In this document: one piece after another, positions 1-64,000 of the stretch
How positions within the stretch are numbered: the stretch's first letter is position 1
How the letters are laid out: each line of letters starts with the position of its first letter
DNA from: a virus
Direction: 5' to 3' (one strand)
IMG/VR virus record: IMGVR_UViG_3300044692_000034
Span: 1-64,000 of that record
Length of the DNA stretch: 64,000 nt
Notes under the pieces: model-generated
Told to the model about the DNA's origin: nothing
What the model saw: only the letters and a program-made list of their open reading frames with translations
Database searches by the model: none
Position numbers and translations under genes: made by a program

Positions 1-551
1 CGGCGGGGTGCGGCTGCGCCGCGATGGCCGCGATGCGTCCCTCCCCCCTCCCCGTGGGGGGTGGCGCGTGTGGGCTCGATGCGGCGTGTCTGCGGTGTTG
101 CGTGGGATGCGCACGGGATTTGTGGATGCGTGAGTGTGAGAGCCGGGACGTGGCGTTTACGCGATTGGCTGTGAGCCGTGCTGCGGGGCGCGTACCGAGA
201 CGGATGCCCGGATGGGGTGATGTGCTGGATGCGGTGCGCGCGTGCCGTGCGCGGGCCGCTACGGCGCCCCATGGATGCCGTGCCGTGATGCGTGCCCACC
301 GATGTAGGTACTGGCACGCGCCGAGGGGGAGTGCCATGCACGCGAGGGGGTGGGAGTGCCACCGCGTACGGGGCTACTTGCGGGCCGACTGCGGGCATGC
401 GCGAGCACGGGCCTACCCATGTGGCGGGTAGCGTGCGGGCAGGCGCTCAGCGGGCACCGCACGCGCCTGACAGCACGCGCTCAGTGGAGCGGCCTACAGG
501 GGTGCGGCGCAGCGGTGTGCTGGCACTCGTGCGGGGCCTGCCCGTACGCGC

Positions 552-635
552 GAGCGGCCCGGGGCTACCGGGCCGCTCAAGGGGTGCGTACGGGGGGCTA
601 CAACGCGCGAGCGGCCCGCACGTGGCGGGCCGCTC
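552..635. repeat. Two tandem hairpins with identical 10-bp stems GAGCGGCCCG/CGGGCCGCTC
   Basis: 552-578 and 609-635; different 7-nt loops; within a non-coding region with several GGGCTAC repeats. Confidence 0.8.
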
Positions 636-742
636 AGGGGGGCTACTTGGTGGCGTACGCGGCGGCTAGCGGAGTGGGCTGCACCCGCACCCAACCGCCC
701 TCTCCCGGCTTGCTCACCGGGCCGTTGGCGGCGGCCATGCGC

Positions 743-1333
743 CTAGCTCTCGATCGGCGTGCTCTCGCCGATCATGGCGGCGACCATGGTGTGGCCGTGC
801 TCCGGCACGCTGCTCGTGCCCTGCTCGGCCGTGCCCGCCTTGGCGGCCTGCCCGGCACGCGCGGCCTTGGCGGCTTCGCGGCGAGCGTTGCGGCACTCCC
901 GGCACACCGGCTCCCGGCGCACGCCCCCGTTGGTGTGGTGCCCGGCCGTCGGGAACTTGGTGAGCGGGAGCGGCACGCCCGGGGCCTGCACGCACGCCTT
1001 GCCGCTCGCGCACACCTGCTCGCCCTCGGTGGCCACACCGGTAGCCTCGGGGCGCTTGCGGCCACTCGGGGTGGCGTACTGCTCGGCGAGCGCCAGCAGC
1101 GCCGGGCCGTACTCCTCGCACGCGGCCTGCGCCTTGCTCAGCTCCCGCGTGAGCGCGGCCCGCTCCCGGCCCGCCTTGGTGTCGCGCACCTGCTCGATGG
1201 CGCGCGCCGTGCTCACGAGCGTAAGCAGGATCTCGCGGGCCTGCTCGGCGCGCTCCGCGCCCGTGCTCGGCTGGTCGGTGGCGGAGAGCAGAGCGGCGGC
1301 CTGCGAGGCGGGGGTGCTGGTGGTGGTGGCCAT
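743..1333 (-). CDS. Hypothetical protein with Zn-ribbon module (P-x-TKFPT...CRxCR), paralog family member 1
   Basis: AGGAG RBS before ATG 1333; CASGKAC...PLTKFPT...CRECRNARR matches 31315-32061 and 36815-37504. Confidence 0.75.
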   Translation of the reverse strand: MATTTSTPASQAAALLSATDQPSTGAERAEQAREILLTLVSTARAIEQVRDTKAGRERAALTRELSKAQAACEEYGPALLALAEQYATPSGRKRPEATGVATEGEQVCASGKACVQAPGVPLPLTKFPTAGHHTNGGVRREPVCRECRNARREAAKAARAGQAAKAGTAEQGTSSVPEHGHTMVAAMIGESTPIES

Positions 1334-2108
1334 GGTGGCTCCTAGCGGTTGGCGCCTGCCCGAGTGGCGGGCGCTGGGTGGTGGGCAACTGCAACCCGAA
1401 TTAGAGCGCAAAGCGGTCAACTGCACAAGGGGTCGAGCGAGTGTTTTCGCGCCAAACTTTCAACCCGGGCCGGGCCGCCTGCCCGCCTGCCAGCACGAGC
1501 ACCCGGCGCCCGCATCGGCGGGGGCCTGCACGAGCACCCGGCCGATGGCCGCATCGGGCAGGCGGCCCGCGCGGCGGCAACCCGGATGCGGGGGCGCAGG
1601 CGCCCATGCGGATGTGCGCATCCGGGCGACGTGGATGCCCGCATCGGCGCATCCGTGGCGGCGCCCGCATCACGCTTACCAACCGCTTTTTTTGACGCGT
1701 CAAACTTGCGCCGAGATTTCCGCATCCGCAGACGCCGGCATCGCGCGACGTATGCGACCTCGCGAGCGCGCGATGGGCTAATCGGCGCCGGCCAGGAGCC
1801 AAACAGATGCCGCAATCGCCGATGTTGCGGTCACGCGCGATTGAGAGGATGCGATGCGCTCACCAAGCCGCCCGAGGCGGCTGTCAAAACATCGGGAGGG
1901 TCGCGCGGGCCGCGAACTGGCCACGAATCAGGGCGCGGCCCGCGCGAGGGGATCTGGTAGGTCCCGATGGGTGCTTCGGGCGGCAACCTACACCACAGAC
2001 CACACCATCGCGAACACGCACGCAGGATTGGCGCATCATGGGGACCAGGCAATCGCCGATACGCGGGGCGCGTCTGGCCGATGGCGGCATCAGCGTGACA
2101 GACACAAA

Positions 2109-2131
2109 GAAGCGGCCCGATGAGCCGCTTC
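2109..2131 (-). terminator. Intrinsic terminator closing the minus-strand gene array
   Basis: 8-bp stem GAAGCGGC/GCCGCTTC followed on minus strand by TTTGTGT, just downstream of ORF ending 2157. Confidence 0.65.
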
Positions 2132-2156
2132 CTTGCCTCAGCGCGATGCTGTTAGT

Positions 2157-2294
2157 TCAGTGGCGCCACGGGAGCCGCCACCGCGCACGAGACGAGCGGT
2201 TCGTGACAGCACGCTCACGGCGAGCCTGCGGCAGCGTGATGGCGGGGTCGAGGGTGCACTCGACGAGCTGGACGGTGTGGCGGTCCGCGCTCAT
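2157..2294 (-). CDS. Small hypothetical protein (45 aa, MSADRH...)
   Basis: Hand-translated; starts 2 nt after upstream stop. Confidence 0.5.
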   Translation of the reverse strand: MSADRHTVQLVECTLDPAITLPQARRERAVTNRSSRARWRLPWRH

Positions 2295-2296
2295 CG

Positions 2297-2389
2297 CTAC
2301 CACTCGCCGTCCTCACCGGTGGGACGCGGAGCGGGCAGCTCGCGCACGACGGGCATTGCGAAGTTGGTGTGTGACTGTGTGGTGGGCAT
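2297..2389 (-). CDS. Leaderless microprotein (30 aa, MPTTQSHTNF...)
   Basis: Hand-translated; ATG 6 nt downstream of -10 TATGGT. Confidence 0.6.
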   Translation of the reverse strand: MPTTQSHTNFAMPVVRELPAPRPTGEDGEW

Positions 2390-2438
2390 AGAACGACCAT
2401 ACGCCTACGTCTTGGTCACGTCAAGGGTGTTTCGTTCG
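2390..2438 (-). promoter_or_regulatory. Family promoter TTGACG-17-TATGGT-6-ATG
   Basis: -35 at 2419-2424, -10 at 2396-2401, TGACC directly after -35, CGAAC 9 nt upstream. Confidence 0.85.
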
Positions 2439-2530
2439 TTTCTGATCGATGTGTCGGTACGCTGACAAACCGGCCGCCGGTGCATCCCCAGACACGGAGC
2501 GGCTACCGGATGAGCACATCCGACCCACAT

Positions 2531-2615
2531 GTGCAGTCCACGCGTCGTGCAGTCCACGCGTCGTGCAGTCCCGCAGTCGCAGTATCGCGCAGTCCTGCCA
2601 TCGCTGCGCAGTCCC
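2531..2615. repeat. Tandem GTGCAGTCCACGCGTC repeat (2.5 copies) plus further GCAGTC units
   Basis: 16-mers at 2531-2546 and 2547-2562, partial 2563-2571, more GCAGT(C) to ~2615. Confidence 0.85.
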
Positions 2616-2623
2616 GAGACGCA

Positions 2624-2650
2624 GAGAGCCCCGCCAAAAGCGGGGCTCTC
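2624..2650 (-). terminator. GC-rich hairpin, probable terminator
   Basis: Perfect 11-bp stem GAGAGCCCCGC/GCGGGGCTCTC downstream of ORF 2703-3056; no clear U-tract. Confidence 0.55.
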
Positions 2651-2702
2651 CACACCGTCAACGCATCGGTAGCAGCCAAGCGTCGGCCGCCACCCTAGCA
2701 GG

Positions 2703-3056
2703 CTAGTCGTTGAACACGCGCACGCGGATCGCGCCGTTGCGGTCCCTGTGGTCGGCGGGCAGCAGGTCCCACCACAGCAGGTCGCCGTCCCGCCTCTCCA
2801 CGTGCTCGACCACGTACGCCATCCGCGCCTGCGTGACCTGCGACACAAGCGTGAGGCCCTCGTCGCACGCATCGGCGTACACCTGCCCGAAGTCGCCCGG
2901 GAGGCTGCTGTGCTCGGTCACGAGCATCCGCTCCTCGGGCACCCACGTGAAGATCTCGCTGTTCGTGGCGAGCATCAGCGGGTACAGCAAGTTCGTGTTC
3001 TGGCGGGTACGGCGATTGCGGCGGGTACGTGCGCGGGTGGCGGTGGTGGCGGGCAT
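2703..3056 (-). CDS. Leaderless hypothetical protein (MPATTAT...)
   Basis: ORF track plus family promoter TTGCGC-17-TTGAAT. Confidence 0.8.
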   Translation of the reverse strand: MPATTATRARTRRNRRTRQNTNLLYPLMLATNSEIFTWVPEERMLVTEHSSLPGDFGQVYADACDEGLTLVSQVTQARMAYVVEHVERRDGDLLWWDLLPADHRDRNGAIRVRVFND

Positions 3057-3115
3057 ACGCGTATTCAACCGTGCGGGTGGGTTCAGCGCAACACGTAACG
3101 TTCGTACGGCGCGCC

Positions 3116-3262
3116 TTACGGGACGACTACGGCCATCGCGACGAGTGCGCACAGGGCGATGACGCCGACGGCCGCGAAGACCCACTGGACGGATTTGCTC
3201 TCCGATGCGAGCCCGAAGCACGGACCGAAGATTCCGACCAGCATCAGCACGATGACGATCAT
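3116..3262 (-). CDS. Small 2-TM membrane protein
   Basis: MIVIVLMLVGIFG...WVFAAVGVIALCALVAMAVVVP. Confidence 0.6.
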   Translation of the reverse strand: MIVIVLMLVGIFGPCFGLASESKSVQWVFAAVGVIALCALVAMAVVVP

Positions 3263-3264
3263 TG

Positions 3265-3720
3265 CTACAGGCCCAAGCCGTAGCTGCTCGCGTACATCAT
3301 CTCGCCGTACGCCTCGGTGCTCGCGGCAAGCTCGGCCTCCTCGTCGGTCTGGTCGACCTGCCACTCGGTGTGAACCAGCGGCTCCATCCCATTCCGGGCC
3401 GCGATCCACGTCGCCGTCTCGCGCGCATCGCGGCAGCACGACCCGGCGCACACGTACACGTAGGACTGCGTGTCGCGCATGTAGATGGCGCCGACGTGGC
3501 CTGAGCGGCGTCCGAGAGCGCGGAGTGCGTCACGGGCCGTCTCATGCATCCCGGTGTGCTCGTACTCGACGTGGTCGTGCGTCCAGCCGCATCCGCCGCA
3601 GTGCTCCGCTTGCGGCTTGACGTATCGGCGAGCGTTGTGGAGCATCGACGGCTCAGGGTCGCTTCCGCACGTGATGTGCGGCGTCGCGAACTCGGGCATG
3701 GTGGGCAGGTTGGTGGGCAT
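3265..3720 (-). CDS. Leaderless Cys/His-rich hypothetical protein (MPTNLPT...)
   Basis: Family promoter; CGGC and CAGSCC motifs. Confidence 0.8.
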   Translation of the reverse strand: MPTNLPTMPEFATPHITCGSDPEPSMLHNARRYVKPQAEHCGGCGWTHDHVEYEHTGMHETARDALRALGRRSGHVGAIYMRDTQSYVYVCAGSCCRDARETATWIAARNGMEPLVHTEWQVDQTDEEAELAASTEAYGEMMYASSYGLGL

Positions 3721-3768
3721 GCGCGAAGACTCTCGCACGAGCGCAGTCATTGCAAGTGACAACGTTCG
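3721..3768 (-). promoter_or_regulatory. Family promoter CGAAC-8-TTGCAA-17-GAGTCT-6-ATG
   Basis: Direct reading of the minus strand. Confidence 0.8.
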
Positions 3769-3929
3769 GAGGGCGGCCGGGTGGCGGAGGATGGGCCGCC
3801 ACCCGGCCGAGGGTCCGGATCTGCCCGCGAGGGACGCCAAGCCGTGCCGGGGTCGACGGAAGGCTAGGCGAGCCCCAATGTAGCGCATCCCGCAACCGAT
3901 GGCCGCATCGCCGGGCCTCGATGAGACGC

Positions 3930-3954
3930 AGAACCCGCCTGGATGGCGGGTTCT
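3930..3954 (-). terminator. Hairpin, probable terminator
   Basis: 10-bp perfect stem AGAACCCGCC/GGCGGGTTCT downstream of ORF 3983-4390. Confidence 0.55.
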
Positions 3955-3982
3955 CGTGCGCGCGCATTATGCGCGGACGCGC

Positions 3983-4390
3983 CTACGCGTGCCCGTATAC
4001 GCGACGGTCCGCGTCCTCTGCGAGCCATTCCACGGACGCGTGCTTGTCCAGCAGCTCGTCGAGCGCCCGCGACCGCACGCTTTGGTCGTCGAGCCAGATG
4101 CGGTCTTCGTTGGACCACCAGCCGCGCGTCTCGTAATCCTCCGGGCCGGTCCGCTGGAACGATCGCACGAACGAGGCGTGCACCTCAACGCGGCCGGCGC
4201 TGATGCGCTGGTACACCTGCACGTGCTCCCGCTGCTCGACCCCCTGCGGGTCGTCGTGCGGGTAGTCCACCCGCACCCGCACAAGCAGCGCGTCGAGTAC
4301 GGGCGCGGGGGCGCGCAGCAGCACGAGCGGGGACACCTGCCACGTGTGCGCGAGGAGCGTGGCGGAGAGCGGAGCGGCTTTGGTGGGCAT
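3983..4390 (-). CDS. Leaderless hypothetical protein (MPTKAAP...)
   Basis: Family promoter with -10 TAGCAT. Confidence 0.8.
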   Translation of the reverse strand: MPTKAAPLSATLLAHTWQVSPLVLLRAPAPVLDALLVRVRVDYPHDDPQGVEQREHVQVYQRISAGRVEVHASFVRSFQRTGPEDYETRGWWSNEDRIWLDDQSVRSRALDELLDKHASVEWLAEDADRRVYGHA

Positions 4391-4443
4391 GCCGCGCATG
4401 CTACGCGCGCGGCACGGTCACGTCCAAAGCAGAGCGTTCGCGG

Positions 4444-4824
4444 CTAGTCCTTGCCGAGGTACGCGGCGATGACCGCCTCGGCATGCGCCTGCGCCGTGCT
4501 GCGCGACACGACCATGCCGTACGTGTCTCTGATCCTGTCCTCCGCCTCGGCTGCCATCAGCGCGGTCGTCGCACGCTTGATTCCGGCCTCGTGACCGCGC
4601 TTCGGGGTCACGCTCGACACGGAGTCGGCCGGCCTCGGTGGCGGCAACATCGGCCGAAGCATCGACGCCGGCGGTTCCGGTAGCACGGTGAGACCGGCGT
4701 TCTGGAGGACCTTCGTGTTCCGCTCAGCGCGCTTCCGCCACCGGTCTCGGTCCTCAGTCAGGAGGGCGACTCTTATCGCCAGCCAGATCACGATGATCAT
4801 CGGCATGACGACGAGGGCGATCAC
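4444..4824 (-). CDS. N-terminally membrane-anchored protein
   Basis: Hydrophobic N-terminus followed by a coiled segment. Confidence 0.65.
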   Translation of the reverse strand: MIALVVMPMIIVIWLAIRVALLTEDRDRWRKRAERNTKVLQNAGLTVLPEPPASMLRPMLPPPRPADSVSSVTPKRGHEAGIKRATTALMAAEAEDRIRDTYGMVVSRSTAQAHAEAVIAAYLGKD

Positions 4825-4942
4825 AGTAGCGCTCCTGCCGTCGCCGCAGCCCAGGAGGCACGGACCTGGATGCGGCGACGGCCGGCGCTCTGGCCCACCA
4901 CGCGAATGCCCGGTCGCGTAGTCCCTTCTCGGGCCAAGATTG

Positions 4943-5101
4943 TCACTTCGGCACTTCCTGGCGTGCCGTTACCTCCAGGTAGACGACACGGTTCACGAAC
5001 TGCGTTTCGGCGAGTCCATCCCCGTGAACCTGCACGTAGAACTTGCGTGTGAACTCCAACGCCACGGCAACATCGCGCAGGTCGTCTCCTTCCAGGATCA
5101 C
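4943..5101 (-). CDS. Small hypothetical protein (52 aa, GTG start)
   Basis: Hand-translated MILEGDDLRDVAVALEF...; GTGA overlaps at both ends. Confidence 0.55.
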   Translation of the reverse strand: MILEGDDLRDVAVALEFTRKFYVQVHGDGLAETQFVNRVVYLEVTARQEVPK

Positions 5102-5430
5102 CGCGAGGCCATCTTCCGGTTGCGGTACGCGCGACGGCGGGCGTCAGCGATGCGCTCGCGCCGCGCCCGCTCATCCATCTCCACCTTGCTCGGCCGCCAG
5201 AAGATGGCGCTCGCCAGCGCCATCATGCAGATACCGGCAGAGACCGGCCACGGAAGCCTCCCGAAGCTTTCGCTGATGAGCGCGGCGCCTCCGCCGCCCA
5301 TCAGCACAGCGAACAGGAGGATCACGCCGCCCTCGCCGCGAGCGCGGATCACCGCGTACCGGCCGATGGGCAGCGCCAGCCGCAGCAGCGTCACGCCCAC
5401 GATGATGTGCCACAGGTCGACGGCGAGCAT
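5098..5430 (-). CDS. 3-TM membrane protein
   Basis: MLAVDLWHIIVG...; TGATG overlap with upstream gene. Confidence 0.7.
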   Translation of the reverse strand: MLAVDLWHIIVGVTLLRLALPIGRYAVIRARGEGGVILLFAVLMGGGGAALISESFGRLPWPVSAGICMMALASAIFWRPSKVEMDERARRERIADARRRAYRNRKMASR

Positions 5431-6029
5431 CAGGCGGCCACCTTCTCGATCTGCTCGTTGATCTCCGTGAGCGGGATCGTGCCGTGGCAAAACTTCCCGT
5501 TCTCGCCGGACGGCGCGTTCGGCAGCGGCTCCCACGACCACACGATGTCCCTGACCCCGCACCGGATCGTCGTCTTCCCGTACAGGCCGTCGAGCGCTTC
5601 GCGGAGCAGCGAGTGTGCCGCCATCTTCTCGTCGTGCTGCCGCTTCGTCGCGTTCCACTTCGCGCGGTCGCCGGCGTCGGTGAGCGGCAGGATCATGCCG
5701 ACGTTCTCGACGCGGCAGAACTGCTCGCTGTCCGGCCCGAACGCGTTGAACTGCTTGTCGACGTGCGTGTACGCCAGCAGGGCGCCGCTGCCGAGGTTGG
5801 CATCCCGGACGCCGGTGAGCACCACGTTCAGGATGGTGTGGCCCGTGCCAGTGTCGGCCACGAACGCGACGGGCGCGCCCTTGAGCGCGTCCACGGCGAG
5901 CCGGAGGTGGCCGGGCGTCCATCGCGTGTACGCGCGCTCCGTCACGTTCTGGCAGAAGTCGCTCGGCACGAGCACGCAGCTCGTGAGCGCGGGAGTGATG
6001 GGTGAGCGGGTGCTCTCGGTGGTGGGCAT
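5430..6029 (-). CDS. Leaderless hypothetical protein (MPTTEST...)
   Basis: Promoter TTGCCC-17-TACTCT-6-ATG. Confidence 0.85.
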   Translation of the reverse strand: MPTTESTRSPITPALTSCVLVPSDFCQNVTERAYTRWTPGHLRLAVDALKGAPVAFVADTGTGHTILNVVLTGVRDANLGSGALLAYTHVDKQFNAFGPDSEQFCRVENVGMILPLTDAGDRAKWNATKRQHDEKMAAHSLLREALDGLYGKTTIRCGVRDIVWSWEPLPNAPSGENGKFCHGTIPLTEINEQIEKVAA

Positions 6030-6085
6030 GGTTGAAGAGTACGCGCGCTTGCCGGTCAGGGCAAGCGCACACTGTCGAGTCTTGG

Positions 6086-6529
6086 TCAGTTGGCGATCCG
6101 GCTGTACCCGGTGCGGTTGATGTGGACCGTGCCGTCGTCGGTGACGGTCATGATGGTCTGGTCCTTGCCGAGGGAGACGTCGGTGAACATCGGAGGGCGC
6201 TTGCCGGCGCGATGCGCGCGCTGCGCGAGGATCATGTACGCCTGCGCCTGCGCGTCGGTGATCCCGGACCATCCGTGACCGACGCACATGTACCAGTCGA
6301 CGCGGCCGTCGTGGCGGATGATGCCAACGAGGTCGTTCGCGCTCAGGGACGGCAGGTCGTACCCGGCGAGACCGAGGCGCGCGACGTCGTCGGCGGTCAC
6401 AACGTTGAAGTAGCGGAACACGTCCTCGAGGTCCTCGATGCCGTCGAGCGTGCTCGGGTACGCGCCTTGCCATCCGCGACCCGCCGAGACGACGAAGACG
6501 CACAGAGTCTGCTGTGTGGTGGTGGGCAT
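6086..6529 (-). CDS. Leaderless hypothetical protein (MPTTTQQ...), possible YodL-like domain
   Basis: Promoter TTGCAA-16-TATTCT; LEDVFRYFN...PSLSANDLV...WYMCVGHGW resembles the YodL-like pattern. Confidence 0.75.
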   Translation of the reverse strand: MPTTTQQTLCVFVVSAGRGWQGAYPSTLDGIEDLEDVFRYFNVVTADDVARLGLAGYDLPSLSANDLVGIIRHDGRVDWYMCVGHGWSGITDAQAQAYMILAQRAHRAGKRPPMFTDVSLGKDQTIMTVTDDGTVHINRTGYSRIAN

Positions 6530-6731
6530 GCTCGAAGAATAGCCGCGTGCGTAGTCATTGCAAGCGGTTACTTTCGCTGCGAGTCGAAGAACGAGATGCA
6601 CCCAATCGCCAACCCGCTGAGGGTCGCGGCCACACACACGAGCGCAAGCGAACGATGCATCACGCCAACCGCCCACACGGTGGATGTGACCATCCCGACG
6701 CATAGGCCAATGGCATACGCGGCGCTCCTGT

Positions 6732-7097
6732 TCACATCTGCACCGGGTCGTCAATGCCGCCGCTCCGCTGGACGGCATACCAGTCGGGCCAGCAGATGCC
6801 CGCGCCAGTGAGTGTCCACGTGCGGCCATCCGACGCCACGGCGGCGACCGTCTGCCATGCCGGCTCGCCTTCGACGAGGCCCGATTCGAGTTGGGGGTTC
6901 GGCGCGAAGAGTTGGACGCTCACTGGCGGCTCGCTGAACGGCAGGGTTGTGCCTTCGCACCAGCCGTCGTCCATGAGCCTCGCGAGCGCCTGCACTTGGT
7001 CGTTGTTCAGGACGGGGCAGGTCGTTACCTGACCGAACAGGACCTTGAATCGTGCGCGGTCTTCCTGGAGTCGCTTGCGTGCCTCGTCGGGTGTCAT
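6732..7097 (-). CDS. Hypothetical protein
   Basis: ATGA-coupled ORF. Confidence 0.65.
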   Translation of the reverse strand: MTPDEARKRLQEDRARFKVLFGQVTTCPVLNNDQVQALARLMDDGWCEGTTLPFSEPPVSVQLFAPNPQLESGLVEGEPAWQTVAAVASDGRTWTLTGAGICWPDWYAVQRSGGIDDPVQM

Positions 7098-7522
7098 GCG
7101 CTCGCCCCCTTGAGCCGCAGCAGCATGTCGACAGCCGTGAGCGCGGCGTTGACAAACGCCTCGTGGTTGGGTACAGGGCTCTTCGCGAGCAGCAGTCCCG
7201 GCGGGACCGGCCCACCGCCGACGGTGTCGACGATTGCTGCGATGTCGCCGTCGAGCACGATGACGGTCGTGAGCGAGAACGGCCGCTGGCTACCGATGAA
7301 CGGGCCTTCGTCCTCGCCGTACACGCGGACGGACGTCTCATCGGCCGCGATCGTCTCCTGGAGCGCGAACAACTGGCCGCCGTAGAAGTGCGGCTTCACT
7401 GCGCTGTACGTGCTGCTCACGCAGTAGTAGATGCGGCCACACGAGCGGATGCAGTGCCGCAGCTCACGCGCGATGATGTCATCACCGGCCGGCGTCGCGT
7501 AGTGGCCGCCGTCTTCTCTCAT
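7094..7522 (-). CDS. Hypothetical protein
   Basis: MREDGGHY...; ATGA overlap. Confidence 0.65.
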   Translation of the reverse strand: MREDGGHYATPAGDDIIARELRHCIRSCGRIYYCVSSTYSAVKPHFYGGQLFALQETIAADETSVRVYGEDEGPFIGSQRPFSLTTVIVLDGDIAAIVDTVGGGPVPPGLLLAKSPVPNHEAFVNAALTAVDMLLRLKGASA

Positions 7523-7932
7523 CGCATGACCTTGTGCGAGATGTGCGTGTCGAGTGCTTCGAGGGTCGGGCGGGCGCGGCTGCCGGCGCGCATCTCGAGG
7601 GCGATCTTCTCTATCCGTTCGGCCTTCTCGCGGCGTGCGCGGGCCTTGTGCGCTGCGCGGTGCTTCTCGACGAAGTGCGCGGTCGGAAACGGTTCCGAGT
7701 TGTTCAGGATGCGCAGGTCGCGGGAGTCGACGATGTCGATCAACTCCTCGTGCTCCTCGCTCTCCCACCGCACCGTGCAGATCACGATGCCGAGTTCGGC
7801 GTCGGCCGGCTCGCACCACGTCTCTTGCAGGTGCCCGACGCGCAGCCCCTCGTCAGCGTCCATGAACACGACGTCGCCGTCGGGCATGACGCCATGGTTG
7901 CTCCCGCCGTCGTAGAACATGATGCGGCTCAC
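7519..7932 (-). CDS. Hypothetical protein
   Basis: GTGA overlap with upstream gene. Confidence 0.65.
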   Translation of the reverse strand: MSRIMFYDGGSNHGVMPDGDVVFMDADEGLRVGHLQETWCEPADAELGIVICTVRWESEEHEELIDIVDSRDLRILNNSEPFPTAHFVEKHRAAHKARARREKAERIEKIALEMRAGSRARPTLEALDTHISHKVMR

Positions 7933-8129
7933 GAGAGCACCGTGACCATCTGGATGCTGTAGCTGCACAGCACCTCGTCGGAGTCGTACGCGTCGAACTT
8001 GCCTTGCGCGTCCGGGGTGCTCGCGACGACGCACCCCTGCTCGAACTCGGTGTCGAACTCGCGTCCCGGGCGGATCTCGCTCGGCTGCACGCGCATCTCG
8101 ACGCGCAGCGGGCTAGTGGTAGTGGGCAT
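7929..8129 (-). CDS. Leaderless small beta-rich protein (MPTTTSP...)
   Basis: Family promoter. Confidence 0.8.
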   Translation of the reverse strand: MPTTTSPLRVEMRVQPSEIRPGREFDTEFEQGCVVASTPDAQGKFDAYDSDEVLCSYSIQMVTVLS

Positions 8130-8177
8130 ACTCGAAAGCTACGGCCTGAGCGCAGTCACCGCAAGCCGCAACGTTCA
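8130..8177 (-). promoter_or_regulatory. Family promoter TGAAC-8-TTGCGG-17-TAGCTT-6-ATG
   Basis: Direct reading. Confidence 0.85.
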
Positions 8178-8678
8178 GGTGAGCGGAACCCCGACATCGC
8201 CGACAGCGAGGTGCACGCGGCAGCCGTTGTGCCGAGGCGCCCATCCGCTGCTCGTGAGCATGCCGTCGAAGTCCTCGTCGGGCTGCCATGGTGCGACCAG
8301 CATGGCGTCACCGATGAGGACTTCGGTGCCGCCCTTGAACCGCATGTTCCGGATGGCGCGGCAGATGGTTGCGTCGTCGCCGGACATGTAGCCGATGTCG
8401 CATGCGCTTGCGCTCTCACGCAGCAGCAGGCGGCACACGTCGACATGCCCTTCGTCGAGGAGCTTGTTCGCCGACTCCTGTACGACAAGGCTTGCCGCGT
8501 CGAGCGCACGCAACTGGAAGATGCTCGGCGCACGCGTCGCACGCGTCGACTCGATGACGCCACCGGACGGGAGCTTTCGCGTCTCCGTCGCACCGAACTC
8601 GTAACGAGCCTCGTGCCGCGCAGCAGCAAGCCTCTGGATCTGCGACTCGAACGGCTCAGGGAGTACCACGACGATCAC
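8175..8678 (-). CDS. Hypothetical protein
   Basis: GTGA-coupled ORF. Confidence 0.6.
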   Translation of the reverse strand: MIVVVLPEPFESQIQRLAAARHEARYEFGATETRKLPSGGVIESTRATRAPSIFQLRALDAASLVVQESANKLLDEGHVDVCRLLLRESASACDIGYMSGDDATICRAIRNMRFKGGTEVLIGDAMLVAPWQPDEDFDGMLTSSGWAPRHNGCRVHLAVGDVGVPLT

Positions 8679-8992
8679 GCCCTTTCGGCCAGCATCGCGA
8701 TGTACGCCTCAGCGACGATGTCGGCGACGCCTGCGTGATTGAGGCCGTACACGTCGTCCTCGATCTCGACGCGCATCGTTTCCATGCCGTCCGGCAGGCG
8801 CTCGCGCAGCGCCGTCCGCACGCCATCGACCGACCGTGCCGTGAGTTCGGCCGCCCACGGCTTGCCGAAGGCATGGCCTGACTGGTGGACGGTGAACTGG
8901 CCGGCCGGGGTGAGCTTGACCGTGATGAGCGGCGAGTCGGGGCGCGTACCGATGCGCGCCTGGTGCTCGAAGGTTGCTGTGGTGGTGGGCAT
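8675..8992 (-). CDS. Leaderless hypothetical protein (MPTTTAT...)
   Basis: TTGCGC-16-TAGTCT-7-ATG. Confidence 0.8.
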   Translation of the reverse strand: MPTTTATFEHQARIGTRPDSPLITVKLTPAGQFTVHQSGHAFGKPWAAELTARSVDGVRTALRERLPDGMETMRVEIEDDVYGLNHAGVADIVAEAYIAMLAERA

Positions 8993-9275
8993 GCTCGAAA
9001 GACTACCGCCGAGCACGGTCGGCGCAAGTACGTCCTGTCACGCCTTGGCAGGGTGTGGCACCCCGGCACGAACACGCCAATCGAACATGAACACGGAAAC
9101 GCACACGCGTTCCACTTGCGACGCCTCATCGAATGATGGGGAATGCGCAGCGGCGTACACGAAGTCGGAGATCCCCATGACGATGTACGACGCAAGCGGG
9201 ATCCGCTCCCACGCGTCCCTGTCCAGGTCGGGGTGCCCTACCGCATACGGCACCACATGACGCGGCATGTCGCCG

Positions 9276-9542
9276 CTAGACACGCGCAACGCCGCAGCGG
9301 TCGCACGTGTGCCCGGCCCGCACGAGGTGCGTGCACGACACCGGGTCGGTGCTCGGCTCCACGATTCGCTTCACGTACCACGAATGCGAGCCGAACCAGT
9401 CGGTCCCGTACGGGGCCTGCTGCATCAGCCACGAGCGCCAGAAACGCGGCTTGCTCGGCCGCTGCACGACCAGCTCCGTCCCGTCGGCGAGCGTGACGCC
9501 CATCTCGACGGGGCCTGTGGTGGACGACTTGGTGGCGGGCAT
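9276..9542 (-). CDS. Leaderless protein with C-terminal Zn-binding motif (MPATKS...)
   Basis: TTGCAT-17-TAGGTT-7-ATG; CTH...CDRC. Confidence 0.75.
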   Translation of the reverse strand: MPATKSSTTGPVEMGVTLADGTELVVQRPSKPRFWRSWLMQQAPYGTDWFGSHSWYVKRIVEPSTDPVSCTHLVRAGHTCDRCGVARV

Positions 9543-9767
9543 GCGTCGAAACCTATACGCCTTGTCGGGTCAATGCAAGGCGTTTTGTTCGCCAGTGTCA
9601 GGACGCAGCACGGACATCGCCTTCGCGCACGAACGTGGTGTACGACCACTTCGGTGCGCGATCGGCGAGCGCGTCCTTGACCATCTCGACGGCATGCGCC
9701 TCTGGATGGTCGACTTGCGTCGCCACAGACACACGGACGATGACCTCGACGACGTGGTCGTTGGCCA

Positions 9768-10058
9768 TCAGTAGTGCTCCACGCGGACGCCGCCGCGCGG
9801 CCCCATCGAGAGCTGCCGGTCTGGGTACGGGTCGCCGTGCACGTCCTCGGACGTCGGGTCGTAGAAGTACACGTTCCACGTCGTCGTCTCGTCCGCCATC
9901 TCGTGCGGGTCCTCGCAGTACCGCCAAAACGCGTCCTTCGCGCGCTTGAGCGAGGAGTGCTCCGTCACATCGCGCGGGTCGCGCGGGTCGCCGGGAGTGT
10001 GGTTGTAGTCACCGTTCGGCACGGTCCAGACCGGGCCACGGTGAGAAGGACGGGGCAT
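9768..10058 (-). CDS. Leaderless hypothetical protein (MPRPSH...)
   Basis: Family promoter; ends YPDRQLSMGPRGGVRVE. Confidence 0.8.
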   Translation of the reverse strand: MPRPSHRGPVWTVPNGDYNHTPGDPRDPRDVTEHSSLKRAKDAFWRYCEDPHEMADETTTWNVYFYDPTSEDVHGDPYPDRQLSMGPRGGVRVEHY

Positions 10059-10108
10059 GAAAAGAAGACTACGGGGCTACGGCAGTCACCGCAACCCCGT
10101 AACGTTCA
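10059..10108 (-). promoter_or_regulatory. Family promoter TGAAC-9-TTGCGG-17-TAGTCT-7-ATG
   Basis: Direct reading. Confidence 0.85.
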
Positions 10109-10450
10109 GTCGGTCGCGACGTGCGCGCTCTGCTTCTCCGTCGTACGCAGGACAACGATGAGAGCAGCGATGTACGCCTCACGGGCCGGGTCCACATCAC
10201 ACCACTCACCCGTCTCCTCATCCTGGACCGGTGCGGTCTGCGGCAGGACCCATTCCCACCGCACATCCGTGATCCGCCGCACGAGATGGCCGCGATAGAA
10301 CGCGTACGTGTACTGGTGCCCGTCGTGCGTGTGCGTGACGGTGTTGGCCTCTCCGTCGGAGATTTCGAGGGCGTACATGAGCGGAATGCGTTCGCCGTCG
10401 CGAGGCTTCTTGACGTGATACGTGTCGATGACTGGCTTGCTGGTGGGCAT
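10106..10450 (-). CDS. Leaderless hypothetical protein (MPTSKP...)
   Basis: TTGCCT-17-TAGATT-7-ATG. Confidence 0.8.
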   Translation of the reverse strand: MPTSKPVIDTYHVKKPRDGERIPLMYALEISDGEANTVTHTHDGHQYTYAFYRGHLVRRITDVRWEWVLPQTAPVQDEETGEWCDVDPAREAYIAALIVVLRTTEKQSAHVATD

Positions 10451-10477
10451 GCTCAGAAATCTACCACCATGCCAAGG

Positions 10478-10936
10478 TCAAGGCAACGCGTAGCGTTCGC
10501 GGGAGCGCTCAAACCCGAGCGGCGTCTTCCCGGCAATGTCTACGGCAGGGCACGCCATGAACTCAGCCGGCAGCATCGCTTCCTCTCCGTGCGCGAGCGG
10601 CGTTCGCAAATGGAACACCGCATCGCCGAAGTCCAGCCGCTCCAGCATCGCGTCACCGACCCCGTAAAGCAGAGTCTCAGCCGCGCGCTCAAGTACCCGC
10701 CGCTCAGCTCGACCCAGCCGTGAGAGCGGCACCGGGCCTGTACTGGCGTCCAATAGAGCTACCGAGGCGTGCCACACGGGCCGCCCACCGAACGCGTCCA
10801 GTCAGCGGTTGACGGTGAGGATGCTGGAGAGCAACAACCCACGCCGCGACGGTACGATCTCCCGGAAGCGCGGATGCATGGTGTCATCCGCGAGCTGGCA
10901 CGGGTGCTCGAACGCAGCCCGCTGCCGAGGCGTCAT
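10478..10936 (-). pseudogene. Hypothetical gene interrupted by a single in-frame TGA (10802-10804)
   Basis: ATG 10936 overlaps upstream stop; frame reads ...ILTVNR*LDAFGGRPVWHASV... to 10478. Confidence 0.55.
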
Positions 10937-11205
10937 CACTGGTACACCTCGGGCTTCCACCCGACCGGCGGAAGCTGGTCACCGTAGTGCGCGGTATGAA
11001 CGTGCCGCCACATCGCGATTGAGTCCTTCCGGCGGACGTCGCATTCGGGGACCGGGCACATGTACGCGCCGGAGTCCGACTTGTCGTAGACGGCCTCGAT
11101 CGTCGCGATGCTGTCGCACATCGTGACGATCTCCCACTGCCGGGAGATGATGCGTTCGAGTTGACGTTCGTCTTCTGTCCTAGGAACGGGCCGCATGGCG
11201 CTCAT
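10936..11205 (-). CDS. Protein with a C2H2-type zinc finger
   Basis: YMCPVPECDVRRKDSIAMWRHVHTAH = C-x4-C-x12-H-x4-H. Confidence 0.7.
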   Translation of the reverse strand: MSAMRPVPRTEDERQLERIISRQWEIVTMCDSIATIEAVYDKSDSGAYMCPVPECDVRRKDSIAMWRHVHTAHYGDQLPPVGWKPEVYQ

Positions 11206-11380
11206 CGTACGGCGACAACCGGGCCGCCGCACTGCGGGCACGGCTTCAGCGTCGCCTGCTCTTGCGTGTCGGCAGTACGAGTACCGCCCTTCCACTGGCA
11301 GTACCCGAACCCGTGCTTCGTCTCGACAGCCTTGTCGTTGGCCGCCACACAGAACACGCGCCAGCTACGAGGACCGAGAC

Positions 11381-11671
11381 TCACAGGACGACCCGCTCGA
11401 TCCACTCGATGTAGCGCTTCGCCGTCTCCTCGTTGCATGGCACTGACCCGCCAGGATAGTGGCACCTGAACGCACACGCCGGCCGGTCGAGCTGGTACGT
11501 GACGTAGTAGGCGCCGCGCTGCCAGTACAGCGGACGGTCGCCCGGCTTGAAGTCGGCGGCGGTCGTGCCGGGCGGATACACGATGTCGCCTTCTCCGGTC
11601 GGGCCGAGCTGCGGGAACAGCGTGTTCGGCGGCACGCGGTGGCCAGCGATGTAGTGCACGCCGTCGGTCAT
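11381..11671 (-). CDS. Hypothetical protein
   Basis: MTDGVHY...; ATGA overlap. Confidence 0.6.
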   Translation of the reverse strand: MTDGVHYIAGHRVPPNTLFPQLGPTGEGDIVYPPGTTAADFKPGDRPLYWQRGAYYVTYQLDRPACAFRCHYPGGSVPCNEETAKRYIEWIERVVL

Positions 11672-11982
11672 GACTCGCACCCGTGCTCGATCGCGTACCA
11701 GTCGCCGCGCATGCGCTGAAGCATACCGCCGTACCGATGACCGTCGACGTGGACGACGTACCGGATGTGGCCGGTCTCCCACAGCCGCCGGAACTCGCAC
11801 GGGCCGACGACCCGCTCGTTCCCGTACAGCGTGACGATGCCGCGCTTGTGGTTGCCCATCTTGGACCACGTCCAGCAGGGCATGTCCTCCGTGCACTGGA
11901 CGGAGGCGTTCGCGACGATTGCGCCGACGGTGCTCGCGATGAGCGCGAGCGCGGCGAGTAGCGGCAGCAGCCGGCGGATCAC
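11668..11982 (-). CDS. Secreted Cys-containing protein
   Basis: Signal peptide MIRRLLPLLAALALIA; CTEDMPCW motif. Confidence 0.7.
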   Translation of the reverse strand: MIRRLLPLLAALALIASTVGAIVANASVQCTEDMPCWTWSKMGNHKRGIVTLYGNERVVGPCEFRRLWETGHIRYVVHVDGHRYGGMLQRMRGDWYAIEHGCES

Positions 11983-12305
11983 GACTGCTCCTCGAGGATG
12001 CGGGCGACCATGGCGAGCTTCTCCGGCGTGACGTTGAACCAGTGCGTCTTGCCGTTGCCGATCGCCTGCATGTGGAAGAAGCCGGTCCCCGGGATGGGGC
12101 CGCGCTCCAGCAGGTCGGTGATCATGCCGGTGGCATAGCCTTGGCCGAGCGGCGCGGTAGCCGGGTCGTTCCCGCTGAGCCTGTCGTACGCGTCCTGGTA
12201 CCGGCCGACTGTACCCGGGTCGAGGTACTCGGTGTCGTTCTCCAGGACGTATCCGAGCGCTTCGGTTGCCGTGTTCAGGGCGTCGGTGTAGGTGGTGGTG
12301 GGCAT
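11979..12305 (-). CDS. Leaderless hypothetical protein (MPTTTYT...)
   Basis: TAGACG-17-TAGTCT-7-ATG. Confidence 0.8.
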   Translation of the reverse strand: MPTTTYTDALNTATEALGYVLENDTEYLDPGTVGRYQDAYDRLSGNDPATAPLGQGYATGMITDLLERGPIPGTGFFHMQAIGNGKTHWFNVTPEKLAMVARILEEQS

Positions 12306-12338
12306 AACAAGAAGACTACGTGCCGTGTGCGGTCGCGT

Positions 12339-12688
12339 CTACTCGGTACGTTCACCGAGCGCGGCGCGGAGTTCTTCGGGCGTGCCTAGGACCATCTCGC
12401 CACGCTCAAGGATGTGGTCGCTGTACTTGTTCGCGAGGAGCGTCTGGTCGATGCGCCATCCGTCGAATGCGTCGGTGCCGGCGATGATCTCCGGCTTGAG
12501 CGTGACGTTTCCGATGACCAACGCATCGGCGCGTTTGGTGAACAACCACGGATGCTCGATGCCGGCACACGAGACGCACCCGCGATGATGACGACCGGAT
12601 TGCCTGCGTGGTCCCTCTGACGGCGAGCCCACAACCACGCAGGCGCGGTGATGTACCCCGGACCGAGAAGGTCAGCGATGATGTCCAT
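12339..12688 (-). pseudogene. Probable single gene split by a -1 frameshift near 12580
   Basis: N-half in ORF 12386-12688 (MDIIADLLG...VVIIAG), C-half in ORF 12339-12638 (CVSCAGIEHPW...). Confidence 0.5.
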
Positions 12689-12915
12689 CAGTTGTCGTCT
12701 CGGATGAGCTTGCAGGACAGCACCTCGTCACGGCTCGCGCGGCGCGGCGGCTTCACCATGCGGCCGCCCTCTTTGATGACCTCGTGCTGGCCGTTCGCGT
12801 GGAGCACCACGACGAACCCCGACGACTTGATGGCGGCCTTTGCGAACTCCGGAGCACTCGACGTGCCGTTGCTCTGGAAGGCGACGCGCTGCTTACGCTG
12901 TGCAATGGTGGGCAT
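12688..12915 (-). CDS. Leaderless small basic protein (MPTIAQ...)
   Basis: TTGCAG-17-TAGTGT-7-ATG. Confidence 0.75.
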   Translation of the reverse strand: MPTIAQRKQRVAFQSNGTSSAPEFAKAAIKSSGFVVVLHANGQHEVIKEGGRMVKPPRRASRDEVLSCKLIRDDN

Positions 12916-12966
12916 ACGACAGACACTACGGGCCGCGAAGCATCTCTGCAACGCGGCCCGTTCAGT

Positions 12967-13020
12967 TGGTGGAGCGAGCGCCCGGATTTGACCCCGGCTA
13001 CTGCCACTGTCACTCGCCCC
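12967..13020 (-). ncRNA. tRNA-Ala-like minihelix RNA (acceptor stem + T-arm + ACCA)
   Basis: GGGGCGAGTG...CGCTCGCTCC-ACCA 10-bp stem with G3-U70 and A73; T-loop-like GTCAAAT. Confidence 0.55.
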
Positions 13021-13049
13021 GTGGGATCCCGTGGCTCAGGCGGAAGGTA

Positions 13050-13292
13050 CTACGACCAGCTCGAACGCGCCGAGTGCGCGACGGCGTGCGGCTGCTTCAG
13101 GGCACGCTTGTGCGCGTTCAGCGACCGCGCCGACTCGTTCTTCGAGCCCTTCCCGTACGGTGACTCGTGCGCGCTCGCGCCCGCCGCCATCAGCAGCACG
13201 ACCATCAGCATCACCGCGAGCGCGGCGCCGGCGACAGCCACGGCCTTCCCGCCCCCGATGTGACCCCACTTCACGACGTTGGTGCTCAGCAT
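13050..13292 (-). CDS. Small secreted or membrane protein
   Basis: Hydrophobic AVAVAGAALAVMLMVVLLMAAGASA, basic C-terminus; AAGGA RBS. Confidence 0.55.
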   Translation of the reverse strand: MLSTNVVKWGHIGGGKAVAVAGAALAVMLMVVLLMAAGASAHESPYGKGSKNESARSLNAHKRALKQPHAVAHSARSSWS

Positions 13293-13413
13293 TGCGACCC
13301 TATCCTTTTGGTCCCCGCTCCGGTTTGGCGGGGGCTCACCACTAGTAACGGCACGAGCACCCCACACCTTTAGCGCCTTCAATCGGCGTGGCGCGTGGGC
13401 GCTCATAGAACGC

Positions 13414-13442
13414 GGACGGGCCGCTGATCAGGCGGCCCGTCC
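13414..13442 (-). terminator. Hairpin, probable terminator
   Basis: GGACGGGCCGC/GCGGCCCGTCC 11-bp stem. Confidence 0.5.
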
Positions 13443-13456
13443 AGTTGTCTTCAAGG

Positions 13457-13672
13457 TCCTGCGAGTCTTGTATGAGCGGCTTGCCGAAGCCGCTGTCCGA
13501 TGCCCCAGTCCCGGCTCATGTCACTCAGGTGGACTGGCGCGAGCGAAGTTTGGATGCTGTCGTCTTGTCGTAGCGGCGAAGCGCCGCTAGATGGGGTCTG
13601 GCGCAGGCCGGGGCGGATGTCCGGCACAGGCCGACCCGATGCACCGAGGCACGCGGTCGGCAACCCGCAGGA
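13457..13672 (-). ncRNA. Candidate structured ncRNA (~215 nt)
   Basis: Closing stem 13457-13467/13662-13672 with G-U pairs only on the minus strand, enclosing at least four hairpins. Confidence 0.45.
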
Positions 13673-13754
13673 GCCAAATCAGCAAGGCCACCTTCGGTGG
13701 GAGCCGCAGCTCCATGACGTAGATCGTGAAGATCATGCGTTGGAGTGTGTGAGC

Positions 13755-14087
13755 CTACTCGCGCTCGGCGTCCTGCTCAAGGATGGCCTGTGCCTCGGCG
13801 ATGGCTTCGGCGAGCGCGGCGCTGATGCATGTCGCCAGCTCGATGCTCTTGTCGCTGGCGCTCGCGAGGCTGATGCGCGGCTCGCCGTGCAGCCCGAGTC
13901 CGTCGGTGTCGGGGAGCCACAGCTCGACGGTGTGGTACGGGCGCAGCACGTTGCTGTCGCGCCAGATGTACCCGTCCTTGTAGATCGCGAAGTGGATGAG
14001 CGATCTGCCTTGCGGGACGCGCTTGAGCGACCACCCGTCGGGCAGCTTGTGCGTCGTGATGTCCGTGGTGGGTTCTCGTGTGGGCAT
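13755..14087 (-). CDS. Leaderless hypothetical protein (MPTREPTT...)
   Basis: TTGCGT-17-TAATCT-7-ATG. Confidence 0.8.
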   Translation of the reverse strand: MPTREPTTDITTHKLPDGWSLKRVPQGRSLIHFAIYKDGYIWRDSNVLRPYHTVELWLPDTDGLGLHGEPRISLASASDKSIELATCISAALAEAIAEAQAILEQDAERE

Positions 14088-14097
14088 GGTGAAAAGA

Positions 14098-14328
14098 TTA
14101 CTCGCCCGGCTTGGTCGACGCAACCCCATTTGGTTCGTCGTCGAGCAAACGCATCCCGAGTGCGACAGCCACATCCTGCCGCATGCGCTTGAGGCTGCCG
14201 CCCTGCTTCATGCGTTGCTCCATCACGGCCACAGCCGCTTCGAACGGACCGAGCACGAACACCATTGCGTCTTCTCGCCGCACCGTGATGGTGACAGTCT
14301 CATAGCCCACAACGATGTCAGTCGACAT
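14098..14328 (-). CDS. Hypothetical protein
   Basis: ORF track, coupled. Confidence 0.55.
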   Translation of the reverse strand: MSTDIVVGYETVTITVRREDAMVFVLGPFEAAVAVMEQRMKQGGSLKRMRQDVAVALGMRLLDDEPNGVASTKPGE

Positions 14329-14704
14329 ACCGTTCCCACTTTCTGCCGGTCAGGGCCGACCACTCCTGCGCGGCCGTGTCCATCGACTCCCCGCACAAGA
14401 ACGCGACGCCGTCGAGCCGCTGCCCACGTTCATCATCCGGCCCTGCGCGTAGCTCGCAAATGGAGGCCTCTAGCCGAGCGAGCACCTCGTCTAGGCGCGA
14501 TGGAGGTGCGGCAGGAAGCGGCACAAGCAGATTTTCACTCACAGCGAACGTCTGCCCCGATGCCTTGCGCAGCACGACGACCCAGCCCGGGTACCCGTGC
14601 AACCACTCGAACCCGATCAACTCCTCGGGCGTGCCGAGCACCTGCACGACCTCCATCGACTCGATGTCGCCGGAGTAGTACGCCTTCGTCAGCCGTGGCA
14701 GCAT
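14318..14704 (-). CDS. Hypothetical protein
   Basis: MLPRLTKAYY...; purine-rich RBS. Confidence 0.6.
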   Translation of the reverse strand: MLPRLTKAYYSGDIESMEVVQVLGTPEELIGFEWLHGYPGWVVVLRKASGQTFAVSENLLVPLPAAPPSRLDEVLARLEASICELRAGPDDERGQRLDGVAFLCGESMDTAAQEWSALTGRKWERYVD

Positions 14705-15135
14705 TTCTTCGCCTTCCTCCCCGAACCGCACGGGCATGGCGCGTTACGCGACACGCCACTAGCCGCACGCCTGAGCACCTGCGGCGCCACCCGCTCAAGG
14801 CGCGGCATGCTCTCCCACATGGCGTCTGTGCGCGGCGCGAGCACGCACACCGGGCACACCAGAGCGGCGTCTCCGCCGAGCGCGGGCACGCCTTGCCAAC
14901 CGCACGCATGCCGGTAGACGAGCCCTGCCACGTGCCCTAGTGGGCGCTCGCCGTCTTGGCCTAGCGGCCCGTGCTCGTCGATACTGAACGGGAGCGCACA
15001 CGAGTCGCAGTGCTCACCGCAGAGTTCACGCTCACGTGCATCGGCATGGTCGAACGTAGCGTCGGCCATGACCCCGCAGTACGGGCACCTGACCTGCTTA
15101 CGCACCTTCGGCGCAAGCGGCGGGACGCGGCTCAT
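14689..15135 (-). CDS. Multi-Zn-finger protein with C-terminal SEC-C motif
   Basis: CPYC, CDSC, CPVC and VSRNAPCPCGSGRKAKKCCHG (SEC-C). Confidence 0.8.
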   Translation of the reverse strand: MSRVPPLAPKVRKQVRCPYCGVMADATFDHADARERELCGEHCDSCALPFSIDEHGPLGQDGERPLGHVAGLVYRHACGWQGVPALGGDAALVCPVCVLAPRTDAMWESMPRLERVAPQVLRRAASGVSRNAPCPCGSGRKAKKCCHG

Positions 15136-15355
15136 AGGTTGCTCCAAGTCGATGCCGGAGTTCGGACAATGCCGTCCTCGCACAGCAGCAGCAGCGTGAG
15201 GGTGCGCAGGCCGCTCGCGGGATGGCCGAGCACCTGCCGCACACGCTCCTGCACGTCCACGATGACCTTGCCGTCGGCGCGCTCGTGCGGTGTCACAACG
15301 CAGTGCGGGTTGTTCTTGCGAACCAGCTCGACATACGCTTCCTGGTCAGTCGTCA

Positions 15356-15799
15356 TCACGCAACCATGACCTTGACGCCCCACGCCTTGGCCTGCTCACA
15401 GACGCCGGCTATCGCCTCGAACGCCTCGGTGAAGTAGCCGGGCCGCAACCCGCCGACGAACACGTTCCCGTGCTGCGTCGCGGGCATGCCGCCATCGTCG
15501 ACAGGCGGCACGGCGCGAGCCAACGTGACACGGCCTAGCAGCTCATCAGCGTCGATCTCGATGAATCCATCCGTGAGCGTGTACCCGAGCGCACGCAACA
15601 CCATCGTCCCGTTCATCACGGACATGCTCGGTCCGTCGTACCAGCCGGCCGCAAGGCGCTGCTCAAACGTCGGCTGAAGACGACGATCTGTCTGGTCCTC
15701 CCACCCGCTTTCGAACCAGTCGTCGTACTCATCGAGCGGGCCGTACGACCGGTCCGGATCCGTGTGGTCTGGCCGGTAGCAGTAGAAGGTCACGCCCAT
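15356..15799 (-). CDS. Hypothetical protein (MGVTFYCY...), preceded by a leaderless uORF
   Basis: ATG 15799 overlapped by uORF 15790-15825. Confidence 0.75.
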   Translation of the reverse strand: MGVTFYCYRPDHTDPDRSYGPLDEYDDWFESGWEDQTDRRLQPTFEQRLAAGWYDGPSMSVMNGTMVLRALGYTLTDGFIEIDADELLGRVTLARAVPPVDDGGMPATQHGNVFVGGLRPGYFTEAFEAIAGVCEQAKAWGVKVMVA

Positions 15800-15825
15800 G
15801 GCGTCGGGGTGGTGGTGGCGGGCAT
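15790..15825 (-). CDS. Leaderless uORF MPATTTPTPWA
   Basis: TTGCAT-17-TTGAAT-7-ATG; stop lies inside the start of the next gene. Confidence 0.55.
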   Translation of the reverse strand: MPATTTPTPWA

Positions 15826-15880
15826 ACGTTGCATTCAAGCGTGCTGTGGCGGTCAATGCAACCCAGGGTTTGTTCGAAGA

Positions 15881-16444
15881 TCATGAGCCGGCCTCTCTCA
15901 TCTTCTTGTTGTACGACTCGATGATCTCAGGCTGCCACACAGCCGGGTCCTGCGACGACCCGCCGTGCCCAACGATGCCGCACAACGTGGACCACGTGAT
16001 GTGCACCACGTTGACGTGCGTGCCATCCGGCAGAGCACGAACACCGCCGCCGTCCTTCATCATGGCGATCTGCTCGGCCACGCCGAGCTTGTCGGAGATG
16101 GCCGTGCCGTACAGCGCGTTGTACACCTCGCGCTCATCGTGCAGGTCATCGACCACTCGCTCGGAGAGGGTGTTCTCGAGGCCTGCTCTTGACCCGGCGT
16201 GCTCCCTCGGGCCGACGTGCTGGATCTTGTACGGCATGGTCTCCACGGTGTCGAGGACGAACTCGGACTCCACCTTGCCGCTCGGGAACAGCCGCAAGTG
16301 AACGACATCGATCGGCCGGCGGCGCATCCTGGCCTGCTTACGGGCACGCTGACAGATCGTCGCCGGGTTGTCCCAGACGCGGCCGGCGAACTCTCCCGTC
16401 TCGGCCACGCGGAACTCGAAGAGTGCGTTGTGGGTGGTGGGCAT
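15881..16444 (-). CDS. Leaderless hypothetical protein (MPTTHNA...)
   Basis: Family promoter. Confidence 0.8.
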   Translation of the reverse strand: MPTTHNALFEFRVAETGEFAGRVWDNPATICQRARKQARMRRRPIDVVHLRLFPSGKVESEFVLDTVETMPYKIQHVGPREHAGSRAGLENTLSERVVDDLHDEREVYNALYGTAISDKLGVAEQIAMMKDGGGVRALPDGTHVNVVHITWSTLCGIVGHGGSSQDPAVWQPEIIESYNKKMREAGS

Positions 16445-16480
16445 ACTCAAAAGACTACAGAGCACGCACAGTCGCGTCAA
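16445..16480 (-). promoter_or_regulatory. Family promoter TTGACG-17-TAGTCT-7-ATG
   Basis: -35 at 16475-16480, -10 at 16452-16457. Confidence 0.85.
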
Positions 16481-16688
16481 GGTGTTTGTGTCGCAGGCGC
16501 ATCCACCGGTACGACCACGTACTCCTTCTTGACGCTCACACGATGCCCAGTGTTCTCGGCATGACGGTTATGAGCATCCGCGCTGTACTGCTGACCCTTC
16601 CTGTGGACCGCGTGATACGTCCACGAGCAATCAAGACACGCCGCGTACAACGTCGTGCGGTCGTTCTCAACGCGTGTCCTTGAACCCC

Positions 16689-16991
16689 TTACAGGGCGCG
16701 CCAAAACGTCGGACCCTCCCACAAGATGCGTTCAGCGTACCCCTTCCTGGCAAGCCACGCCAACGTCGCCTGCACATTCCGCCTGCCGTACTCCACCGGC
16801 AGCTCGGGGCCGCGACCATACCGTCGCCACTCGTACAACGGCAGCATTGCCTGAACCTCGTCGCTGTGGCACCACCCGCCGTCATGGATGAGACCGGCGG
16901 CGCGTAGGGCTCGCCATGTGGATGCGAGCCCCGGCGAATGCGGCGTGACAGTCGAGTCTTTGAGTTCGGGGTGCGCGTCGGCCGCGATCAC
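16689..16991 (-). CDS. Putative winged-helix protein
   Basis: NVQATLAWLARKGYAERI...FWRAL. Confidence 0.55.
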   Translation of the reverse strand: MIAADAHPELKDSTVTPHSPGLASTWRALRAAGLIHDGGWCHSDEVQAMLPLYEWRRYGRGPELPVEYGRRNVQATLAWLARKGYAERILWEGPTFWRAL

Positions 16992-17524
16992 GACCGGAGG
17001 GAGCTGTCCAGCGCGTACTGCCCGTCCTGGAGGCAGCGCTCCATGATCATCGCTGTGCGGCCCATGTACTCGACGAGGTGGCGGGCGACGCGAGTGTCCC
17101 AGCACAGCGGCACCGGCCCGGGGGAGAACGGGTCGCTGAAGTCGTTGTCGGGTCCGTCGGGTCCGCCGAGCGCGAACACGGCGAGAAGGTTCCCGTAGTT
17201 CGCGAACGTGGCCGTGAAGACCCAGGGGGACAGCGCGAGGCGCGTACGCCCGTCCTGGTCGCTCTTGTCCTTCGGGCACAGGATGTCCGGCACGGTGTCG
17301 CCGATCATCCACATGCCACCGGCGTTCACGATGCCGCCATCGCCGAAGTACGGGCCGGTCATGTGCATGCACGTCTCGGCCGCGTAGTTCACGAGCCCGA
17401 GCACGTCGTCGATGTCAATGACGTGGTCGAGGTCGATGTCGATGAGCCTGCGGCGCGGGGCGACCATGTACTTCGTCCCCATGACGTCAAAAGTGTTGTA
17501 CGGCTCTTTGCGTGCGGTGGGCAT
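16988..17524 (-). CDS. Leaderless hypothetical protein (MPTARKE...)
   Basis: TTGCTA-17-TAGTCT-7-ATG. Confidence 0.8.
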   Translation of the reverse strand: MPTARKEPYNTFDVMGTKYMVAPRRRLIDIDLDHVIDIDDVLGLVNYAAETCMHMTGPYFGDGGIVNAGGMWMIGDTVPDILCPKDKSDQDGRTRLALSPWVFTATFANYGNLLAVFALGGPDGPDNDFSDPFSPGPVPLCWDTRVARHLVEYMGRTAMIMERCLQDGQYALDSSLRS

Positions 17525-17574
17525 GGTAAGAAGACTAAAGGCCGCTTGCGGTCGTAGCAAGCAGCCCGTGTCGC

Positions 17575-18135
17575 CTACAGGACGGGGCGCGTGGTGCGCT
17601 GGACGCACCACCGTGAGAGCTTGTCCGGCTGCACTCCTTGCCGGTAGCTCACCGCACCGGGACGCACCACGACGTAGGAGACCAGCTCGCCGCCTTCCTT
17701 CTCCCACCCGAGGTCGATCTCATCGTTGAAGCCGTCGTCGAGAGAGAAGCCTTCCTCGGGCTGCACGTCGTTCTCAGGATCGAGCCCCACGAGCGCGACA
17801 GCCTGCGACGGCTTGAAGCCACCCTCGTTCAGGTGCTCGACGATCTCCTTCGCCTTGGTCGCAAGCCGGTCCGGCGGGAGCGCGTGATGGGGGTCGGGGA
17901 ACCGCTCCGTGTCGTGTACCACGGGCGGATACGCGCCGTTGTCGCCGAGGTAGCTCTTGTACGCGGCGCCGAGCAGGCCCTCCGGGTCGATCCCCATACG
18001 CGCGGCGGCATGCAGGATGTTCGCGACCGCATCGCGAACACCGGTGAACGGCTCGTTCAGCGCCCAATCGGGCGCGGCGGCGTAGATACCGCGCTCGCCC
18101 CAATCAGCGTGGCGGTCATTCTCTGTGGTGGGCAT
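17575..18135 (-). CDS. Leaderless hypothetical protein (MPTTEND...)
   Basis: Family promoter. Confidence 0.8.
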   Translation of the reverse strand: MPTTENDRHADWGERGIYAAAPDWALNEPFTGVRDAVANILHAAARMGIDPEGLLGAAYKSYLGDNGAYPPVVHDTERFPDPHHALPPDRLATKAKEIVEHLNEGGFKPSQAVALVGLDPENDVQPEEGFSLDDGFNDEIDLGWEKEGGELVSYVVVRPGAVSYRQGVQPDKLSRWCVQRTTRPVL

Positions 18136-18184
18136 GGACAGGAGGCTACGTGCGGTACGTGGTCACCGCAACGCTCAACGTTCG
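18136..18184 (-). promoter_or_regulatory. Family promoter CGAAC-8-TTGCGG-17-TAGCCT-7-ATG
   Basis: Direct reading. Confidence 0.85.
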
Positions 18185-18843
18185 CCGGAGCCGGCATCGA
18201 GTTGAAGCCTGATGTCGGCCGGCAGCTCGTGCCCCTCCGCTGCCGCCTCGACCATCGCCTCTATGTCGGCGCGTGCCTTGGCGACCACGTTCTCCACGTG
18301 CTCCGTCAGCGACTCGGCCGCGAACTCCATGTTGCGTGGCGCGTTACCGATCGTGTGCCCGAGCGAGACAAGCGCCTCGCGTTGCGCCCGCTTCCCACCC
18401 ATCTCGAACGCCGCCTTCAGTTCGTCGTAGGCTGCCTGGACCTGTCGCAGCGCCTTACTGCCAGCGTCGAGGACCTCCCGGTGCGACTCAGCGAGGCGTG
18501 AGTCCGGCGGCGCCTGCGGCACATGCCCTTCTCCGACCAGCATCGTGAGTGTCGCCGACGCCCCACCGCCGTCCCCGATAGATGAGACGAACTCCGCCCA
18601 CTGGGAGAACGACATGTTCATCTCCAGCAGGATGTTGGTGCTGTGCTTATAGTCGCGGTTGAGGGTGCGGTGCCGCTTGCACCGCGAGATCGTCACGACC
18701 ATGTAGTGGTTGTGCTGGATCTCGCTGTCGAACAGCCACGCACCCGGAGATGATGAGACGCGACTTGCTGTGAGCAGAAGCCACGACTCGTGCATCTCGT
18801 TGCCGTTCTCGTCGATGCGGATCTGTGTGACCTCAGCCGGCAT
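18175..18843 (-). CDS. Conserved phage hypothetical protein
   Basis: LFDSEIQH...MSFSQWAEFVSS...ATL then coiled coil, a pattern I recognise from phage hypotheticals. Confidence 0.75.
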   Translation of the reverse strand: MPAEVTQIRIDENGNEMHESWLLLTASRVSSSPGAWLFDSEIQHNHYMVVTISRCKRHRTLNRDYKHSTNILLEMNMSFSQWAEFVSSIGDGGGASATLTMLVGEGHVPQAPPDSRLAESHREVLDAGSKALRQVQAAYDELKAAFEMGGKRAQREALVSLGHTIGNAPRNMEFAAESLTEHVENVVAKARADIEAMVEAAAEGHELPADIRLQLDAGSGER

Positions 18844-18977
18844 TGGGTGCCTCGACTGGCTTCGGGAGAGTCGCGCCGCATTTGCATGTCCCCTGCCCGT
18901 ACAAGTTCACAGGCACGGTAGCGCCGCACTCGTGGCACGTCATCACGTACCCCTGGATGCGACCATCGGGCAGGACC

Positions 18978-19340
18978 TCACCCATTGGGCTGCGCCTCCC
19001 GGATCTCCGCCAGCTTGCGCAAGCACGCGACGGCCGCGTCGTTGAGCGTCAAGCCGCGCCGCTCCAACACCTGCCGCAGATAGAACAGGACGTCGCCGGC
19101 TTCCTTGAGGAGCGCGTCGTCAGCGTCGTCCAGGGCATGGCCGGCGAGCACGGCACGGTCCATCTTCTTGGAGATGTTGGCGAGGGAGGCGTTCGCCTTG
19201 GCGAGCCCGATGCACATCTCGAACGCCTCGATGACCTCGCCGACCTCTCCGGTCAGGCCGTTGACCCAGAACGACAACAGGCCATCGTCGATCATGTTGA
19301 TGGCCGGTGTCGCGGCGTCGTGGAACGCGTCGAGGTCCAC
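18978..19340 (-). CDS. MazG-like nucleotide pyrophosphohydrolase
   Basis: GLTGEVGEV...KEAGDVLFYL motifs; TAGTG overlap. Confidence 0.85.
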   Translation of the reverse strand: MDLDAFHDAATPAINMIDDGLLSFWVNGLTGEVGEVIEAFEMCIGLAKANASLANISKKMDRAVLAGHALDDADDALLKEAGDVLFYLRQVLERRGLTLNDAAVACLRKLAEIREAQPNG

Positions 19341-19543
19341 TACCTCTCGTCCGCCTTCCGGATCAGTTCGAGTTGCGTGGAACCGACCCAGCGGGGTTCC
19401 CCGCCGCGCTCCGGCAGGATGCTGACATCCCAACCGTAGCGGTCGTGCTGCACGTCGAGGACGAGCGCCGGGTACCCGTGCTTGCCGAGCACCCGGACGC
19501 GGTCGCCTTCCCCGAAGGGAGGCTTCGTGGTGGTGGCGTCCAT
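19340..19543 (-). CDS. Small SH3/KOW-like protein
   Basis: FGEGDRVRV...WVGSTQLELI. Confidence 0.6.
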   Translation of the reverse strand: MDATTTKPPFGEGDRVRVLGKHGYPALVLDVQHDRYGWDVSILPERGGEPRWVGSTQLELIRKADER

Positions 19544-19683
19544 CAGGAGATGATGCTTCCGTCCTCGAGGCCGCCGGTGAGCGCGGCGACGAGGCCGCCG
19601 CCGCACACGAGCAGGATGACGGCGAGCCACACCGGCATCTCGTCGAACGGGGCGGGGAAGTAGGACTTGGTGGTGGTAGGCAT
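19543..19683 (-). CDS. Leaderless single-TM microprotein (46 aa, MPTTTKSY...)
   Basis: Hand-translated; TTGCGT-16-TAGTCT-7-ATG; TGATG overlap. Confidence 0.7.
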   Translation of the reverse strand: MPTTTKSYFPAPFDEMPVWLAVILLVCGGGLVAALTGGLEDGSIIS

Positions 19684-19731
19684 GAGCAGAAGACTACTCG
19701 CCTGAGCGGTCAACGCAACCGGACGCGTTCG

Positions 19732-20001
19732 CTAGTCGTTCGGGACGTTGTCACTGTCGATGAGCGGCACGCCCGTCACGTTCATCATGAGAGGTGGGGT
19801 GCCGTGCCCGAGCGTCGTCAGCTCGATGTTCTCACCGGCCGCGATCCGCTCCCGCTCCTCGTCCGTCGGGACCCACACGGATGAGATGCAGTACCCGTAC
19901 TGCTCGTGCTCACCCTCACGGACCCACAAGTCGTTCTCCGGCTTGTTGTCGGGCGGCAACGTGTACTTCCCGGTCGCCGTCAGGAAGTTCTGTGCTCTCA
20001 C
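19732..20001 (-). CDS. Phage hypothetical protein
   Basis: SVWVPTDEERERIAAGENIELTTLG..PP motif. Confidence 0.7.
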   Translation of the reverse strand: MRAQNFLTATGKYTLPPDNKPENDLWVREGEHEQYGYCISSVWVPTDEERERIAAGENIELTTLGHGTPPLMMNVTGVPLIDSDNVPND

Positions 20002-20468
20002 GAATACGTCCTCTCGATCAGGCCGGCTTGCACGTACATGAGAGCGACCATACCGAGGCCGATCGCGAACGCGAAGAACTTCTCGGGTGGATCGCCGGTC
20101 TCGAACCGCATGCCCGGCGGCAGGAAATGCAACCGCTTCTTCCCCACCGGCCTCGGGATGCCATGCAACGTGAGCCCGTCAGCGGCAAGGTGCAAGGTGT
20201 ACCCGAGCGCCACCCCCACCCCCAGCAGCCCGTACAGCGGCCACCTGTCCACGCACACCAGCGCCAGCACGGCGCAGAGCAGGACGCACGCGGGGTGGTG
20301 CGTAGGCCCCCGGTGCGGTATCGGACCGAACTCCAGCTGGTCCGGGAGCTTGCTCGCCGCTACGGTGCCGGCGACGATGAGCGCCATGTGCGTCGGTGTG
20401 GCGTCCAGCGCGGCGCAGATGCCTAGCGCTGCTGTCGTCCCTATCAGTACGTGCGTGGGTCCTGTCAC
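19998..20468 (-). CDS. YdjM-like membrane-bound metal-dependent hydrolase
   Basis: MTGPTH...LPD...HRGPTH...GYTLHLAAD motifs with TM segments. Confidence 0.85.
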   Translation of the reverse strand: MTGPTHVLIGTTAALGICAALDATPTHMALIVAGTVAASKLPDQLEFGPIPHRGPTHHPACVLLCAVLALVCVDRWPLYGLLGVGVALGYTLHLAADGLTLHGIPRPVGKKRLHFLPPGMRFETGDPPEKFFAFAIGLGMVALMYVQAGLIERTYS

Positions 20469-20614
20469 AGTCCCGAAGATACAGCTAAGCGGCGGGCATG
20501 TTGACCGACGGCCGAAAGGACCGTCCGTACTGGACGGCATCTTGACAAGAGATAATCGACTGTCGAGCGGCCCGCCGCTCAGCTTGTCCACGACGTGTTA
20601 GGTCGCCATGTAGG

Positions 20615-20995
20615 TTAGCGCGCGGCAGCAGCCGGTAGCTGAACCCCCGCGACCCACTCGGCGCTGTCAACGCGAAACGCGATGACGGAGGAGAGGGGGA
20701 TGTACCGATCCTTGCTCCGGCCCGAGGTCTGGTCGACGGTACGCACGAGGATGTCATCTCCCTGCGAGCTGCCGCGCGTACGCTGGACCATCACGCCGGT
20801 GAATCGATGCTTCACGGTGTCGGCGGTCACCATCACCTTTCCGACGCCCTTGAGCAGTCGCGCTGCGTCTGCGACGTCACGTGCCGTCGTGATGATGTAC
20901 GCCTTGGAGGCAAACTGGCGGCCCACGAGCTGCGCCAGCTTCTCCATCTCCGCCACCATCTCAGGGGTGGCGTCCTTCTCGTCCTGGGTGGGCAT
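20615..20995 (-). CDS. Hypothetical protein, Sm/SH3-like C-terminus
   Basis: RYIPLSSVIAFRV; leadered. Confidence 0.6.
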   Translation of the reverse strand: MPTQDEKDATPEMVAEMEKLAQLVGRQFASKAYIITTARDVADAARLLKGVGKVMVTADTVKHRFTGVMVQRTRGSSQGDDILVRTVDQTSGRSKDRYIPLSSVIAFRVDSAEWVAGVQLPAAAAR

Positions 20996-21001
20996 CTAGC
21001 C

Positions 21002-21346
21002 TCACGCTCCCGGTCGTTTGCCTTTGATTTGATCGATGAGACGTATCGCTTCGACCCTGAGAAGGGAGAACACATCGTCTGCGGGCTCCCCTAGTCTCAG
21101 CAGGTACTTCGCTTGCCGCTCGCTCAGCGGCCGTCCCCTCGACACCCATTCGTGCGTCGAGTCTTCGAGAGGATGCAGCAGGAGCAGCTTGTCCATCAGC
21201 CGCTCCGCGTCAGTAGCGCTCGCGCCGGCCCCGAGATGCACGATCTGCGGCAATCCCCGCTCCGCAGCAAGATCGTTGATGTAGTCGATCTGTTGCTGCC
21301 ATGGCGCAAGGCTGTGCGCCCGGCGGCTTGCAAGCGCCGCGCTCAT
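21002..21346 (-). CDS. Hypothetical protein
   Basis: Two S/P-x-x-Q-x-x-Y helical repeats. Confidence 0.6.
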   Translation of the reverse strand: MSAALASRRAHSLAPWQQQIDYINDLAAERGLPQIVHLGAGASATDAERLMDKLLLLHPLEDSTHEWVSRGRPLSERQAKYLLRLGEPADDVFSLLRVEAIRLIDQIKGKRPGA

Positions 21347-21660
21347 GGCATCCGCCACCGGCGCGGGCGGGAGTCGCGCACACGAACCACGAGTCCGCGC
21401 TTCTCCAACGTCCCGAGCACGACGTACGCATTCGGGTAGTCGTAGTTCAGGGCGCCTGCAATCTCGTTCGTCGTGTACCCGTTTGGCTTGTCGTGCTCCG
21501 CAAGCCATTCGACAAAGCGAGCCTGCGCAGACCCGAGCTGATGCGTCTCCTCTTCTCCTCCGAGCGCTTGCGCTAGCGCGATGTGCGCACGGCCGACAGC
21601 GGCATGGAAGTCGGCGTACGCTTGCCGGGTCGAGTCGTCTGGCGGTAGGTCGGTGGGCAT
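21343..21660 (-). CDS. Leaderless winged-HTH protein (MPTDLP...)
   Basis: YTTNEIAGAL...VLGTLEKRGLV; TTGCTA-17-TAGCCT-7-ATG. Confidence 0.8.
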   Translation of the reverse strand: MPTDLPPDDSTRQAYADFHAAVGRAHIALAQALGGEEETHQLGSAQARFVEWLAEHDKPNGYTTNEIAGALNYDYPNAYVVLGTLEKRGLVVRVRDSRPRRWRMP

Positions 21661-21879
21661 AGAACGAAGGCTATATGCTGGTTATGGTCGTAGCAAAAAG
21701 GAAGGTTCGTAGCGCGTAGCAAGCGGCCGGACCCCGTAGCGACGCCCGGTGCCCGGCGGCCCCTGGCAAACGATCCGAGCACAGGGACGGCGAGGCAGTA
21801 GCGGCGCGAGCCGGTAGGAGATCGCCGCTGGTCAGGCGGCACCGGCATAGGGCGCGATGGGCTTGGAGTCGGCCGCTTG

Positions 21880-22293
21880 CTACGGGTTACGAACCTTGTA
21901 GTCCTTTGTGGCCTCGCGGCCTTGGTCGGTGATGCGGTACTGATGCTTCCCGGCGCGCACCAGCTTCACATCGACGTGGCGTAGGGTGCGGCCCTTCCTG
22001 AGGCATCGGTTGACCTGGGACTGGCTCAATCCGGTGCCGTTCTTGAGCGTGATCACTGCTGCGTAGCTGTGCTTCGCCAGCTCCGCTAGAACCTGGAAGT
22101 ACGCCCGGTCGCTGACCCTGATCTCCTCCGCCGGAGTAGCGGTGGTGAACCCGTTGACCGCCGCAAGCACTGCCTGCGCCGCATCGACTTCCACCTGCGC
22201 CTCGTCTCGCACCCTGGTGAAGTAGTCGAGACGCTGCTTCGCTGCGTTGCGCAGGTCATCGAAGGACGGCAGCTCGGGAAGGTCGTCGCTCAT
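21880..22293 (-). CDS. Coiled coil + winged-HTH protein
   Basis: TGLSQSQVNRCL...YRITDQG. Confidence 0.7.
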   Translation of the reverse strand: MSDDLPELPSFDDLRNAAKQRLDYFTRVRDEAQVEVDAAQAVLAAVNGFTTATPAEEIRVSDRAYFQVLAELAKHSYAAVITLKNGTGLSQSQVNRCLRKGRTLRHVDVKLVRAGKHQYRITDQGREATKDYKVRNP

Positions 22294-22415
22294 CGGTGTC
22301 CTTGTAGAGACGTCGCCGCCGCCGATACGAGCCCCGCCACAGGACCCGGACCGGCGGCGACGTTGGCCCTAGTTGCCCACCGGGCCAAGATCGAATAGTG
22401 GTGCGTGGTGGGCAT
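22290..22415 (-). CDS. Leaderless microprotein (41 aa, MPTTHHY...)
   Basis: TTGCAG-17-TAACTT-7-ATG; ATGA overlap with next gene. Confidence 0.65.
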   Translation of the reverse strand: MPTTHHYSILARWATRANVAAGPGPVAGLVSAAATSLQGHR

Positions 22416-22813
22416 GCTCAAGAAGTTAGCGGCGCGGTTTAGTCGCTGCAAGCGCTCAGGCGCGGAGGCCCCAAACGGCAATCGCTACGAGCATCACGCA
22501 GGCGATCACAATGTACGCGCCAAGGACAGACGGGTCATCCGCAAACCTGCCGACGCTCACAACGCCGTACACCACACTGAACACGATCACGAGCCAACAG
22601 CATGTCCTGTTGCTCATCGGAGCACCCGCGCATCTCCGAAGTCATGCTTGAAGAACGCACGGCCAGTGTTGCTGTGTCCGTCCGGACCTGTAATCAGGAT
22701 GCGGTCGTCGTACGGTTGGTCGTGGCGCATCATCCCCACGTAGGAGTGACCGTACCGGTCCATGACACAGACCCAGACTCCCCCTTCGACACGCTGCTTT
22801 GTTTCCTCGAAAG

Positions 22814-23080
22814 TCATCGACGTATGCTGCTGATGCTCTCGACGTTCTCTGCGACGAACTTGGCGTACACGACTCCTTGACCCGAGCCGACGAACATAAC
22901 CTTCTGGATCGTCAGCTTGTGCCACGCGTAGTTGATCCAGTGATGTATGGGTGCGTCTGTCGGAGGCTCCAACGACTTGTCTTCGAACTGTGATGGATCG
23001 AGCCTGTACGTGGCTCCCGAGACAGTCCGAATGACCAGCGTCGGCGCAGGCGTGGGCTCGGATTCAGGAGTGGTGGGCAT
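22814..23080 (-). CDS. Leaderless hypothetical protein (MPTTPES...)
   Basis: Family promoter. Confidence 0.8.
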   Translation of the reverse strand: MPTTPESEPTPAPTLVIRTVSGATYRLDPSQFEDKSLEPPTDAPIHHWINYAWHKLTIQKVMFVGSGQGVVYAKFVAENVESISSIRR

Positions 23081-23129
23081 GCCAGAAGACTACGGTGCCG
23101 TACTGGTCAGGGCAAGGCCCTAACGTTCA
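23081..23129 (-). promoter_or_regulatory. Family promoter TGAAC-9-TTGCCC-17-TAGTCT-6-ATG
   Basis: Direct reading. Confidence 0.85.
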
Positions 23130-23339
23130 GAGCACTACCCACCGGCCGCACACGACAGACAAGATGCGGCCATCGGCGTGCTCATCCGGTGTCATCGCAG
23201 GCCCCGGCATGCGGCCGATTTCGCTTCGCCAAGCACTGCTGTTGAGCATCTTGAACGCCGCAGCGTCCGCGCCGTCCTCGAACTCCCCAACCACAGGCAG
23301 GCCGGTCAGGGAGTACAGGACGACGCGGAAGCGGTTCAT

Positions 23340-23687
23340 CTAGCGGCCGTGCGCGGCCGACATGATGGTGTCGTGGGCGGTCTGCGCGGCGCTGAGCGCG
23401 AGCACCGCCGAGAGGTACAGCTCGTCGGTGTCCTCGCCCTCGGTCGCCGGGTTGACCCAGACCGGCTTGCGGGTGCTGAGGTCGACGATCATGACGACGC
23501 CGAGGGTGTGCGGGTCGCCGTTCTCCCCGAGAGAGAGGACCACGCACTCCAGCGGGTTCTCGATGTCACGGAACGGGTGGTCGACGAACGCGTTGTAGAC
23601 CGCGAGGCTCGTCACGGACATGCTGGAGCGCGAGAACACGTGCGGATCGATCTGCGGCCCGTTGTACTGCTCGTCTGGTGTGCTCAT
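23340..23687 (-). CDS. Leaderless hypothetical protein (MSTPDEQ...)
   Basis: TGAAC-8-TTGCCC-17-TACGTT-7-ATG. Confidence 0.75.
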   Translation of the reverse strand: MSTPDEQYNGPQIDPHVFSRSSMSVTSLAVYNAFVDHPFRDIENPLECVVLSLGENGDPHTLGVVMIVDLSTRKPVWVNPATEGEDTDELYLSAVLALSAAQTAHDTIMSAAHGR

Positions 23688-23752
23688 ACCCACCAACGTA
23701 TGCGCCACGCCACATCCGGGCAAGGGCTAGTGTTCAGACACCGACAAGGCTT

Positions 23753-23944
23753 CTACTTCGAACGTTTTAGGTTGGCACCGCATCCGTTGCACTTCAATCG
23801 TTTGGGCATAACAACTGCGCCCAGCCCGATCGTTGCTACGCCTAGCAGCTTCGCCTTCCCTGTTCTTTTGACGGTGAACGAGTTCTTAGCCCCACACCGA
23901 GGACAGCAAACGTTGCCATCGTCGTCGACAATCGTCTTCTTCAT
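23753..23944 (-). CDS. Zn-ribbon protein with central hydrophobic segment
   Basis: CPRC...CNGC. Confidence 0.7.
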   Translation of the reverse strand: MKKTIVDDDGNVCCPRCGAKNSFTVKRTGKAKLLGVATIGLGAVVMPKRLKCNGCGANLKRSK

Positions 23945-24171
23945 GCGGACACCCTCTCGACCAGCTTTTCGGCTTGCGCTCGTGTGATGCGGTACGCCTT
24001 GAGCCCTTCCATGAGCGGCCCATCAACGATCCACGTATCGGATGGGAAGAGGTTGTGGTATTCGCTCGTGCCACCGTAGAACGCGCCGAGGATGACGCAC
24101 GCCGGGCGCATCGCCTCGATGTTGAAGACGATGACGCCTTCGTCTGGTAGCGGTCTAGTTCCGAGGGGCAT
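23941..24171 (-). CDS. Hypothetical protein, paralog of 26006-26236
   Basis: Shared LPDEG..FN.E.MRPACVIL.A.YG.TSEYHN.FP. Confidence 0.8.
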   Translation of the reverse strand: MPLGTRPLPDEGVIVFNIEAMRPACVILGAFYGGTSEYHNLFPSDTWIVDGPLMEGLKAYRITRAQAEKLVERVSA

Positions 24172-24397
24172 ATGGTTCTGGGTCGTGCGCGTTGAGCGGC
24201 CTCATCATGACAACGTCCTCGCGGGCGATCGCTAGCTCGTGGGCGTTGCCGGTCGTGTCGCACGAATGGTTGTAGGTTGCCCGGGTCATGCCGGTCTTGC
24301 GCATAAGTTCAGCAGCAGAACGCGCGATCATGACGCACCTGACTTGCACCCCATGATGCATGTCGGTCCACCCGTAAACCTTCAGTTCTCGTGTCAT
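24155..24397 (-). CDS. Hypothetical protein
   Basis: ORF track, coupled. Confidence 0.65.
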   Translation of the reverse strand: MTRELKVYGWTDMHHGVQVRCVMIARSAAELMRKTGMTRATYNHSCDTTGNAHELAIAREDVVMMRPLNAHDPEPYAPRN

Positions 24398-24581
24398 GCC
24401 GGGCGTACCTCGTCCCAGCGCAGCATTCGCGGAGACGCCTCACCGTCAAATAGCACATAGATGAAGCATCCGCTGTGCTCGTACCCGGCGATCTCTCCTT
24501 CCGCTCCAGCGGGCAGAACTCCGTAGCTGTCGTAGAGAGACACGCGCCAGCCGTCCATCCCATTACGCCAACGTGAGTCCA

Positions 24582-24905
24582 TCAGCGTTCGGCCACGCCA
24601 CCGCATTCGGGCTGACTGGCGGCGATGCGATCCGCCAACTGCCGCCACTTGTCGCCGAGCTGCATGTCGAACGTCTCGGCCGCCTCGCGCCGGATCAGGG
24701 CCACGATGCGCTCGCGCTCAGCCTCCACGGCCCCCGCCAGTCGGTCTGCGCGGACGTACTTGACCGAGCGCACGTTGTCCGGGCACTCGTGCCGACGGCC
24801 GGTCTTCTCGCACCAGGACGGGTGGAACCGCAGGTGCTCGTTGCAGTCCGGGCAGACGTTGACCTTGATCGATTCAGGCCCGATAACACGCGTTGTGTCG
24901 CTCAT
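24582..24905 (-). CDS. Zn-binding hypothetical protein
   Basis: CPDC...HPSWC. Confidence 0.6.
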   Translation of the reverse strand: MSDTTRVIGPESIKVNVCPDCNEHLRFHPSWCEKTGRRHECPDNVRSVKYVRADRLAGAVEAERERIVALIRREAAETFDMQLGDKWRQLADRIAASQPECGGVAER

Positions 24906-25155
24906 CGCCTACTGCTCCCAAGGGCGGCATGGACCTTCGCCAACACCGCGCTCCGGCGGTCGGCGACCTGCGTCTCCGTGTCGTCGGTCAGCGGGCGGCG
25001 AAAGTAGTCCTCGACCGCCTGCACGACCCGAAACAGCAGCGCCCCACTCGCGCGGGCCTCCATCTCCCGCTGTGGACCGGCATCGTCGCGCTGATCCATC
25101 GCCACGCGGACGGCTCCGCTCGGGAAGCGCAGCATCCACCAACGCTCGATATTGC

Positions 25156-25557
25156 TCATTCGGTCGTCTCCTGCGCCGTGTTGAGGGCGGTCACTATCTG
25201 CTCGTCGGTCGCATCGATCGGGAGATGGATGCCGTGCTCACGCAGCAGGTCAGCGGCGAGATCGCGACCAGATCGCGGCTTGGCCTCGATCGTCGTCCCG
25301 TCAGGAAGCGAGACCGTGCCGCCCTGCTCGGTGAGGTCGGCGAGACGATTCATCAGGTCTTCGTCAGCCGGGACGTCGAGAGCGCGGAGCGCGGTCCAGA
25401 ACTCGCGCGCCTCCAGCGTCACGACAGCCCGAGAGGAGACCACCGTGTCGATGCCCTCAGGGCTCGCGATACCGGCACGGTCGCGTGAACGCTTGGCCGC
25501 CGCGCCGAGTGGGCTCGGCCGCGTCGTGGTGATCAGGAACGGCATCAATTGCTCCAT
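25156..25557 (-). CDS. Hypothetical protein
   Basis: ORF track. Confidence 0.6.
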   Translation of the reverse strand: MEQLMPFLITTTRPSPLGAAAKRSRDRAGIASPEGIDTVVSSRAVVTLEAREFWTALRALDVPADEDLMNRLADLTEQGGTVSLPDGTTIEAKPRSGRDLAADLLREHGIHLPIDATDEQIVTALNTAQETTE

Positions 25558-25571
25558 CGGTCACAGTAGCA

Positions 25572-25973
25572 TTAGCCGACCAGCCAGACGCAGAAGAAGG
25601 CTTCGAGTAACACGAGTCCGGCTGTGACAGCCGCTTGGTGACGGACGTGCTTGCACGTGCGGGCGCCGAGCGCTCCAGCGGCCACGCTCCCGGCGCCTAC
25701 GGCAACGTGGTACAGGGTGTCTGGACGGCGGCTACCCGTGGCAAGGAGCACGAGCAGGACTCCAGTGAGCAGCAGCGCATACGGCACGGTTCCGTGCGGA
25801 AGTCTCGACTTGCGCGGCAACGGACCACGATCGGCGGCAGTCTTGAAATCGACGAGCCACATGACCTTGCCGTTCTCAAGAAGACCAGCGGCTTCGAAGT
25901 ACATGTCGGCGGGAGGTAGGTCCTGCTCGTGCCACGGCTCACGCGGCGGAGGAGGAGGGAAGGCGGCAGGCAT
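25572..25973 (-). CDS. Leaderless membrane protein (MPAAFP...)
   Basis: TTGAAT-17-TAGTCT-7-ATG; three hydrophobic segments. Confidence 0.75.
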   Translation of the reverse strand: MPAAFPPPPPREPWHEQDLPPADMYFEAAGLLENGKVMWLVDFKTAADRGPLPRKSRLPHGTVPYALLLTGVLLVLLATGSRRPDTLYHVAVGAGSVAAGALGARTCKHVRHQAAVTAGLVLLEAFFCVWLVG

Positions 25974-26005
25974 GCAAGAAAGACTACGCAGCCGGCACAA
26001 TCAAT

Positions 26006-26236
26006 TCAACGTATTAGTTTCGTTACACGCTTCACAAGCTCTTCGACCTGGCCGCGTCGAATCTTGTACAGCTTGAGCCCCGCGACCTCGTCCCCCTGGA
26101 CGATCCACGACTCGACAGGAAACGCGTTGTGATACTCACTCGTCGCACCGTACGCGGCCGCAAGGATCACGCACGCCGGCCGCATCTCCTCGACGTTGAA
26201 CATGATGTAACCCTCGTCGGGCAGTTCCCTCTTCAT
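26006..26236 (-). CDS. Hypothetical protein, paralog of 23941-24171
   Basis: See paralog. Confidence 0.8.
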   Translation of the reverse strand: MKRELPDEGYIMFNVEEMRPACVILAAAYGATSEYHNAFPVESWIVQGDEVAGLKLYKIRRGQVEELVKRVTKLIR

Positions 26237-26441
26237 ACTCCCCACCAGAGGTAGCGACCTATCTCGTCGTAGTGTGATGGGTCGGAGCGCAGCGGCCCAA
26301 CCTGCCCCGGGTCATCGACTGCTGCTAGGTACGGCTTCTGCCACCCGAAGCGCACGTCAAAGACGCCAGCGCCGTACCACGCCATCCCTTCGAGGTATAG
26401 CCCGAACGGCTTGATCGGCACCAGCAGGGACAGCAGCCAGT

Positions 26442-26690
26442 TCATACGGCCACGCGAGCACCCTCGGCCACGAGGGTGAGCCGCCACGAGATCACGTCCA
26501 CGAAACGGATGGAGCGCCGGAAGTCGCCCTGCACAACGATGAACGTGTGCTGGTTGCCGGTGCCGGCGAGTTCCACCTTCTTGTCGACAAGCCCGTAGAA
26601 CGAGCCATCGGCATCACCGATCGTGCACGTGAAGAGCCCTCCGTGCTCCGCCGCGAGCCGCACAGCAGCATGGAGGCCGATCTGGTTCAC
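26442..26690 (-). CDS. Small WYL/Sm-like beta-barrel protein
   Basis: FRRSIRFVDVISW. Confidence 0.55.
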   Translation of the reverse strand: MNQIGLHAAVRLAAEHGGLFTCTIGDADGSFYGLVDKKVELAGTGNQHTFIVVQGDFRRSIRFVDVISWRLTLVAEGARVAV

Positions 26691-26881
26691 CGCTCGACGA
26701 CCACTCCCCAGCCGGAGCCGATGCGCTGCACCAGGTCCCTGCGCGTCAACTCTTCGAACGAGCGGTACACGTCCGACTCCTCGACCGTGGTGTCCTGGAT
26801 GACCTGCTGGATGGTCGCCCCGGGATGCTCACGCAGGTAGCTGACGACCCGCTGCATGGACGATGTTTCGTTCTGTGTCAT
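26687..26881 (-). CDS. Winged-HTH protein
   Basis: VVSYLREHPGATIQQVIQDT...VYRSFEELTRRDLV. Confidence 0.75.
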   Translation of the reverse strand: MTQNETSSMQRVVSYLREHPGATIQQVIQDTTVEESDVYRSFEELTRRDLVQRIGSGWGVVVER

Positions 26882-26926
26882 GACCCTATTCCTAGTGCAT
26901 CTCGTTTACGTTCGAACCATCTCCGC

Positions 26927-27364
26927 TCATCTACCTGGCCGCTTCTGGTATTCGAAGCAAGTTCCATCAGGGAACTTGCTCAACGCTCTCCCGACGACCT
27001 CTCCTGCGCCGCGATTCTCAGAAGAGTTGACGTATCGAACATCGGCTCCACTGCCACCCTCCCGCGACGCAGCGATCGGGTACTCATCACGGTCGTACCC
27101 GTGCTTGGTGGGGATACCTTTGAGCGACTCCGACCGGTGCAGGTCTGCGTCGCCTCGGTCGATGTGCATGCGCCGTGGTTCGCCCTTGTCGATGGCGTCC
27201 CACGCATGGCCGAGGATGTGCGGGTACTTCGTGTAGCTCAGGTTGACGACGACGCAGTGTTCCTGTTTCGCCGGCGACGCGGTTACCGGCTTTGTGCTCG
27301 GCTTGTCATGCCAGAAGAACAACGCGACGAGCACGACCGCGATGAACGCGTATGGTGATGCCAT
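26927..27364 (-). CDS. NucA/NucB-family secreted deoxyribonuclease
   Basis: Signal anchor; YPHILGH, DRDEYPIA, GGSGADVRYVNSSENRGAG. Confidence 0.9.
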   Translation of the reverse strand: MASPYAFIAVVLVALFFWHDKPSTKPVTASPAKQEHCVVVNLSYTKYPHILGHAWDAIDKGEPRRMHIDRGDADLHRSESLKGIPTKHGYDRDEYPIAASREGGSGADVRYVNSSENRGAGEVVGRALSKFPDGTCFEYQKRPGR

Positions 27365-27631
27365 GCGCCCGCGCACTAATGCACCGTCACAAGATGCATC
27401 GCGACGACAAAGCACCACGGCAGGCACACCATGACGACAACGATCGCCGCCACGACGAGCATCAGCGTCCTAGGCGGGATGCTCACGCCTGCCGCCGCTG
27501 CCAGTAGTAGTACGCCCAGCAGAACATGACAAACAACCACGCGAGGGTGCACACGGCCGCGAGGTACCAGATGCGGTTTCCGTACACGTACAGCGTGAGC
27601 GCGATGAACGCGACACGCCAGAGCCACAGGC

Positions 27632-27961
27632 TCATGCGACGTACTCCTCGGCGCGCATCGCGGCTTCCTCCATCTCGCGCTCCTGCACGAGCATGCTCGC
27701 GTACCGGGCCGGGTCGACCTGCTCCGTGAACTCCCAGTCCTCCACGATGTACAGCAGCTCCGCGTCGCCGTCGACGCGTTCGATGAGCCACTGGTTCTGC
27801 CACACGTACGCGCTCGGTTCGTACCGCTCGTACTCGACGACGTCGAACAGGCCGGTGATGCAGCATTCGCCGGCGGCGTGGAGGTCGGCGTGCTGTTCGT
27901 CGGAGACAACGGATGCGACGCAGCCGAGGAGGTAGACACGTTGTGGCATGGGGGTGGGCAT
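27632..27961 (-). CDS. Leaderless hypothetical protein (MPTPMPQ...)
   Basis: Family promoter. Confidence 0.8.
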   Translation of the reverse strand: MPTPMPQRVYLLGCVASVVSDEQHADLHAAGECCITGLFDVVEYERYEPSAYVWQNQWLIERVDGDAELLYIVEDWEFTEQVDPARYASMLVQEREMEEAAMRAEEYVA

Positions 27962-27997
27962 GCTCCGAAGACTACGGGCCGCTAGCGGTCAACGCAA
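27962..27997 (-). promoter_or_regulatory. Family promoter TTGCGT-17-TAGTCT-7-ATG
   Basis: -35 at 27992-27997, -10 at 27969-27974. Confidence 0.85.
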
Positions 27998-28021
27998 GCG
28001 GCCCGTGTCAGGTTGCGGACG

Positions 28022-28486
28022 TTACTCCAGGATGCCGAGTGCGTCCTCGGTCTGCCAGCCGTCGCCGTCGCAGGAGAAGCCGATGGTCTCGCGCTGCATC
28101 CGGCCGCGCCGCGTCTCCCACACCTCGATGGTGCCGTCGCAGCCCTCGCCGTCGCTCATCCACGCCGTGAAGTCGCAGAACGCCTTGCGGCTGCCCATGT
28201 CGCACGGGTCGAGCGTGTACGAGTTCAGCAGCACGTTCCAGACGCTGAACTCGCCGTCGGACGTGTCGCCGTCGGCGTCGGTCGGTTCCTCCACGGGCTC
28301 GGTGATCATGCCGTCGGGGTACGCGAGGTTGTACGACTGCTCGAAGTACTCGATCCAGTCGCCGAGTTCGAGCTGCGCCTGCACGTACGCCTGATGCTTC
28401 GTCGGCAGCGGGACGTGCGCGTTCGCGGCCGGCGCCGCCGTGAGCATGAGCAGCTGCACGACGACCGCCAAGATGGCCTTCTTCAT
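28022..28486 (-). CDS. Secreted acidic protein
   Basis: Signal peptide ending AAN-A; four Cys. Confidence 0.75.
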   Translation of the reverse strand: MKKAILAVVVQLLMLTAAPAANAHVPLPTKHQAYVQAQLELGDWIEYFEQSYNLAYPDGMITEPVEEPTDADGDTSDGEFSVWNVLLNSYTLDPCDMGSRKAFCDFTAWMSDGEGCDGTIEVWETRRGRMQRETIGFSCDGDGWQTEDALGILE

Positions 28487-28797
28487 GTGACTGTGGCTTT
28501 CTGTTCTTCGAGTTGTGACCGTGCGGTGGCGAGCGAGACCGCGTACCCGCTACCGAGCCGGCCGGGAAACTCCTGCTCCATGAACACGTACTCCCCGAGC
28601 ACGTCCTCGAGCTTGGCGCCGATGGCCTTGAGGTACGCGGGCAGGTCCACGTCCTCCTCGAGGTAGACCATGCCGCGAGCGCGATCGACGTAGCTGAAGT
28701 CACTCACAGTCACGCCGGAGACGAAGACGTCAACGGCGCGGACCTCCAACCATGCGTGACTGGGGTCGTTGATGAGGCGTAGGTGCGCGGTGGGCAT
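28483..28797 (-). CDS. Leaderless conserved phage hypothetical (MPTAHL...)
   Basis: DPSHAWL...FSY...VYLEEDVD; TTGACG-16-TAGTCT-7-ATG. Confidence 0.8.
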   Translation of the reverse strand: MPTAHLRLINDPSHAWLEVRAVDVFVSGVTVSDFSYVDRARGMVYLEEDVDLPAYLKAIGAKLEDVLGEYVFMEQEFPGRLGSGYAVSLATARSQLEEQKATVT

Positions 28798-29247
28798 GCG
28801 CAACAGACTACGCACGCTTACGGTCGCGTCAACAATGTCTCATCGCGCAGCATCAGCGCGAGCAGCCTACGGGACGGCGTGAGCCGCTGCACACGAGTAC
28901 TCGCCCCCGGCGGGAGCATGTACCCGCCGCACATGTGCGCGTCCAACGGGCGCGGCGCTCGCACACCACCCCGGTAGTAGGACACCACCAGATAGCCACG
29001 GTGCGGCACCCCGCGCGGGTCGAGCGGGTAGCAACGGCAGTTCCGTCCCATGAGCGCCACCCCATTGACAGTGCCAGCCGCACGTCATCTCCGCAAGACG
29101 CGCGTGGCCCCGGACCTGAGGTTGCCCACCACCGGGTCCGGGGCCACGTCGAGGAGGTTCAGGTCGCCGGAACCTCGCTGTCTCGCTGGCGTTACTGCTC
29201 CACAAGCGTAGCGGCTGCCAGCGCGTCACGCCACTCGCCGCATGTCG

Positions 29248-29535
29248 CTACGGGTCCCACGGCTCGTCCACGTGCGCCTCGATCAAATTCAGGGCGCCGA
29301 GGACGTTGTCCTTACCGAGGAGCTGGTACACCTTCTTCAGGACGTCGGGGTTTTCGCCCTGCGCCGCATGGCGCGCCGGAAGCTCCGCATGCCAATCGCC
29401 AACACCGGCCAACGCGATGACGACAGCTCGCGCCATCTCCGTGCGCGGCACGGCATACCCCGGGAACAGAAAGCGGCAGAGCGCGTACTGCGCCCTCTCC
29501 ATCGCCTCGTCGTCTACGACGATGGTGGTGCTCAT
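29248..29535 (-). CDS. Hypothetical protein
   Basis: ATGA coupled. Confidence 0.6.
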   Translation of the reverse strand: MSTTIVVDDEAMERAQYALCRFLFPGYAVPRTEMARAVVIALAGVGDWHAELPARHAAQGENPDVLKKVYQLLGKDNVLGALNLIEAHVDEPWDP

Positions 29536-29777
29536 GGGCGTGTCTCGCCCTGCATTGGGCTCGGTCGCAACGGGCCTACCGGTGGGCTCCGCACGAGCAC
29601 ACGGAGGTAGTCAGCGTGGACGTCGATGGTCGTGCCCCGAGCGCGCACGCTGCACATGCGCCCGGTGACGCCGGTGCCATCACCCCACTCCGACACGACC
29701 TTGCCTTCGAGCCCGAAGAACTCATCGGCCTCTATGATGACTGTGTCTCCCGGCTGCGCTACGAGGTAGCCGTTCAT
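29532..29777 (-). CDS. KOW/SH3-like small protein
   Basis: PGDTVII...FFGLEGKVV. Confidence 0.65.
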   Translation of the reverse strand: MNGYLVAQPGDTVIIEADEFFGLEGKVVSEWGDGTGVTGRMCSVRARGTTIDVHADYLRVLVRSPPVGPLRPSPMQGETRP

Positions 29778-30818
29778 TGCTCCTCCTTCATCCTGCTGAG
29801 CGCTGCCGCCGCACGGATGCGGGCGCTCATCACTTGCGCCTCGGCTTCGGGTGAGCCGTCCGTCACGACCACGTGCGTTGGGTCGGCGAGCCGCAAATCC
29901 TCAGCCGTAAGATCCCTGTCTCGGTCGAGCACTACAGCACCTCTCTCCACCCCGTCGGATACCCCGGCACCTCGGGATCCGCGATACAGCAATCCTCGCG
30001 GTGCGGACGGCCACCATGGACCGGGCAATCCCCACCCGGGCACCACGGCTCCATCAACGCGACGTACGCGTTGTCGTACAAGGTACGGTGCGCGGCCGGC
30101 GACGGCGCGAACTCCATCGCGTACCCCTCCAGTACGTCGACCATATGCACCACGGCCGACCTGACACCCTGCGGGTAGGTGAGCTTTACCGCCGCACGCA
30201 CCCGGTGCAGGGGCTCGCCCTGTAGGCACTCAAGCATGCCCGTACAGGCCCGCTAGGGGCTCACCGGTACGCGGGAGTACTCGCCGCAGTGCGCGCACGC
30301 GTACAGCTCTCCCTGGGTCAGGTTGCGCTTGCTGTCGGACTCGACCCAGTGGCCGTGACCGCACGCGCGGCACCCGTACCCCTGGAGGAAGATGACGCCG
30401 CCTTGGAAGGAGACGGGGCCGGTAAAGCCGAGGTCACCGTACTCGCGGTCGACGCCGCTCAGGTACGCGTGCGCCGCCTCGAGGGAGCGGTCGTCGATGC
30501 CCTTCTCGCTGCGCCTGTCCAAGAACTGCGTTGTGCTGATGACCCCGGTCTTGTGCTGCTGGATTGCCAGCAGTGCTTCGATGCTGCTCACGTCACAGTT
30601 CTCCAGTACCGCTCGTCGTGTAGGCGGTCGCCGGCGACGGTGATGCGTCTCACGCCGCCTTGCCACCTGCCCGTCCTCTCGCTGCGCGCCGATGAGACAT
30701 CGTGTCCCAGCGGCGCCAGCTTGTACTCGTCCGCGCTGAGCATGTAGTCGGTCACGAGCCAGCGCCGGCCCGTCCTAGACCTGGCGCTGACTACTTCGCG
30801 GCCGAGCAGCGCTCCCAT

Positions 30819-31076
30819 CTACGTGCCGATGACGACGTCCACGACGCCGCGTGTGTTGACCAACGGCACGTCCGTAATGAACGCCTCGTGGTTGCTGTCC
30901 GCGTAGCCGACGCTCTGCTCGTTCACGCGGAGCGCGTTCTCCACCCCGGCGGAGATCCGATGGTGCGCCTCCTTGGTGCTGAGGTAGCTGGCGATCTCGT
31001 GGGCGGTCAACCCCTCGGCTTGCACGAGCAGACTCATCCGCACGTCCACGACAACTTCGACTCCGGCTTGGCTCAC
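30819..31076 (-). CDS. Hypothetical protein
   Basis: VSQAGVEVVVDV...; GTGA overlap. Confidence 0.55.
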   Translation of the reverse strand: MSQAGVEVVVDVRMSLLVQAEGLTAHEIASYLSTKEAHHRISAGVENALRVNEQSVGYADSNHEAFITDVPLVNTRGVVDVVIGT

Positions 31077-31309
31077 GGTGCGCCCTCCACGAGGTAACCC
31101 ATCTCCGACATGTGCATGTGCTTCCTGTCGACAACCTGAGAGCTGTCGATGTACGTCAGCTTGTCCGGCCCGTCCAGGTCCTCGCCGGCGAAGTTGACGC
31201 GATGCCCCGTTATGCGGAGCAGCGACACGCTCGGGCCACGCAGGTAGACGGACGTCTGCTCGCCGCTGTCGTTGTACGTGACGAGCATGTAGCGCGGCTT
31301 CCACGCCAC
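31073..31309 (-). CDS. Hypothetical protein
   Basis: ORF track. Confidence 0.6.
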   Translation of the reverse strand: MAWKPRYMLVTYNDSGEQTSVYLRGPSVSLLRITGHRVNFAGEDLDGPDKLTYIDSSQVVDRKHMHMSEMGYLVEGAP

Positions 31310-31314
31310 GGGGT

Positions 31315-32061
31315 CTACTTGTCCTTCTTGGCGTTGCGGCGCGCGTCACGGCACGCGCGGCACTCCGTCGACCGGGCGCCACCGTTCGTCGTCGGGAACT
31401 TCGTGACGGGCTTCGTCTCCCCGCACGGGCCGGTGCAGGTCATCTCGCCGTCCTTGCTGGCCGCTCCCGGGCGCGGCTCCGCCTGCTTCCGCTTGGCGCG
31501 GCTCGTCGTGCCGCGCGGCACGAACCCGTCGCCGTTCACCGACGGAGCGGAGATGAGCCGCGTGTGCTGGCACGCGGCCAACGCCGCGACGAACTTGACG
31601 TCCACCTTGCGGCCTCGGTCGCGCTCCCCGTCGTCGTCGCTCTCGTCGCCTTCCAGGTAGGCGGTCAGCGCCTCCTCGTACTCGCGGCATGCCTTCTCCT
31701 CGAGGGCCTTGGCGTCGGCGAGCTGCTGCTCAGCCGGCGACAGCGCCTTGCCCTGCTCGGCGGGGAAGTGCACGCACGGGAAGACCTTGAAGTCCTGCCG
31801 GTACGTGTCCATCTCCGACGACTCCGGGTCGTACTCGAAGTCGCTCGGCGGGTACGTGGCCAGCACGACCTCGTCGAACTCGTGCGCGAGCATGGTCATC
31901 GGGAACTCGGCGATGTACGGCAGCCGGCGCGTGTCGGGGCATGCCGTAGCGTGCACGTGGAACGTCTCGCCCGGCACGGGCAGGTTCGGGCCGTACACGT
32001 CAACGCTTACGGTGGCGCGCTCTGTGGTGGTGTCCGGCGCGGCGGTGGTGGGCGTACTCAT
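31315..32061 (-). CDS. Leaderless protein with C-terminal Zn ribbon, paralog family member 2
   Basis: CTGPCGETKPVTKFPT...ECRACRDARR; TTGCCT-17-TAGTCT-7-ATG. Confidence 0.85.
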   Translation of the reverse strand: MSTPTTAAPDTTTERATVSVDVYGPNLPVPGETFHVHATACPDTRRLPYIAEFPMTMLAHEFDEVVLATYPPSDFEYDPESSEMDTYRQDFKVFPCVHFPAEQGKALSPAEQQLADAKALEEKACREYEEALTAYLEGDESDDDGERDRGRKVDVKFVAALAACQHTRLISAPSVNGDGFVPRGTTSRAKRKQAEPRPGAASKDGEMTCTGPCGETKPVTKFPTTNGGARSTECRACRDARRNAKKDK

Positions 32062-32100
32062 AGACAGAAGACTAGTGCAGGGTGGGCCGCAAGGCAAGCA

Positions 32101-32394
32101 CTAAAGTTCAGGGTCGTAGCCGGTTATCTCTCTCAGCAGCCGCACACCCTCGCCGCCCTTGTACACCGACCAGCACCCCCGCTTCACCTCGACGGTCGCT
32201 TGGTGCTCATCGTGCAACCGGCGCAGCAGCGACCGCGTCACCGACAGCGACAGGCCGCACTCGTTTGCGACCTGCCGAACCGTCGAGTAGCCACGCCCGT
32301 GCCTGTACCAGCCATCCGACCGCCCTTGCAGACGGATGGTTGTCGCCAGCGCAACAAGAACCGCACGCTCGCGCTCACTCAGCGAGGTGGGCAT
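32101..32394 (-). CDS. Winged-HTH protein
   Basis: STVRQVANECGLSLSVTRSLLRRL. Confidence 0.7.
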   Translation of the reverse strand: MPTSLSERERAVLVALATTIRLQGRSDGWYRHGRGYSTVRQVANECGLSLSVTRSLLRRLHDEHQATVEVKRGCWSVYKGGEGVRLLREITGYDPEL

Positions 32395-32665
32395 CTTTCC
32401 GCTCAAGGATCTCCGTCAGGTGGCTGACAACGCGGTCGAGCTTGCCGGTGCGCGCAATGGTTAGCGCCTGCCTGATGGCCGTTTCGAGGCCTTGTGCACG
32501 GTCGGTGGAGTTGAGGGCGTTGGCGATCTTGAGGGCGTTGGCTATGCCCCGCTCGTTCCCGTAGCTGCGAGCGACCTCATCGACGAACGGCGTGCCTCCG
32601 ACGACGACCACGCAGGCGATGTTGGGGTGAATCTCCAGCGCCTTGTACCGCTCGGTCGGTCTCAT
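32375..32665 (-). CDS. Hypothetical protein
   Basis: MRPTERY... Confidence 0.55.
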   Translation of the reverse strand: MRPTERYKALEIHPNIACVVVVGGTPFVDEVARSYGNERGIANALKIANALNSTDRAQGLETAIRQALTIARTGKLDRVVSHLTEILERKDAHLAE

Positions 32666-32940
32666 TTCACGAGGCCCCACACGATGTCCATGGCGCGGAC
32701 GGGATCCATCTTGGCGAGCTTGTCGCGGTTCTTCTCGTTGAGCTTGTCGGCGACGGCGACGAGCGCCTGCGCGGAGACGGCGTCGATGAGCACGCCCTTG
32801 TACCGCCGCGCGCTGTGCGCCGCAACGATCTCCCTGCACGTGCTCACGAGATCTCCCTGCTGCCGCTCCTCGATCATGCCAAGCCAGAGCGCGAGGTCCG
32901 GGTCGTAGTCGGGTGACGTCTCGTCGAGTAGCGGGTTCAT
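32662..32940 (-). CDS. Phage hypothetical protein
   Basis: IDAVSAQALVAVADKLNEKNRDKL helical motif. Confidence 0.65.
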   Translation of the reverse strand: MNPLLDETSPDYDPDLALWLGMIEERQQGDLVSTCREIVAAHSARRYKGVLIDAVSAQALVAVADKLNEKNRDKLAKMDPVRAMDIVWGLVK

Positions 32941-33719
32941 GCCGGCACCTCCTGCTTGCCGTGGTCGCGGATAAACGCCTTGGCGCGTGCGTTGCTGCAC
33001 CAGTACGGCACCTTTTCGCCGGCGCCACCATGCGTCCGGCAGTACCCGTGATGGTCGAAGTCGCACATCTCGTCGTCGACATGCTCCGCGAGAAGGTTCG
33101 CGGCTTCTTCGACGGCATGCGCCAGGTCGTGATCCTCTTCGACGGCGAGCACCCACGTCACCCGGCCGCCGGCCATCGTCCGCAAGTTGAACGTCACGGA
33201 CCGGTCTCCCTCGAACTGGAAGTAGACGACGTCATAGTCGCGGCCCTTGAGGTCGGGGTCGGACATATGGTGGTGGCCGACGTGCCCGTCCCTCTCCTTC
33301 ATGTAGCGTCGCACGTCCTCGTTGTCGCGTAGGCTCGTGTCGATGGACCACACGCCGTACGTGGTGCCGGCCATGATGTGGACCCACGGGCGGCCGTCGG
33401 AGAGCGACTTGGTGCTTATGCGGATGCCGCCGTCGCGGGCGCCGTCCGTCCAGTTGCCGGGGCCGTCCTTGAAGTGCTCGCTCGCACGGACCTCGGGTCG
33501 CAGCAGATCCAGGTTCTCGTTGACGGCGACCCACGTGTATCGCTTGCCGACGAACATGCTGCGCAACCGCGCGTACACGAACGGTGCGTTGACGAGGGTC
33601 AGGTAGCCGTACGCGGACCAGGCGTTGACTCGCCGCTGCTCGCGGCGTTCGTAGTCTTGTGCGGCGAACAGGCGGGGCGCGGCGCGGCGAGCACGAGCGG
33701 CGTCATTGGTGGTGGGCAT
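32937..33719 (-). CDS. Leaderless hypothetical protein (MPTTNDA...)
   Basis: TTGCCA-17-CATTCT-6-ATG; C-terminal CDFDHHGYCRTH. Confidence 0.8.
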   Translation of the reverse strand: MPTTNDAARARRAAPRLFAAQDYERREQRRVNAWSAYGYLTLVNAPFVYARLRSMFVGKRYTWVAVNENLDLLRPEVRASEHFKDGPGNWTDGARDGGIRISTKSLSDGRPWVHIMAGTTYGVWSIDTSLRDNEDVRRYMKERDGHVGHHHMSDPDLKGRDYDVVYFQFEGDRSVTFNLRTMAGGRVTWVLAVEEDHDLAHAVEEAANLLAEHVDDEMCDFDHHGYCRTHGGAGEKVPYWCSNARAKAFIRDHGKQEVPA

Positions 33720-33773
33720 GTTGACAGAATGGCGTGCGGTTGCCATCGTGGCAAGCGAGACGTGCCGTACGGG

Positions 33774-34124
33774 CTAGCTGCCGAACGCCTTGCCGATGGC
33801 GTCGGCTGCACTCCCCGGCTGCGGCACGATGACACCGAAGACCTGGCCAACACGAAGGACGAGCAGCTTCTCTTCGTGCACGTCGACGTAGGCGCCGGCG
33901 TTCGCAGGGAACACGACGTGATCGCCGACCTTGACGGGCATCTCGATGTCGTGCTGTCCCCACCAGTCGAGGCCGGGGCCTGCTGCGAGCACGATGCCGT
34001 GATGCGGCGGCATCTGCGCCTCGTAGCGGTTGGCGGGGAGCACGAGGCCGCTCTCGCGGACCTCCTCTCGCTCCAATTCTTTCACGACCAGGTAGTCGAA
34101 GATCGGTTGTAGCTGGTCGGGCAT
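33774..34124 (-). CDS. groES: GroES-like co-chaperonin
   Basis: LQPIFDYLVV...SGLVLP...VLAAGPG...VKVGDHVVF. Confidence 0.9.
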   Translation of the reverse strand: MPDQLQPIFDYLVVKELEREEVRESGLVLPANRYEAQMPPHHGIVLAAGPGLDWWGQHDIEMPVKVGDHVVFPANAGAYVDVHEEKLLVLRVGQVFGVIVPQPGSAADAIGKAFGS

Positions 34125-34547
34125 TAGATCCACCCCGTGGCGCCGGCCTCGACCCACGGGCCGGTGTCGTCCCACTCCCAGATGCCGTCCGTGTCGATGG
34201 TTCCGACGTCGCCGTTGTCGCACTCGTACCTGATCGTCAGGTCGTGCGGGTCGAAGCGCCACGTGACGATCGGTGAGGTCTCGTTGATCTCGGCGAACGC
34301 ACGCTGCTGCTCTGCGCTGGGTTCCATCAGTGAACCGCGATCCCTTCTGAGTTCAGTTCGGCGAGGCGAGCTTGCAGCGCCAGCGTGGCGTACGCGTTCC
34401 CCATGGTCGCGTACACGGCGCCGTTCTCGGGGTAGACGGCGCGTTTGTCGTCGGCGAGCCGCAGGCATGCCCGCGCCCGCGACTCGAAGTAGTCAGCGCT
34501 CGCGTCGCTGGTGTCTTCGTCGGTGAGTAGCGCGTCCAGGTGCATGG

Positions 34548-35234
34548 TTAGGACTCCTGCTGGGGGGCGCTGTCCCCGCCGGCCCACGCCGGGTCGTTGC
34601 GCAGCTCCTCGCGGCTGTACATGCGCCAGTTGTAGTCGAACAGGTGGTTGTGGGAGTTGCCGTCGAGGTTGTACTTATTCGGCGACACGCTCACCTTGAA
34701 GAAGGAGCGCATGCCGCCGGGGTCCGGGATGATCGGCGTGCAGTGGATGACGCTCGGGTCGAGCCGGTAGATCGTGTTGGCGTCGCCGTCCATGACCCTG
34801 ATCTTGTTGTCGCCTCGCATGGCGGAGAGTCGGATCTGCTGCTCGAACTGGTGGGCCGACTCCACGTGGTCCTTGCTGATGTCGTCGAACTGCCCGACGG
34901 CGAACCTTGTGGGCCACTGGTCGGCCCAGATGTAGTTGATGTCGTCGCTGCCGAAGCCGTCGGCGTGCCAGCCGGGACGGTTGAGCGGGTTGCCGGGCGT
35001 CGCAAACCCGCGCTTGGCGGTCACGTACACGTAGTGCCCGTCGTTGACGCCCTCCGCCCACACGATCCCCTCGATCGTGTTGCGCATGAACTCCAGGCTC
35101 GGTGGCAGGAGGATCACGTCGCTGTGCGCCATGACGACCGGTAGGTACAGCCACGTGCAGAACTCGCGCCACTCCGGCAGCAGGTGGTCGCGGTCGTAGA
35201 TCCCCGGGTGCTGCCCGTATTTGTAGTCGGTCAT
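34548..35234 (-). CDS. Putative 2OG-Fe(II) dioxygenase-fold protein
   Basis: RPGWHADG (HxD), distal IH, RSFFKV; TGATG/ATGA coupling. Confidence 0.7.
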   Translation of the reverse strand: MTDYKYGQHPGIYDRDHLLPEWREFCTWLYLPVVMAHSDVILLPPSLEFMRNTIEGIVWAEGVNDGHYVYVTAKRGFATPGNPLNRPGWHADGFGSDDINYIWADQWPTRFAVGQFDDISKDHVESAHQFEQQIRLSAMRGDNKIRVMDGDANTIYRLDPSVIHCTPIIPDPGGMRSFFKVSVSPNKYNLDGNSHNHLFDYNWRMYSREELRNDPAWAGGDSAPQQES

Positions 35235-35632
35235 TGTTTCTTCGCGAAGAGCGTGTTGTATTCGAAGATGATGTCGGCTGTGCCGTAAGTGCCTTCCATG
35301 TACGACGCAGGGTCCACGCTCATCTCTTCGCACAAGTCGACGTATGTGGCTGACTTGATGCGCAGCTCGCGGCCTTCCTCTGTCGTCACCATGCCCTCGC
35401 CCTCTGCGGTGAGGTCGACGTGGTACGTGTCCCATGCGTACCTGAGCGCGTCGATCTTGTCCCACGCGAACGCTCGGCGCTCGCGGTCGAGCCACAGCAG
35501 CTCATTGTCACCGTACACACCGCACGAGCACGTCGCGCCCTCGTCTCCCTCGGTGGGGTGGCTGTGCCGGTAGGAGCATGACGGCTCGTGCTCCGCCTTC
35601 GGCTGCTTCGCGCATTCGACGACCCACGGCAT
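35231..35632 (-). CDS. Hypothetical protein
   Basis: HEPSC...CSCG. Confidence 0.65.
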   Translation of the reverse strand: MPWVVECAKQPKAEHEPSCSYRHSHPTEGDEGATCSCGVYGDNELLWLDRERRAFAWDKIDALRYAWDTYHVDLTAEGEGMVTTEEGRELRIKSATYVDLCEEMSVDPASYMEGTYGTADIIFEYNTLFAKKQ

Positions 35633-36117
35633 CAGGGCACCACCGGCCCCGGTTCGACGTCTTCTTCTTTTTGGGTCGCCCAGTCTTCAGATGTGTCTTC
35701 GCGTAGTTCGTTGACGTAGCCCTGCCACGTGTCCTCGGGGAGAGACACGCTCTCCTCGCCGACGACGATGCTGACGTACCAGCGGCCTTGCACATCCCAC
35801 CGGCGCGCTGTCCGTACGTCACCGGCGCCGACGCCGATGGTGTAGGTGCGGCCGGGGTACCAGCGGCCGGCGCCGATGCAGAAGTCGGTTGCGGCCATGC
35901 GGATCGCTTGCCGCAGCGAGTCGCAGTGGTAATCGGTCGGCGACAGCGACTGCTCGCCTTCGGACTCCCATGCGCTGTGGATGCTGATGCGCCACACGTA
36001 GTCGCTGATGCCGTCCTGTGCGATGAGGAGCGCCTCTTTCAGGCGGGCGAGTTGCGCCGCCGTGCGGGCCGCTTTCTTGCTCAAATCGTTGAGCACGTAC
36101 TCGTCGAGCGTTGGCAC
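35632..36117 (-). CDS. Hypothetical protein (GTG start, MPTLDEY...)
   Basis: TAGTG overlap with uORF 36117-36143. Confidence 0.7.
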   Translation of the reverse strand: MPTLDEYVLNDLSKKAARTAAQLARLKEALLIAQDGISDYVWRISIHSAWESEGEQSLSPTDYHCDSLRQAIRMAATDFCIGAGRWYPGRTYTIGVGAGDVRTARRWDVQGRWYVSIVVGEESVSLPEDTWQGYVNELREDTSEDWATQKEEDVEPGPVVP

Positions 36118-36143
36118 TAGGACTCCCGGTACATGGTGGGCAT
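36117..36143 (-). CDS. Leaderless uORF MPTMYRES
   Basis: CGAAC-8-TTGTGC-16-TATCCT-8-ATG. Confidence 0.5.
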   Translation of the reverse strand: MPTMYRES

Positions 36144-36193
36144 TGGCGCCGAGGATACCCGCAGGCACCCTCGGCACAAGGCAGAGCGTTCGG

Positions 36194-36478
36194 CTACTCG
36201 TCGACCACGGTTGCTTCGAGGAGGGCGGCTACGGCACTAACCGCATCCTCGTGGTCGACGTCGAGTTCTACGGCCCAATCGTCGGCCCAGTGATCGGGGT
36301 CGAGCCATGCCGCGAAGTGCATGGTGTGCCCGCCGATCGTCAGCTCGACCTCGGTGCCGAGTTCTTCCATCACCGCGTCGCGTAGTGCGTCGAACACGGT
36401 GTCGTCGTTGGTGAGGTAGCCGGCGGTGTGAGTTGCCCGGAACGCGCCGGGCACGAACTGGAATGGGAGCTTGCGCAT
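36194..36478 (-). CDS. Acidic hypothetical protein
   Basis: ORF track. Confidence 0.65.
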   Translation of the reverse strand: MRKLPFQFVPGAFRATHTAGYLTNDDTVFDALRDAVMEELGTEVELTIGGHTMHFAAWLDPDHWADDWAVELDVDHEDAVSAVAALLEATVVDE

Positions 36479-36814
36479 GCGTGCGACCTCAGTCGTTGAT
36501 GAGCGCGACTTCGATCTTGCCGTGCAGGTGCAGGAGCCTGATGAGGTCGCGTGCCTCTGCTGCCTGCTCCGTCTCAGGACCAGCAGCCACGACCCCCTCG
36601 AGGAACGGGACCATGGACGCGGTGATCTCCGTCCACCCGCCGGTCAGGCTCCCGTCATGGCCCCACAGCTTCGGGGCAAGCGCCCACTTGATGTCGTAGC
36701 CGACCGGCTGGGGCTCCGCCAACGGGCGCCAATGAAGATGGCTATGCGGCATGGCATAGACACAAGCGGGGACCACACCCTGAGCAGGCGTGGCCCCCGG
36801 CGCCGTGTCTCTCC

Positions 36815-37504
36815 CTAGCTCGCGGCCTTCTTCGCGGCGAGCCGGGCGTCGCGGCACGCCCGGCACTCGTCGCCGCGCTTGTCCCCGCCGATCGTCGGGA
36901 ACTTCGTGACGGGGTGCAGGCCGGCGCCGAGCTTGCAGTTCGCGCCGTTCTTGCACTCCTTCTGGCCGTCCTTGCTGACGGTGGAGGCGCGCGGCGCGCG
37001 GCGCCCGCTCGCGGTCGTCTCCGCGTTCGCGGCGGCCTCGCTCGCGGCCTTGGCGGCGTCGGCCTCGGCCGCCTTGCTCGCGCGGACGGCGGCGGCACGC
37101 CGGGCGGTTGCGGCACGCGGGTTCTCGTCGGCGTCCTCGCCGTGCTCCGCCATCCACGCGTCGCCGACGGCGATCATCTCCTCGACAGCCTTGGCCTGCT
37201 CCGGCTTGCCGGCGTCGCGGAGGTCCCCGAGGAGCCCCTGCCACTTCGAGATCGTCTTGGCGTTCTCGGCGGGCGAGTTGCCCTCCAGCTTCTTGAGCGC
37301 CTGCTCACGCGGCGTCGGCGGCGTGGACTTCTCGGCCTTCGGCGCGGCGGTGGCCGGCTTCTCCGAGCCCTTGCCGTTGATCTTCTCGGCCTCGGCCTCG
37401 GCGAGCTTCTTCGTGGTCGGCTGCCCCTTCGGCTGGCCGTTGACCTCGACCTGGAACTTGCGGCCCTTCTTGACGACGACTGCCGTCTCCGTGCTCGTGC
37501 TCAC
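36815..37504 (-). CDS. Lys/Ala-rich protein with C-terminal Zn ribbon, paralog family member 3
   Basis: AAGGGAG RBS + GTG; CKNGANC...PVTKFPT...ECRACRDAR. Confidence 0.85.
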   Translation of the reverse strand: MSTSTETAVVVKKGRKFQVEVNGQPKGQPTTKKLAEAEAEKINGKGSEKPATAAPKAEKSTPPTPREQALKKLEGNSPAENAKTISKWQGLLGDLRDAGKPEQAKAVEEMIAVGDAWMAEHGEDADENPRAATARRAAAVRASKAAEADAAKAASEAAANAETTASGRRAPRASTVSKDGQKECKNGANCKLGAGLHPVTKFPTIGGDKRGDECRACRDARLAAKKAAS

Positions 37505-37528
37505 GGTGTGACTCCCTTTGTGGGTAGC

Positions 37529-37580
37529 GGGTGGTGGGCGGTACTTGAAGTGAATGTACAGCACTCACCAGGTATTGCAA
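37529..37580 (-). promoter_or_regulatory. Leadered promoter TTGCAA-16-TACATT with CCCACCACCC in the 5' UTR
   Basis: -35 at 37575-37580, -10 at 37553-37558. Confidence 0.7.
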
Positions 37581-37858
37581 CCTTCTTCCATCAAACCTGT
37601 GGGCAACCGTTCGGGTGCACACGCTTGTACGTCAACTGCATCTCCTCCAGCACCAGCGACCTTGCCACCGACTCCGGCATCGCAGCGTCAGCCGGCATTG
37701 AGACGCGGAAGATCGGATTACCTGGTCGGCCCGTGTTCGTCTCCGCGATCCAGCAGCCCTCAAACCCTCCTATCGGACCGCCCTGGAACCCGAGCCACCG
37801 CATCGAGAAATCCGGCCACGCCGGTATGTCAGCTGTCACCATGCTCGACAGCATAAGG

Positions 37859-37944
37859 TGCGCGGAGTAGGAGTCGAACCTACGCAGTCAGAGACGGCGG
37901 CTTTACAGGCCGTTGGGCTCAAAACCACATGCCCAGGTCCGCGC
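37859..37944 (-). tRNA. tRNA-Tyr(GTA), atypical
   Basis: Acceptor GCGCGGA/TCCGCGC-A, anticodon loop CTGTAAA, long variable arm, T-arm GTAGG-TTCGACT-CCTAC; no U8. Confidence 0.8.
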
Positions 37945-37954
37945 ACAAACAAAG

Positions 37955-38036
37955 CGGAGGGCGCGGGAGTCGAACCCGGAGCTGGTTAGGCTCGCACGAT
38001 TAGCAATCGCGCTGCGGCACCGGACGCTCACCCTCC
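37955..38036 (-). tRNA. tRNA-Ser(GCT), atypical (possible 8/4 fold)
   Basis: GGAGGGTG/CGCCCTCC-G73, loop TTGCTAA, variable stem GAGC/GCTC, T-stem CGGG/CCCG with TTCGACT. Confidence 0.8.
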
Positions 38037-38588
38037 AAAGGAGGAGTGGGGTATCGCCGGTGACTACCGTGCTCCCGAAGAACGGTGCGAACGCGGTCGA
38101 ACAAGCTACGGTCTGAGCGGAGCTTGATCGAACGAATCGGCTTGCGCCGCAGAAGGTGCGGGTCGAGCGGCACGGCCGGGCAGTGTAGCCGAGGAGAGCG
38201 GGCGGCCGGGAGTGCACATCCCTGCTGGCCGCCCTCCTCTCTCTCTGTGGGTCGGTCTCCCGGCGGTCCGTGTCGGGAGACGGTGCACTTACCTCACACT
38301 GCGAAGTTTACGGGGCTCGCGCCCCCGATAGCTTGTCGACGACGCGAGCCCTGATCCTGCGAAGCACCATCTCAGCCGACTTATGTCCGGATGCCTGGCC
38401 TGGCAGTTCAGGGGTTCGAATCCCTTGCCGGAGTGCCCGAGTTCACCGAGACCCCTGGCGCTCAGTCACGTGTCGCGACATCTTGCTAACGAGGAGGCAG
38501 GGCTACTGCTCTTGCAGTCGGGGCCACTGGTGGTGCTTGGCAGGCAAGGTAGCCGCCAGCGGCCCAGCATGCAACTTGAACCGTTCGG

Positions 38589-39521
38589 CTAGTTGGTGAC
38601 GTGCGGCAGCGCATTGATCGCCGCGAGGGCGTCGGCCACGTAGATCGTGGCGCCCTCGGCCGGCGGCGTCGGGTCCGGGGGGGCCGGCGGGTCCGGGTCC
38701 GGGGGCGGCGTCGGAGTCGGCGGAGCGGGCGGGTTCGGGTCGGGCTGCCCGCCGAGCTGTTCGACGTCGTCGTTGAGCTGTTCGGCGTCGAAGCCGTTGA
38801 CGCTCAGGCCGTTCTTGAGCATGTCGTACGAGAGGACGCCGTACCCCTCGTCCATGTACTTCTTGATCCAGGACGGCGCGACCTTCTGGAGCTGCCCCCA
38901 CGTGACCACGAGGAACATGTCCTCGGCGACGAGATAGCCGACGACGATGACATCGTGGCCGCCTTCGATATGCGCGCCCTTGACGACGGTCCACGGCTCA
39001 CCGGCGTTGAACTGGTTCATCGCGGAGTCGGGGAACTCGACACCGATCGACGCCGCGCCGAACAGGTAGATCGCCATCTTGAGGTTCGTGACGTCGCCTG
39101 GGGTGATGGAGACGTACGCGCCGATCTTGTGGACCGAGCCGTCGGTGGCGAGGTGCATGCCCGTCTTGCGCCGGTAGTTCAGGGCGTCGAGCATGACGGT
39201 GCCCTGGTCCGTGTTCGGCTTCTTCGGGTTGAAGCCGGTGATGGCGGTGTAGAGCGCGAGCGCGTCCTTGTCCGTCACCGTCACGGGCGTGCCCGCCTCG
39301 GCGTTCCACAGCATCGTGCCGTGCCCCGCGTCCGCCTCGACGCAGTCGCCGTACTCGTCGTTGCCGAGCATGCCCCACCCGTCCGCCGGGAACAGGTCGT
39401 AGTTGCCGAGGTCCGTCGTCGGCAGCAGCGGCAGGTCGATGTCCTTCGTGTACCGCGTCATCTGGAGAGTGCGCGGGTCGTACTTGGCCGGGGCTTTGCC
39501 CAGCGGAAGAGGAGGACTCAT
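38589..39521 (-). CDS. Papain-fold (C1/C39-like) cysteine peptidase
   Basis: GNDEYGDC (catalytic Cys), GGHDVIVVGY, VVTWG; Pro-rich linker at C-terminus. Confidence 0.8.
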   Translation of the reverse strand: MSPPLPLGKAPAKYDPRTLQMTRYTKDIDLPLLPTTDLGNYDLFPADGWGMLGNDEYGDCVEADAGHGTMLWNAEAGTPVTVTDKDALALYTAITGFNPKKPNTDQGTVMLDALNYRRKTGMHLATDGSVHKIGAYVSITPGDVTNLKMAIYLFGAASIGVEFPDSAMNQFNAGEPWTVVKGAHIEGGHDVIVVGYLVAEDMFLVVTWGQLQKVAPSWIKKYMDEGYGVLSYDMLKNGLSVNGFDAEQLNDDVEQLGGQPDPNPPAPPTPTPPPDPDPPAPPDPTPPAEGATIYVADALAAINALPHVTN

Positions 39522-39557
39522 GCGCGGCATCGTAACCGCCGCCGCATGAGAGCCTTC

Positions 39558-39878
39558 TTACGATGGGCGCAGCGGCCAGTAACCGAGAGTCACGGCCACG
39601 AGATGTGGCAGCCCCCAGTCCTTGCCTTCCTGCCCCCTCGTGCCGAGCCACAGCAGGCACTCAGCCTTCGCCCGCTCCATCGTCGGGCGCGGCTCTGCAC
39701 CGCCCATCTCAGCTTTGACCGCCGCACCACCCGGCGGGGCGGTCATCTTCTCGACGGCGCCCATGATGGCGCGGAGCTGATTCTGTGGCACGAGCCGTAC
39801 CCACCGGTCGCGGCCCGCCTGCCAGTTGGCCGCTTGCTCCGGCTGGTCGTACTCGGCGTACATGGTGAGCGGGGTCAT
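39558..39878 (-). CDS. Hypothetical protein
   Basis: ATGA coupled. Confidence 0.6.
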   Translation of the reverse strand: MTPLTMYAEYDQPEQAANWQAGRDRWVRLVPQNQLRAIMGAVEKMTAPPGGAAVKAEMGGAEPRPTMERAKAECLLWLGTRGQEGKDWGLPHLVAVTLGYWPLRPS

Positions 39879-41647
39879 AGGATCGCCGGCCGTCCGTTCC
39901 TTTCGATGACTTGCACGGCCGACAACTCTACCGGCAGCCCACAGGACCGACAGAGCCCCGTCTTCCTGTCCTTGTTGCTGATCACGTCAACGCACGAGCA
40001 GAGCATGCCCCACGAACGGAGCCTGTCCCGGTTCTGCCGGTCGGCGACGGCTGCGTGCTCGTCGCACAGCTCCTCGATGTCGCTGATCGGCTTCTCCATG
40101 CCCTTGATCTGCCTCCACCCCGATGGCACGCGCCGCGCCGCTTGCCGCTCGATGCCGGCCTTCTTGCACCACGCGCACGGGCCGCGCTCGATCCGCTCCT
40201 CCTCTCGGCGCGTGTAGTACACGTTCTTGTCGGCGAGTCGTTGCGCTCCACGTGAGCCCGCCCAATGCTCGACGACGACCGCCGCACCGGGGTTCTCGAA
40301 GTCGGGGAGCGCCACACCGTCCGGCGTGAACTTGCCGCCCGTGAGGTCGAGCGCCGGCACGGCCTGCCCCATCTCGGGCTTGGCGTTCCACAGCTCCCGG
40401 CCGTCGAGCGGGTTCACGTACGTGTGGTGGTTCTGCATCACGATGATCGGCTGCGCCCTGAACAGGCTCCGCCGCGTGAACCACTCCGGGAAGAAGTCGG
40501 GCTTCTTGACGCGGGCTGCTTCCATATCTCGCATCACGACGAGCCCAACGTCCTCCTCTGCATGCTTCAACCGCTCACGGAAGTTGCTCGGCACCGTCGC
40601 CACCAACTCGTCAGCATCGATGACGAAGAACCAGTCACCGGGGTCGCTCACACCAAGCGCCGTCGTAAACAACGACGTACGCTTCTCGACCTCACTCTCC
40701 CACGGATACGGCGGGATGTGCAGTGTCACACCCATCCCCAGCTTCGCACACACCAGCACAATGGACCCGAGCTGGTCCCCCGGACTCATGTGCTCCTTGC
40801 CCGGGTAGAGCTTGTACCTGCCGTCCATGGCGACAACGTGGTCGACGCCGGCGGCGGCCATGCGCGTCAGGCAGCCGGTGAGCACCTTGATCGGCTCGTT
40901 GAAGAACGAGAGCAGCGCGACGATCCGTTCGCCGCGTGGTGCCTGCACGTGGCGCGGCGGCTGCTTGTTCTCCCCGACCTCGTCTTCCGGCACTTCGATG
41001 TCGTCGGGGACGTCTGTCCACCGGACGGCTTGTGGCTTGGCTCCGATGAGCAGCCGCTTCTGCGGCGCTTCGTCGAGTTGGTTCCACCGCTCCTTGACGT
41101 GGAAGACGAAACCGTCTCGCGGCGAGATGATCCCGATACCTGACTGCGCGAGGTTGTACGAGAGGACGTAGTCCATCTGACCACCAAACTCGCTGACCTC
41201 CAGCGGGTGGTCGAGCCACAGCTCACGGGTCATGCACGTGAGCGCGAGCCCCGCGAACGTGGTGTCGATGACCTCGTACTCCTCGACCTCGTCCTTGGTC
41301 ATGAACGCGTAGCTTGTAACAAGCGGCGGCGGCGGCGGCAGCACGTTCGTCGTCAGGTTCATGAGTGGTGTGTCGGCCGCGAGCTGGCAATAGCCGGTCA
41401 CGCACAGGTCAGTGTTCTCATCGTGGAGCGCGAGCACCGCCGCGAGCGCTTCCGGCGTCGGCCGCGTGTCGTCGCTAATGACGACATAGCGGTCAAAGCT
41501 CGTGGCTTTGATCGCCTCGTTGATCGCCCATGCCGCCTGCCGCTCGGGCATGTACTGGATCCAGCACTTCGCCACCGGGAGAGACGCGAGCGCTTCCATG
41601 CAGTCGGGTATCTCACGCGGGTTCAAGATCATCAGTGCGGTGTTCAT
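39875..41647 (-). CDS. Two-domain GT-A (GT2-like) glycosyltransferase with C-terminal Cys motifs
   Basis: Domain 1 YVVISDD; domain 2 SFFNE...VVAMDG...WFFVIDADE; CAWC, CRSC. Confidence 0.75.
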   Translation of the reverse strand: MNTALMILNPREIPDCMEALASLPVAKCWIQYMPERQAAWAINEAIKATSFDRYVVISDDTRPTPEALAAVLALHDENTDLCVTGYCQLAADTPLMNLTTNVLPPPPPLVTSYAFMTKDEVEEYEVIDTTFAGLALTCMTRELWLDHPLEVSEFGGQMDYVLSYNLAQSGIGIISPRDGFVFHVKERWNQLDEAPQKRLLIGAKPQAVRWTDVPDDIEVPEDEVGENKQPPRHVQAPRGERIVALLSFFNEPIKVLTGCLTRMAAAGVDHVVAMDGRYKLYPGKEHMSPGDQLGSIVLVCAKLGMGVTLHIPPYPWESEVEKRTSLFTTALGVSDPGDWFFVIDADELVATVPSNFRERLKHAEEDVGLVVMRDMEAARVKKPDFFPEWFTRRSLFRAQPIIVMQNHHTYVNPLDGRELWNAKPEMGQAVPALDLTGGKFTPDGVALPDFENPGAAVVVEHWAGSRGAQRLADKNVYYTRREEERIERGPCAWCKKAGIERQAARRVPSGWRQIKGMEKPISDIEELCDEHAAVADRQNRDRLRSWGMLCSCVDVISNKDRKTGLCRSCGLPVELSAVQVIERNGRPAIL

Positions 41648-42369
41648 GCGGCTCCCTCTAGCACAGGTGCCGCGCCAGTCTCACGCAGCTCTTCGACTCG
41701 TTCGAGGACGTGCAGTGCGTCGGTGAGGCTGCACATGCCGGAGCGCGACCCCATGAAGTTGTGCCACTGCGCGAACAGCGGCTTGAGCCGGTGCGCGCAT
41801 AGGTCAAAAGCGCGCTCGCCCCACGCCGGTCCGACGGTCTCGATGCGGCGCACCATCTCTGTGTAGTTCGCCTTCGTGCTGTACTCGGCGTGCCCGAAGC
41901 CCAGGAACCTGACGAGGTCGACGTCGTGCGTGACGAGGTCGAGCCAGATGTCGGGGCTCGGGCGCGTCCCCCACCGCACCATCTTGACGGTCGTCTGTGC
42001 GCGCTGCGGGCGGGTGCTGCCAGCGATGATCGCCTGCACGATTGGGTTCCACCTTTCGGTGTAGCCCACGGCCGGCCGGCTCGCCCCGATGAAGTCACGT
42101 AGGCGTGCCATTTCGTTCGCGCTCGCCGCACCGGGCTTCTCGATGAGCAGCCGCTCACAGATCCGCTCGATGTCGACAGAGACCTCGGCGAGATGTTTGA
42201 TTGGTACAGCGACGACAGCAGCCGAGTAGTAGACGCCTACTGGGACGTCAAGTCGCATCGCGCCGGCGTCGGGGCGTGGGTCGACGGTAGTGACGCGGTA
42301 CCCGAGGTTGCGGAGCGTGTCAGCGTGGAACCTGCCCATACGGCCATGCCCCACGACGAGGGCTCTCAC
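41644..42369 (-). CDS. Gfo/Idh/MocA-family NAD(P) oxidoreductase
   Basis: VVGHGRMG, IEKP, VGYTERWNP, DLVTHDVD. Confidence 0.9.
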   Translation of the reverse strand: MRALVVGHGRMGRFHADTLRNLGYRVTTVDPRPDAGAMRLDVPVGVYYSAAVVAVPIKHLAEVSVDIERICERLLIEKPGAASANEMARLRDFIGASRPAVGYTERWNPIVQAIIAGSTRPQRAQTTVKMVRWGTRPSPDIWLDLVTHDVDLVRFLGFGHAEYSTKANYTEMVRRIETVGPAWGERAFDLCAHRLKPLFAQWHNFMGSRSGMCSLTDALHVLERVEELRETGAAPVLEGAA

Positions 42370-42632
42370 GCCTGCTCCGCTGCTGCCTGACGAGCCTGCA
42401 CCGTCTCCCGGACCTGCGTGATCTCGACGCCGGGGCCGAGCACCATCACCGGCACCTTGAACCCCCACTGCTCAGAGACGTGCGCCTTGATATCTCCTGC
42501 CAGCTCCTTGAAGTCGTGGTTCGGCATGGTCTTCCACGTGTCGCCATCCAAGCTGAAGACGAGCGCGTCTCCCGGCTCCAACGTCAGCTTCCGGACCTCG
42601 ATGTCCATGAGCCGCTTTAGGTCGTCGGTCAT
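42366..42632 (-). CDS. Phage hypothetical protein
   Basis: LTLEPGDALV...VMVLGPGVEI. Confidence 0.65.
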   Translation of the reverse strand: MTDDLKRLMDIEVRKLTLEPGDALVFSLDGDTWKTMPNHDFKELAGDIKAHVSEQWGFKVPVMVLGPGVEITQVRETVQARQAAAEQA

Positions 42633-43003
42633 GCTTCCTCTCCTGTGATCTGCCGCCACCATGCGACAGCTTGAACCCGGTTTCTGACCCCAATGCGCGG
42701 ATAGATCTGCGCAAGGTGATACTTCACTGCCTGCTCTGTCGTCGACAACCGCGCCGCTATCTCAGAGTTCGTGAACCCTTCGGCGAGCAGTGTCACGACC
42801 TCTGCTTCGGTGCGCGAGAGCCCGTGACTAACGTCACGGCGCGTCCCCTCGTCCGGCGTGAACTCGTACGCCTCCCGGTTGTAGACGACCGTCTCAACCG
42901 TCTGCGAGCCGCACTGATGGCAATACGGTGTCTCGCGCTGCAACCTGCAAGCCCGGCACACACGGATTTTGACGCCCTTTGGCCATAGCGGTACGCCGCT
43001 CAT
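42629..43003 (-). CDS. Zn-ribbon + LuxR-type HTH transcription regulator
   Basis: CRAC..CHQC; LSRTEAEVVTLLAEGFTNSEIAARL...VKYHLAQIYPRIGVRNRVQAV. Confidence 0.9.
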   Translation of the reverse strand: MSGVPLWPKGVKIRVCRACRLQRETPYCHQCGSQTVETVVYNREAYEFTPDEGTRRDVSHGLSRTEAEVVTLLAEGFTNSEIAARLSTTEQAVKYHLAQIYPRIGVRNRVQAVAWWRQITGEEA

Positions 43004-44652
43004 CGGCCCACCACCGCAACCATCGGCACCTTCGGCTCGACCATTAGGTCGGCGCCGCCGACGCAGTTGGCCATACCAAGCGCCGTCAGGCCGTCAATGA
43101 CGCGCACCTCTTGCAAGGCCGCCGAACGGCTCGTCGCCGGCCGGTCGAACCTGTACTTGTCTCCCGGCAGCTTCCGTGCTATCGCATTCATGATGTGCGA
43201 GCGGAGAGCACCATGAATCTCCTCCCTCTCTCCTGTCGTTCCGTCAACGACGATGTCGGGAACGCGGCACCAGCGAAGCCACCTCTCCACCACATCGCTG
43301 TCAGGTGCCGCGCCGCCACGCAACGCCTGCATGAACGCGTCGTAGTCCTGCTGCGCGTTCGCGTTCCCTTGAGACCGATCAACGACGTCGCAGCCGATCT
43401 CTTCCTCAAGCCAAAGCATCGTGTCTTCGGCTTTGGTGGTGTCCATCACGACCATCTTGATGGGGTTGCGTGCGTGGATCGCCAAGAAGGCGTCACGCAC
43501 GTGCACAGGGCTGAGCGTTGTGCCATCGCGCGGCGGCTCAAGGATCCATGCCTGCCCGATGAGACGCAGCTTGCGGTGCGGGATCCACAGCGGCACGAGC
43601 GCCGTCGTGTCGAGGCTCCATGCGAAGTCGGCACCGACGATGATGGGCACACCCTTCGGCAGGATGCCTTCGGGGGCTTCTTCGAGTTGCCCCGCCTCCA
43701 GCACGGCGTCATCCCAGTCGGCTTCGTTGACGGCTGCGCTACTCGACCGCGCCGGGATGTTGCACGTGAGCCGCAGCCACCCCTCGCCGTAATCGAGCGT
43801 CGGGCTCGCGCGCTTGCGCCGTAGGCTCTCCTCCGTGATCTTGGCGAGCGGGTTCGCCTGCTTCACGATGGAGATGTCTTCGACGAGTCGGCGGTCTGGG
43901 ACGGCGTACTCGTGCAGGACGCTCGTGTCCGTCTCGTAGCGGCCGAAACACACGCCGCGCTTGGTGCTCTTCGTCGCGTGCTGCCGCAGCGAGTCGCGTG
44001 ACTTCTCAAAGTCGCTGCCCGGCTCACCGGACGTCGAGATCATGACGATGCTCGCGCCGCGCTTCTCACACTTGCCCTTCCACAGCCGATACAGGCCAAG
44101 GTCGCGGTGCCGGTGCCCCTCGTCGATGACCGGCAGTGTGGGGATGACGCCGTCTGCTGTGTCCTTGTCGGCGGCGTACACCTTGAGGCCCTGCCCGCCG
44201 TTGAACCGGTGCTTGATGAGCCGTGTGCCCTTGATCTCGTACGGGCCGTCGCACGAGCCGCGCTCACCTGGCAGAGCGTTCTCATCGGGTACGGTCGGGC
44301 CGTCCTTCATGTACAGCAGGCCCGGTGTGCGCTCAATGAACCCCTTCGCCTGTGTGAACAGGATCTCCGCCTGGTCGCGAGACGCGGCGCCGATAGGCAC
44401 CCACGGCTCGTTCGTGACCTCCAGGTGGTAGAGACAGATCTCCGCGATGAACGTTGTCTTGGAGTTGCCCTCCGGGACGATCAGCCAGCACTCTTCGTAG
44501 CCGTGAAGGACGTCTGCCATGAAGTCGAGCTGCCACCGCTCCGGCGGATGCCTCTTCCCGTCCTCGAAGACCAGCTCAGACGCCCAGCGCTTGAAGTGCG
44601 CGAGCGTGCCGGGCTGGCCCTGGACCTGCCCTGGCCACTCATGCCACGCCAT
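43000..44652 (-). CDS. terL: Terminase large subunit
   Basis: WQ motif, Walker A VPEGNSKTT, AASRDQA, Walker B VIDEGH, ISTSG, ANP, nuclease GADF...DTTA, C-terminal IDGLTA. Confidence 0.9.
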   Translation of the reverse strand: MAWHEWPGQVQGQPGTLAHFKRWASELVFEDGKRHPPERWQLDFMADVLHGYEECWLIVPEGNSKTTFIAEICLYHLEVTNEPWVPIGAASRDQAEILFTQAKGFIERTPGLLYMKDGPTVPDENALPGERGSCDGPYEIKGTRLIKHRFNGGQGLKVYAADKDTADGVIPTLPVIDEGHRHRDLGLYRLWKGKCEKRGASIVMISTSGEPGSDFEKSRDSLRQHATKSTKRGVCFGRYETDTSVLHEYAVPDRRLVEDISIVKQANPLAKITEESLRRKRASPTLDYGEGWLRLTCNIPARSSSAAVNEADWDDAVLEAGQLEEAPEGILPKGVPIIVGADFAWSLDTTALVPLWIPHRKLRLIGQAWILEPPRDGTTLSPVHVRDAFLAIHARNPIKMVVMDTTKAEDTMLWLEEEIGCDVVDRSQGNANAQQDYDAFMQALRGGAAPDSDVVERWLRWCRVPDIVVDGTTGEREEIHGALRSHIMNAIARKLPGDKYRFDRPATSRSAALQEVRVIDGLTALGMANCVGGADLMVEPKVPMVAVVGR

Positions 44653-44829
44653 CGCGCCCCTCTAGGAACCTGCGTACGTCTTCCTGCTCAGCAGCCTTGA
44701 GGGCTTCGTAGGCTTCTGGTTTGAGGAGCTTGTGCGCCGCAGCGTCGATCTTCTCGCTGGCTCGCCGTAGCGACTCGACCATCTCCTCGTCGAAGAGGGA
44801 GATCGTGTGTACGACGTGCGGCTCCTCGC

Positions 44830-45429
44830 TCATCGTGACCGCTCAGTGGTGATCAGCGTGAACGGCTCCCGGACGCCGGCGCCGTGGTGCTGCGCCGCGT
44901 CGAGCGCGTACGGCAGGTGAGCAGGGTCCGGCCCGTTGAGGCGTGCGCCGAGCGCGTGCAGGGCGCCGAGCGCGTGGTATGCCCCTGACCCGACGGCGTT
45001 GTACCCGTAGGAGGTGCGGCACACATGGAAGTCGCTGTCGACGGAGAACAGGTAGCCGGCGACGCCGACGAGCCATGTCCCGCCCGTCTCCGTCCCATTC
45101 TCGACCTTCGTGTAACCGTGCTCCTTGAGTGCCTGCCTGACCTTCGGGACGTACTTGGTGACCATCCACCGGAGCCACCACTCGTCCGCGTCATCGGGGT
45201 CCCATTCGGTGTCGTCGTCTTGCGGGTTCGGGGGCTCGGCGTGGTACCTGAGGATTTGCAGCATCCGGTAGCTGCTCGTCCCACCGATGACGAAGTTGTA
45301 GTCGGGGCCTTCGTAGACCCATGCCTTGGCGTCGAGCCGCACTCCCGCGTTGCAGAAGTCAGCTGCACCGAAGGAGTCGAAGCCGATGATGGTCTCGCCT
45401 TCGTACTCCATGCCGACGACGCATGTCAT
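44830..45429 (-). CDS. HslV/proteasome-beta-like Ntn threonine peptidase
   Basis: N-terminal MTCVVG (Thr nucleophile), GFDS, K, AVGSGAYHALGAL. Confidence 0.85.
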   Translation of the reverse strand: MTCVVGMEYEGETIIGFDSFGAADFCNAGVRLDAKAWVYEGPDYNFVIGGTSSYRMLQILRYHAEPPNPQDDDTEWDPDDADEWWLRWMVTKYVPKVRQALKEHGYTKVENGTETGGTWLVGVAGYLFSVDSDFHVCRTSYGYNAVGSGAYHALGALHALGARLNGPDPAHLPYALDAAQHHGAGVREPFTLITTERSR

Positions 45430-45638
45430 CGGCGGCTCCCGGCTGCGCGGGGGCGTGGCCGCACACGGTTGGTGCGGGGGGCGTCGGCCTCGTCTCTCTC
45501 CTCCATGAGGCCATCCGCAATGAGCTGGTTCTCGACCGCTCGCGTGAGGTACGTATTGAGGCCAATGTCGCCGCGTGCCTGGTCGACCAACCTTTTGGTC
45601 TCGTTGTCCAGTCGAAGCGGAACCCGCTCAAGGGCCAT
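45426..45638 (-). CDS. Ribbon-helix-helix DNA-binding protein
   Basis: RVPLRLDNETKRLVDQARGDIGLNTYLTRAV. Confidence 0.7.
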   Translation of the reverse strand: MALERVPLRLDNETKRLVDQARGDIGLNTYLTRAVENQLIADGLMEERDEADAPRTNRVRPRPRAAGSRR

Positions 45639-45970
45639 CTATGTCCGTCCTTGGGTTGTTGACGTAACTTCCGTCTCGACCCGACGGACCGTGCTAGAGG
45701 CCACCCTCCTCTATGAGCGCATCATAGGGATGGCACCATTAGGCGCCAAGTGGCACATCCGTTTAGGCCGCTAGCCGCTAGTTTCCTGTGCGTAGCTGCT
45801 GATGCTGGACTCAACCGGCATCTTGAACGACCCAGAGCACGGCACCACGTGGTTTAGAGGGTCCAATCGTTGGTGCGCTGTCATGCGCGGCTCGTCGTTG
45901 ACAAGCTCAAGTTCGCGGCGAGAACCGCACGTAACGCAGTCGCCCCACAGCGGCGGATGACCATAGACGG

Positions 45971-46486
45971 TCAATTACGTAGCCGGCCGGTGAGTACAGG
46001 CTTTGCACGAGGGGGCCGCTCCCGTGGCGGGTCAGGTTTGCGCGGAGAGGGTGGCGGCGAACCTGCGTCCGAAGGGGGGTCCTCCTCCGGAGCCGCCACG
46101 GGAGCAGTACTGCCCCCTACCCGCTTCTTGCGCTCCGCAACTGGCTTCGCACGCACCGGTTTCTCCGTAGCAGTAGGCGCCTCCACGGCGCGTCCCCGGC
46201 GCAGCCCGCGTGCCATGCCGACGTACATGGACTGCGGCAGCTCGGGCTCAGGGTCTGCCGGCTCGGGTGGGAGGTCCGGCACCACCGTAAGTACGCGCCC
46301 ATCCTCCCCGGCAAACGTCTTCTTGATGCCCAGCCGGATGAGCTGACGGTCCATGAGCATCTTGGACCACGGGTCACCTTCGAGGATCAGCTCTATGAAC
46401 CTTGTGCGCGAGACGTCGCCGCGAGCCGCCTCAAGCGCTTCGTGCAGGTCGTGCTCAAGCTTGATGTTGACCGCGATCTTCGGCAC
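45971..46486 (-). CDS. RHH protein with long Pro/Arg-rich tail
   Basis: AVNIKLEHDLHEALEAARGDVSRTRFI. Confidence 0.7.
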   Translation of the reverse strand: MPKIAVNIKLEHDLHEALEAARGDVSRTRFIELILEGDPWSKMLMDRQLIRLGIKKTFAGEDGRVLTVVPDLPPEPADPEPELPQSMYVGMARGLRRGRAVEAPTATEKPVRAKPVAERKKRVGGSTAPVAAPEEDPPSDAGSPPPSPRKPDPPRERPPRAKPVLTGRLRN

Positions 46487-46707
46487 ACCCGGAGGGTAGC
46501 CACATCAAGGACCATCCGCGACCCTCCACGTACCGCCTGACCTTAGACGGGTGCCAGCCGATCATGTACTTGATGATCGGAGCGGCGTTGACTACGACGT
46601 CTCGCTGTACGACGGCGCCCGCCACGAACCCTCTCTTGCCTCCGGAGTCGACCCGGATGATTCCGTTGAGGGTTCCCGGCGAGTGCATCTCGACCCAGAT
46701 GCCTCGC

Positions 46708-47379
46708 CTACGACAAGTCGGCGACGGCTGGTCCACAGTCGATGCTTGCGCGGCGGTGCATGAGGAGCCGGCCGAGCCAGTTCTCGCCCCACAGCTCTTC
46801 GACGCCACCGTCCTCCTTGTCGCGACGTCCCCAGCACTTGCCCGGCGGCCGGCGAGCCCACCCGCCCGGCGGCTTGGTGACCCAGATGGCTCCCCACCTG
46901 ACGTCGCCCCAGGTGTTGCCCTCGACGAGCATCCTGTACCCGGTCTTGACCAGATTCTCACGCAGTGTGGCGTCCATGAACTTTTGGCACAAGAGCCATG
47001 CCATGCCCCACTGAGCGAAGCCACGATCCCAATCGGGTTGGAGGTCGTCGACGATGCCGCCCTTGGCTGACGGCTTGCCGAGCTTCTTGGACGCCCCGGC
47101 GGAGTCGGCCGCGAGGACCTGGAGAGCGACCTCAAGCTTGCTCGTCTTGAACGCTTGGAACGGTCGCTCGTTGCCGTTGACGATCAGAGTGTTGCCGACG
47201 ACGCGGACGTTGTAGAGCGCGGCCATGTCCTTGACCGCGTCCATGTCGCCTTGCAGCCATGTCACGTTCGAGAGGAAGCCATTCTCGGCACCGATGCGTA
47301 GCGCGATCAGGTGCCCATCGAAGAAGTTGCTCGCCCACGACATGTTGTCGCGGAACTCGTAGATCGGGCCGGCGGCCAT
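46708..47379 (-). CDS. NADAR (YbiA-like) family protein
   Basis: SNF, E..FQAFK, KKLG, QKF...L..TG...LVEGNTWGD..WG, GENWLGRLLM. Confidence 0.9.
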   Translation of the reverse strand: MAAGPIYEFRDNMSWASNFFDGHLIALRIGAENGFLSNVTWLQGDMDAVKDMAALYNVRVVGNTLIVNGNERPFQAFKTSKLEVALQVLAADSAGASKKLGKPSAKGGIVDDLQPDWDRGFAQWGMAWLLCQKFMDATLRENLVKTGYRMLVEGNTWGDVRWGAIWVTKPPGGWARRPPGKCWGRRDKEDGGVEELWGENWLGRLLMHRRASIDCGPAVADLS

Positions 47380-47668
47380 CAGGAGAACTCCACTCGCAGC
47401 GACTCCGGTGTGGTCGCGTACAGCGGCACGAGAACGCCGTAGTCCGCAAGATGCCCGTCCTCGAAGACGACATGCACGTACGTGGCCACCTCCGTTCCGA
47501 TGACCACCTTGCGCCGCTCGATCGAATGCACGTACCCAAAGGCGTCGCCGGTGCCGCTGACGCCAACCACGCGCACCGGCTCGTGGTCGAGCATCCGCTT
47601 CAAGGCCAGCTCCTCGCGCGTGAACGTCTTGGTGTAGGTCACTGAACCCCTTCCGTCGTGTATGTACG

Positions 47669-48100
47669 TCATGCGACTCCCTCGCGGCGCCACGCCGGGA
47701 ACGGAATCTCGTCCTCGTACCGCCACCACCGGTACCTGAACCCACGGAACCCCTTGACGATCGCGAGCCCTGCCGGGTGGCTCGTGCCCGCCGGCCCCGG
47801 GAGCGTGCACGCCACGGCCCCGCCGCGCCGCACAAGCGCGTAACCGCGCCCGTCACCACCAAAGCGCGTGCTGTACGGCTCCACCTCGACAAGCGGTGCG
47901 TAGCCGCGTAGATGCCCGTGCGCAACGACATACACGCGGTCACCGGGGACGATGTCCGGCCTGCGCTTGCCGATGTTGAAGCCGTATTCGAACTCGCCTT
48001 CCCATTCGACTGGCTCCCGGCATGCGTTGTCTGCCGCAAGGTCACCCTCGCACAGCCACTCCGACCACAACTCCTTCGGGACCGTTACGACGACGTCCAC
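47669..48100 (-). CDS. ASCH/PUA-like domain protein
   Basis: PGDRVYVVAHGHLRGYA...VKGFRGFRY. Confidence 0.65.
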   Translation of the reverse strand: MDVVVTVPKELWSEWLCEGDLAADNACREPVEWEGEFEYGFNIGKRRPDIVPGDRVYVVAHGHLRGYAPLVEVEPYSTRFGGDGRGYALVRRGGAVACTLPGPAGTSHPAGLAIVKGFRGFRYRWWRYEDEIPFPAWRREGVA

Positions 48101-48786
48101 GCGTCCTCCTTGAGCACGCCCACGAGCGGCGTGCCCGTGCGCCACTCGCGCGGCGGCGTCTGCTTGAGCGAGTTCCAGAAAGCTTCGAACGCTCGGCGGA
48201 GTTCGAGGCGGGTGGCGTGGTAGCCAGCCGTCCAGAGCCACATCCGCCTGTACCAGCCGTCACTGAGCGCGTCGATGTCCGCTTGCGTCGCGTTCATGTT
48301 CGCCATCTCAATCCTCTCGCGGTTCCGTGGTGCCCCAGTGACGCGGCCGGGACGTAGCCGTCAAAGCTTCGTCGATTTCTTCGTGTACGCGTGCGTCTCT
48401 CTCGCCGTTGAGCTTGTCGCGCTCGGCACGACGAACGTCCTCCGTGTACTTCTTGAGCAGCGTGAGAATCGGTTCGCCACTAGCAGACTTCGCCACAATC
48501 GTCGCCCGAAAGAACGCGAGATGCGCCTCATGAAATCCCTGCGAGTCGGTCACGGCCTCTCCCATCCTGCTTGGAATGCGTACCGGCACATCGGCTCCCC
48601 CCACCGGCACGACTCCCAGAACGTCTTCCCGGCACGAGCTGCTTCCTGCCCAGCCCCATACAACGCCGGGTACCGCGACTTCAGCATCACCGCATCCATC
48701 TCTGGTACGCGCTCCGTCGGGCCACGTCGGACCGGCTCAGGCACATCCTCGAAAGATGACGGTTGGTGGGGCACGAGAGCAGCAGG

Positions 48787-49188
48787 CTACCGGCTGTATG
48801 GCCACCGCGCTACGTCGAGACGTTCCCACTCGTTGTGGCTCGACTTCAGCGACGCGAACAACCTCACCTTGTCAAGGTCCTGCACCACCTTGAACGCTGC
48901 GTTCTCCCAGCGTTGCAGCAGCCGCCCATGCCCAGCGATGGGCTTGCCGTGTGCGCCGCTCAGCGGGTAGACGTCCCACACGAACCGCATGGTGTCGAGG
49001 TCGTCGGTGGAGTAGGGCGCGTACCCGCACCACACGAGCACACCAATCGCGTCAGGGTCGATCCACGGGATGCTCGTTTCGACGACGAGGTCACCGGGCT
49101 CGGGTGGATCGAGATCGCCGGCCTGTTCGTCGGCATACACGACCTCGCGGGCCGTCTCCACCACGAGCATGAGTTCGTCACGCGTCAC
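48787..49188 (-). CDS. Hypothetical protein
   Basis: PEPGDLVVETS...RWENA. Confidence 0.6.
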   Translation of the reverse strand: MTRDELMLVVETAREVVYADEQAGDLDPPEPGDLVVETSIPWIDPDAIGVLVWCGYAPYSTDDLDTMRFVWDVYPLSGAHGKPIAGHGRLLQRWENAAFKVVQDLDKVRLFASLKSSHNEWERLDVARWPYSR

Positions 49189-49408
49189 CGTGGATCGAAC
49201 TTCCTTCCCATGCCACGGGTTGGGACGACCTCGATCGTGCTCGGCTCGACGTCTTCGATCTCCACCCATGCACGATGGACGGAGACCGGGCCGCCGTACT
49301 CCTGCGCGCTTGCGATGACATCCACAGCGGCGGCGAGGGCCTTAGCGTTCAGCTCGTGGTTGTCGTTGTCGGTTGCGATCTTTAGGACCGCCATGCGCTG
49401 CGGCCCCA

Positions 49409-49798
49409 TCAGATGACGCAGACGGACTCGAACTTGCCCTTGCCGCCGTCCGGATTCACGAACACGAGCCCGTGGCAGCGGAGCACACCGTCACGCCCGT
49501 TGACCTTGGACTGCCACGAACATTGCGCGCCACCATCGGACGTCTGCGCGCACCCGTTGATCCTCCACATCATCGCCCACGGCTCATGGTGCTTCGGGCC
49601 ACGGCCGTGAGCGTGGTACTTGTGGCCCCACTGCCTGACGTGCCAGCCGACCTGCTGCTCCGCCTTGTCCATGGCGACGCTCAGGTCGACAACCGGCGGT
49701 TGTGTCTGCGCGAGCGCCGACGAGACGAGCACGCCGCCGGCGACGATGATCATGGCGATCGTGAGGTAGAACACGATCCTTGCCTTCGTACGATTCAT
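49409..49798 (-). CDS. Secreted protein
   Basis: Signal peptide ending ALA; four Cys. Confidence 0.7.
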   Translation of the reverse strand: MNRTKARIVFYLTIAMIIVAGGVLVSSALAQTQPPVVDLSVAMDKAEQQVGWHVRQWGHKYHAHGRGPKHHEPWAMMWRINGCAQTSDGGAQCSWQSKVNGRDGVLRCHGLVFVNPDGGKGKFESVCVI

Positions 49799-50248
49799 GC
49801 TGCTGCCCTTCGTGCGTTGATCCTGGCCTCCAAGTTGCGGCCGCATGGTACGCAGACCGCATAGAAGGTCCCCTCTTCTTCGTCGACGACGATCCTGTGT
49901 GTAGCGACGATTCCGTAGCGACCGACCCAGTCGCACGGCTCGCATGTCACGGTAGGCCCATCGAGTGGTTCGATGTACGGGCCTTCTCGCGGGAACTGGT
50001 CAGGGTCTTCGTCGCCGAACACCATCAGACGGTGTACTCCTGTATCCGCGCCTGCATCGCATTGACCTGCTGCTGCCACCAGTCGAGGTCCTCTCCGGCT
50101 TCGAGTACCGTGAGGATCGTCTCCTTCACGTACGCTGCGACGTGGTCGGCACCGTACAGGCACACAGCCGTGACAAAGAACGCGTCGTCCGTCACGAGCC
50201 TGCGCGAAATCTCAAGCCTGCGTTCGTCTTCTGTTAGCTGCGGCTCGC

Positions 50249-50710
50249 TCATGGACCCTCCGCGTTCGCGATCTCAAGCAGCACGTCCGCATGACAAGGC
50301 AGCGGAGCACACCAGCACACCAAGTGCTTGCCGCGTAGCGTACGCCGCGCCTGCTGTCTCAGGGGCTCTTGGCTGTCGGCAGCCATCCACGCGCGATATT
50401 CCTCAATCGCTCGCTCTCGTGTGAAGAACACACCAAGCGGCTCCTCATACGGCCCGATGTGCTCGCTCGCGACATTGAACGGGTTCCCCCACGATGTGGG
50501 GCGGCCCACGTACACCGCGTCCGGAGGTGCCAGCTCTGCGCCGCTGCGCCTGGACCAGACTCGCGGTGTGGGCGGCTCCGTGGCGCTGCTCATGTGGCAG
50601 CGCGCGCACTCGTAGTGGGCCGGCCGGAGCATGCCCACCGGCCGCCATAGGTGACGGCAGAACGGAGCCGGCGTTGTGTTCATGCCCTTTGGCACCCATT
50701 CGTCGGTCAT
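50249..50710 (-). CDS. DUF4326 domain protein
   Basis: VYVGRPTSWGNPF...LRGKHLVCWCAPLPCHADVL. Confidence 0.9.
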   Translation of the reverse strand: MTDEWVPKGMNTTPAPFCRHLWRPVGMLRPAHYECARCHMSSATEPPTPRVWSRRSGAELAPPDAVYVGRPTSWGNPFNVASEHIGPYEEPLGVFFTRERAIEEYRAWMAADSQEPLRQQARRTLRGKHLVCWCAPLPCHADVLLEIANAEGP

Positions 50711-51026
50711 GGCCACAGCCTCTCGTAGACCCAACCGGAGAAGTGCTTCCAGCGGAGAGCTAGCCACCGCCGCAGGTCGTACACGTCGTGCTTCAGGTAG
50801 TAGAAGCGGCCGGCGTTGTACGGCTTGATCCCGCGCTCAGCGCCTGACCGCCACATCGACTTCGACCATTGCCGTGGCTGACATGTCCATGATCTTGCCG
50901 TTCGCCTTGTGCACGCACATCTGGGTCTGCCCCGGCTTGATCTCGATCGTCTCGACCTTGCCGCAATTGCGGCACCACATGAACGCGTAGCCGAGCGGCG
51001 GGTCAATAGGAACGCTGCGAGTGATT

Positions 51027-51413
51027 CTAATCACGGCTCTCCAAGCGTATTTCGATTTGGTCGCAGCGGTCGAGCAGCCCGTCTAGCTCTTGGTTCAGGT
51101 GCGCCGATGCCATCACGATGAGCATCTCGTTCGTTGGTAGCTGCTCCCACGGACCGAACCTATCCTCCAGCGCCGAGCCCAGCACACCGAACGTCAGGTA
51201 TGTCGTCTCGTCCAGATACGGGACGCTCGAAGCGCCGCTCACCCGATTTACATCGACCACGACACCGCCGCTGGTGGTGAGCAGCACCACACCTGTCCCG
51301 AACTCGTAGCTGACCGGAGGCACGGGCGGGCTGGTGATTTGGTGCCGGTGCTGTGCGAGCCACTTCGCCGCTTCGGCGCCACAGACAGAGATCTGAATCT
51401 TCTTCTTTTTCAT
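51027..51413 (-). CDS. Hypothetical protein
   Basis: ATGA coupled to helicase. Confidence 0.6.
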   Translation of the reverse strand: MKKKKIQISVCGAEAAKWLAQHRHQITSPPVPPVSYEFGTGVVLLTTSGGVVVDVNRVSGASSVPYLDETTYLTFGVLGSALEDRFGPWEQLPTNEMLIVMASAHLNQELDGLLDRCDQIEIRLESRD

Positions 51414-53143
51414 CGTGCGCGGTGGCGCTTGAGCGCAGCCTCAGCCATGCGCCGCACGCGGTCGCCAACGTCCACGTTCGATGCTGACAACAGGTCGACG
51501 TCGGGGTTCATGATGGGCTCGGCCTGGCCGCGCTTGATCCCGAGCACCTCGAGGACGGTGGGATCGCTGCCGTATTCGCAGTTGAGGTAGTACGCGACCA
51601 CCGGGTCGTTCATGTCCATGCCGTCGCGGTTGAGTCGGCCGATGAGCTGGTCGTGCATTTTCGGTGACCAGTCAAGCTCACCGAAGACAACTACGTGGCA
51701 GACCTCTTGGAGGCCGTCGAGCCCTGCGCCGGCACGCAACGACATGAGCATCAGGCGGCACTCGGGGTCCTCGCGGAACCGCTTGAAGTTCGCGTCCTTC
51801 TGCTTGACGGACTCCGAGCCGGAGAACATGACCGGCTTATGGTCCTTGAGCTTATCGAGCATGATGTCGTAGACGTCGCGGTGCCACAACGCGAGCACAA
51901 CCTTGTCCTCCTCCTCCAGGAGCAGGTCGGTGAACGCAGCGACGTACGGTGCTTTGGCGATGCCGGTCGCGCGACGCATCTGCCAGTCGAGATCACCGCG
52001 TGCTTCGAAGAGTTCTTCGCGGGTGCCGCTGCCGCTGATGATCATGTTGGCGAGCGCGAGCGTCCCATGCGCCTTCAGCTCGGCGTCGAGGACTGACTCG
52101 TTGCAATCGACGATGTGCGGGACGACGACGACGTCCGGCAGTTCTTTGCCGACCTCCTTGCGCGTCCTGGCGAACAAGAGGTTCTCGGCACGTAGGTGCG
52201 ACCCGAGCGCACGCGGGTCGTTCACGATGATCTTGTCGTTTCCGCCCTCGTGGCCCCACGCGTTCTTGAACTCGGAACGTGTGCCGAGCGCGCCCGGCTT
52301 GATGACCTCGTAGATGTTGTGGACCTCGCCGCCGTAGTTGTAGACCGGCGACGCCGTCGCCCCCACGACGAAGAGTGCCTGCTCCGCGACGATCTGCGCC
52401 GCCGTGTACTTGTCGGACTCATCGCGACGGAGCTGCTGCGCCTCGTCGAACACGACGGTGCGCATGATCCCCTTGAGATGACTCGCCCAGCCCTTGAGCT
52501 TGTGGTACGAGCAGATGAGCACTTCGGGGGCGTGCCCGTAGTAGCCGCGAGTCGTCGTAATGTTGTAGACGGAACCCTTCCGGATGATGTGCGAGTTCAC
52601 CATCGGGAAGAATTTCGTGATCTCACGCTGCCACTGGAGTTGGACGTGGACCTCGCAGACGATGAGCATCGGCAACGCTTCGTAGTCGCGCATCGTCAGG
52701 AGCGTGGTGAGCGTCTTACCGAGCCCCACGTCATCACCGAGGATCAGCCGCTTGACCGCGAGGATCATGTCGCTGCCGGTGACCTGGTAGTTGTACGGCT
52801 CCATGACCGGCCAGTGCCCGTTCGGGCTCAGCGACCCGCCAGCAAGGATCTTCTCGACGAGGTCTTGGCCGTCGTCGTACTCGCGGCTGCGTGCCTTGAG
52901 CACCGCACTGTCCTTTTCGGACATGTTCATGGGCCAGCGCATGAGCGCCCACTCGAGGTTCTTGCTGACCTCGGGCGTCTCCGTGAACACGAGCGCGCCG
53001 GTCTTGTTCTGCTTCACCTGCCGGAAGATGCGTTTCATCATCTCGGTCACGTGCGGTGCGCAATTGACCGTCCACGTACCGTTGTGCTCACGGCCGTCGA
53101 CGAGCCCACCCGGTGTGTACTTGACTGTGCCGTACGTCTTCAT
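51410..53143 (-). CDS. SNF2-family helicase/ATPase
   Basis: DDVGLGKT, FDEAQ, TASPVYN, AGAGLDGLQ, ELDWSP, QLIGRLNRDG. Confidence 0.92.
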   Translation of the reverse strand: MKTYGTVKYTPGGLVDGREHNGTWTVNCAPHVTEMMKRIFRQVKQNKTGALVFTETPEVSKNLEWALMRWPMNMSEKDSAVLKARSREYDDGQDLVEKILAGGSLSPNGHWPVMEPYNYQVTGSDMILAVKRLILGDDVGLGKTLTTLLTMRDYEALPMLIVCEVHVQLQWQREITKFFPMVNSHIIRKGSVYNITTTRGYYGHAPEVLICSYHKLKGWASHLKGIMRTVVFDEAQQLRRDESDKYTAAQIVAEQALFVVGATASPVYNYGGEVHNIYEVIKPGALGTRSEFKNAWGHEGGNDKIIVNDPRALGSHLRAENLLFARTRKEVGKELPDVVVVPHIVDCNESVLDAELKAHGTLALANMIISGSGTREELFEARGDLDWQMRRATGIAKAPYVAAFTDLLLEEEDKVVLALWHRDVYDIMLDKLKDHKPVMFSGSESVKQKDANFKRFREDPECRLMLMSLRAGAGLDGLQEVCHVVVFGELDWSPKMHDQLIGRLNRDGMDMNDPVVAYYLNCEYGSDPTVLEVLGIKRGQAEPIMNPDVDLLSASNVDVGDRVRRMAEAALKRHRAR

Positions 53144-53508
53144 AGACCCGAGTTCATTAGCTGGTACATGGCAACACGCTTGCCACCCACCGTGCGCGGC
53201 ACGTTGCGGTGAGCGGTCTTGGTGGTAACGAGCATGAGCGCGGAGACTCTAGGAGACTGCGCGTAGCGCGCGAGCTGACGCTGTACATCACGCCACCCGC
53301 CCTTCACCTTGACTTCGACGCCGAGCGAGCCCCACAAGACAAAGTCGATGCGGTCGTGCTCGTTGAGCCTGACCTCCGCCTCATACGGGATGCTGTTGTC
53401 CTCCCACAGCCTGCCGAGTGCTAGCTGCAATAGCCGCTCAGACGTGACCAGGAACCTGGACTTGCCAAGCAGCACATGGACGACATCGATTTGCTCTGCT
53501 GTGGTCAC
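53140..53508 (-). CDS. PD-(D/E)XK nuclease-family protein
   Basis: EVRL...RIDFVL...GVEVK...QLARYA. Confidence 0.8.
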   Translation of the reverse strand: MTTAEQIDVVHVLLGKSRFLVTSERLLQLALGRLWEDNSIPYEAEVRLNEHDRIDFVLWGSLGVEVKVKGGWRDVQRQLARYAQSPRVSALMLVTTKTAHRNVPRTVGGKRVAMYQLMNSGL

Positions 53509-53770
53509 TTGCGGTACCGCCGCGACAGCTCGTCGAAGTTGAACTGCTCTTCCATCTCAGGAGTTGGGCAGCCGACCTGGAACGAAATGCCGGTGACCTT
53601 GTTCTCCCACGACACCCAGCGGCGGTCGTCCTCGCCGCCTTCCATGAAGTACTTGCCCTCTTTGGCTTCTTCGACGATGCGGTCGTAGTCCTTTTGAGTC
53701 TTGGCGTACGTGTACACCCTGACCGCATCGAGCGTGCACCCGCGTGGCAAGACCACTGTCGGCTCGTCGC

Positions 53771-54136
53771 TCACGTGTCCCCCTTCTCCATCGCCCACAA
53801 CGCGTGCGGCTGCACTATGCCACCGTCAGCCCGTTCGTAGGCTCCTGACATGAGCGCGTACTGCATCGGCCGGTCGTGGCAGGGCATGGCCCGCGCAAGC
53901 CTGTGGAAGGCAACGAGCGTGTCGGCCTCCTCGGCGTTCTGTATGAACGGGTTGTCCGGGAACCTGCGCTCGTAGGCTGCCTGCGTCTGCCACGGCTCAC
54001 GCGGCGGCTCCGTGAGCTGCTTGTCCTTGGACCAGTACCGCCGTGGAGAGCTGTCCATAACGTGTAGGGCCATGCCCGCAGCAAACGGCAGACCCCACGG
54101 CTCCCAGCCCCATGCGTTGACTCCGACGGTAGGCAC
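53771..54136 (-). CDS. Hypothetical protein
   Basis: TAGTG overlap. Confidence 0.55.
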   Translation of the reverse strand: MPTVGVNAWGWEPWGLPFAAGMALHVMDSSPRRYWSKDKQLTEPPREPWQTQAAYERRFPDNPFIQNAEEADTLVAFHRLARAMPCHDRPMQYALMSGAYERADGGIVQPHALWAMEKGDT

Positions 54137-55227
54137 TACTCGTCGTCTTCGGGCTCTTCGTCGGGCTCGGGTTCGATGAGCTTCTTGGTCGGGTCCGTCT
54201 CCGCAAGGAACTTCGCAACATCCTGATAACGACCGGCGACCTGCGAGAGCACTCCCTTGATCTCGTCCTCTCGTTCGACCTGCTCCTCCATGCGGTCCTC
54301 GTCGACGTAGCCGTCAACGGCATCCTTGACGAGTTGCACGAGGTCGGCAACAGAAAGCGCATCGAGTTCCCATGACTCGTACCCGTACCGTGCCACGTAA
54401 TCGCCGGCTCGTGAGTCGGTCAGCTTGGCGGGGTTGGGCGGCGGGTTGTACTGGCGGACCTGGTCCATGTTGAGCGCGATGCGGTCAACCTCGAAGCTGT
54501 CGGTGAGCGCGCCGGTGTACCAGCCAATGTCGTCCTGGCGACCCTTCGGTCCCTCTAGGCCGAGGTCTTGCGCCACGAACAGCGAGATGCGTTCGTGGAT
54601 GTCGCGGCTCATGTCCACGCCGCTCGGGTCGTGGTCGCCCAGATGGATGATGCGGACCCGCTTGCCCTCGTTGATCTTCTCGCCGATGCGCTGAGCCGCC
54701 GACCACATCTCCGACTGGCTCGTGTACCCACGGCACGAGAAGAACGGCACGTCCAGGTCCGGGCAGGCGTCCTCGAGGACGCCGACGAGTGCGTCCTTCT
54801 CGATCCACGCCTCAAGGTAGTAGTCCTGGTCGGCCCAGCGGTCGACCATGAACTGCTTCGCGGCGGCGCGGAGGAGCGGCTGCGGACCAGACCAATGCGG
54901 GTTTTGTTCGAGGTTGCGCGTGCGGTCGACGAGGTAGTCCCAATCGAGGTAGCCGGCGAGCCTCGCCTCGTTGAGAATCACGCCGAGCTTGTCGTAGTTG
55001 GGGGTCGCGTTCTTGGTGCCGTTCGGGTCCTTGACCCACCGCGTCCCGGTCCACGTGAACGTCCAGTCGTCGGGGAAGAGGTCCTGCGCGACGAACTGGT
55101 AGTAGAGCTGCCGGAGCGTCATGCTGTAACCCTGCGCCGCGTTCTCAGCGCAGATCCGCTCGGCCCAGTAGATGATGTACTGACCCGTCCTCTGGAAAGA
55201 CTTCTCAATGTACTGAACGCGTGCCAC
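54136..55227 (-). CDS. TOPRIM-domain protein (topoisomerase VI-A/DUF2399-like)
   Basis: TLRQLYY, WIEKDAL, CRGY, LGDHDPSGVDM, RIALN, WELDAL. Confidence 0.85.
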   Translation of the reverse strand: MARVQYIEKSFQRTGQYIIYWAERICAENAAQGYSMTLRQLYYQFVAQDLFPDDWTFTWTGTRWVKDPNGTKNATPNYDKLGVILNEARLAGYLDWDYLVDRTRNLEQNPHWSGPQPLLRAAAKQFMVDRWADQDYYLEAWIEKDALVGVLEDACPDLDVPFFSCRGYTSQSEMWSAAQRIGEKINEGKRVRIIHLGDHDPSGVDMSRDIHERISLFVAQDLGLEGPKGRQDDIGWYTGALTDSFEVDRIALNMDQVRQYNPPPNPAKLTDSRAGDYVARYGYESWELDALSVADLVQLVKDAVDGYVDEDRMEEQVEREDEIKGVLSQVAGRYQDVAKFLAETDPTKKLIEPEPDEEPEDDE

Positions 55228-55812
55228 TACTCCCCTCCTCTCCGGCCACCAGTGGCCACGACTCCCATGTCTCGCGGGTCAGTACGTCGAACCCCCCGGC
55301 CGTTGCCGGCATCCACGGCCGGTCCTTACCGAGCCTGAACGCCACGCACACCGCCTGCACGTACGGTACTTCAGGCGGCCACCATGTCTCAACCCCGAGC
55401 CGCCGCATTCCATCGGCACTCTCGCGCACCTCGCCGATGCTGAGCCTGTCTGTGACGGCACTCACGAGACGTAGAAGATGACCGGCAGGCACGGTATAAG
55501 ACAGACGTACACCTTGCCGTTCTCGCCAACGAACACGCCGCACCAGATGTCGCGCCACACGAATTTGACGGTGATGCAGAGCCACGGGCGCAGATACTCG
55601 GCATGCGAGGCAAGAACCTTGTACCGCAGGTCAATCCCTCCGTCGGGAGTGGGTCTGAGCGACAATGGCTCGGCGTCGTCGATGATGTTGATGACGCGTT
55701 TCTTTAGCGGGATCAGTCTCATAGCGGTTTCGTGTTCTCCGGGTGCAGCCACTCGCCGCATTTGCAGATCAGCGTCTCGATGAATTCGCCGACCCAGATC
55801 TTTCTGTTGCAG

Positions 55813-56292
55813 TTAGGACAGCGACGCCACACGGTCTCCTCCTACGCTGTCGTATAGGTCAAGGCTTACGCGCTCGACCCCGTCGTAGGCGTTGAACGAG
55901 ATGCCGCACCACAGCGATGCCTTGCCTCTGATCGGGTACCACCACGAGCCGTCTGTGTCGGCCTTTTGCGTGTCCCAATCCTTCGGCACGCCGTACTTGC
56001 GCCTGACCGAGTCCTTGTTGTCTCGGTCGGTCAGGCTTGCGCATTGGCTCGGGACCATGTACCCGTCGCCTTGCTTGACCTGGACGACGACGTGGCGTAC
56101 CCCGTTCGGTGCCGGCGTGTGCAGTCGATGCGCCGTCACCACGAGAGCACATGCGCACACGACGACCATTGTCACGATGCGTGTCCATGGTTGCCGCCAC
56201 GAGAACGAACTCGCAGACGACTCTGTCTCCCCTTGCATCGGAGACTTCCTCTCTGGCCCCCTGCCGTACAGATCATCCGCACGTCGTGCCAT
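55813..56292 (-). CDS. Membrane-anchored extracellular protein
   Basis: TM segment then VRRKYGVP...WWY motif. Confidence 0.6.
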   Translation of the reverse strand: MARRADDLYGRGPERKSPMQGETESSASSFSWRQPWTRIVTMVVVCACALVVTAHRLHTPAPNGVRHVVVQVKQGDGYMVPSQCASLTDRDNKDSVRRKYGVPKDWDTQKADTDGSWWYPIRGKASLWCGISFNAYDGVERVSLDLYDSVGGDRVASLS

Positions 56293-56711
56293 CAGTTCAC
56301 GAACGTCCTTCCGGCTCTACGGTCCACTTCGTGCTGCTCGTAATGGTCATAGTGCGTCTCCTCGATGCGCTTGAAGTAGCGCTTGAGGTCTTCGACTTCG
56401 GGCCGCTCGAACAACCTGTTGCGGGTGTTGCAACCCGGGCAGATGAACTGGCCCTCGTCCATATGCCAGCGGTCCCCGCCGGTGCACCCGTGCGGACCCT
56501 CGTACCAGTGCGTCTGGATGTACACGAGGTTCTTGACGGCGTACCGCCGGCCGCAAGCGTGGCACATGACCCGAGTCTTACGCTTCGCTTTGTTGACCAG
56601 CGTCCTTATGCGCGACGCCTCGACCTCCGTAGCCCTGAGCTGTTCGAGCAGCCCCTCCAGCTCAGCCGGCGGATACACCTTGGACTTCTTTGGACGTAGC
56701 CGTGTGGCCAT
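56292..56711 (-). CDS. Zn-ribbon protein
   Basis: CHAC...CPGC. Confidence 0.7.
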   Translation of the reverse strand: MATRLRPKKSKVYPPAELEGLLEQLRATEVEASRIRTLVNKAKRKTRVMCHACGRRYAVKNLVYIQTHWYEGPHGCTGGDRWHMDEGQFICPGCNTRNRLFERPEVEDLKRYFKRIEETHYDHYEQHEVDRRAGRTFVN

Positions 56712-57046
56712 TACTCCAAATCCCCTCCCGGCCCCGGCGGGATACGCCCCTCATCGATGAGCTGCTGCGCCCGTGTCTGCGGCACGAGCGGCGGCAACCC
56801 ACGAGCACGACGCCACGCTTGCTCAGCGTGGTACGCACCCTGAGCCTGTGTCATAAACGGGCCTTTGTGTGGTGGCCGGAGCCCGGACTGCGGCTCCCTG
56901 TCCTGCGGCATGGCCTGGCAGAAGTGGAGCCTGCACCGCTTGCACCGGCCTCCGTCGTTCTGGCCGTGCCAGCAACCGGGGCAGTAGTGCGTACAACCCG
57001 CTTCCTTAGCCTCCTGGAAGCGGGCCATCTTCTCCTGCGTGACCAC
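56711..57046 (-). CDS. Cys-rich hypothetical protein
   Basis: CPGC, CKRC. Confidence 0.55.
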   Translation of the reverse strand: MVTQEKMARFQEAKEAGCTHYCPGCWHGQNDGGRCKRCRLHFCQAMPQDREPQSGLRPPHKGPFMTQAQGAYHAEQAWRRARGLPPLVPQTRAQQLIDEGRIPPGPGGDLE

Positions 57047-57049
57047 GAG

Positions 57050-57838
57050 CTACAGCCTGTCCGCCCACGCCTGCCAGACGACCTTCTGGCACAACCGCGA
57101 CGCCTCGGTTGTGTCGACGCGCTCCGGCCATGACTTGGCAGCGATGATCTCCCGCTCCAGAGCGCGAGCCATGTCGAGCGTTCCTTCCAGCTCTTCGGTG
57201 ACCTGGCCGAGAGTCCACTGGCCGCGCTTGATCGCGATGAGCATGTCCGCGTCGTTGCTGGTGCGGTTGACGATGAGCTTCCATGTCTGGAGCAGGTCGA
57301 CGAGCATGTGCGCCAACCGGATCGCATGCGACGCGTTCTTGACGTCGTAACCGAACTCCTCGGCGAGAGCGCGTCGGCGTTCGCCCATGTACGCCTGGTC
57401 GGTCGGCTTGCTCTTCATCTTCGAGACCTGGCCGGCGATGTACCCCATGAACGCCGTGATCGTCTGCTGTGTCATCGTGAACATGCCACGCGACTGGATG
57501 AGCAAGCGCGCCGGCTCGCTCAGAACATCGTAATCGTCGAGCCACAGCATCGTGAGCACGTTCGGGTTGCCCTTGCACAGCAGCCGCACGAACTTCACGA
57601 CATCGTAGATGACGACATCCCATGGGCCGTTCATGACGTTCTTGGTGCCCTGCGAATGCCCGTACGTCTCCAACCCGAAGTAATAGCCGGGCGGCAGCAC
57701 AACGACATCCATCATGTCGATGTCGTCGGTGCCGAAGCGGTCATCGGCCTCCGGCGGGATCGTGGTGCCGTGCGCCTGGCTACCCCGGTATCCCGAGAGG
57801 ATCGCCCACTCAGACGGCTCGTACACGAACTCGGTCAT
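57050..57838 (-). CDS. Pol-beta-superfamily nucleotidyltransferase (phage YcgL/RlaP-like)
   Basis: GSQAHG...DIDMMD, KGNPN, GYDVKNASHAIRL, AIKRG. Confidence 0.88.
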   Translation of the reverse strand: MTEFVYEPSEWAILSGYRGSQAHGTTIPPEADDRFGTDDIDMMDVVVLPPGYYFGLETYGHSQGTKNVMNGPWDVVIYDVVKFVRLLCKGNPNVLTMLWLDDYDVLSEPARLLIQSRGMFTMTQQTITAFMGYIAGQVSKMKSKPTDQAYMGERRRALAEEFGYDVKNASHAIRLAHMLVDLLQTWKLIVNRTSNDADMLIAIKRGQWTLGQVTEELEGTLDMARALEREIIAAKSWPERVDTTEASRLCQKVVWQAWADRL

Positions 57839-57845
57839 GCGTCTC

Positions 57846-58379
57846 CTAGAACGGCACGTGCTGCCGGTTGTGGTCGTTGATCGCATGGCAGGCGCACGCG
57901 CACGGCAACGACCCCATGGGGCCACGCTTCTTGAGGCAATGCTCGTGGTCGCCGCGCACGCAGTCCATCGAATGCATGTCGCGGCCGAGCTGTAGGCGGC
58001 CATGCTGCGGCCCCGGCACCCCACAGTTCGGGCACACATCAACCCAGCCGGCGACCTGTACACGAGGCTGGCACTCGCAGAACCACGGGCCGAGAGTCGG
58101 CGGCTCGTACGGCGGCGTCGTCTCCTCCGCGTACGGCTTCCACCTGTCGTCTCCCGGAGCCGTCTGGATGCGTGTGCCCGGGTGGCTCTGTGTCGCCGGC
58201 ACCGGCTTGCTCCGCATCGTGACCGCGTTGAACGTGAGCTGGTCCCACAGCCGCGTGAACCACTCGACGTCGACGACGAGCGCAGCCGCCTCGGCGGAGT
58301 CTCCCTCGAACCAGTAGACCGCGTTCTCGGTGCTCGCGGCGAGCACCGACCCCGGTGTGCGCTCCTCGTTGTCGCTCAC
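57846..58379 (-). CDS. Hypothetical protein with Cys/His-rich C-terminus
   Basis: CPNC, CACACH. Confidence 0.6.
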   Translation of the reverse strand: MSDNEERTPGSVLAASTENAVYWFEGDSAEAAALVVDVEWFTRLWDQLTFNAVTMRSKPVPATQSHPGTRIQTAPGDDRWKPYAEETTPPYEPPTLGPWFCECQPRVQVAGWVDVCPNCGVPGPQHGRLQLGRDMHSMDCVRGDHEHCLKKRGPMGSLPCACACHAINDHNRQHVPF

Positions 58380-58831
58380 TGCGCACCCTCCGGGATCTTC
58401 TTCATCAGGTAGTAGTTGAGTGCCGTGTCATCCGCCGGCACCGTAGTCGGCCCCTGGTAGACGTACAGGCAGCCGCGACCGTCGTCGGCGTTGTCCGATG
58501 GGCGAAGGTAGATGTACTCGAACTCGCCCATGCCGACGACGAGGAAGCCTGCAACGCCCGTGCCGTGGTTCACGAATGGGACGTAGTGAACGATGGTGTC
58601 GTCGTGCCCGTACTCGGTGGGCGGAAGCAGCAGCTCGATGCCGGACTCGACCACACGGCCGTTGTCGTTCGGGAAGTAGAGGTACACGTAGCCGGGTGCG
58701 ACAGCGATCGGCACCTTGACGTTCGGGTCGTCGTTGCCATTGGCAGGAGGCGCGCCCATGAAGCAGTCGGAGCCCTCGTGGCGTGCCATGAGTGCCTGCA
58801 CTGACCTGTCGAAGTCGTCGGGGTCGAACAC
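58376..58831 (-). CDS. Hypothetical protein
   Basis: GAGGAG RBS + GTG. Confidence 0.75.
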   Translation of the reverse strand: MFDPDDFDRSVQALMARHEGSDCFMGAPPANGNDDPNVKVPIAVAPGYVYLYFPNDNGRVVESGIELLLPPTEYGHDDTIVHYVPFVNHGTGVAGFLVVGMGEFEYIYLRPSDNADDGRGCLYVYQGPTTVPADDTALNYYLMKKIPEGAQ

Positions 58832-58845
58832 TTGCGCTCCTCGTC

Positions 58846-58890
58846 GGTGGTGGGTATAGCCACCCTAGTGAGTGGCTTAGTTCAAAACAA
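58846..58890 (-). promoter_or_regulatory. Family-like promoter TTGTTT-17-TAGGGT followed by non-coding ATACCCACCACC leader
   Basis: -35 at 58885-58890, -10 at 58862-58867. Confidence 0.6.
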
Positions 58891-59180
58891 GCTGGTACGC
58901 ATCGGCTGCGTGTGAGCCTCTATCCACACCTCGACCATGTCAACGTACGATGCTTTGACGTATCTCCTGAGCAGCGCGCCGCCGCACCGAGGGCAGTGAT
59001 AGCCGCGACCGTACATTGGCGTACCCGGTGGCTCGACGTATCCGCAAGGCGGAGAGAGTCTGTGGTCTTCGAACGGATGCGCGAGCCAATAGCCCTCAGC
59101 GAATACTCCCTGACAGACGTAGGCACCACGTATGTACGTCCTGCCGGCCAACGGAGGAAGCCAATGGGTCTGTCTTTCGT

Positions 59181-59537
59181 TCATCGTCGTACCCTCGCGT
59201 GTGGGTCGACCTCGGCATGGTGCTTGTCGCAAAGCAGCATGTCAGGCATGCCGCCCTTGCCGTGGTGCGCCTGGAGCATGCCCGCGTCTCGCACCGGACA
59301 GCGCGTGCCCTGCGGCAAGTCCACAAACACCGTGAGCCCACCAACCGCAGCGCACTGACCCCCGTACAGAGCAAGCATGCGGCGTCTGAAGTCGTCCTGC
59401 TCCCGCCGCTGCCTGCCCTTAGACCAGTGCGCCCCAGCCGGACGGGGCTGAGGCGCACTCGGTTGACACAGACCGCAGTAGCGGTCGCCCTGCGGGATCG
59501 GGCGCGAGCAGTTCTTGCACGTCCCGAAGATCGTCAT
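59181..59537 (-). CDS. HNH-like endonuclease / Zn-binding protein
   Basis: CKNC..YCGLC, FRRRMLALYGGQC, LQAHH, LLCDKHH. Confidence 0.6.
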   Translation of the reverse strand: MTIFGTCKNCSRPIPQGDRYCGLCQPSAPQPRPAGAHWSKGRQRREQDDFRRRMLALYGGQCAAVGGLTVFVDLPQGTRCPVRDAGMLQAHHGKGGMPDMLLCDKHHAEVDPHARVRR

Positions 59538-60200
59538 CTACTGCGTGGTGGAGCGCGTGCCGGTGCCCGTCGGCACCTCGGGGTTGTCCGTCTTCGACGT
59601 GTCCGTCTTGCTGATCTCGGCGGACTCGTCGAGCTGGAGCTTCACCGGCGTGTCGATCTTGAACGGCTGGTCGCTGATGTGCGCACCCTCGGATGGGAAC
59701 CTGAGGATCGCACCCGTGATGGAGATGGCGACGTACCCCGAGTTCGATGTGCCCTGATGGACGCCGTTGGGTTCGGCGAGCCCGATGTCTCCGCACCCGT
59801 CCGGGATGTTCGTGCCGCCACCGATGTGCTGGCAGTAGAGCTGCACCGGATTCGTGACCTCATCTCCGGCCGGCTGCGGCGCGCCGCGCGTGACGTAGTG
59901 CGCGTACGGCGTGCCGTCCATCGCGACCATCGTCACATACCACAGCTTGTTCGGGTCGGCGTCGGCGGTGTAGAAGGCGTCCTGGACGCGGAGCGCGGCG
60001 GAGTCGTGCAGGTACGGCAGCTTCTCGGCCTTGCGCAGCTCACTGATCTGCTTGTCGATGTACGTGACGTCCTGCTGGACGATGTTCTGCTGAGCCTTGA
60101 CGAGCTTGCGCTTCGCGGCGCTCGTGCATGCCGTGGCGCCGAGCCCCAGGGGGACGATAAGCAGCAGCCACAGCCAACGACGACGACGATTCTTGAACAT
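59538..60200 (-). CDS. Putative lipoprotein
   Basis: RRRRWLWLLLIVPLGLGATA-C lipobox-like signal. Confidence 0.75.
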   Translation of the reverse strand: MFKNRRRRWLWLLLIVPLGLGATACTSAAKRKLVKAQQNIVQQDVTYIDKQISELRKAEKLPYLHDSAALRVQDAFYTADADPNKLWYVTMVAMDGTPYAHYVTRGAPQPAGDEVTNPVQLYCQHIGGGTNIPDGCGDIGLAEPNGVHQGTSNSGYVAISITGAILRFPSEGAHISDQPFKIDTPVKLQLDESAEISKTDTSKTDNPEVPTGTGTRSTTQ

Positions 60201-60214
60201 GGGCGGTGCGGGCC

Positions 60215-60799
60215 TCAGCCGCAGTCGACGGAGTACCCGTCGGGGATCGGGTTGGGGAGCGTGATGCGGTCCGGCAGCCCCGCGTCCTTGAACACGTTCG
60301 CGGTGCTCTGCGCAGAGCGACTGTTGTAGTCGGCGGCGGACTTCGCCGCGACGTCACGAGCCGCCGACAGGTCCTGCTGGTCCGTCGTGATGTTCTTGAT
60401 GGCGACCTGCTGCTGGAGTGGGTCGCTGACGTCCTTCGCGGCGGCCTCGTCGGTCGCGAGCGTCTGCTGCGCGTTGCGGATCACCGCGAGCTGCGAGTTC
60501 ACGTCCTGGCACGTGTTGTGGAAGAACGCGATCTGCGCCTGCTTGTTCTCCGGCGAGTACACCTGCTTGTCCGTCCTGGAATTGACGGTGTGCTTCGCCG
60601 CCTCCCCCTCGAAGAACACAGAGCCCGTCGTCGCGACGCCCACGAGCGCCGCGACGACAAGCACGAGCACGAGCACGCCGACGACCCACTTCAGCGTCAC
60701 CCACCACGGATGCGCCTCGAACTCGTCAGCGCGGTCGTCCCACGTCGGGCTCTCGCGGTAGCGGTCGCGAGCATCGCGACGGGGCTGCCTACGCGACAC
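60215..60799 (-). CDS. Single-TM coiled-coil membrane protein
   Basis: WVVGVLVLVLVVAALVGV...AADYNSRS...FKDAGLPDRI. Confidence 0.75.
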   Translation of the reverse strand: MSRRQPRRDARDRYRESPTWDDRADEFEAHPWWVTLKWVVGVLVLVLVVAALVGVATTGSVFFEGEAAKHTVNSRTDKQVYSPENKQAQIAFFHNTCQDVNSQLAVIRNAQQTLATDEAAAKDVSDPLQQQVAIKNITTDQQDLSAARDVAAKSAADYNSRSAQSTANVFKDAGLPDRITLPNPIPDGYSVDCG

Positions 60800-61226
60800 G
60801 GCTCGCCCACTCCACCTTGATGCCGGCGCGCTTGAGGAAGGAGAGCGCGTCGCCGAGCGCCTTGGCACGACCGTCCTTCTTGCTGTACAGGTCGAGCGGC
60901 GAGCACCGCGCCTGGCCGCTCGCGAGGATCTCGCCGTGCTCGTCGCGGATGATCGCCAAGGTCCGGCCACCCCACGACGACAGATGCGACACGCGCGTCT
61001 TGCCGGCCGCCGCCTCCTCGCGCGTGAGGCCGTTCGCTCGGAGCACCGCGTCGTACTCCTCGCGCTGTCCGATCCTGTCGAGCGGCTTGATGGCCGGCAG
61101 CGTACGGCGGTTCCTGCGCGGCGTGCGCGTGTTCAGCTCCGCCGCGTAGTGGAGGTAGTCGCCATCGGAGCGCCCGTACCGCTCGTGCTGGTATTCGACT
61201 GTGCAACCCTCCATGACTAGTGTCAT
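60789..61226 (-). CDS. Phage hypothetical protein
   Basis: AAGGAG RBS; GQARCSPLDLYSKKDGRAKAL motif. Confidence 0.75.
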   Translation of the reverse strand: MTLVMEGCTVEYQHERYGRSDGDYLHYAAELNTRTPRRNRRTLPAIKPLDRIGQREEYDAVLRANGLTREEAAAGKTRVSHLSSWGGRTLAIIRDEHGEILASGQARCSPLDLYSKKDGRAKALGDALSFLKRAGIKVEWASRVA

Positions 61227-61267
61227 CGTTCTCCTTCTCCGGCCGGTGTACTTGGCTTGAGTCGTGA

Positions 61268-61295
61268 AGTGTACGCGCCGTTTTGGTCAGTGCAA
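61268..61295 (-). promoter_or_regulatory. Leadered family promoter TTGCAC-TGACC..16-TACACT
   Basis: Direct reading. Confidence 0.7.
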
Positions 61296-61505
61296 GCGAC
61301 GCGTGTCGCTGCTACCGAAGCGCCGTGACGCGCCGCACGGCAGATTTCACGTCCTGCGCGAAGAGTTTGATCTCCTTCTCCGCGATGACGTGCTCCGTGT
61401 ACCCTACGTCGCCGCGTCCGGGCGGTTCGTCGCGCTGCGAATGCGGGACGCGAGCAACAACCACGTGACGCTCGACGAACTCAGTTTCGGGCCACTTCTC
61501 CGCGC

Positions 61506-62015
61506 TCATGCGAGACCATCCTCAGGGTCGTACTCCGGCATGCCATCGATGACAGCTGCCATGTCGACGCCGCACTTCGCCAAGTGCTCGACCACTGTTG
61601 CCATCGCCTCGTTGATGGTGACCTTGACGTGTGCCAGCTCGCGGGCGGCCTTGAGCAGGTCTTGCCCGGCGCGCTGGTTGGCAGCGTGCCGGGCGTCGTC
61701 GAGCTGCGCCTCGCTCTCGTTGAGCGCGTCGCACTGCGCCTGCGCGATCGCCATCACGTCCTTGAGTGCCCTCTTGAACGACCACTTCGGGCGGCGGCTC
61801 AAGGCGCGTACCGTCGCGACCCTGTCGACCTCGTGCATCGTGGCGCCGTTCGTGATCACCACCGACAGGCCGCTGTAGTTGTCGCCCCTGGCCGGCGTCT
61901 CGTCGCCGCTGCCCTCGGCGACGGGGTTGTCGCCGACAGGTCGGCATTGCACGACCCACTCGTGGGAGCCGGGTACGATGACTCCCACGGTGCTCAGGTA
62001 CTCCCTCGGTTCCAT
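61506..62015 (-). CDS. Hypothetical protein
   Basis: AGGAGAGG RBS; coiled C-terminus. Confidence 0.7.
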   Translation of the reverse strand: MEPREYLSTVGVIVPGSHEWVVQCRPVGDNPVAEGSGDETPARGDNYSGLSVVITNGATMHEVDRVATVRALSRRPKWSFKRALKDVMAIAQAQCDALNESEAQLDDARHAANQRAGQDLLKAARELAHVKVTINEAMATVVEHLAKCGVDMAAVIDGMPEYDPEDGLA

Positions 62016-62037
62016 AGCCCTCTCCTGCGATGGGTTA

Positions 62038-63792
62038 CTACGAGTTCACGAGGACGAACTCGGCCATGACGCCGGGCGCCGAGGCGTCGAGCCCGACCAT
62101 GTCGAGCGAGTGCGGGTCCCGGGGGCCGCAGATGGACGACCGACCGGCGGTCATCGAGTGAACGATGAGCTTGGCGTTGATGCCCATCTGCTTGCGGTAC
62201 TGGTTCAGCGCCTCGGACGGGTGGATGACGCCGCTCCACGTCTCATTGTCCGTGTACACGACGAACGCGTCGTACTCGCGGCGCTGCTCCAGCGCCCATA
62301 GCATCGGCAGTGCGCAGTCGGTGCCACCGAAGTTGAGGTCGTTGACGGAGGAGCAGACGTCGGTGATCCGCTGGCGCGGGCTCACGTTGAGCTGCGTTAG
62401 GACGGCAGCCGGCGCTGTCCTGTCAGCGTTCGCGATCAGGCCACGCCCGGCCGTGCCGTCGCTGAACGCGACGACGTCGTAGGGGTTGTCGAGCATGAGT
62501 GGCAGACTCATCGCGACGCTTGCCTCTCGTGCCGTGGTGTTCGGCAGGCCGGTGCACATGTTGCGGTTCATTGACTGCGAGACGTCGTACGCGATCAGCA
62601 ACCGCCCCATGGAGACGACGTTGTCGAACGCGAGGTAGTACGCCTCGTCAAGCGCGTCGATGACTCGTGACACCGGGGTCCACGTGCCGGTGCCCTGCTC
62701 GCTGCGCCCGTGCGCGTACGTCCGCGCCGCGACGAACAGCTTCATTGGGTGCACGAGCGAGCGACGGATGTGCTCCGGATTCGAGAGCTGCTGCACGACG
62801 AGGTCGGTCGCGGAGGAGACGCCGGTGAGCAGCGTCTTGCCGTTCTTGTCCGGGCGACTCATGCGCGGCAGGTTCCGGATAAGCGCGGTCATAGGCATGC
62901 CGGCCTTGAGCAGCGCGAACCACACATCGGACGTCATGTGCTCGGCTGGGATCGCCTCGTGCGGCACCGCCCGGCCGTATGCCGCGATCGTCGCGCACAC
63001 ATCCTGCGGGCTCGTCGCCTTCACCAGCTCCTCGTACGCCACGACCGGCCCGATGAACGCCGCGTACCGCTCGGGGTCGTGGTCGTTCAGGATGTCGTTG
63101 TACTCCGCCTTCTCGCGATGCGTCGCCCAGTCGATGAGCGTGCGGTGCTGCCAGCTCGCCATCGCCGTGCCCTGCTCATGCAGGGGCAGGCCCCCGAGGT
63201 AGCCTCCCTCGACGGCGTACGGGTGCGCCTGCCGCATGACGTCACGGTGCGTCCACCCGTACCGCTGCCGGTACTTGACCATCTGGTACGCGACGTCTTC
63301 GGCCGACTTGTTCAGGTACCAGCGGGTGATGGCCTTGCGGAACCCGCGTCCCCAGCCGCGCATGTCCTCGCAGAAGGACAGGAACATGAACAGGGTGCTC
63401 GCGGTGCGGCACACGACGGGGATCGCAGCGAGGCCGGCCTCGCGGACGTCCTGGCGCTCGTGCGAGCAGAGCACGGCGAGCGCGTAGATGCCCGGGTCCT
63501 GCTTCGGGGCGCGGCCCGCCACGCTCACGTTCACGACCTCGGCAACGGTGCGGACGGCGTCCTTCTCGATGCACCGCAGCAGCGCGTCGACGTTGTCGAG
63601 CGTGAGCTTGTCCTGCCCGGCGTAGTACGTGCCGCCTTCGCTGCCGATGACGAGCCACCGGCGCAGACGCGCCCAATCGCCCGCCTGCCATACGTACCCG
63701 CCCGCCGGATTCTTGACCTGGCCCGAACCCGGAAGCGGCCGCGACTGCGGCGTCTTCACCGCACGTCTGGTGCCTCTCTTCAGGTAGCTCAT
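62038..63792 (-). CDS. rsr: Ro60/Rsr TROVE + vWA RNA-binding protein
   Basis: NPAGGY, GSEGGTYY, GRAPK, GWGRGFR, KYRQRYGWTHRD, MPMTALIRNL, MIDAS DVSQSM, GGTDCALPM, YTDNETW; GAGGAG RBS. Confidence 0.95.
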   Translation of the reverse strand: MSYLKRGTRRAVKTPQSRPLPGSGQVKNPAGGYVWQAGDWARLRRWLVIGSEGGTYYAGQDKLTLDNVDALLRCIEKDAVRTVAEVVNVSVAGRAPKQDPGIYALAVLCSHERQDVREAGLAAIPVVCRTASTLFMFLSFCEDMRGWGRGFRKAITRWYLNKSAEDVAYQMVKYRQRYGWTHRDVMRQAHPYAVEGGYLGGLPLHEQGTAMASWQHRTLIDWATHREKAEYNDILNDHDPERYAAFIGPVVAYEELVKATSPQDVCATIAAYGRAVPHEAIPAEHMTSDVWFALLKAGMPMTALIRNLPRMSRPDKNGKTLLTGVSSATDLVVQQLSNPEHIRRSLVHPMKLFVAARTYAHGRSEQGTGTWTPVSRVIDALDEAYYLAFDNVVSMGRLLIAYDVSQSMNRNMCTGLPNTTAREASVAMSLPLMLDNPYDVVAFSDGTAGRGLIANADRTAPAAVLTQLNVSPRQRITDVCSSVNDLNFGGTDCALPMLWALEQRREYDAFVVYTDNETWSGVIHPSEALNQYRKQMGINAKLIVHSMTAGRSSICGPRDPHSLDMVGLDASAPGVMAEFVLVNS

Positions 63793-63824
63793 CAGGTCAC
63801 AACTCCTCTCCGGTGAAGTTAGGG

Positions 63825-63955
63825 CGTCGCACGGGCATGTTGCGTGAACCTTGTCCGCCGGCAACGCTCACGCGTCCCGACCTTAGATACCGCTCTATGA
63901 GCGACGTATCAGGGTTTCAACCTGAGATAACAGACTCACAGCGGCCCGTACGACG
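63825..63955 (-). ncRNA. Candidate Y RNA (YrlA-like, tRNA-mimic domain)
   Basis: Terminal stem GTCGTACGGGC/GCCCGTGCGAC; T-arm TCAGG-TTGAAAC-CCTGA followed by a closed hairpin; directly upstream of rsr. Confidence 0.75.
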
Positions 63956-63961
63956 TAGAGC

Positions 63962-63989
63962 AGAGTACACCATGCCAGCGACCCCGCAA
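63962..63989 (-). promoter_or_regulatory. Promoter TTGCGG-16-TACTCT for the Y RNA-rsr transcript
   Basis: Predicted TSS ~63955 coincides with the 5' end of the terminal stem. Confidence 0.75.
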
Positions 63990-64000
63990 CCAACAAACAG

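Follow-up and report, generated by a model that had tools for sequence, protein, structure and literature searches.

A C/A-only motif behind the start codons of putatively leaderless gene cassettes in an uncultured soil phage

Proteins that begin with the tag MPTT, and have nothing in common beyond it, are encoded in a 64-kb window (the whole stretch analysed, 64,000 nucleotides) of an uncultured 142-kb soil phage (genome 141,737 bp). The locus raises the question of whether selection acts on this tag as a peptide or on the nucleotides encoding it, and what such nucleotides might do. The host is an actinobacterium, probably of the order Solirubrobacterales.

Promoter cassettes ending in a C/A motif

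The genes are preceded by a family of 26 cassettes, which lie on the minus strand between 2.3 and 36.2 kb. Each cassette is about 60 bp long and consists of GAAC, TTGC..GAC as the -35 box and TAGTCT as the -10 box, then 6-7 nt and ATG CCC ACC ACC, with the C/A motif as its 3' end. In the cassette alignment, the GAAC block is located at about -50 and the GAC block within the promoter spacer. The stop codon of the upstream gene falls within the unit, the downstream genes are ORFans, in about 10 of the 26 cassettes a stem-loop separates the -35 and -10 boxes, and sub-families with common -35 blocks can be distinguished. The putatively leaderless cassettes, three of which open short ORFs, are as follows:

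36132..36179, minus: ATG 36143, 8-codon mini-ORF MPTMYRES, its TAG overlapping GTG 36117 of the real gene (GGGAG Shine-Dalgarno, SD)
33708..33754, minus: ATG 33719, MPTT, 260 aa
32044..32097, minus: ATG 32061, MSTPTT; motif shifted two codons to +10..+18
28786..28832, minus: ATG 28797, MPTA
27950..27997, minus: ATG 27961, MPTP; strong hairpin between -35 and -10
25962..26009, minus: ATG 25973, MPAA (variant CCT GCC)
23069..23115, minus: ATG 23080, MPTT
22404..22451, minus: ATG 22415, MPTT, 41-codon ORF, its stop overlapping the ATG (ATGA) of gene 21880-22293
21649..21696, minus: ATG 21660, MPTD
19672..19718, minus: ATG 19683, MPTT; codon 2 is CCT
18124..18171, minus: ATG 18135, MPTT
17513..17560, minus: ATG 17524, MPTA; terminator-like hairpin inside the promoter
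16433..16480, minus: ATG 16444, MPTT
14065..14123, minus: ATG 14087, MPTREPTT; degenerate copy at +4, perfect copy at +16..+23
12904..12951, minus: ATG 12915, MPTI; strong promoter hairpin
12294..12342, minus: ATG 12305, MPTT
10439..10486, minus: ATG 10450, MPTS
10047..10094, minus: ATG 10058, MPRP; terminator-like promoter hairpin
9531..9578, minus: ATG 9542, MPAT
8981..9027, minus: ATG 8992, MPTT
8118..8164, minus: ATG 8129, MPTT; codon 3 is ACT
6518..6563, minus: ATG 6529, MPTT
6018..6064, minus: ATG 6029, MPTT; strong promoter hairpin
4379..4427, minus: ATG 4390, MPTK
3709..3755, minus: ATG 3720, MPTN; -10 box is GAGTCT
2378..2424, minus: ATG 2389, MPTT, 30-codon ORF

Given the spacing between the -10 box and ATG, the A of the start codon would be the first transcribed base, and the messages would thus be leaderless. 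Judged from sequence, each cassette gene seems to have its own promoter and a message starting at its start codon. We infer that the cassettes are read early by the host RNA polymerase with its primary sigma factor, and that the motif affects ribosome loading.

Selection on nucleotides and copies outside the cassettes

The conserved letters after the start codon form the C/A-only CCCACCACC. Positions +4..+8 carry 1.2-1.65 bits of information, equal to the -35 TTG, and the value falls to 0.24 bits by +12. Column identity reaches 0.76 at +4..+11, while neighbouring unconstrained columns are at chance (0.32 versus 0.30 and 0.31 versus 0.29 expected), which indicates that selection keeps the motif and that recent duplication or copying does not explain it.

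Proline occupies codon 2 in 25 of 26 cassettes, compared with 10 of 109 SD-led genes. It is encoded by CCC in 23 of these 25 cases against 20.7% genome-wide (P=3.6e-14) and never by CCG (0/25), the codon used for 62.6% of prolines genome-wide (P=2e-11). Threonine codon 3 is ACC in 20 of 23 cases, against 29.8% genome-wide (P=2e-8). SD-led genes lack this bias across codons 2-10. The sequence-only reading had suggested that nucleotides, and not only the peptide MPTT, are under selection, and had named third-position codon usage as a check. The fixation of minority C-ending codons at positions 2 and 3 bears this out, as do the untranslated leader copies described below and the 8-codon mini-ORF.

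In the 64-kb window, CCCACCAC occurs 20 times, against 3.19 +/- 1.8 expected from dinucleotide-preserving shuffles, none of which (0/100) reached 20. The coding (minus) strand carries 15 of them, each no more than about 25 nt downstream of a predicted promoter. These are also the only sense-strand copies in the 141,737-bp genome; all are located at 1.4-58.9 kb near a 5' end, and the other 78 kb contain none. On the antisense strand, nine copies are evenly scattered over the genome. Enrichment on the sense strand extends to TGCCCACC (23 versus 2.4 expected) and to the complete CCCACCACC (10 versus 0.7). Near the other start codons of the genome, CCCACC is not enriched (5/37, P=0.22), so the motif does not serve this phage as a general enhancer. 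The rule is likewise absent from genomes of the probable host order, where crudely defined leaderless starts show no preference for the motif.

Further copies are found outside the cassettes:

58829..58890, minus: leadered transcript, promoter TTGTTT-17-TAGGGT, GAGGAG SD, GTG 58831; untranslated motif 58846-58854 (about +1/+2), 7 nt past TAGGGT and 14 nt ahead of the GAGGAG-led GTG
37502..37580, minus: leadered transcript, promoter TTGCAA-16-TACATT, AAAGGGAG SD, GTG 37504; untranslated motif 37530-37538 (about +8), 14 nt past TACATT in a C/A-rich leader
1331..1428, minus: leadered transcript, promoter TTGTGC-17-TCTAAT, TAGGAG SD, ATG 1333; untranslated motif 1377-1385 (about +8), 14 nt past TCTAAT; TTG 1388 lies 55 nt from the TAGGAG-led ATG and out of frame with it
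48761..48789, minus: weak variant, TAGCCT, 9 nt, GTG + CCCCACCAACC (48761-48774), reads MPHQP
20987..20995, minus: ATG + CCCACC at an operon-internal SD-led start (MPTQ), promoter absent upstream
32386..32394, minus: ATG + CCCACC at a second operon-internal start (MPTS) of a 97-aa gene with a weak winged-helix match

The first four sites had been cited in the sequence-only reading and are all present on the minus strand as described there, the fourth being a weaker variant whose membership of the motif family is uncertain. Two operon-internal starts of the last kind were found where about 0.1 would be expected. The motif is thus placed at +4 in most cassettes, at +10 at 32061 and at +16 at 14087, while the three leaders carry it at about +2 or +8; its distance from the -10 box is 7, 10, 14, 16 or 22 nt.

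Start-codon accessibility and competing readings

Guanine makes up 6% of positions +4..+12, compared with 27% in SD-led genes, and 20% compared with 31% at +13..+30. The predicted cost of freeing nucleotides 1-12 is 1.5 kcal/mol for the native messages, and rises to 4.8-5.0 kcal/mol after G-ending synonymous recoding; SD-led starts are at 4.5 and random 70-mers at 5.0 kcal/mol. A- or T-ending recoding is predicted to leave the region equally unstructured (1.0-1.2 kcal/mol), yet C-ending codons are favoured over the other non-G ones (P=9e-5 and 0.01). Predicted folding would therefore account for the exclusion of G and not for the preference for C. Accessibility alone does not suffice for the exact sequence, and the leftover preference for C over A or T implies that something beyond the lack of structure is recognised.

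The best explanation, to which we give about an even chance, is an RNA-level 5' module for leaderless translation. AUG and the G-free C/A tract would act in the RNA as an initiation module, the tract keeping the 5'-terminal AUG single-stranded in a genome of 65% G+C, so that ribosomes could load without an SD site. The MPT(T) peptide would then be largely a by-product. The sequence-only reading had named a translation enhancer, promoter escape and a self-RNA mark as candidate mechanisms. Several features favour a role in RNA and translation: the motif varies in position from +2 to +16, G stays scarce to about +30, the 5' end is predicted to be accessible, and upstream ORFs are coupled to the following genes. 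According to a review (PMC9031893), mRNAs with or without a leader are translated better when CA repeats follow the start codon, and less well when the start region is structured. Moreover, 5'-terminal AUGs of leadered mRNAs bind 70S ribosomes (PMC4965119).

Alternatively, the tract may belong to the promoter complex, either as an initially transcribed sequence for fast escape or as an operator at +4..+12, through which a regulator would block clearance at all early promoters simultaneously. A G-free initially transcribed region suits promoter escape equally well. A G-free non-template strand would avoid pause-prone sites (consensus pause elements), and every sense-strand copy lies downstream of a predicted start site and on a single strand. 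Compared with a plain host promoter, the cassettes also contain extra conserved blocks (GAAC about -50, GAC within the spacer), and a crude promoter set from the host order shows no -35 signal whatsoever; together this hints at an extra factor. Candidates encoded by the phage include a LuxR/GerE-type HTH protein (42629-43003, E=9e-15) and weak winged-helix proteins. However, a distance of 7-22 nt between the -10 box and the motif is ill-suited to contacts within the RNA polymerase complex, the two operon-internal copies have no promoter, and a LuxR-type dimer would normally call for more than an asymmetric site of 9 bp. Searches of the phage for sigma region 2, WhiB and integrase genes found none. 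We consider this reading unlikely, albeit with an appreciable chance.

It is quite unlikely that CCCACCACC instead gives the early RNAs a sequence-specific handle at their 5' ends, read by a phage or host protein or a small RNA that would silence or protect the whole early set, as T4 RegA/RegB act on early initiation regions. Such a tag would fit a C preference exceeding what G-avoidance and accessibility account for, a phage-specific motif that is as a rule absent from genomes of the probable host order, and its presence in both translated and untranslated settings. One lead for a reader was noted:

29103..29148, minus: hairpin with a 13-bp stem and an 18-nt loop that contains the complement of 11 nt from the conserved 5' end

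Only 0.06 such complementary 11-mers are expected per genome, and the hairpin sits in a stretch of about 190 nt without coding signal. It was, however, spotted post hoc, its loop is partly self-pairing, and it has neither its own promoter nor an Rfam match. A shortened anti-motif, GGTGGGCA, shows no enrichment (7 versus 3.7 expected). Homologues of RegA, RegB and cold-shock-domain proteins were not found, the RegA/RegB searches being weak with silent controls.

The repeats could also be sites at which gene units are gained, lost or swapped, as in the promoter-early stem-loop (PeSL) cassettes, with the first codons merely travelling with the promoter. The layout is PeSL-like in its upstream stop, strong sigma-70-like promoter, frequent stem-loop and downstream ORFans (PMC2839356), and cassette sub-families have -35 blocks in common. 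Against this stands the chance identity between the conserved blocks: the blocks outlasted saturating divergence, which is possible only under selection on each of them, third codon positions included. Copies in unrelated promoter contexts (58846, 37530, 1377) are also left unexplained. We consider this reading very unlikely.

Least credible, to the point of being scarcely probable, is an N-terminal Pro-Thr-Thr that acts after Met removal as a stability, sorting or protease signal: the near-universal proline, the in-frame position of both displaced copies (32061, 14087) and two orthologues in relatives that retain the tag while later residues diverge (P0122 for the 33719 gene, starting MPATTP, and P0125, a fragment, for the 16444 gene, starting MPTTSN) fit it, but synonymous sites fixed to minority codons, three untranslated copies, a cassette encoding just eight residues and tagged proteins otherwise without common features do not. 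The protease or stability tag that the sequence-only reading had kept as its alternative finds no support, but there may be a secondary constraint on the peptide.

Comparison with known systems

The downstream box of lambda cI and T7 gene 10 is a conserved post-AUG sequence that was proposed to aid initiation, including that of leaderless phage mRNA. The cassettes resemble it in having a conserved sequence after AUG. The downstream box is, however, defined by pairing with 16S rRNA, and pairing of the present motif is no better than that of shuffled tails: the best site in 16S rRNA of the host order (helix 34) gives -16 kcal/mol, versus -16.1 +/- 1.8 for shuffled tails. The stoperators of cluster A mycobacteriophages (L5 gp71 sites) are likewise many short asymmetric copies in one orientation relative to transcription. 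They serve a lysogenic repressor and are intergenic on both genome arms, whereas the motif here is confined to 5' ends, and no integrase or recombinase gene was found in this phage. In T4, RegA and RegB control early mRNAs via a common motif in initiation regions, and one short sequence common to many early initiation regions could coordinate control here as well; T4 uses GGAG or the AUG region for this purpose, in contrast to the C/A tract.

The CA-repeat enhancer (Martin-Farmer and Janssen 1999, as summarised in PMC9031893) is alike in its G-free C/A tract directly after the start and, according to that summary, in acting on leaderless and leadered mRNAs, the two contexts in which the motif occurs here. 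As summarised there, it is a synthetic (CA)n in E. coli, whereas the phage has a natural 9-mer, present 26 times, with C preferred over A/T at wobble positions. In a leaderless bicistronic design for Corynebacterium glutamicum (PMC10367133), a leading mini-cistron hands its ribosomes on to a second start coupled to it, which matches the arrangements at 36143/36117 and 22415/22293; the design is a synthetic construct, while the phage arrangement is natural and restricted to 2-3 of 26 cassettes.

The closest layout is that of the PeSL cassettes of the T4-type phages RB49 and phi1 (Arbiol et al. [quoted passage not shown] The present phage differs in not being T4-like, in its host, and in having messages that would start from ATG with no SD, the conserved 3' block being ATG and nine coding bases. 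Since the AUG would be kept single-stranded for SD-free loading, the module may take the slot that the SD and start codon occupy in T4-type PeSL cassettes.

The phage genome and its predicted leaderless cassettes

The virus record comprises 141,737 bp and is about 96% complete, with the window representing its first 64,000 bases. The window has a G+C content of about 65%, and its minus strand carries nearly all genes. It encodes a large terminase (TerL) and an SNF2 helicase, as well as a Ro60/TROVE protein and an RlaP-type nucleotidyltransferase, the latter two forming a phage-carried RNA repair and quality-control set. Gene calls, like the set of host leaderless genes used below, were made by simple custom scripts. 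The following features are relevant here:

37857-38036, minus strand: tRNA-Tyr (GTA) and tRNA-Ser (GCT), where the leaderless array borders the remaining genome
42629-43003, minus strand: LuxR/GerE-family HTH protein of 124 aa (E=9e-15), immediately downstream of the gene for the large terminase
57050-58063, minus strand: RlaP-type nucleotidyltransferase
62038-63864, minus strand: Ro60/TROVE protein with a vWA domain

Among GenBank phages, no similar DNA and no similar terminase protein were found. In genome collections, most terminase relatives belong to Solirubrobacterales MAGs, and this order is the probable host. The relatives identified at the protein level comprise TerL at 55-61% identity and orthologues of two early genes. 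Two pattern scans of IMG/VR gave single chance matches only, TerL-alignment scans of viral, metagenome and genome collections recovered distant kin only (40-45% identity, without the motif), and an early-protein alignment scan returned zero relatives.

Using relaxed patterns, a family of 26 cassettes, named by the position of their ATG, was located between 2.3 and 36.2 kb. Every ATG-linked copy of the C/A motif shares one architecture, consisting of a GAAC block, a -35 box, a spacer, a -10 box, 6-7 nt, and the ATG. The GAAC(G) block precedes the -35 box by about 10 nt (e.g., 12350, 10100, 8170) and often reads TGAAC, in which TGA is the stop codon of the preceding gene. The -35 box TTGC is followed by a conserved GAC within the spacer of 16-18 nt; neither this GAC nor the GAAC block was seen in crude host-order promoters. 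The -10 box has the consensus TAGTCT, and the 6-7 nt separating it from the ATG are mostly T-rich and leave no room for a Shine-Dalgarno (SD) site. The promoter pattern TTGnnn, 16-18 nt, TANNNT is predicted by sequence match in 26 copies. Because of the distance between the -10 box and the ATG, transcription is predicted to start on the A of the ATG. The proteins behind the cassettes are unrelated ORFans without Pfam or PHROG function.

In 10 of the 26 cassettes, a hairpin ending at the -10 box reaches z < -1.5, and three of these scored terminator-like; the remaining cassettes are weak. The strong hairpins cover the stretch from the -35 box almost to the -10 box, and the T-rich -10/discriminator region comes next. 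Their arms vary between cassettes yet remain complementary (e.g., 27962-27997, 12916-12951, 10059-10103, 17525-17567, 6030-6064). Hairpin-bearing cassettes look like combined terminator-promoter units, as in the PeSLs of T4-type phages. In two or three cassettes, a short leaderless ORF is coupled to the next start. Cassette 36143 codes only for MPTMYRES, and its TAG overlaps the GTG of the real, GGGAG-led gene.

Three further loci were observed. The sequence GGTGGGCA at 22374-22381 (minus strand), within a 41-codon leaderless ORF starting at 22415, is complementary to the 5' end of its own message. The 22415 cassette is the only one with a 5' end predicted to be mostly paired, and its ORF may be a self-regulating leader before a winged-helix gene (21880-22293). 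At 61227-61311 (minus strand), another promoter of this type, with TTGCACTGACC ... TACACT, drives a leadered, SD-led gene, the leader of which is C/A-rich and does not contain the motif. Between cassette 2389 and the promoter at 1428, about 900 bp with 70% G+C (1400-2300) yielded no convincing gene with the simple gene caller.

Occurrence and selection of the C/A tag

The motif CCCACCAC occurs 20 times in the window compared with 3.2 expected copies, a count reached in none of 100 shuffles. Its 15 coding-strand copies in the window are also the only 15 in the whole genome, all between 1.4 and 58.9 kb; on the opposite strand, nine copies are evenly spread over the whole genome. All 15 sense-strand copies are located downstream of predicted promoters and thus have a single orientation relative to transcription. 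Ten of them directly follow an ATG, with no further ATG-plus-motif copy in 142 kb, and two, at 32045 (reading MSTPTT) and 14065 (reading MPTREPTT), are shifted a few codons inwards in such genes. Three copies are situated in untranslated leaders (58846, 37530, and 1377). The four example sites cited in the sequence-only reading are all present as it described them; that at 48774 carries a weaker form of the motif. In addition, ATG plus CCCACC is found without a promoter at two starts inside operons, with about 0.1 expected. CCCACC as a general start-codon signal in the phage was rejected, as it is not enriched outside the cassettes.

The sequence-only reading had proposed that the motif is selected as nucleotides and not only as an MPTT peptide. 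Third positions were compared with genome-wide codon usage, in which CCG accounts for 63% and CCC for 21% of proline codons, and ACG for 55% and ACC for 30% of threonine codons. At the cassette starts, the minority codons CCC and ACC are favoured. Codon 2 of the 26 cassettes is CCC in 23 cases, CCT in two, AGT in one, and never CCG (P=3.6e-14 for the excess of CCC, P=2e-11 for the absence of CCG). The 23 threonine codons at position 3 comprise 20 ACC and one each of ACA, ACT, and ACG (P=2e-8), and where codon 4 encodes threonine, ACC is used in 9/13 cases (P=0.004). In 109 SD-led genes of this genome, codons 2-10 follow ordinary usage (CCC 15/73, ACC 31/89). Information content at +4..+8 reaches 1.2-1.65 bits, which is comparable to the TTG of the -35 box, and is 0.24 bits at +12.

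Pairwise identity between cassettes is 0.76 in the +4..+11 block. In the free columns it is close to the value expected by chance, namely 0.32 vs 0.30 in the spacer, 0.31 vs 0.29 at +13..+42, and 0.28 vs 0.27 upstream. Therefore, the cassettes have diverged to saturation while the block, including its third positions, was held by selection; recent duplication of the cassettes was rejected on the basis of the same flanking columns. The fixed synonymous sites (P=3.6e-14 and 2e-8) and the untranslated copies thus support the proposed selection at the nucleotide level. These patterns are evidence of selection, which is distinct from evidence of activity.

Several general causes were considered. 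The pattern TANNNT, 7 nt, ATGCCCACC has 90 matches in 301 Solirubrobacterales genomes, compared with eight for the reversed control; this tally includes two unpublished genomes (G179 and G228), which contribute 2/90 matches and do not affect the conclusion. By this count, the -10-to-ATG geometry of the cassettes is real in the probable host order. Host genes starting with ATGCCCACC have varied fourth codons, and the pattern occurs at most three times per genome across the 301 genomes. Among 118 crude leaderless starts from three Solirubrobacterales genomes (1.2 Mb), second codons are diverse, with 12% proline (six CCC, five CCG). A general host rule for leaderless genes was rejected, as this crude set has no CCC ACC preference. 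tRNA supply was likewise rejected as the cause of CCC, since the window has only tRNA-Tyr and tRNA-Ser and CCC is not the major proline codon in host-order genomes. Pairing with 16S rRNA was also rejected: the best site, in helix 34 (GGUGGUG), does not outperform shuffled C/A tails, with -16.0 kcal/mol for the tag against host-order 16S rRNA and -16.1 +/- 1.8 kcal/mol for the shuffled tails. Together with the lack of enrichment at other phage start codons, these results indicate a signal specific to the early gene set of this phage.

Possible modes of action of the tag

The tag consensus is CCCACCACC, and G makes up 6% of the bases at +4..+12. At +13..+30, G accounts for 20%, compared with 31% in SD-led genes, and is normal beyond +30. 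Opening nt 1-12 is predicted to cost 1.5 kcal/mol in the native cassettes, compared with 4.5 kcal/mol in SD-led starts and 5.0 kcal/mol in random 70-mers. When codons 2-4 are replaced by synonyms ending in G, the predicted cost rises to 4.8-5.0 kcal/mol (paired P about 1e-6); with synonyms ending in A or T, it is 1.0 and 1.2 kcal/mol, respectively.

Among codons without a terminal G, those ending in C are preferred (P=9e-5 for proline, 0.01 for threonine). As A- and T-ending synonyms are predicted to be as open as the native sequence and C is nevertheless preferred, structure avoidance accounts for the exclusion of G, but not for the exact sequence.

There is about an even chance that the tag is an RNA-level module for leaderless initiation. 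It would act in the RNA near the ribosome-loading site rather than being fixed within the promoter complex. This is favoured by the variable distance between the -10 box and the motif (7, 10, 14, 16, and 22 nt), the occurrence in translated as well as untranslated contexts, the coupled short ORFs, and the promoterless copies inside operons. It also fits published work, in which CA repeats after the start codon enhance leaderless and leadered translation while structure near the start is inhibitory (PMC9031893), and 70S ribosomes bind 5'-terminal AUGs on leadered mRNAs (PMC4965119).

A role in promoter escape or as an operator is rather unlikely. The single orientation downstream of predicted promoters is compatible with it, and the variable distance to the -10 box argues for RNA-level action instead. 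No homologue of a sigma factor, WhiB, cold-shock protein, RegA, or RegB was found in the phage (the RegA/RegB controls were silent). The LuxR/GerE HTH protein (42629-43003) is the only representative of the regulator classes sought, which makes it a candidate for transcriptional control in this phage.

Reading of the tag by a separate factor is doubtful, although the specificity of the signal for the early set of this phage leaves room for such a role. Formulated more precisely, and with the same low confidence, CCCACCACC would mark the 5' ends of about 25 early transcripts with a sequence-specific address that a dedicated trans-acting factor recognises. If true, this factor could silence or protect the whole leaderless early regulon at once; to our knowledge, no such trans-factor control of leaderless mRNAs has been described. 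One candidate reader is the RNA loop of a hairpin, which was picked up as a post-hoc lead:

29103-29148, minus strand: hairpin (perfect stem of 13 bp, G-rich loop of 18 nt) within a stretch of about 190 nt that lacks coding signal and lies downstream of the gene ending at 29248

Eleven nucleotides of the conserved leaderless 5' end, and 13 nt of the leader at 1377-1389, have their complement in this loop; the expectation for such 11-mers is about 0.06 per genome. The shorter anti-motif is not enriched, the loop can partly self-fold, and Rfam gave nothing credible for the region. A terminator, a regulatory RNA, or chance could each account for the hairpin.

That the cassette repeats serve as recombination junctions only is improbable; the columns between the conserved blocks are at chance identity, the blocks are kept with their third codon positions, and the copies at 58846, 37530, and 1377 stand in unrelated promoter contexts. 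A peptide tag is the least probable explanation: the two early-gene orthologues in relatives, known as proteins only, begin MPATTP and MPTTSN, which speaks in its favour, but a purely peptide-level account fails on the fixed synonymous sites, the three untranslated copies, and the 8-residue cassette 36143, and a peptide constraint may at most be secondary to nucleotide selection.

Comparison with known systems

Leaderless genes are common in Actinomycetota. Which features beyond the 5'-terminal AUG make a leaderless mRNA a good template is an open question (PMC9031893). In this phage, a natural experiment has been repeated 26 times: a 9-nt post-AUG sequence is constant at synonymous sites while its surroundings are at chance level. 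The tag is thus a concrete candidate for a signal of leaderless translation or of the 5' end, and the cassette may be of use as a small promoter-plus-start part when genes are expressed in high-G+C bacteria.

Among described systems, the PeSL of T4-type phages is the closest. It combines an upstream stop codon with a strong sigma-70-like promoter, a stem-loop that often lies between -35 and -10, and finally an SD with the start codon; PeSLs recur in front of ORFans and mediate shuffling (PMC2839356). Similarly, the phage has repeated, predicted sigma-70-like promoters before small early/ORFan genes. Stem-loops ending at the -10 box occur in about 10/26 cassettes. Unlike PeSLs, the cassettes are associated with another host phylum and lack a leader, and their 3' block is the ATG plus nine coding bases with no SD. 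Like CA-rich downstream translation enhancers, which act through the nucleotides, the tag has a C/A tract free of G immediately behind the start codon, and it is selected as nucleotides and not only as peptide. Unlike a downstream box, it has no above-chance complementarity to 16S rRNA. The single orientation relative to transcription resembles L5-type stoperators, which are repressor-bound sites of a temperate phage, whereas no tyrosine-integrase or serine-recombinase domain was found in the 96%-complete genome. Beyond PeSL-like cassettes and CA-rich downstream enhancers, the synonymous-site evidence and the C/A tag are specific to this phage, which extends the promoter/terminator cassette design of PeSLs to an unrelated actinobacterial phage in a leaderless form.

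Follow-up and report, generated by a model that had tools for sequence, protein, structure and literature searches.

A repeated promoter module abutting the start codons of 29 gene groups in a high-GC soil phage, probably a portable leaderless start signal

Why do 29 gene groups of one phage, headed by unrelated proteins, share both a promoter and their first codons? This question is raised by an uncultured soil phage with a 141.7-kb (~142 kb), 96%-complete genome of 65% GC; searches of INPHARED, IMG/VR, JGI metagenomes and GTDB genomes returned no close relative of it. The window is the whole stretch analyzed, the first 64,000 nucleotides of IMG/VR record IMGVR_UViG_3300044692_000034. Genes were called with a home-made codon log-odds method, and some small genes were missed.

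We identified 29 modules of ~60 bases, which lie on the minus strand between 2.3 and 36.2 kb and each abut the start codon of a gene group. A strict regular expression (TTGNNN, 16-18 nt, TANNNT, 5-9 nt, ATG) gave 24 minus-strand matches in this interval, none on the plus strand and one weak match in the other 105 kb. Block-wise scans added copies at 3056, 3720, 12305, 15825 and 33719, bringing the total to 29. The fixed-spacing consensus with up to 3 mismatches was matched 11 times, versus 0.00 times in 100 dinucleotide shuffles, and a weight matrix built from the module copies found nothing further at 12 bits or above on either strand of the whole genome. No full module lies outside the 2.3-36.2 kb array in the 141.7-kb genome. 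The combination of the -10 element and ATGCCCACC occurs 12 times in 34 kb, compared with at most 3 times per genome in 401 sampled Actinomycetota genomes. An earlier note had described 29 units with a common promoter architecture, 27/29 beginning Met-Pro and 22/29 beginning MPT; all three counts were reproduced exactly, and the full-genome motif search with shuffle control that it had proposed places full modules only in the array and gives zero in shuffles. The features are as follows.

2297-36193, minus strand: array of 29 promoter and putative leaderless-start modules heading ~84 called small genes
2378-2439, minus: module, ATG 2389; 30-codon mini-ORF, next ORF 5 nt past its stop; unusual -10 spacing
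3045-3106, minus: module, ATG 3056 (MPA); weak -10 TTGAAT
3709-3770, minus: module, ATG 3720; head is a 151-aa ORFan
4379-4440, minus: module, ATG 4390; 135-aa head
6018-6079, minus: module, ATG 6029; strong hairpin (z -3.5), 199-aa head
6518-6579, minus: module, ATG 6529; 147-aa head, moderate hairpin
8118-8179, minus: module, ATG 8129; strong hairpin (z -3.5)
8981-9042, minus: module, ATG 8992
9531-9592, minus: module, ATG 9542 (MPA); hairpin (z -2.8)
10047-10108, minus: module, ATG 10058 (MPR); hairpin (z -5.6), then a T-rich run
10439-10500, minus: module, ATG 10450
12294-12355, minus: module, ATG 12305; -35 is TAGA
12904-12965, minus: module, ATG 12915; 10-bp stem (z -5.4)
14076-14137, minus: module, ATG 14087
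15814-15875, minus: module, ATG 15825 (MPA); 11-codon mini-ORF overlapping the start of a 147-aa gene
16433-16494, minus: module, ATG 16444; 187-aa head
17513-17574, minus: module, ATG 17524; hairpin (z -4.5), 178-aa head
18124-18185, minus: module, ATG 18135; 186-aa head
19672-19733, minus: module, ATG 19683; 46-aa head
21649-21710, minus: module, ATG 21660; head gene 21343-21660 encodes a MarR-like winged-helix protein that may be a regulator
22404-22465, minus: module, ATG 22415; 41-codon ORF, negative coding score
23069-23130, minus: module, ATG 23080
23676-23737, minus: degenerate module, ATG 23687 (MST); weak -10
25962-26023, minus: module, ATG 25973 (MPA)
27950-28011, minus: module, ATG 27961; perfect consensus, 10-bp stem (z -6.3)
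28786-28847, minus: module, ATG 28797
32050-32111, minus: module, ATG 32061; begins MSTPTT, CCCACC run two codons later
33708-33769, minus: degenerate module, ATG 33719 (MPT), nine codons inside the first call of gene 32937-33746; -10 is CATTCT
36132-36193, minus: the array's first module, ATG 36143; 8-codon mini-ORF
61260-61309, minus: leadered promoter of the same class outside the array; upstream box, TTGC, TGACC, TANNNT -10
63955-64000, minus: related promoter without ATGCCCACC; it reads TTGCGG, 16 nt and TACTCT, and a GCGAC box lies upstream where the window ends

Each module reads YGAAC, TTGC (-35), YGAC, a 16-17-bp spacer, TAGTCT (-10), 6-7 nt and ATGCCCACC(AC). The information profile peaks at GA(A)C, TTGC, YGAC, TAG..T, the C at -1 and ATGCCCACCAC. 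TANNNT occupies -13 to -8 (T -13 in 20/26, A -12 in 19/26, T -8 in 21/26), C stands at -1 in 17/26 modules and A at +1 in 26/26, and the 6-7 nt ahead of the ATG form a pyrimidine-rich discriminator without a Shine-Dalgarno core. In M. smegmatis, mapped start sites show ANNNT between -13 and -6, a purine at +1 and enrichment of C at -1, and 24% of transcripts are leaderless (PMC6448022). Judged by sequence, the module geometry matches mapped actinobacterial SigA leaderless promoters in its TANNNT ~7 nt from the ATG, its C at -1, its A at +1 and its lack of a Shine-Dalgarno sequence, and this evidence supports a sigma-70/SigA-type promoter directly at the ATG, where a promoter had been proposed. 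We found no match to Sigma70_r2 or WhiB in the 96%-complete genome; none to a T7-type RNA polymerase was found either, a weak result as the control for that family matched nothing anywhere. One small region-4-like HTH ORF adjoins the terminase, and divergent factors may have escaped these searches. The repeats are probably read by the host housekeeping (SigA/sigma-70-type) RNA polymerase, and the YGAAC/YGAC boxes beside the -35 probably serve as contact sites for a regulator or the alpha subunit of the polymerase. From the geometry, transcription most likely begins on the A of the ATG, so that the first gene of each unit would be translated from a leaderless mRNA.

We found that 24 of the 29 module ATGs start a reading frame that spans 45 codons or more and has a positive coding score, compared with 39% of all same-strand ATGs in the array. 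All scored heads start with ATG, versus 58% of other genes, and the gap from the upstream stop to the ATG is mostly 32-60 nt. The absence of a Shine-Dalgarno sequence reported earlier is borne out, since 24/27 scored heads lack any 4-mer match, whereas 111/179 other genes have one. The genes within a unit are joined by -4/-1 overlaps, as expected from the coupled small genes described behind each module; with these overlaps and their own Shine-Dalgarno sequences, the later genes would be translated by coupling. All-against-all BLASTP showed the head proteins to be mutually unrelated, as had been claimed. No reliable Pfam family was found for 20/21 head proteins scanned, and the 178-aa head of module 17524 has no homologue among 5.8 billion proteins.

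The fixed sequence continues into the genes. Codon 2 is CCC in 23/25 heads and CCG in none, whereas proline is encoded genome-wide by CCG in 62% and by CCC in 21.5% of cases; codon 3 is ACC in 19/23 threonine codons, compared with ACG at 54% genome-wide. We know of no tested bacterium in which CCC is favourable as codon 2. Four modules retain ATGCCCACC while heading only mini-ORFs of 8-41 codons, whose coding score is none or negative. In module 36143, the stop of the 8-codon mini-ORF overlaps a GTG at which a 161-aa gene starts, and the Shine-Dalgarno sequence of that gene lies within the mini-ORF; the stop of the 41-codon ORF of module 22415 overlaps the start of the winged-helix gene 21880-22293, which has its own Shine-Dalgarno sequence. 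Homologues elsewhere lack the MPT extension, a check that had been proposed: a 46%-identical homologue of the 199-aa head of module 6029 begins MSANN, and homologues of the 186-aa head of module 18135, located within operons, begin MINSN or MIESN. Two homologues from other phages match the heads in N-terminal length yet lack MPT, and one of the two belongs to an operon and has no promoter of its own, which fits grafting. The two same-class leadered promoters with a Shine-Dalgarno sequence lack the CCCACC run; the one at 61260-61309 has a ~33-nt leader and a strong Shine-Dalgarno sequence before gene 60789-61226, with no ATGCCCACC at +1. On these sequence grounds, the conservation of the first codons acts on nucleotides. 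Reaching past the ATG, the module sets the first three codons in DNA, and unrelated proteins therefore start Met-Pro-Thr. Codon bias, mini-ORFs and MPT-less homologues likewise fit the promoter and 5'-end plug on diverse ORFs suggested earlier, and place it at the level of nucleotides.

The predicted 5' ends are also distinctive. G content in heads is 6.6% at +4 to +12 and 19% at +13 to +24, compared with 29% in other genes. Taking as baseline the starts of leadered or internal genes, which are not mRNA 5' ends, the first 40 nt fold with a mean energy of -4.3 kcal/mol in heads versus -9.1 kcal/mol in other genes (P = 9e-9), and the unpaired probability of the first 12 nt is 0.75 versus 0.50 (P = 4e-8). 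Efficient leaderless initiation is defined by start-codon accessibility, zero leader and AUG (PMC8459731), and leaderless translation is enhanced by CA repeats just past the start (PMC9031893). The G-poor and, in folding models, unstructured 5' ends fit an enhancer of leaderless translation.

Taken together, we regard it as probable that these are SigA-read promoters starting on the A of the ATG, with ATGCCCACC(AC) enhancing leaderless initiation, in one portable unit. ATGCCCACC(AC) would give a G-poor, C/A-rich, unstructured 5' end acting as a built-in enhancer of leaderless (70S) initiation, and Met-Pro-Thr on unrelated proteins would be its side effect. The module may then serve as a portable transcription and translation start for accessory, mostly ORFan, genes, which are probably expressed early, as promoter type and ORFan content suggest. 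A stronger version is tentative, and we rate it somewhat below an even chance: a single portable element, made of promoter, start codon and the coding landing pad AUGCCCACC(AC), would be required for efficient leaderless initiation or class-wide control and be transplanted whole onto incoming genes. If true, the transplanted unit overwrites the first three or four codons and imposes a common N-terminus on unrelated proteins, and it would be a natural host-tuned expression part bridging transcription and translation.

Modules may also be shuffled through motif microhomology. In each of two module pairs, both members agree at 15-17 of the 24 variable positions, far above expectation; 27961 and 17524 agree at 17/24. 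These shared positions are the only internal hint of motif-mediated shuffling.

We consider it unlikely, though the strongest competing explanation, that the conserved +1 to +11 stretch acts on DNA or transcription, either by tuning promoter escape as an initial-transcribed sequence or by serving as an operator for a phage regulator switching the class; it could form one extended binding site with the YGAAC/YGAC boxes. The nucleotide-level conservation is compatible with this, as are the fixed extra boxes on either side of the -35, the two winged-helix genes in mid-array and the persistence of the stretch at modules whose ATG opens just a mini-ORF, the real gene having a Shine-Dalgarno sequence of its own. 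The stretch is nevertheless absent from the same-class leadered promoters (only two copies), it shows no dyad or repeat symmetry to the upstream boxes, and G depletion and low predicted structure reach ~+24, beyond any compact operator.

Alternatively, the 5'-terminal AUGCCCACC(AC) could be an RNA operator through which a phage post-transcriptional regulator, a RegA-like repressor or a nuclease, shuts the class off together. T4 RegA, a repressor binding around the AUG of many early mRNAs, provides a precedent, and one 5' RNA sequence is common to ~25 unrelated messages. We hold this to be improbable: no candidate RNA-binding regulator was identified, and ribosome access explains the data equally.

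Hairpins around the -35 occur in about one third of the modules. Compared with shuffles, 10/27 modules show excess folding (z < -1.5), and 17 have no significant hairpin. The arms covary, differing in sequence while complementarity is kept, and the invariant -35/-10 positions fall in loops or outside stems. The stem sequence of module 12915 is also present in stand-alone hairpins at other places in the genome. Three module hairpins were called terminator-like, and in module 10058 the hairpin and T-rich run together give a terminator-like look; overall, terminator-like sites are not above chance (6 found versus 7.5 expected). The sequence evidence supports the promoter abutting the ATG, the missing Shine-Dalgarno sequence and the plug of the earlier interpretation, but its self-contained cassettes are not supported, because most modules have no terminator and only ~10 carry a strong hairpin. 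With a co-directional array of mostly terminator-less modules, read-through between units is likely. Where present, the hairpin probably ends the transcript arriving from upstream or makes it more stable, as PeSLs do in T4. That the repeats are nothing but RNA processing or termination hairpins in a long polycistronic transcript, with an incidental resemblance to -35 and -10, is very improbable. The excess folding in 10/27 modules, the compensating arms and the terminator-like calls would suit such hairpins; the 17 modules without one, the absence of any Rfam match and the invariance of hexamer positions at 16-17-bp spacing, in loops or outside stems, would not.

Slightly less probable still is selection of Met-Pro-Thr(-Thr) in the protein, as an N-terminal tag for processing, stability, secretion or packaging. 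MP in 27/29 and MPT in 22/29 could suggest such a tag, but it is largely refuted by codon choice opposed to genome usage (CCC and ACC, not CCG and ACG), by retention of the stretch on 8-41-codon ORFs and by homologues without MPT. An integron-like array with the repeats as recombination sites has almost no chance of being correct. Small unidirectional ORFan cassettes split by a conserved, partly palindromic ~60-bp repeat are reminiscent of one, but the repeat is a well-formed promoter without paired inverse-core and core boxes, and no tyrosine or serine recombinase (PF00589, PF00239) was matched in the genome, so that the defining integrase is missing.

Among the known systems closest to the probable leaderless start module is the PeSL ("promoter-early stem-loop") of T4-type phages (Arbiol et al. 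2010, PMC2839356; Comeau et al. 2014, PMC4122927). Both comprise many sigma-70-type promoter copies in short gaps between small ORFan genes of a variable region, with a comparatively A/T-rich stretch upstream of the -35, GC-rich stem-loops (GGG..CCC type) between or across -35 and -10, and a conserved unit reaching the start codon. The earlier analogy to PeSLs is apt, and better than first thought, because a third of the modules carry a stem-loop. Unlike PeSLs, the modules lack a Shine-Dalgarno sequence, place the start codon at +1, are conserved into codons 2-4 and have the stem-loop in only ~1/3 of copies rather than in each unit; they belong to a high-GC phage that is not established as T4-like. 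For PeSLs, experiments demonstrated that they act as promoters and terminators and recombine with one another (PMC2839356, PMC4122927), whereas the modules are known from sequence alone.

Actinobacterial and actinophage leaderless promoters are individual rather than stereotyped, in contrast to the 29 copies here of one extended 60-nt unit, which has additional boxes and in which codons 2-4 are fixed. Those of M. smegmatis have no -35 consensus and no fixed codons (PMC6448022), and a few leaderless mRNAs were predicted from SigA-like promoters in the Cluster O mycobacteriophages PL1, PR2 and PL2 (PMC4351075). Like the SAS/ESAS of Cluster K mycobacteriophages and Cluster EF Microbacterium phages, the module is an asymmetric repeat in one orientation, confined to a non-structural genome part, absent from host genomes and tied to the start codons (mostly ATG) of unrelated genes. 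The SAS is a 13-bp motif with a Shine-Dalgarno core 3-7 bp upstream of the start (PMC3203893, PMC7302621), and thus serves leadered translation. Unlike the SAS, the module lacks a Shine-Dalgarno sequence, includes the promoter and continues into the ORF.

To our knowledge, the middle/late leaderless promoters of Thermus phage phiYS40 have no -35 element. As summarized in PMC3594737, phiYS40 makes leaderless mRNAs for a whole gene class, the middle/late one, from a shared promoter type. Leaderless expression of a whole class from a shared promoter type is also predicted for our phage. The Thermus phage shifts host IF2/IF3 levels, and that summary does not report fixed downstream codons.

Apart from an AUG at the 5' terminus, the lack of a leader and accessibility of the 5' end, the determinants of efficient leaderless translation are poorly defined. 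Here, one solution is repeated ~25 times on unrelated genes of a 65% GC genome, against the genome's codon preference, and the array points to a specific downstream determinant, a C/A-rich, G-free stretch of ~10-20 nt. In low-GC T4-type phages, the idea of repeated promoter cassettes that act as plugs for expression and possibly as linkers for recombination is established; the array extends it to a large high-GC soil phage, in a form needing no ribosome-binding site. The module, probably a portable signal that starts both transcription and translation free of a ribosome-binding site, is also a candidate compact expression part for Actinobacteria.

The repeated module of this phage, a unit of about 60 nt that joins a promoter, an ATG and fixed first codons, is confined to the array in which it was first seen. 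The strict pattern gave 24 minus-strand matches at 2.3-36.2 kb, no plus-strand match and 1 weak match in the other 105 kb, and a fixed-spacing consensus with up to three mismatches gave 11 matches, compared with 0.00 in shuffles. Block-wise scans brought the module total to 29, and a weight matrix run on both strands (at least 12 bits) found no further copies. Over these 29 modules we recovered exactly the numbers reported in the earlier note (27/29 starting with Met-Pro and 22/29 with MPT). Its observation is thus confirmed, and its interpretation, that of leaderless, self-contained cassettes shuffled through the motif, is supported in part. The information content of the module alignment peaks at six places:

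GA(A)C box, 9-12 nt 5' of the -35
TTGC, the -35 element
YGAC(C), directly 3' of the -35
TAG..T, the -10 element, commonest form TAGTCT, preceded by a 16-17-bp spacer
T at -7 and C at -1
ATGCCCACCAC at +1 to +11, followed by a G- and T-poor run to about +20

Counted from the A of the ATG, the -10 spans -13 to -8. In the start-site map of M. smegmatis, ANNNT lies between -13 and -6, with TANNNT on stronger promoters, purines prevail at +1, position -1 is enriched in C, and leaderless transcripts make up 24% (PMC6448022). The module geometry agrees with this map position by position, and the A of the ATG is therefore the predicted transcription start. Two other assignments were rejected. An ECF-sigma reading (GAAC as the -35, with a CGT-type -10) places the boxes about 29 nt apart in the alignment, not 16-17, and TGACC as an alternative -35 would leave only a ~12-bp spacer to the -10.

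A genome scan for Sigma70 region 2, WhiB and single-subunit polymerases gave no match, the control for the single-subunit family being uninformative; the host holoenzyme is thus the default candidate for reading these promoters. The only match was to Sigma70 region 4_2 (29 bits), in a small minus-strand ORF at 42629-43003 directly 3' of the large terminase. This helix-turn-helix ORF is less likely to encode a sigma factor than an HTH regulator or a small terminase subunit. The YGAAC and YGAC boxes could possibly be contacted by a regulator, and two winged-helix genes lie in the middle of the array (21343-21660 and 21880-22293). Alternatively, they may be bound by the polymerase alpha subunit; the 3-4 nt 3' of GAAC are comparatively A/T-rich.

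In 24/29 cases the module ATG begins a frame that is 45 codons or longer and has a positive coding score, compared with 39% for all same-strand ATGs. ATG is the start of all scored heads (the first genes of the units) but of 58% of other genes. As the earlier note had stated, heads lack a Shine-Dalgarno sequence (no 4-mer match in 24/27), while most other genes have one; the genes behind them are coupled, with 4- or 1-nt overlaps with the preceding gene, and the heads show no similarity to one another. Taken together, these features indicate that the module ATG is in all likelihood a real start codon.

Almost all heads are without a Pfam family. The few recognisable array genes, which are typical accessory genes, comprise a YdjM-like membrane protein, the two winged-helix proteins and three others found among the array ORFans:

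33774-34133, minus, GroES (Cpn10)
26927-27376, minus, NucA/NucB-type DNase
18978-19340, minus, MazG pyrophosphohydrolase

Three proteins have in common a C-terminal domain of ~55-90 aa (37-50% identity). One of them is a module head, and one has a weak, sub-threshold Stc1 zinc-finger-like match:

31315-32061, minus
36815-37504, minus
743-1333, minus

The last is the one called gene in window 1-2300, where ~960 nt without a confident gene call adjoin the last module. The first 2 kb have 73% GC, compared with ~65% elsewhere.

In the shared first codons it is the nucleotide sequence, and not the protein, that is conserved. Genome-wide, Pro is encoded by CCG (62%) and CCC (21.5%), but 23/25 heads have CCC as codon 2 and none has CCG; similarly, codon 3 is ACC in 19/23 Thr codons, whereas genome-wide Thr is 54% ACG. 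Furthermore, four modules head mere ORFs of 8, 11, 30 and 41 codons and keep the first-codon stretch. These ORFs abut or overlap a real gene, and at least two of the real genes are preceded by a Shine-Dalgarno sequence of their own.

Whether homologues elsewhere lack the MPT extension could be answered for two heads, whose homologues begin without it. Specifically, a 46%-identical homologue of head 5430-6029 has an N-terminus of equal length with five different first residues:

L021:9930-10003, Logan contig SRR20614910_1570, 70% GC, homologue of head 5430-6029

It is preceded by its own generic TTGACA, 16 nt, GATACT, 6 nt and ATG. Since this promoter is leaderless-looking, leaderless expression of the gene may predate the stereotyped module. 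Homologues of a second head, operon-internal in their contigs, have M-I-N-S-N or M-I-E-S-N at the place of the initial M-P-T-T-E of this phage. No homologue was found for a third head.

The G content of the heads is 6.6% at +4 to +12 and 19% at +13 to +24, compared with ~29% in other genes. Over the first 40 nt, the mean folding energy is -4.3 kcal/mol for heads versus -9.1 kcal/mol for other genes (P = 9e-9), and the unpaired probability of the first 12 nt is 0.75 versus 0.50 (P = 4e-8). In Caulobacter reporters, the efficiency of leaderless translation is set jointly by start-codon accessibility, zero leader and AUG identity (PMC8459731), and in E. coli it is enhanced by CA repeats right after the start codon (reviewed in PMC9031893). 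The main rival explanation is that the stretch acts at the transcription level or as an operator. Same-class promoters outside the array, at ~61.26 kb and 63.96 kb, lack the stretch and their transcripts are predicted to be leadered; these two cases suggest that the stretch accompanies leaderless translation, not promoter function. Because the heads are G-poor with little predicted structure, and because of this literature and the leadered promoters, a translation-level role is favoured.

Ten of the 27 modules folded do so far better than dinucleotide shuffles (z -1.5 to -6.3), and the mean z over modules is -1.3 versus +0.1 for controls. Where hairpin arms are matched, one lies just 5' of TTGC and the other just 5' of the -10; arm sequences vary from module to module, so the conservation is structural and not one of sequence. 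Such a structure is missing from the other 17 modules. Three modules are terminator-like by consensus scan, and the overall number of terminator-like sites does not exceed chance. Since 17 modules are without structure and terminator-like sites are at chance, the units are not generally insulated, and the description of the cassettes as self-contained did not hold. Some modules appear to be composite terminator/promoter elements. A universal covarying stem at the -35 was rejected: fixed-register pairing was weakly above permutation, and a free-register test and folding find the stem real only in about one third of modules. Rfam gave no match in window 1-40000.

A GGGCCGC / GCGGCCC stem encloses the -35 of modules 12915 and 27961 (named by their ATG coordinates). 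It also occurs in tight stand-alone GC hairpins:

window 13414-13442, both strands
genome ~88.48 kb
genome ~102.11 kb

In module 12915, the expected place of the YGAC box is taken by AGAGATGC, the loop sequence of the hairpin at 102.11 kb, which suggests that this module is a terminator hairpin fused with a promoter.

Two module pairs have 17/24 and 15/24 variable positions in common (mean 7.7, SD 2.3), with unrelated flanks. This likeness is the trace expected from copying of the module alone, and is weak evidence for it. The sole array paralogue pair is alike only within the gene and is uninformative on duplication boundaries. No integrase or resolvase was found in the genome, which argues against an integron.

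The virus record is 141,737 bp long, linear according to IMG/VR and 96% complete by CheckV estimate; its GC is ~65% and nearly all genes are on the minus strand. Among 50,697 records of cultured phages there were no DNA matches, near or distant, and the helicase has just 43% identity to Arthrobacter phage helicases. The terminase and a 228-aa array protein retrieved no useful relatives from IMG/VR. A 313-aa neighbour gene is common in other phages, yet with different layouts and without such an array. The window also holds two genes that may together form a module for RNA repair or quality control:

57050-57838, minus, RlaP-type nucleotidyltransferase (RNA repair pathway, polymerase beta family)
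62038-63792, minus, nearby Ro60 (TROVE + vWA)

No second array was found when IMG/VR, JGI metagenomes and 185,579 species genomes (GTDB) were scanned for the exact pattern. Matches were single, chance-like and in unrelated low-GC contigs, the sole exception being a conserved Streptomycetaceae gene. Its locus has a TTG..CGAC..TACGCT promoter, 7 nt and then a ATGCCCACC start, and is a cellular case, confined to one locus, of this leaderless arrangement:

L031:5014-5057 and L033:946-989, copies on Streptomyces sp. and Wenjunlia tyrosinilytica chromosomes

The combination of -10 and ATGCCCACC occurs 12 times in 34 kb of this phage. A host-wide signature was rejected, as none of 401 evenly sampled Actinomycetota genomes has more than 3 copies of TANNNT-N7-ATGCCCACC (the unpublished G122 and G176 count only toward this upper bound).

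Among the papers found by our literature search, none describes a repeated promoter that sets the first codons of numerous unrelated genes. A few leaderless promoters are predicted in Cluster O mycobacteriophages (PMC4351075), and a whole class of leaderless transcripts is reported for Thermus phage phiYS40 (PMC3594737). The start-associated sequences of actinophages are tied to start codons, but include a Shine-Dalgarno sequence (PMC3203893, PMC7302621). The nearest described system is the promoter-early stem-loop (PeSL) of T4-type phages, in which repeated sigma-70 early promoters tied to ORFans have an A/T-rich 5' part and a GC stem-loop whose register varies; by experiment, PeSLs have promoter and terminator activity and recombine with one another (PMC2839356, PMC4122927). 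The architecture is common to both. The array departs from PeSLs in that not all of its units carry a stem-loop and in that it lacks the Shine-Dalgarno sequence, whereas the predicted +1 on the ATG and the fixed codons 2-4 are features of the array that go beyond PeSLs.

What the first reader, a model, noticed from the sequence alone, without database searches (positions are those of the whole stretch)
12967..13020. 54-nt tRNA-Ala-like minihelix with encoded CCA and no D or anticodon arms
Seen (minus strand): GGGGCGAGTG-ACAGTGGCAGTAG-CCGGG-GTCAAAT-CCGGG-CGCTCGCTCC-ACCA. It has a 10-bp acceptor-like helix with G1-C, G2-C and G3-U pairs, discriminator A, CCA, and an imperfect T-arm. It lies between a gene end and a family promoter. 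Established: G3-U70 and A73 are the AlaRS identity elements, and minihelices can be alanylated. Inference: an aminoacylatable mini-RNA, which could be a decoy for tRNA-targeting defences, an Ala donor for non-ribosomal transfer, or a Ro60/nucleotidyltransferase substrate. A plain attP remnant would not be expected to retain the matching 5' strand.
Basis: partly seen in the sequence, partly recalled or inferred. Interest (0 to 1): 0.72.

Follow-up and report, generated by a model that had tools for sequence, protein, structure and literature searches.

The report
Alanine-tRNA-like hairpin in phage spacer
A 54-base hairpin in an uncultured soil phage has ends that look like the tip of an alanine tRNA, but it fails every tRNA test I could run and is most likely an ordinary stem-loop behind a small gene.

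Summary
The sequence is exactly as described. On the minus strand, 13020..12967 forms a 10-bp helix with G1-C, G2-C, G3-U and G4-C pairs, followed by ACCA. It lies in a 134-nt non-coding spacer.

The 'T-arm' is weak. It has a central G-G mismatch and G where T54 should be, and it sits 3 bp away from the canonical position. The minimum-energy fold replaces it with a different pairing.

Neither Rfam nor ARAGORN gives a tRNA or tmRNA call. A tRNA-Ala model I built from 27 Actinomycetota genes scores it 9.1 bits (E about 4 per window) and aligns only the acceptor stem. The tag-less tmRNA of mycobacteriophage DS6A, used as a positive control, scores 34.7 bits.

The fold is unremarkable (z = -1.9). 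The two hairpins that bracket the upstream gene are much stronger (z = -5.3 and -5.7).

The element has no promoter of its own. It lies in the 3' untranslated part of a small secreted-peptide gene, 6 nt before a strong hairpin of the type seen near tRNA-Met.

I found no relatives, RNA reads or sequence variants, so conservation and expression remain untested.

Earlier notes of this scan describe similar alanine-type mini-RNAs in other phages. A real mimic therefore stays possible, at about 25%.

The parts
12967..13020 (-). The flagged 54-nt hairpin. 5' strand 13020-13011, 3' strand 12980-12971, single-stranded ACCA 12970-12967.
   Evidence: Sequence. Fold (dG -24.1, z -1.9). Pair probabilities.
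12981..12997 (-). It has a G-G mismatch, and the minimum-energy fold uses a 3-nt loop instead.
   Evidence: The tRNA-Ala model skips it.
13018..13034 (-). Direct repeat CCACGGG-ATC-CCACGGG. It overlaps the first three G of the helix.
   Evidence: Read directly. Not followed up.
13050..13292 (-). Upstream gene P0001/P0123 (80 aa from ATG 13292): a signal peptide followed by a conserved short mature peptide. The element lies in its 3' untranslated region.
   Evidence: Third-position GC, translation, and a 71% identical relative, P0124.
12928..12961 (-). Strong hairpin 6 nt after ACCA. It has a CGGGCCGCG/CGCGGCCCG stem and a GAGA loop, and carries the next promoter: -35 TTGCAG at 12951-12946, -10 TAGTGT at 12928-12923.
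   Evidence: dG -28.5, z -5.7. Near copy of the hairpin about 80 nt after tRNA-Met.
13414..13442 (-). Matching strong hairpin just upstream of P0001. Together with the hairpin at 12928-12961 it brackets the gene and the element.
   Evidence: dG -27.3, z -5.3. The leading context CAACTGGACGGGCCGC is shared.
12688..12915 (-). Downstream gene P0002 (75 aa), which starts without a leader at the family motif ATGCCCACC.
   Evidence: It has no relatives among 5.8 billion proteins.

Best explanation
The element is an ordinary RNA stem-loop in the 3' untranslated region of a small secreted-peptide gene (P0001). It lies between that gene's stop codon and a strong terminator-type hairpin that also carries the next promoter.

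Its resemblance to an alanine tRNA is limited to the acceptor helix and the ACCA tail. Most likely this arose by chance, helped by the repeated sequence context that supplies the final CA.

If it does anything, the inferred role is to structure or stabilise the 3' end of the P0001 transcript. It is probably not released, trimmed and charged as a mini-tRNA.
For: Shown:
- The spacer is non-coding and the element is on the transcribed strand.
- It has no promoter of its own.
- The fold is not exceptional (z -1.9), while the two bracketing hairpins are (z -5.3 and -5.7).
- The 3' hairpin is a near copy of the one about 80 nt downstream of the true tRNA-Met, so the element is not itself the terminator but sits just before one.
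- tRNA, tmRNA, mt-tmRNA and all other Rfam models give nothing at E <= 10, even on 81 nt alone. ARAGORN gives nothing.
- An independent tRNA-Ala model gives 9.1 bits, E 3.8 per window, rank 15 of 31 noise hits, and aligns only the acceptor stem.
- The DS6A tag-less tmRNA, used as a positive control, scores 34.7 bits.
- The acceptor branch is 15 bp instead of 12, there is no T54, and the T-stem has a mismatch.
- The CA of ACCA is part of a repeated unit.
- A 'D-arm' can be read just as well on the opposite strand, which shows how easily this hairpin reads as tRNA parts.

Inferred: the stabilising role.
Against: - The full alanine identity set together with CCA is rare by chance: 0.065 expected per genome for a helix of at least 10 bp. 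It is rarer still in a spacer on the sense strand.
- Both imperfect pairs are G-U only on the transcribed strand.
- The phage's true tRNA-Met does not encode CCA, so an encoded ACCA stands out.
- The layout of a tRNA-like end followed by a hairpin of the tRNA-Met type resembles a tRNA gene unit.
- Most family promoters follow the previous stop codon by 33-56 nt. Here the gap is 134 nt, so about 85 nt are extra.
- Earlier notes of this scan report conserved alanine-type mini-RNAs in other phages.
Confidence: 0.5

Rival explanations
1. The element is a genuine alanine-type tRNA mimic without an anticodon, built like a microhelix. It is transcribed with P0001, cut at G1 by RNase P and trimmed back to CCA. 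It is then charged by AlaRS, or it acts as a decoy or titrant for proteins that bind the acceptor end, such as AlaRS, toxins that target the CCA end, or tmRNA partners.
For: - The identity set G1-C72, G2-C71, G3-U70, G4-C69, A73, CCA is complete.
- The helix is stable in the transcript context and leaves ACCA single-stranded.
- The element is on the sense strand in a spacer, and a strong hairpin follows it.
- The same acceptor stem, GGGGCGA/TCGCTCC plus ACCA, occurs in real tRNA-Ala genes of other phyla.
- Mycobacteriophage DS6A carries a tag-less tmRNA (PMC4131195).
- The phage carries Ro60, a YrlA-like RNA and an RlaP enzyme.
- The scan has noted similar units elsewhere (these are unchecked leads).
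Against: - It has no promoter of its own.
- The branch is 15 bp with a 13-nt bulge, and there is no canonical T-loop.
- No covariance model recognises anything beyond the acceptor stem.
- It is not in a tRNA cluster.
- The phage encodes no CCA-adding enzyme or FemAB-type transferase.
- There are no relatives and no RNA data.
Confidence: 0.25
2. The element is a decayed remnant of a tRNA-Ala-like or tmRNA-head gene that lost its middle part and now has no function of its own.
For: - The acceptor stem is identical to real tRNA-Ala stems.
- The loop AGTGGCA fits the D-loop pattern and GTCAAAT is one letter away from TTCAAAT.
- The phage carries other weak tRNA-like pieces, at 135365-135436 and 38405-38426.
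- The neighbouring 13300-13750 stretch also has poor coding signal.
Against: - It requires a 3-nt insertion between the T-stem and the acceptor stem, plus loss of U8, A9 and T54, while all 10 helix pairs stay intact.
- No actinobacterial tRNA-Ala with this acceptor stem was found in the 401 genomes searched.
- There is no paralogue in the phage.
Confidence: 0.15
3. The element is a DNA-level site, for example a binding site for a regulator at the imperfect inverted repeat or at the CCACGGG direct repeat.
For: The direct repeat CCACGGG-ATC-CCACGGG abuts the helix, and the site lies next to a promoter.
Against: Two of the ten pairs are G-U, which are mismatches in DNA. The arms are 30 nt apart. 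The motif does not recur elsewhere in the genome.
Confidence: 0.05

Closest known systems
Synthetic minihelix-Ala and microhelix-Ala substrates of alanyl-tRNA synthetase (as described in PMC11392972 and PMC9976931)
   Same: It has a helix with G3-U70, G1-C72, G2-C71 and A73 and a single-stranded CCA, and it has no anticodon.
   Different: Minihelix-Ala is a 12-bp coaxial stack of a 7-bp acceptor stem on a 5-bp T-stem with a TPsiC loop. Here a 10-bp helix closes a 30-nt, weakly folded interior. The ends are buried in a longer transcript, and charging was not tested.
Tag-less ('TLD only') tmRNA of Mycobacterium phage DS6A (PMC4131195; JN698994 28478-28560)
   Same: It is phage-encoded, has an alanine-type acceptor stem starting GGGGC and ending CTCCA, and has no anticodon arm and no tag.
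   Different: DS6A keeps the canonical T-arm directly on a 7-bp acceptor stem, the D-loop analogue and the P2 helix, and it scores 34.7 bits with the Rfam tmRNA model. This element scores nothing.
YrlA Y RNA (Rfam RF02553; PMC4201824)
   Same: It is a tRNA-like RNA without an anticodon arm in a phage that encodes Ro60. In M. smegmatis, YrlA is cut by RNase P and receives CCA.
   Different: YrlA lies within 4 kb of Ro60 on the same strand and has true D- and T-arms. This phage already has such an RNA at 64056-64124 (31.1 bits). The element is about 51 kb away and gives no YrlA match.
Structured 3' untranslated regions and terminator-proximal stem-loops of phage gene cassettes
   Same: It lies between a stop codon and a strong hairpin, on the sense strand, has no promoter of its own, and belongs to a cassette bracketed by two like hairpins.
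   Different: The phage's clear terminators are perfect 9-14 bp stems with small loops. This helix closes a 30-nt interior and carries the alanine letters.

Membership tests
tRNA (Rfam RF00005; tRNA-Ala) | Cloverleaf recognised by a covariance model | tested here: not met
   There is no hit at E <= 10 and ARAGORN gives nothing. My own tRNA-Ala model gives 9.1 bits, E 3.8 per window, and aligns only the acceptor stem.
tRNA (Rfam RF00005; tRNA-Ala) | 12-bp acceptor/T branch, U8, T54-A58 and G53-C61 | tested here: not met
   The branch is 10+5 bp with 3 extra pairs, position 8 is G, position 54 is G, and the T-stem has a G-G mismatch. G53-C61 is present.
AlaRS minihelix/microhelix substrate | G3-U70 in the acceptor helix with A73 and 3' CCA | tested here: met
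   G1-C, G2-C, G3-U, G4-C and ACCA are read directly from the sequence. The helix probability is 0.8-1.0.
AlaRS minihelix/microhelix substrate | A free 5' end at G1 and a free 3'-OH at A76 (an RNA of its own), and charging with alanine | not testable with these tools
   No RNA runs hold the region. The element has no promoter of its own, and 6 nt plus a hairpin follow the CCA.
TLD-only tmRNA (DS6A type) | Match to the tmRNA model across the acceptor stem, D-loop analogue and T-arm | tested here: not met
   There is no match. The DS6A control scores 34.7 bits, E 1e-12.
YrlA Y RNA | Model match, and a position within a few kb of Ro60 on the same strand | tested here: not met
   The only YrlA match in the genome is at 64056-64124, beside Ro60. 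There is none at the element.
Intrinsic terminator | A compact GC-rich stem with a small loop, then a U-rich tail | tested here: not met
   The interior is 30 nt and the tail is ACCAACUGAA. The scan makes no call here. The true terminator-type hairpin is the next one, at 12961-12928.
attP or tRNA-fragment remnant | Only the 3' part of a host tRNA, next to an integrase | tested here: not met
   Both strands of the stem are present. No tyrosine integrase was found in the genome; serine integrases were not searched for. No matching tRNA-Ala was found in the 401 Actinomycetota genomes searched.

The most novel reading that the evidence does not exclude
The hairpin is a working alanine 'microhelix' that consists of an acceptor end only. 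It rides in the 3' end of a small secreted-peptide mRNA and is freed by RNase P and 3' trimming. It is then charged by AlaRS, or it soaks up factors that attack or bind tRNA CCA ends. That would make it a structurally new, T-arm-poor member of the emerging class of phage alanine-type tRNA mimics without an anticodon.
Probability: 0.22. Interest if true: 0.7.

Novelty: already known. Interest (0 to 1): 0.3.

Why it matters
If the element were a real chargeable mini-RNA, it would add a new build to the small set of natural RNAs that carry only the alanine acceptor end, and it would hint at phage interference with tRNA-end biology. As the evidence stands, it is a single unconserved sequence with poor tRNA geometry. 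Its main value is as a caution: an alanine-like stem followed by CCA can arise in a GC-rich spacer. The helix alone is not enough to call a mimic; a canonical T-arm, an own promoter or conservation in relatives is also needed.

Tried and rejected
- **Relatives:**
  - Megablast and blastn of the region against 50,697 phage records found nothing.
  - The 66-nt query alone gave only 18-nt chance hits at E = 6.
  - The exact 54-mer and two degenerate patterns found nothing in IMG/VR, and two patterns found nothing in metagenome contigs.
  - The flanking proteins found nothing in IMG/VR.
  - P0002 has no relatives among 5.8 billion proteins, and ten neighbouring proteins match no PHROG family.
  - The closest terminase relative is only 61% identical and sits on short contigs.
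- **P0001 relatives:** P0124 was not found in the 401 Actinomycetota genomes searched.
- **Sequencing runs:** no RNA holder was listed. Only the source soil metagenome covers the element, and it shows no variants.
- **Host tRNA origin:** the genome-contig scan found real tRNA-Ala genes with this acceptor stem only outside Actinomycetota. In a sample of 401 Actinomycetota genomes the acceptor pattern gave only chance hits, no more than the control pattern. That sample includes the unpublished genomes G002, G337 and G149, whose hits were chance hits too. The G002 locus was left out of alignment A1.
- **Rejected readings:**
  - A coding frame through the element has stops.
  - A promoter of its own was not found.
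  - A paralogue elsewhere in the phage was not found.
  - The alternative D-arm fold is much weaker, at -11.2 kcal/mol.
  - The plus-strand tRNA-like reading is a by-product of GCTCCACCA being nearly the reverse complement of a D-arm.

Full report
**What the window is.** The window is the first 64 kb of a 141,737-bp virus record from a soil metagenome. It has 65% GC and is estimated to be 96% complete. Its left arm, 2-36 kb on the minus strand, is a run of small genes. About 22 of them start at the same module: TGAACG, then TTGCnn, 17-18 nt, TAGTCT, 6-7 nt, then ATGCCCACC. This is a promoter that fires straight onto the start codon.

**The observation.** On the minus strand, 13020..12967 forms a 10-bp helix, GGGGCGAGUG/CGCUCGCUCC, with G3-U and U9-G wobbles. 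It is followed by ACCA. Third-position GC shows coding down to the stop codon at 13050 and again from the ATG at 12915. The 134 nt between them have no frame, and the frame that ends at the local TGA contains stops. The helix is robust, with pair probability 0.8-1.0 both alone and in the likely transcript.

**The inner part is weak.** The proposed T-arm has a G-G mismatch in the middle of its stem and G at position 54. It sits on a 10-bp helix rather than a 7-bp one. The minimum-energy fold closes a 3-nt loop instead, and the version with a 7-nt loop costs 3 kcal/mol more. The whole element has z = -1.9 against shuffles.

**Chance.**
- In dinucleotide shuffles of the genome, a GGG...TCC-ACCA helix of at least 7 bp is expected 0.57 times, and one of at least 10 bp 0.065 times.
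- Generic helices of at least 10 bp followed by NCCA occur 6 times against 2.9 expected.
- A T-arm-like inner hairpin, by a definition I made after seeing the sequence, has probability 6.5e-4 in random sequence. A D-loop-like motif has probability 0.02.

Taken at face value these numbers argue against pure chance. Three things weaken them:
- The definitions were made after the fact.
- The last CA of ACCA belongs to a unit, CAACTGRACGGGCCGC, that also precedes the other hairpin flanking the upstream gene.
- The opposite strand reads as a 14-of-16 match to the common D-arm, simply because GCTCCACCA is nearly the reverse complement of TGGTAGAGC. This hairpin is easy to read as tRNA parts.

**Objective tRNA tests.**
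- Rfam finds no tRNA, tmRNA, mt-tmRNA, YrlA or other family at E <= 10, in a 1-kb search, in an 81-nt search or genome-wide.
- ARAGORN finds only tRNA-Tyr, tRNA-Ser and tRNA-Met.
- I built a covariance model from 27 tRNA-Ala genes of Actinomycetota, chosen without reference to the element. It scores the element 9.1 bits, E 3.8 for the window, fifteenth among 31 noise-level hits. It aligns only the seven acceptor pairs and A73 and skips the 36 inner bases.
- As a positive control, the 83-nt tag-less tmRNA of mycobacteriophage DS6A (PMC4131195) scores 34.7 bits, E 1e-12, with the Rfam tmRNA model.

So the element is not a member of the tRNA family or the TLD-only tmRNA family. Only its acceptor end resembles them.

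**Context.** Most family promoters follow the previous stop codon by 33-56 nt. Here the gap is 134 nt. The upstream gene P0001 (80 aa from ATG 13292) encodes a signal peptide and a short mature peptide, which is conserved in a 71% identical relative.

The gene and the element are bracketed by two strong hairpins with the same CGGGCCGC/GCGGCCCG stem. One spans 13442-13414 and the other 12961-12928 (z -5.3 and -5.7). The second begins 6 nt after ACCA and has a GAGA loop. It carries the -35 element of the next promoter in its internal loop. It is a near copy of the hairpin about 80 nt after the true tRNA-Met gene.

No promoter lies directly before the element. It would therefore be made as the tail of the P0001 message. 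It is not the terminator itself, but it sits just before one.

**Relatives and expression.** I found nothing in phage records, IMG/VR or metagenome contigs. P0002 has no relatives at all, and the nearest terminase is 61% identical. Only the source metagenome covers the element. It shows no variants, and no RNA runs were listed.

**Origin.** Real tRNA-Ala genes with the acceptor stem GGGGCGA/TCGCTCC, an encoded CCA and a TTCAAAT loop exist in several phyla. None was found in the 401 Actinomycetota genomes searched. That sample includes three unpublished genomes, G002, G337 and G149, and none of the hits was a tRNA. The phage's own tRNA-Met does not encode CCA. No tyrosine integrase, CCA-adding enzyme or FemAB transferase was found.

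**Reading.** I judge the most likely explanation (0.5) to be an ordinary stem-loop in the 3' untranslated region whose alanine-like ends are coincidental. Any role would be in shaping or stabilising the 3' end of the message; that role is inferred, not shown.

A true alanine-type mimic remains possible (0.25). The identity set is complete, the strand and position are right, and both imperfect pairs are G-U on the sense strand. Earlier notes of this scan also describe conserved units of this kind in other phages (those notes are unchecked leads). Of them I checked only the DS6A one.

A decayed tRNA-like relic (0.15) and a DNA-level site (0.05) are the remaining options.

**Novelty.** Stem-loops of this kind are known. 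Alanine-type mini-RNAs in phages have a published precedent (DS6A), and the scan has seen them before on other DNA. This copy adds no evidence of function.

Noticed in passing
window 2300-36200, minus strand (for example ATG at 3720, 6029, 8992, 12915, 27961): About 22 copies of a promoter-and-start module: TGAACG, 7 nt, TTGCnn, 17-18 nt, TAGTCT, 6-7 nt, ATGCCCACC. It gives leaderless messages whose products all begin MPT.
   Followed up: partly
genome 64056-64124 (-), just beyond the window end; Ro60 gene at window 62038-63864 (-): A YrlA-like tRNA-mimic RNA (Rfam RF02553, 31.1 bits, below the 69-bit cut-off) lies directly upstream of a Ro60 gene with TROVE and vWA domains. This matches the arrangement described for 22 phages in PMC4201824.
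   Followed up: partly
window 12928-12961, 13414-13442, 27976-28004, 1907-1941; genome 102094-102113: A family of strong hairpins shares the stem CGGGCCGC/GCGGCCCG. Two of them overlap promoters, and one lies about 80 nt after tRNA-Met.
   Followed up: partly
window 13300-13750 (-): About 450 nt with poor coding signal lie between the gene ending at 13755 and P0001. The stretch holds a 49-codon ORF and several hairpins.
   Followed up: no
window 2531-2571: A perfect 16-nt tandem repeat, GTGCAGTCCACGCGTC, occurs 2.6 times in a 313-nt spacer that also holds a clean terminator.
   Followed up: no
genome 102191-102264 (-), 135365-135436 (+); window 37859-37934 (-), 38405-38426 (+): There is one good tRNA-Met (64.9 bits, no CCA encoded) and several weak tRNA-like pieces: 20.9 bits, 16.4 bits, and a lone T-arm GGGGTTCGAATCCC.
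   Followed up: no
window 57050-58063 (-), 46708-48045 (-), 51410-53143 (-): An RlaP-type nucleotidyltransferase, a NADAR-domain protein and an SNF2 helicase lie near Ro60.
   Followed up: no
window 13053-13292 (-): P0001 is a small secreted peptide. Its mature part, HESPYGKGSKNESARSL...RSSWS, is conserved in the relatives P0124 and P0125 from other assemblies, while the signal peptide differs.
   Followed up: partly
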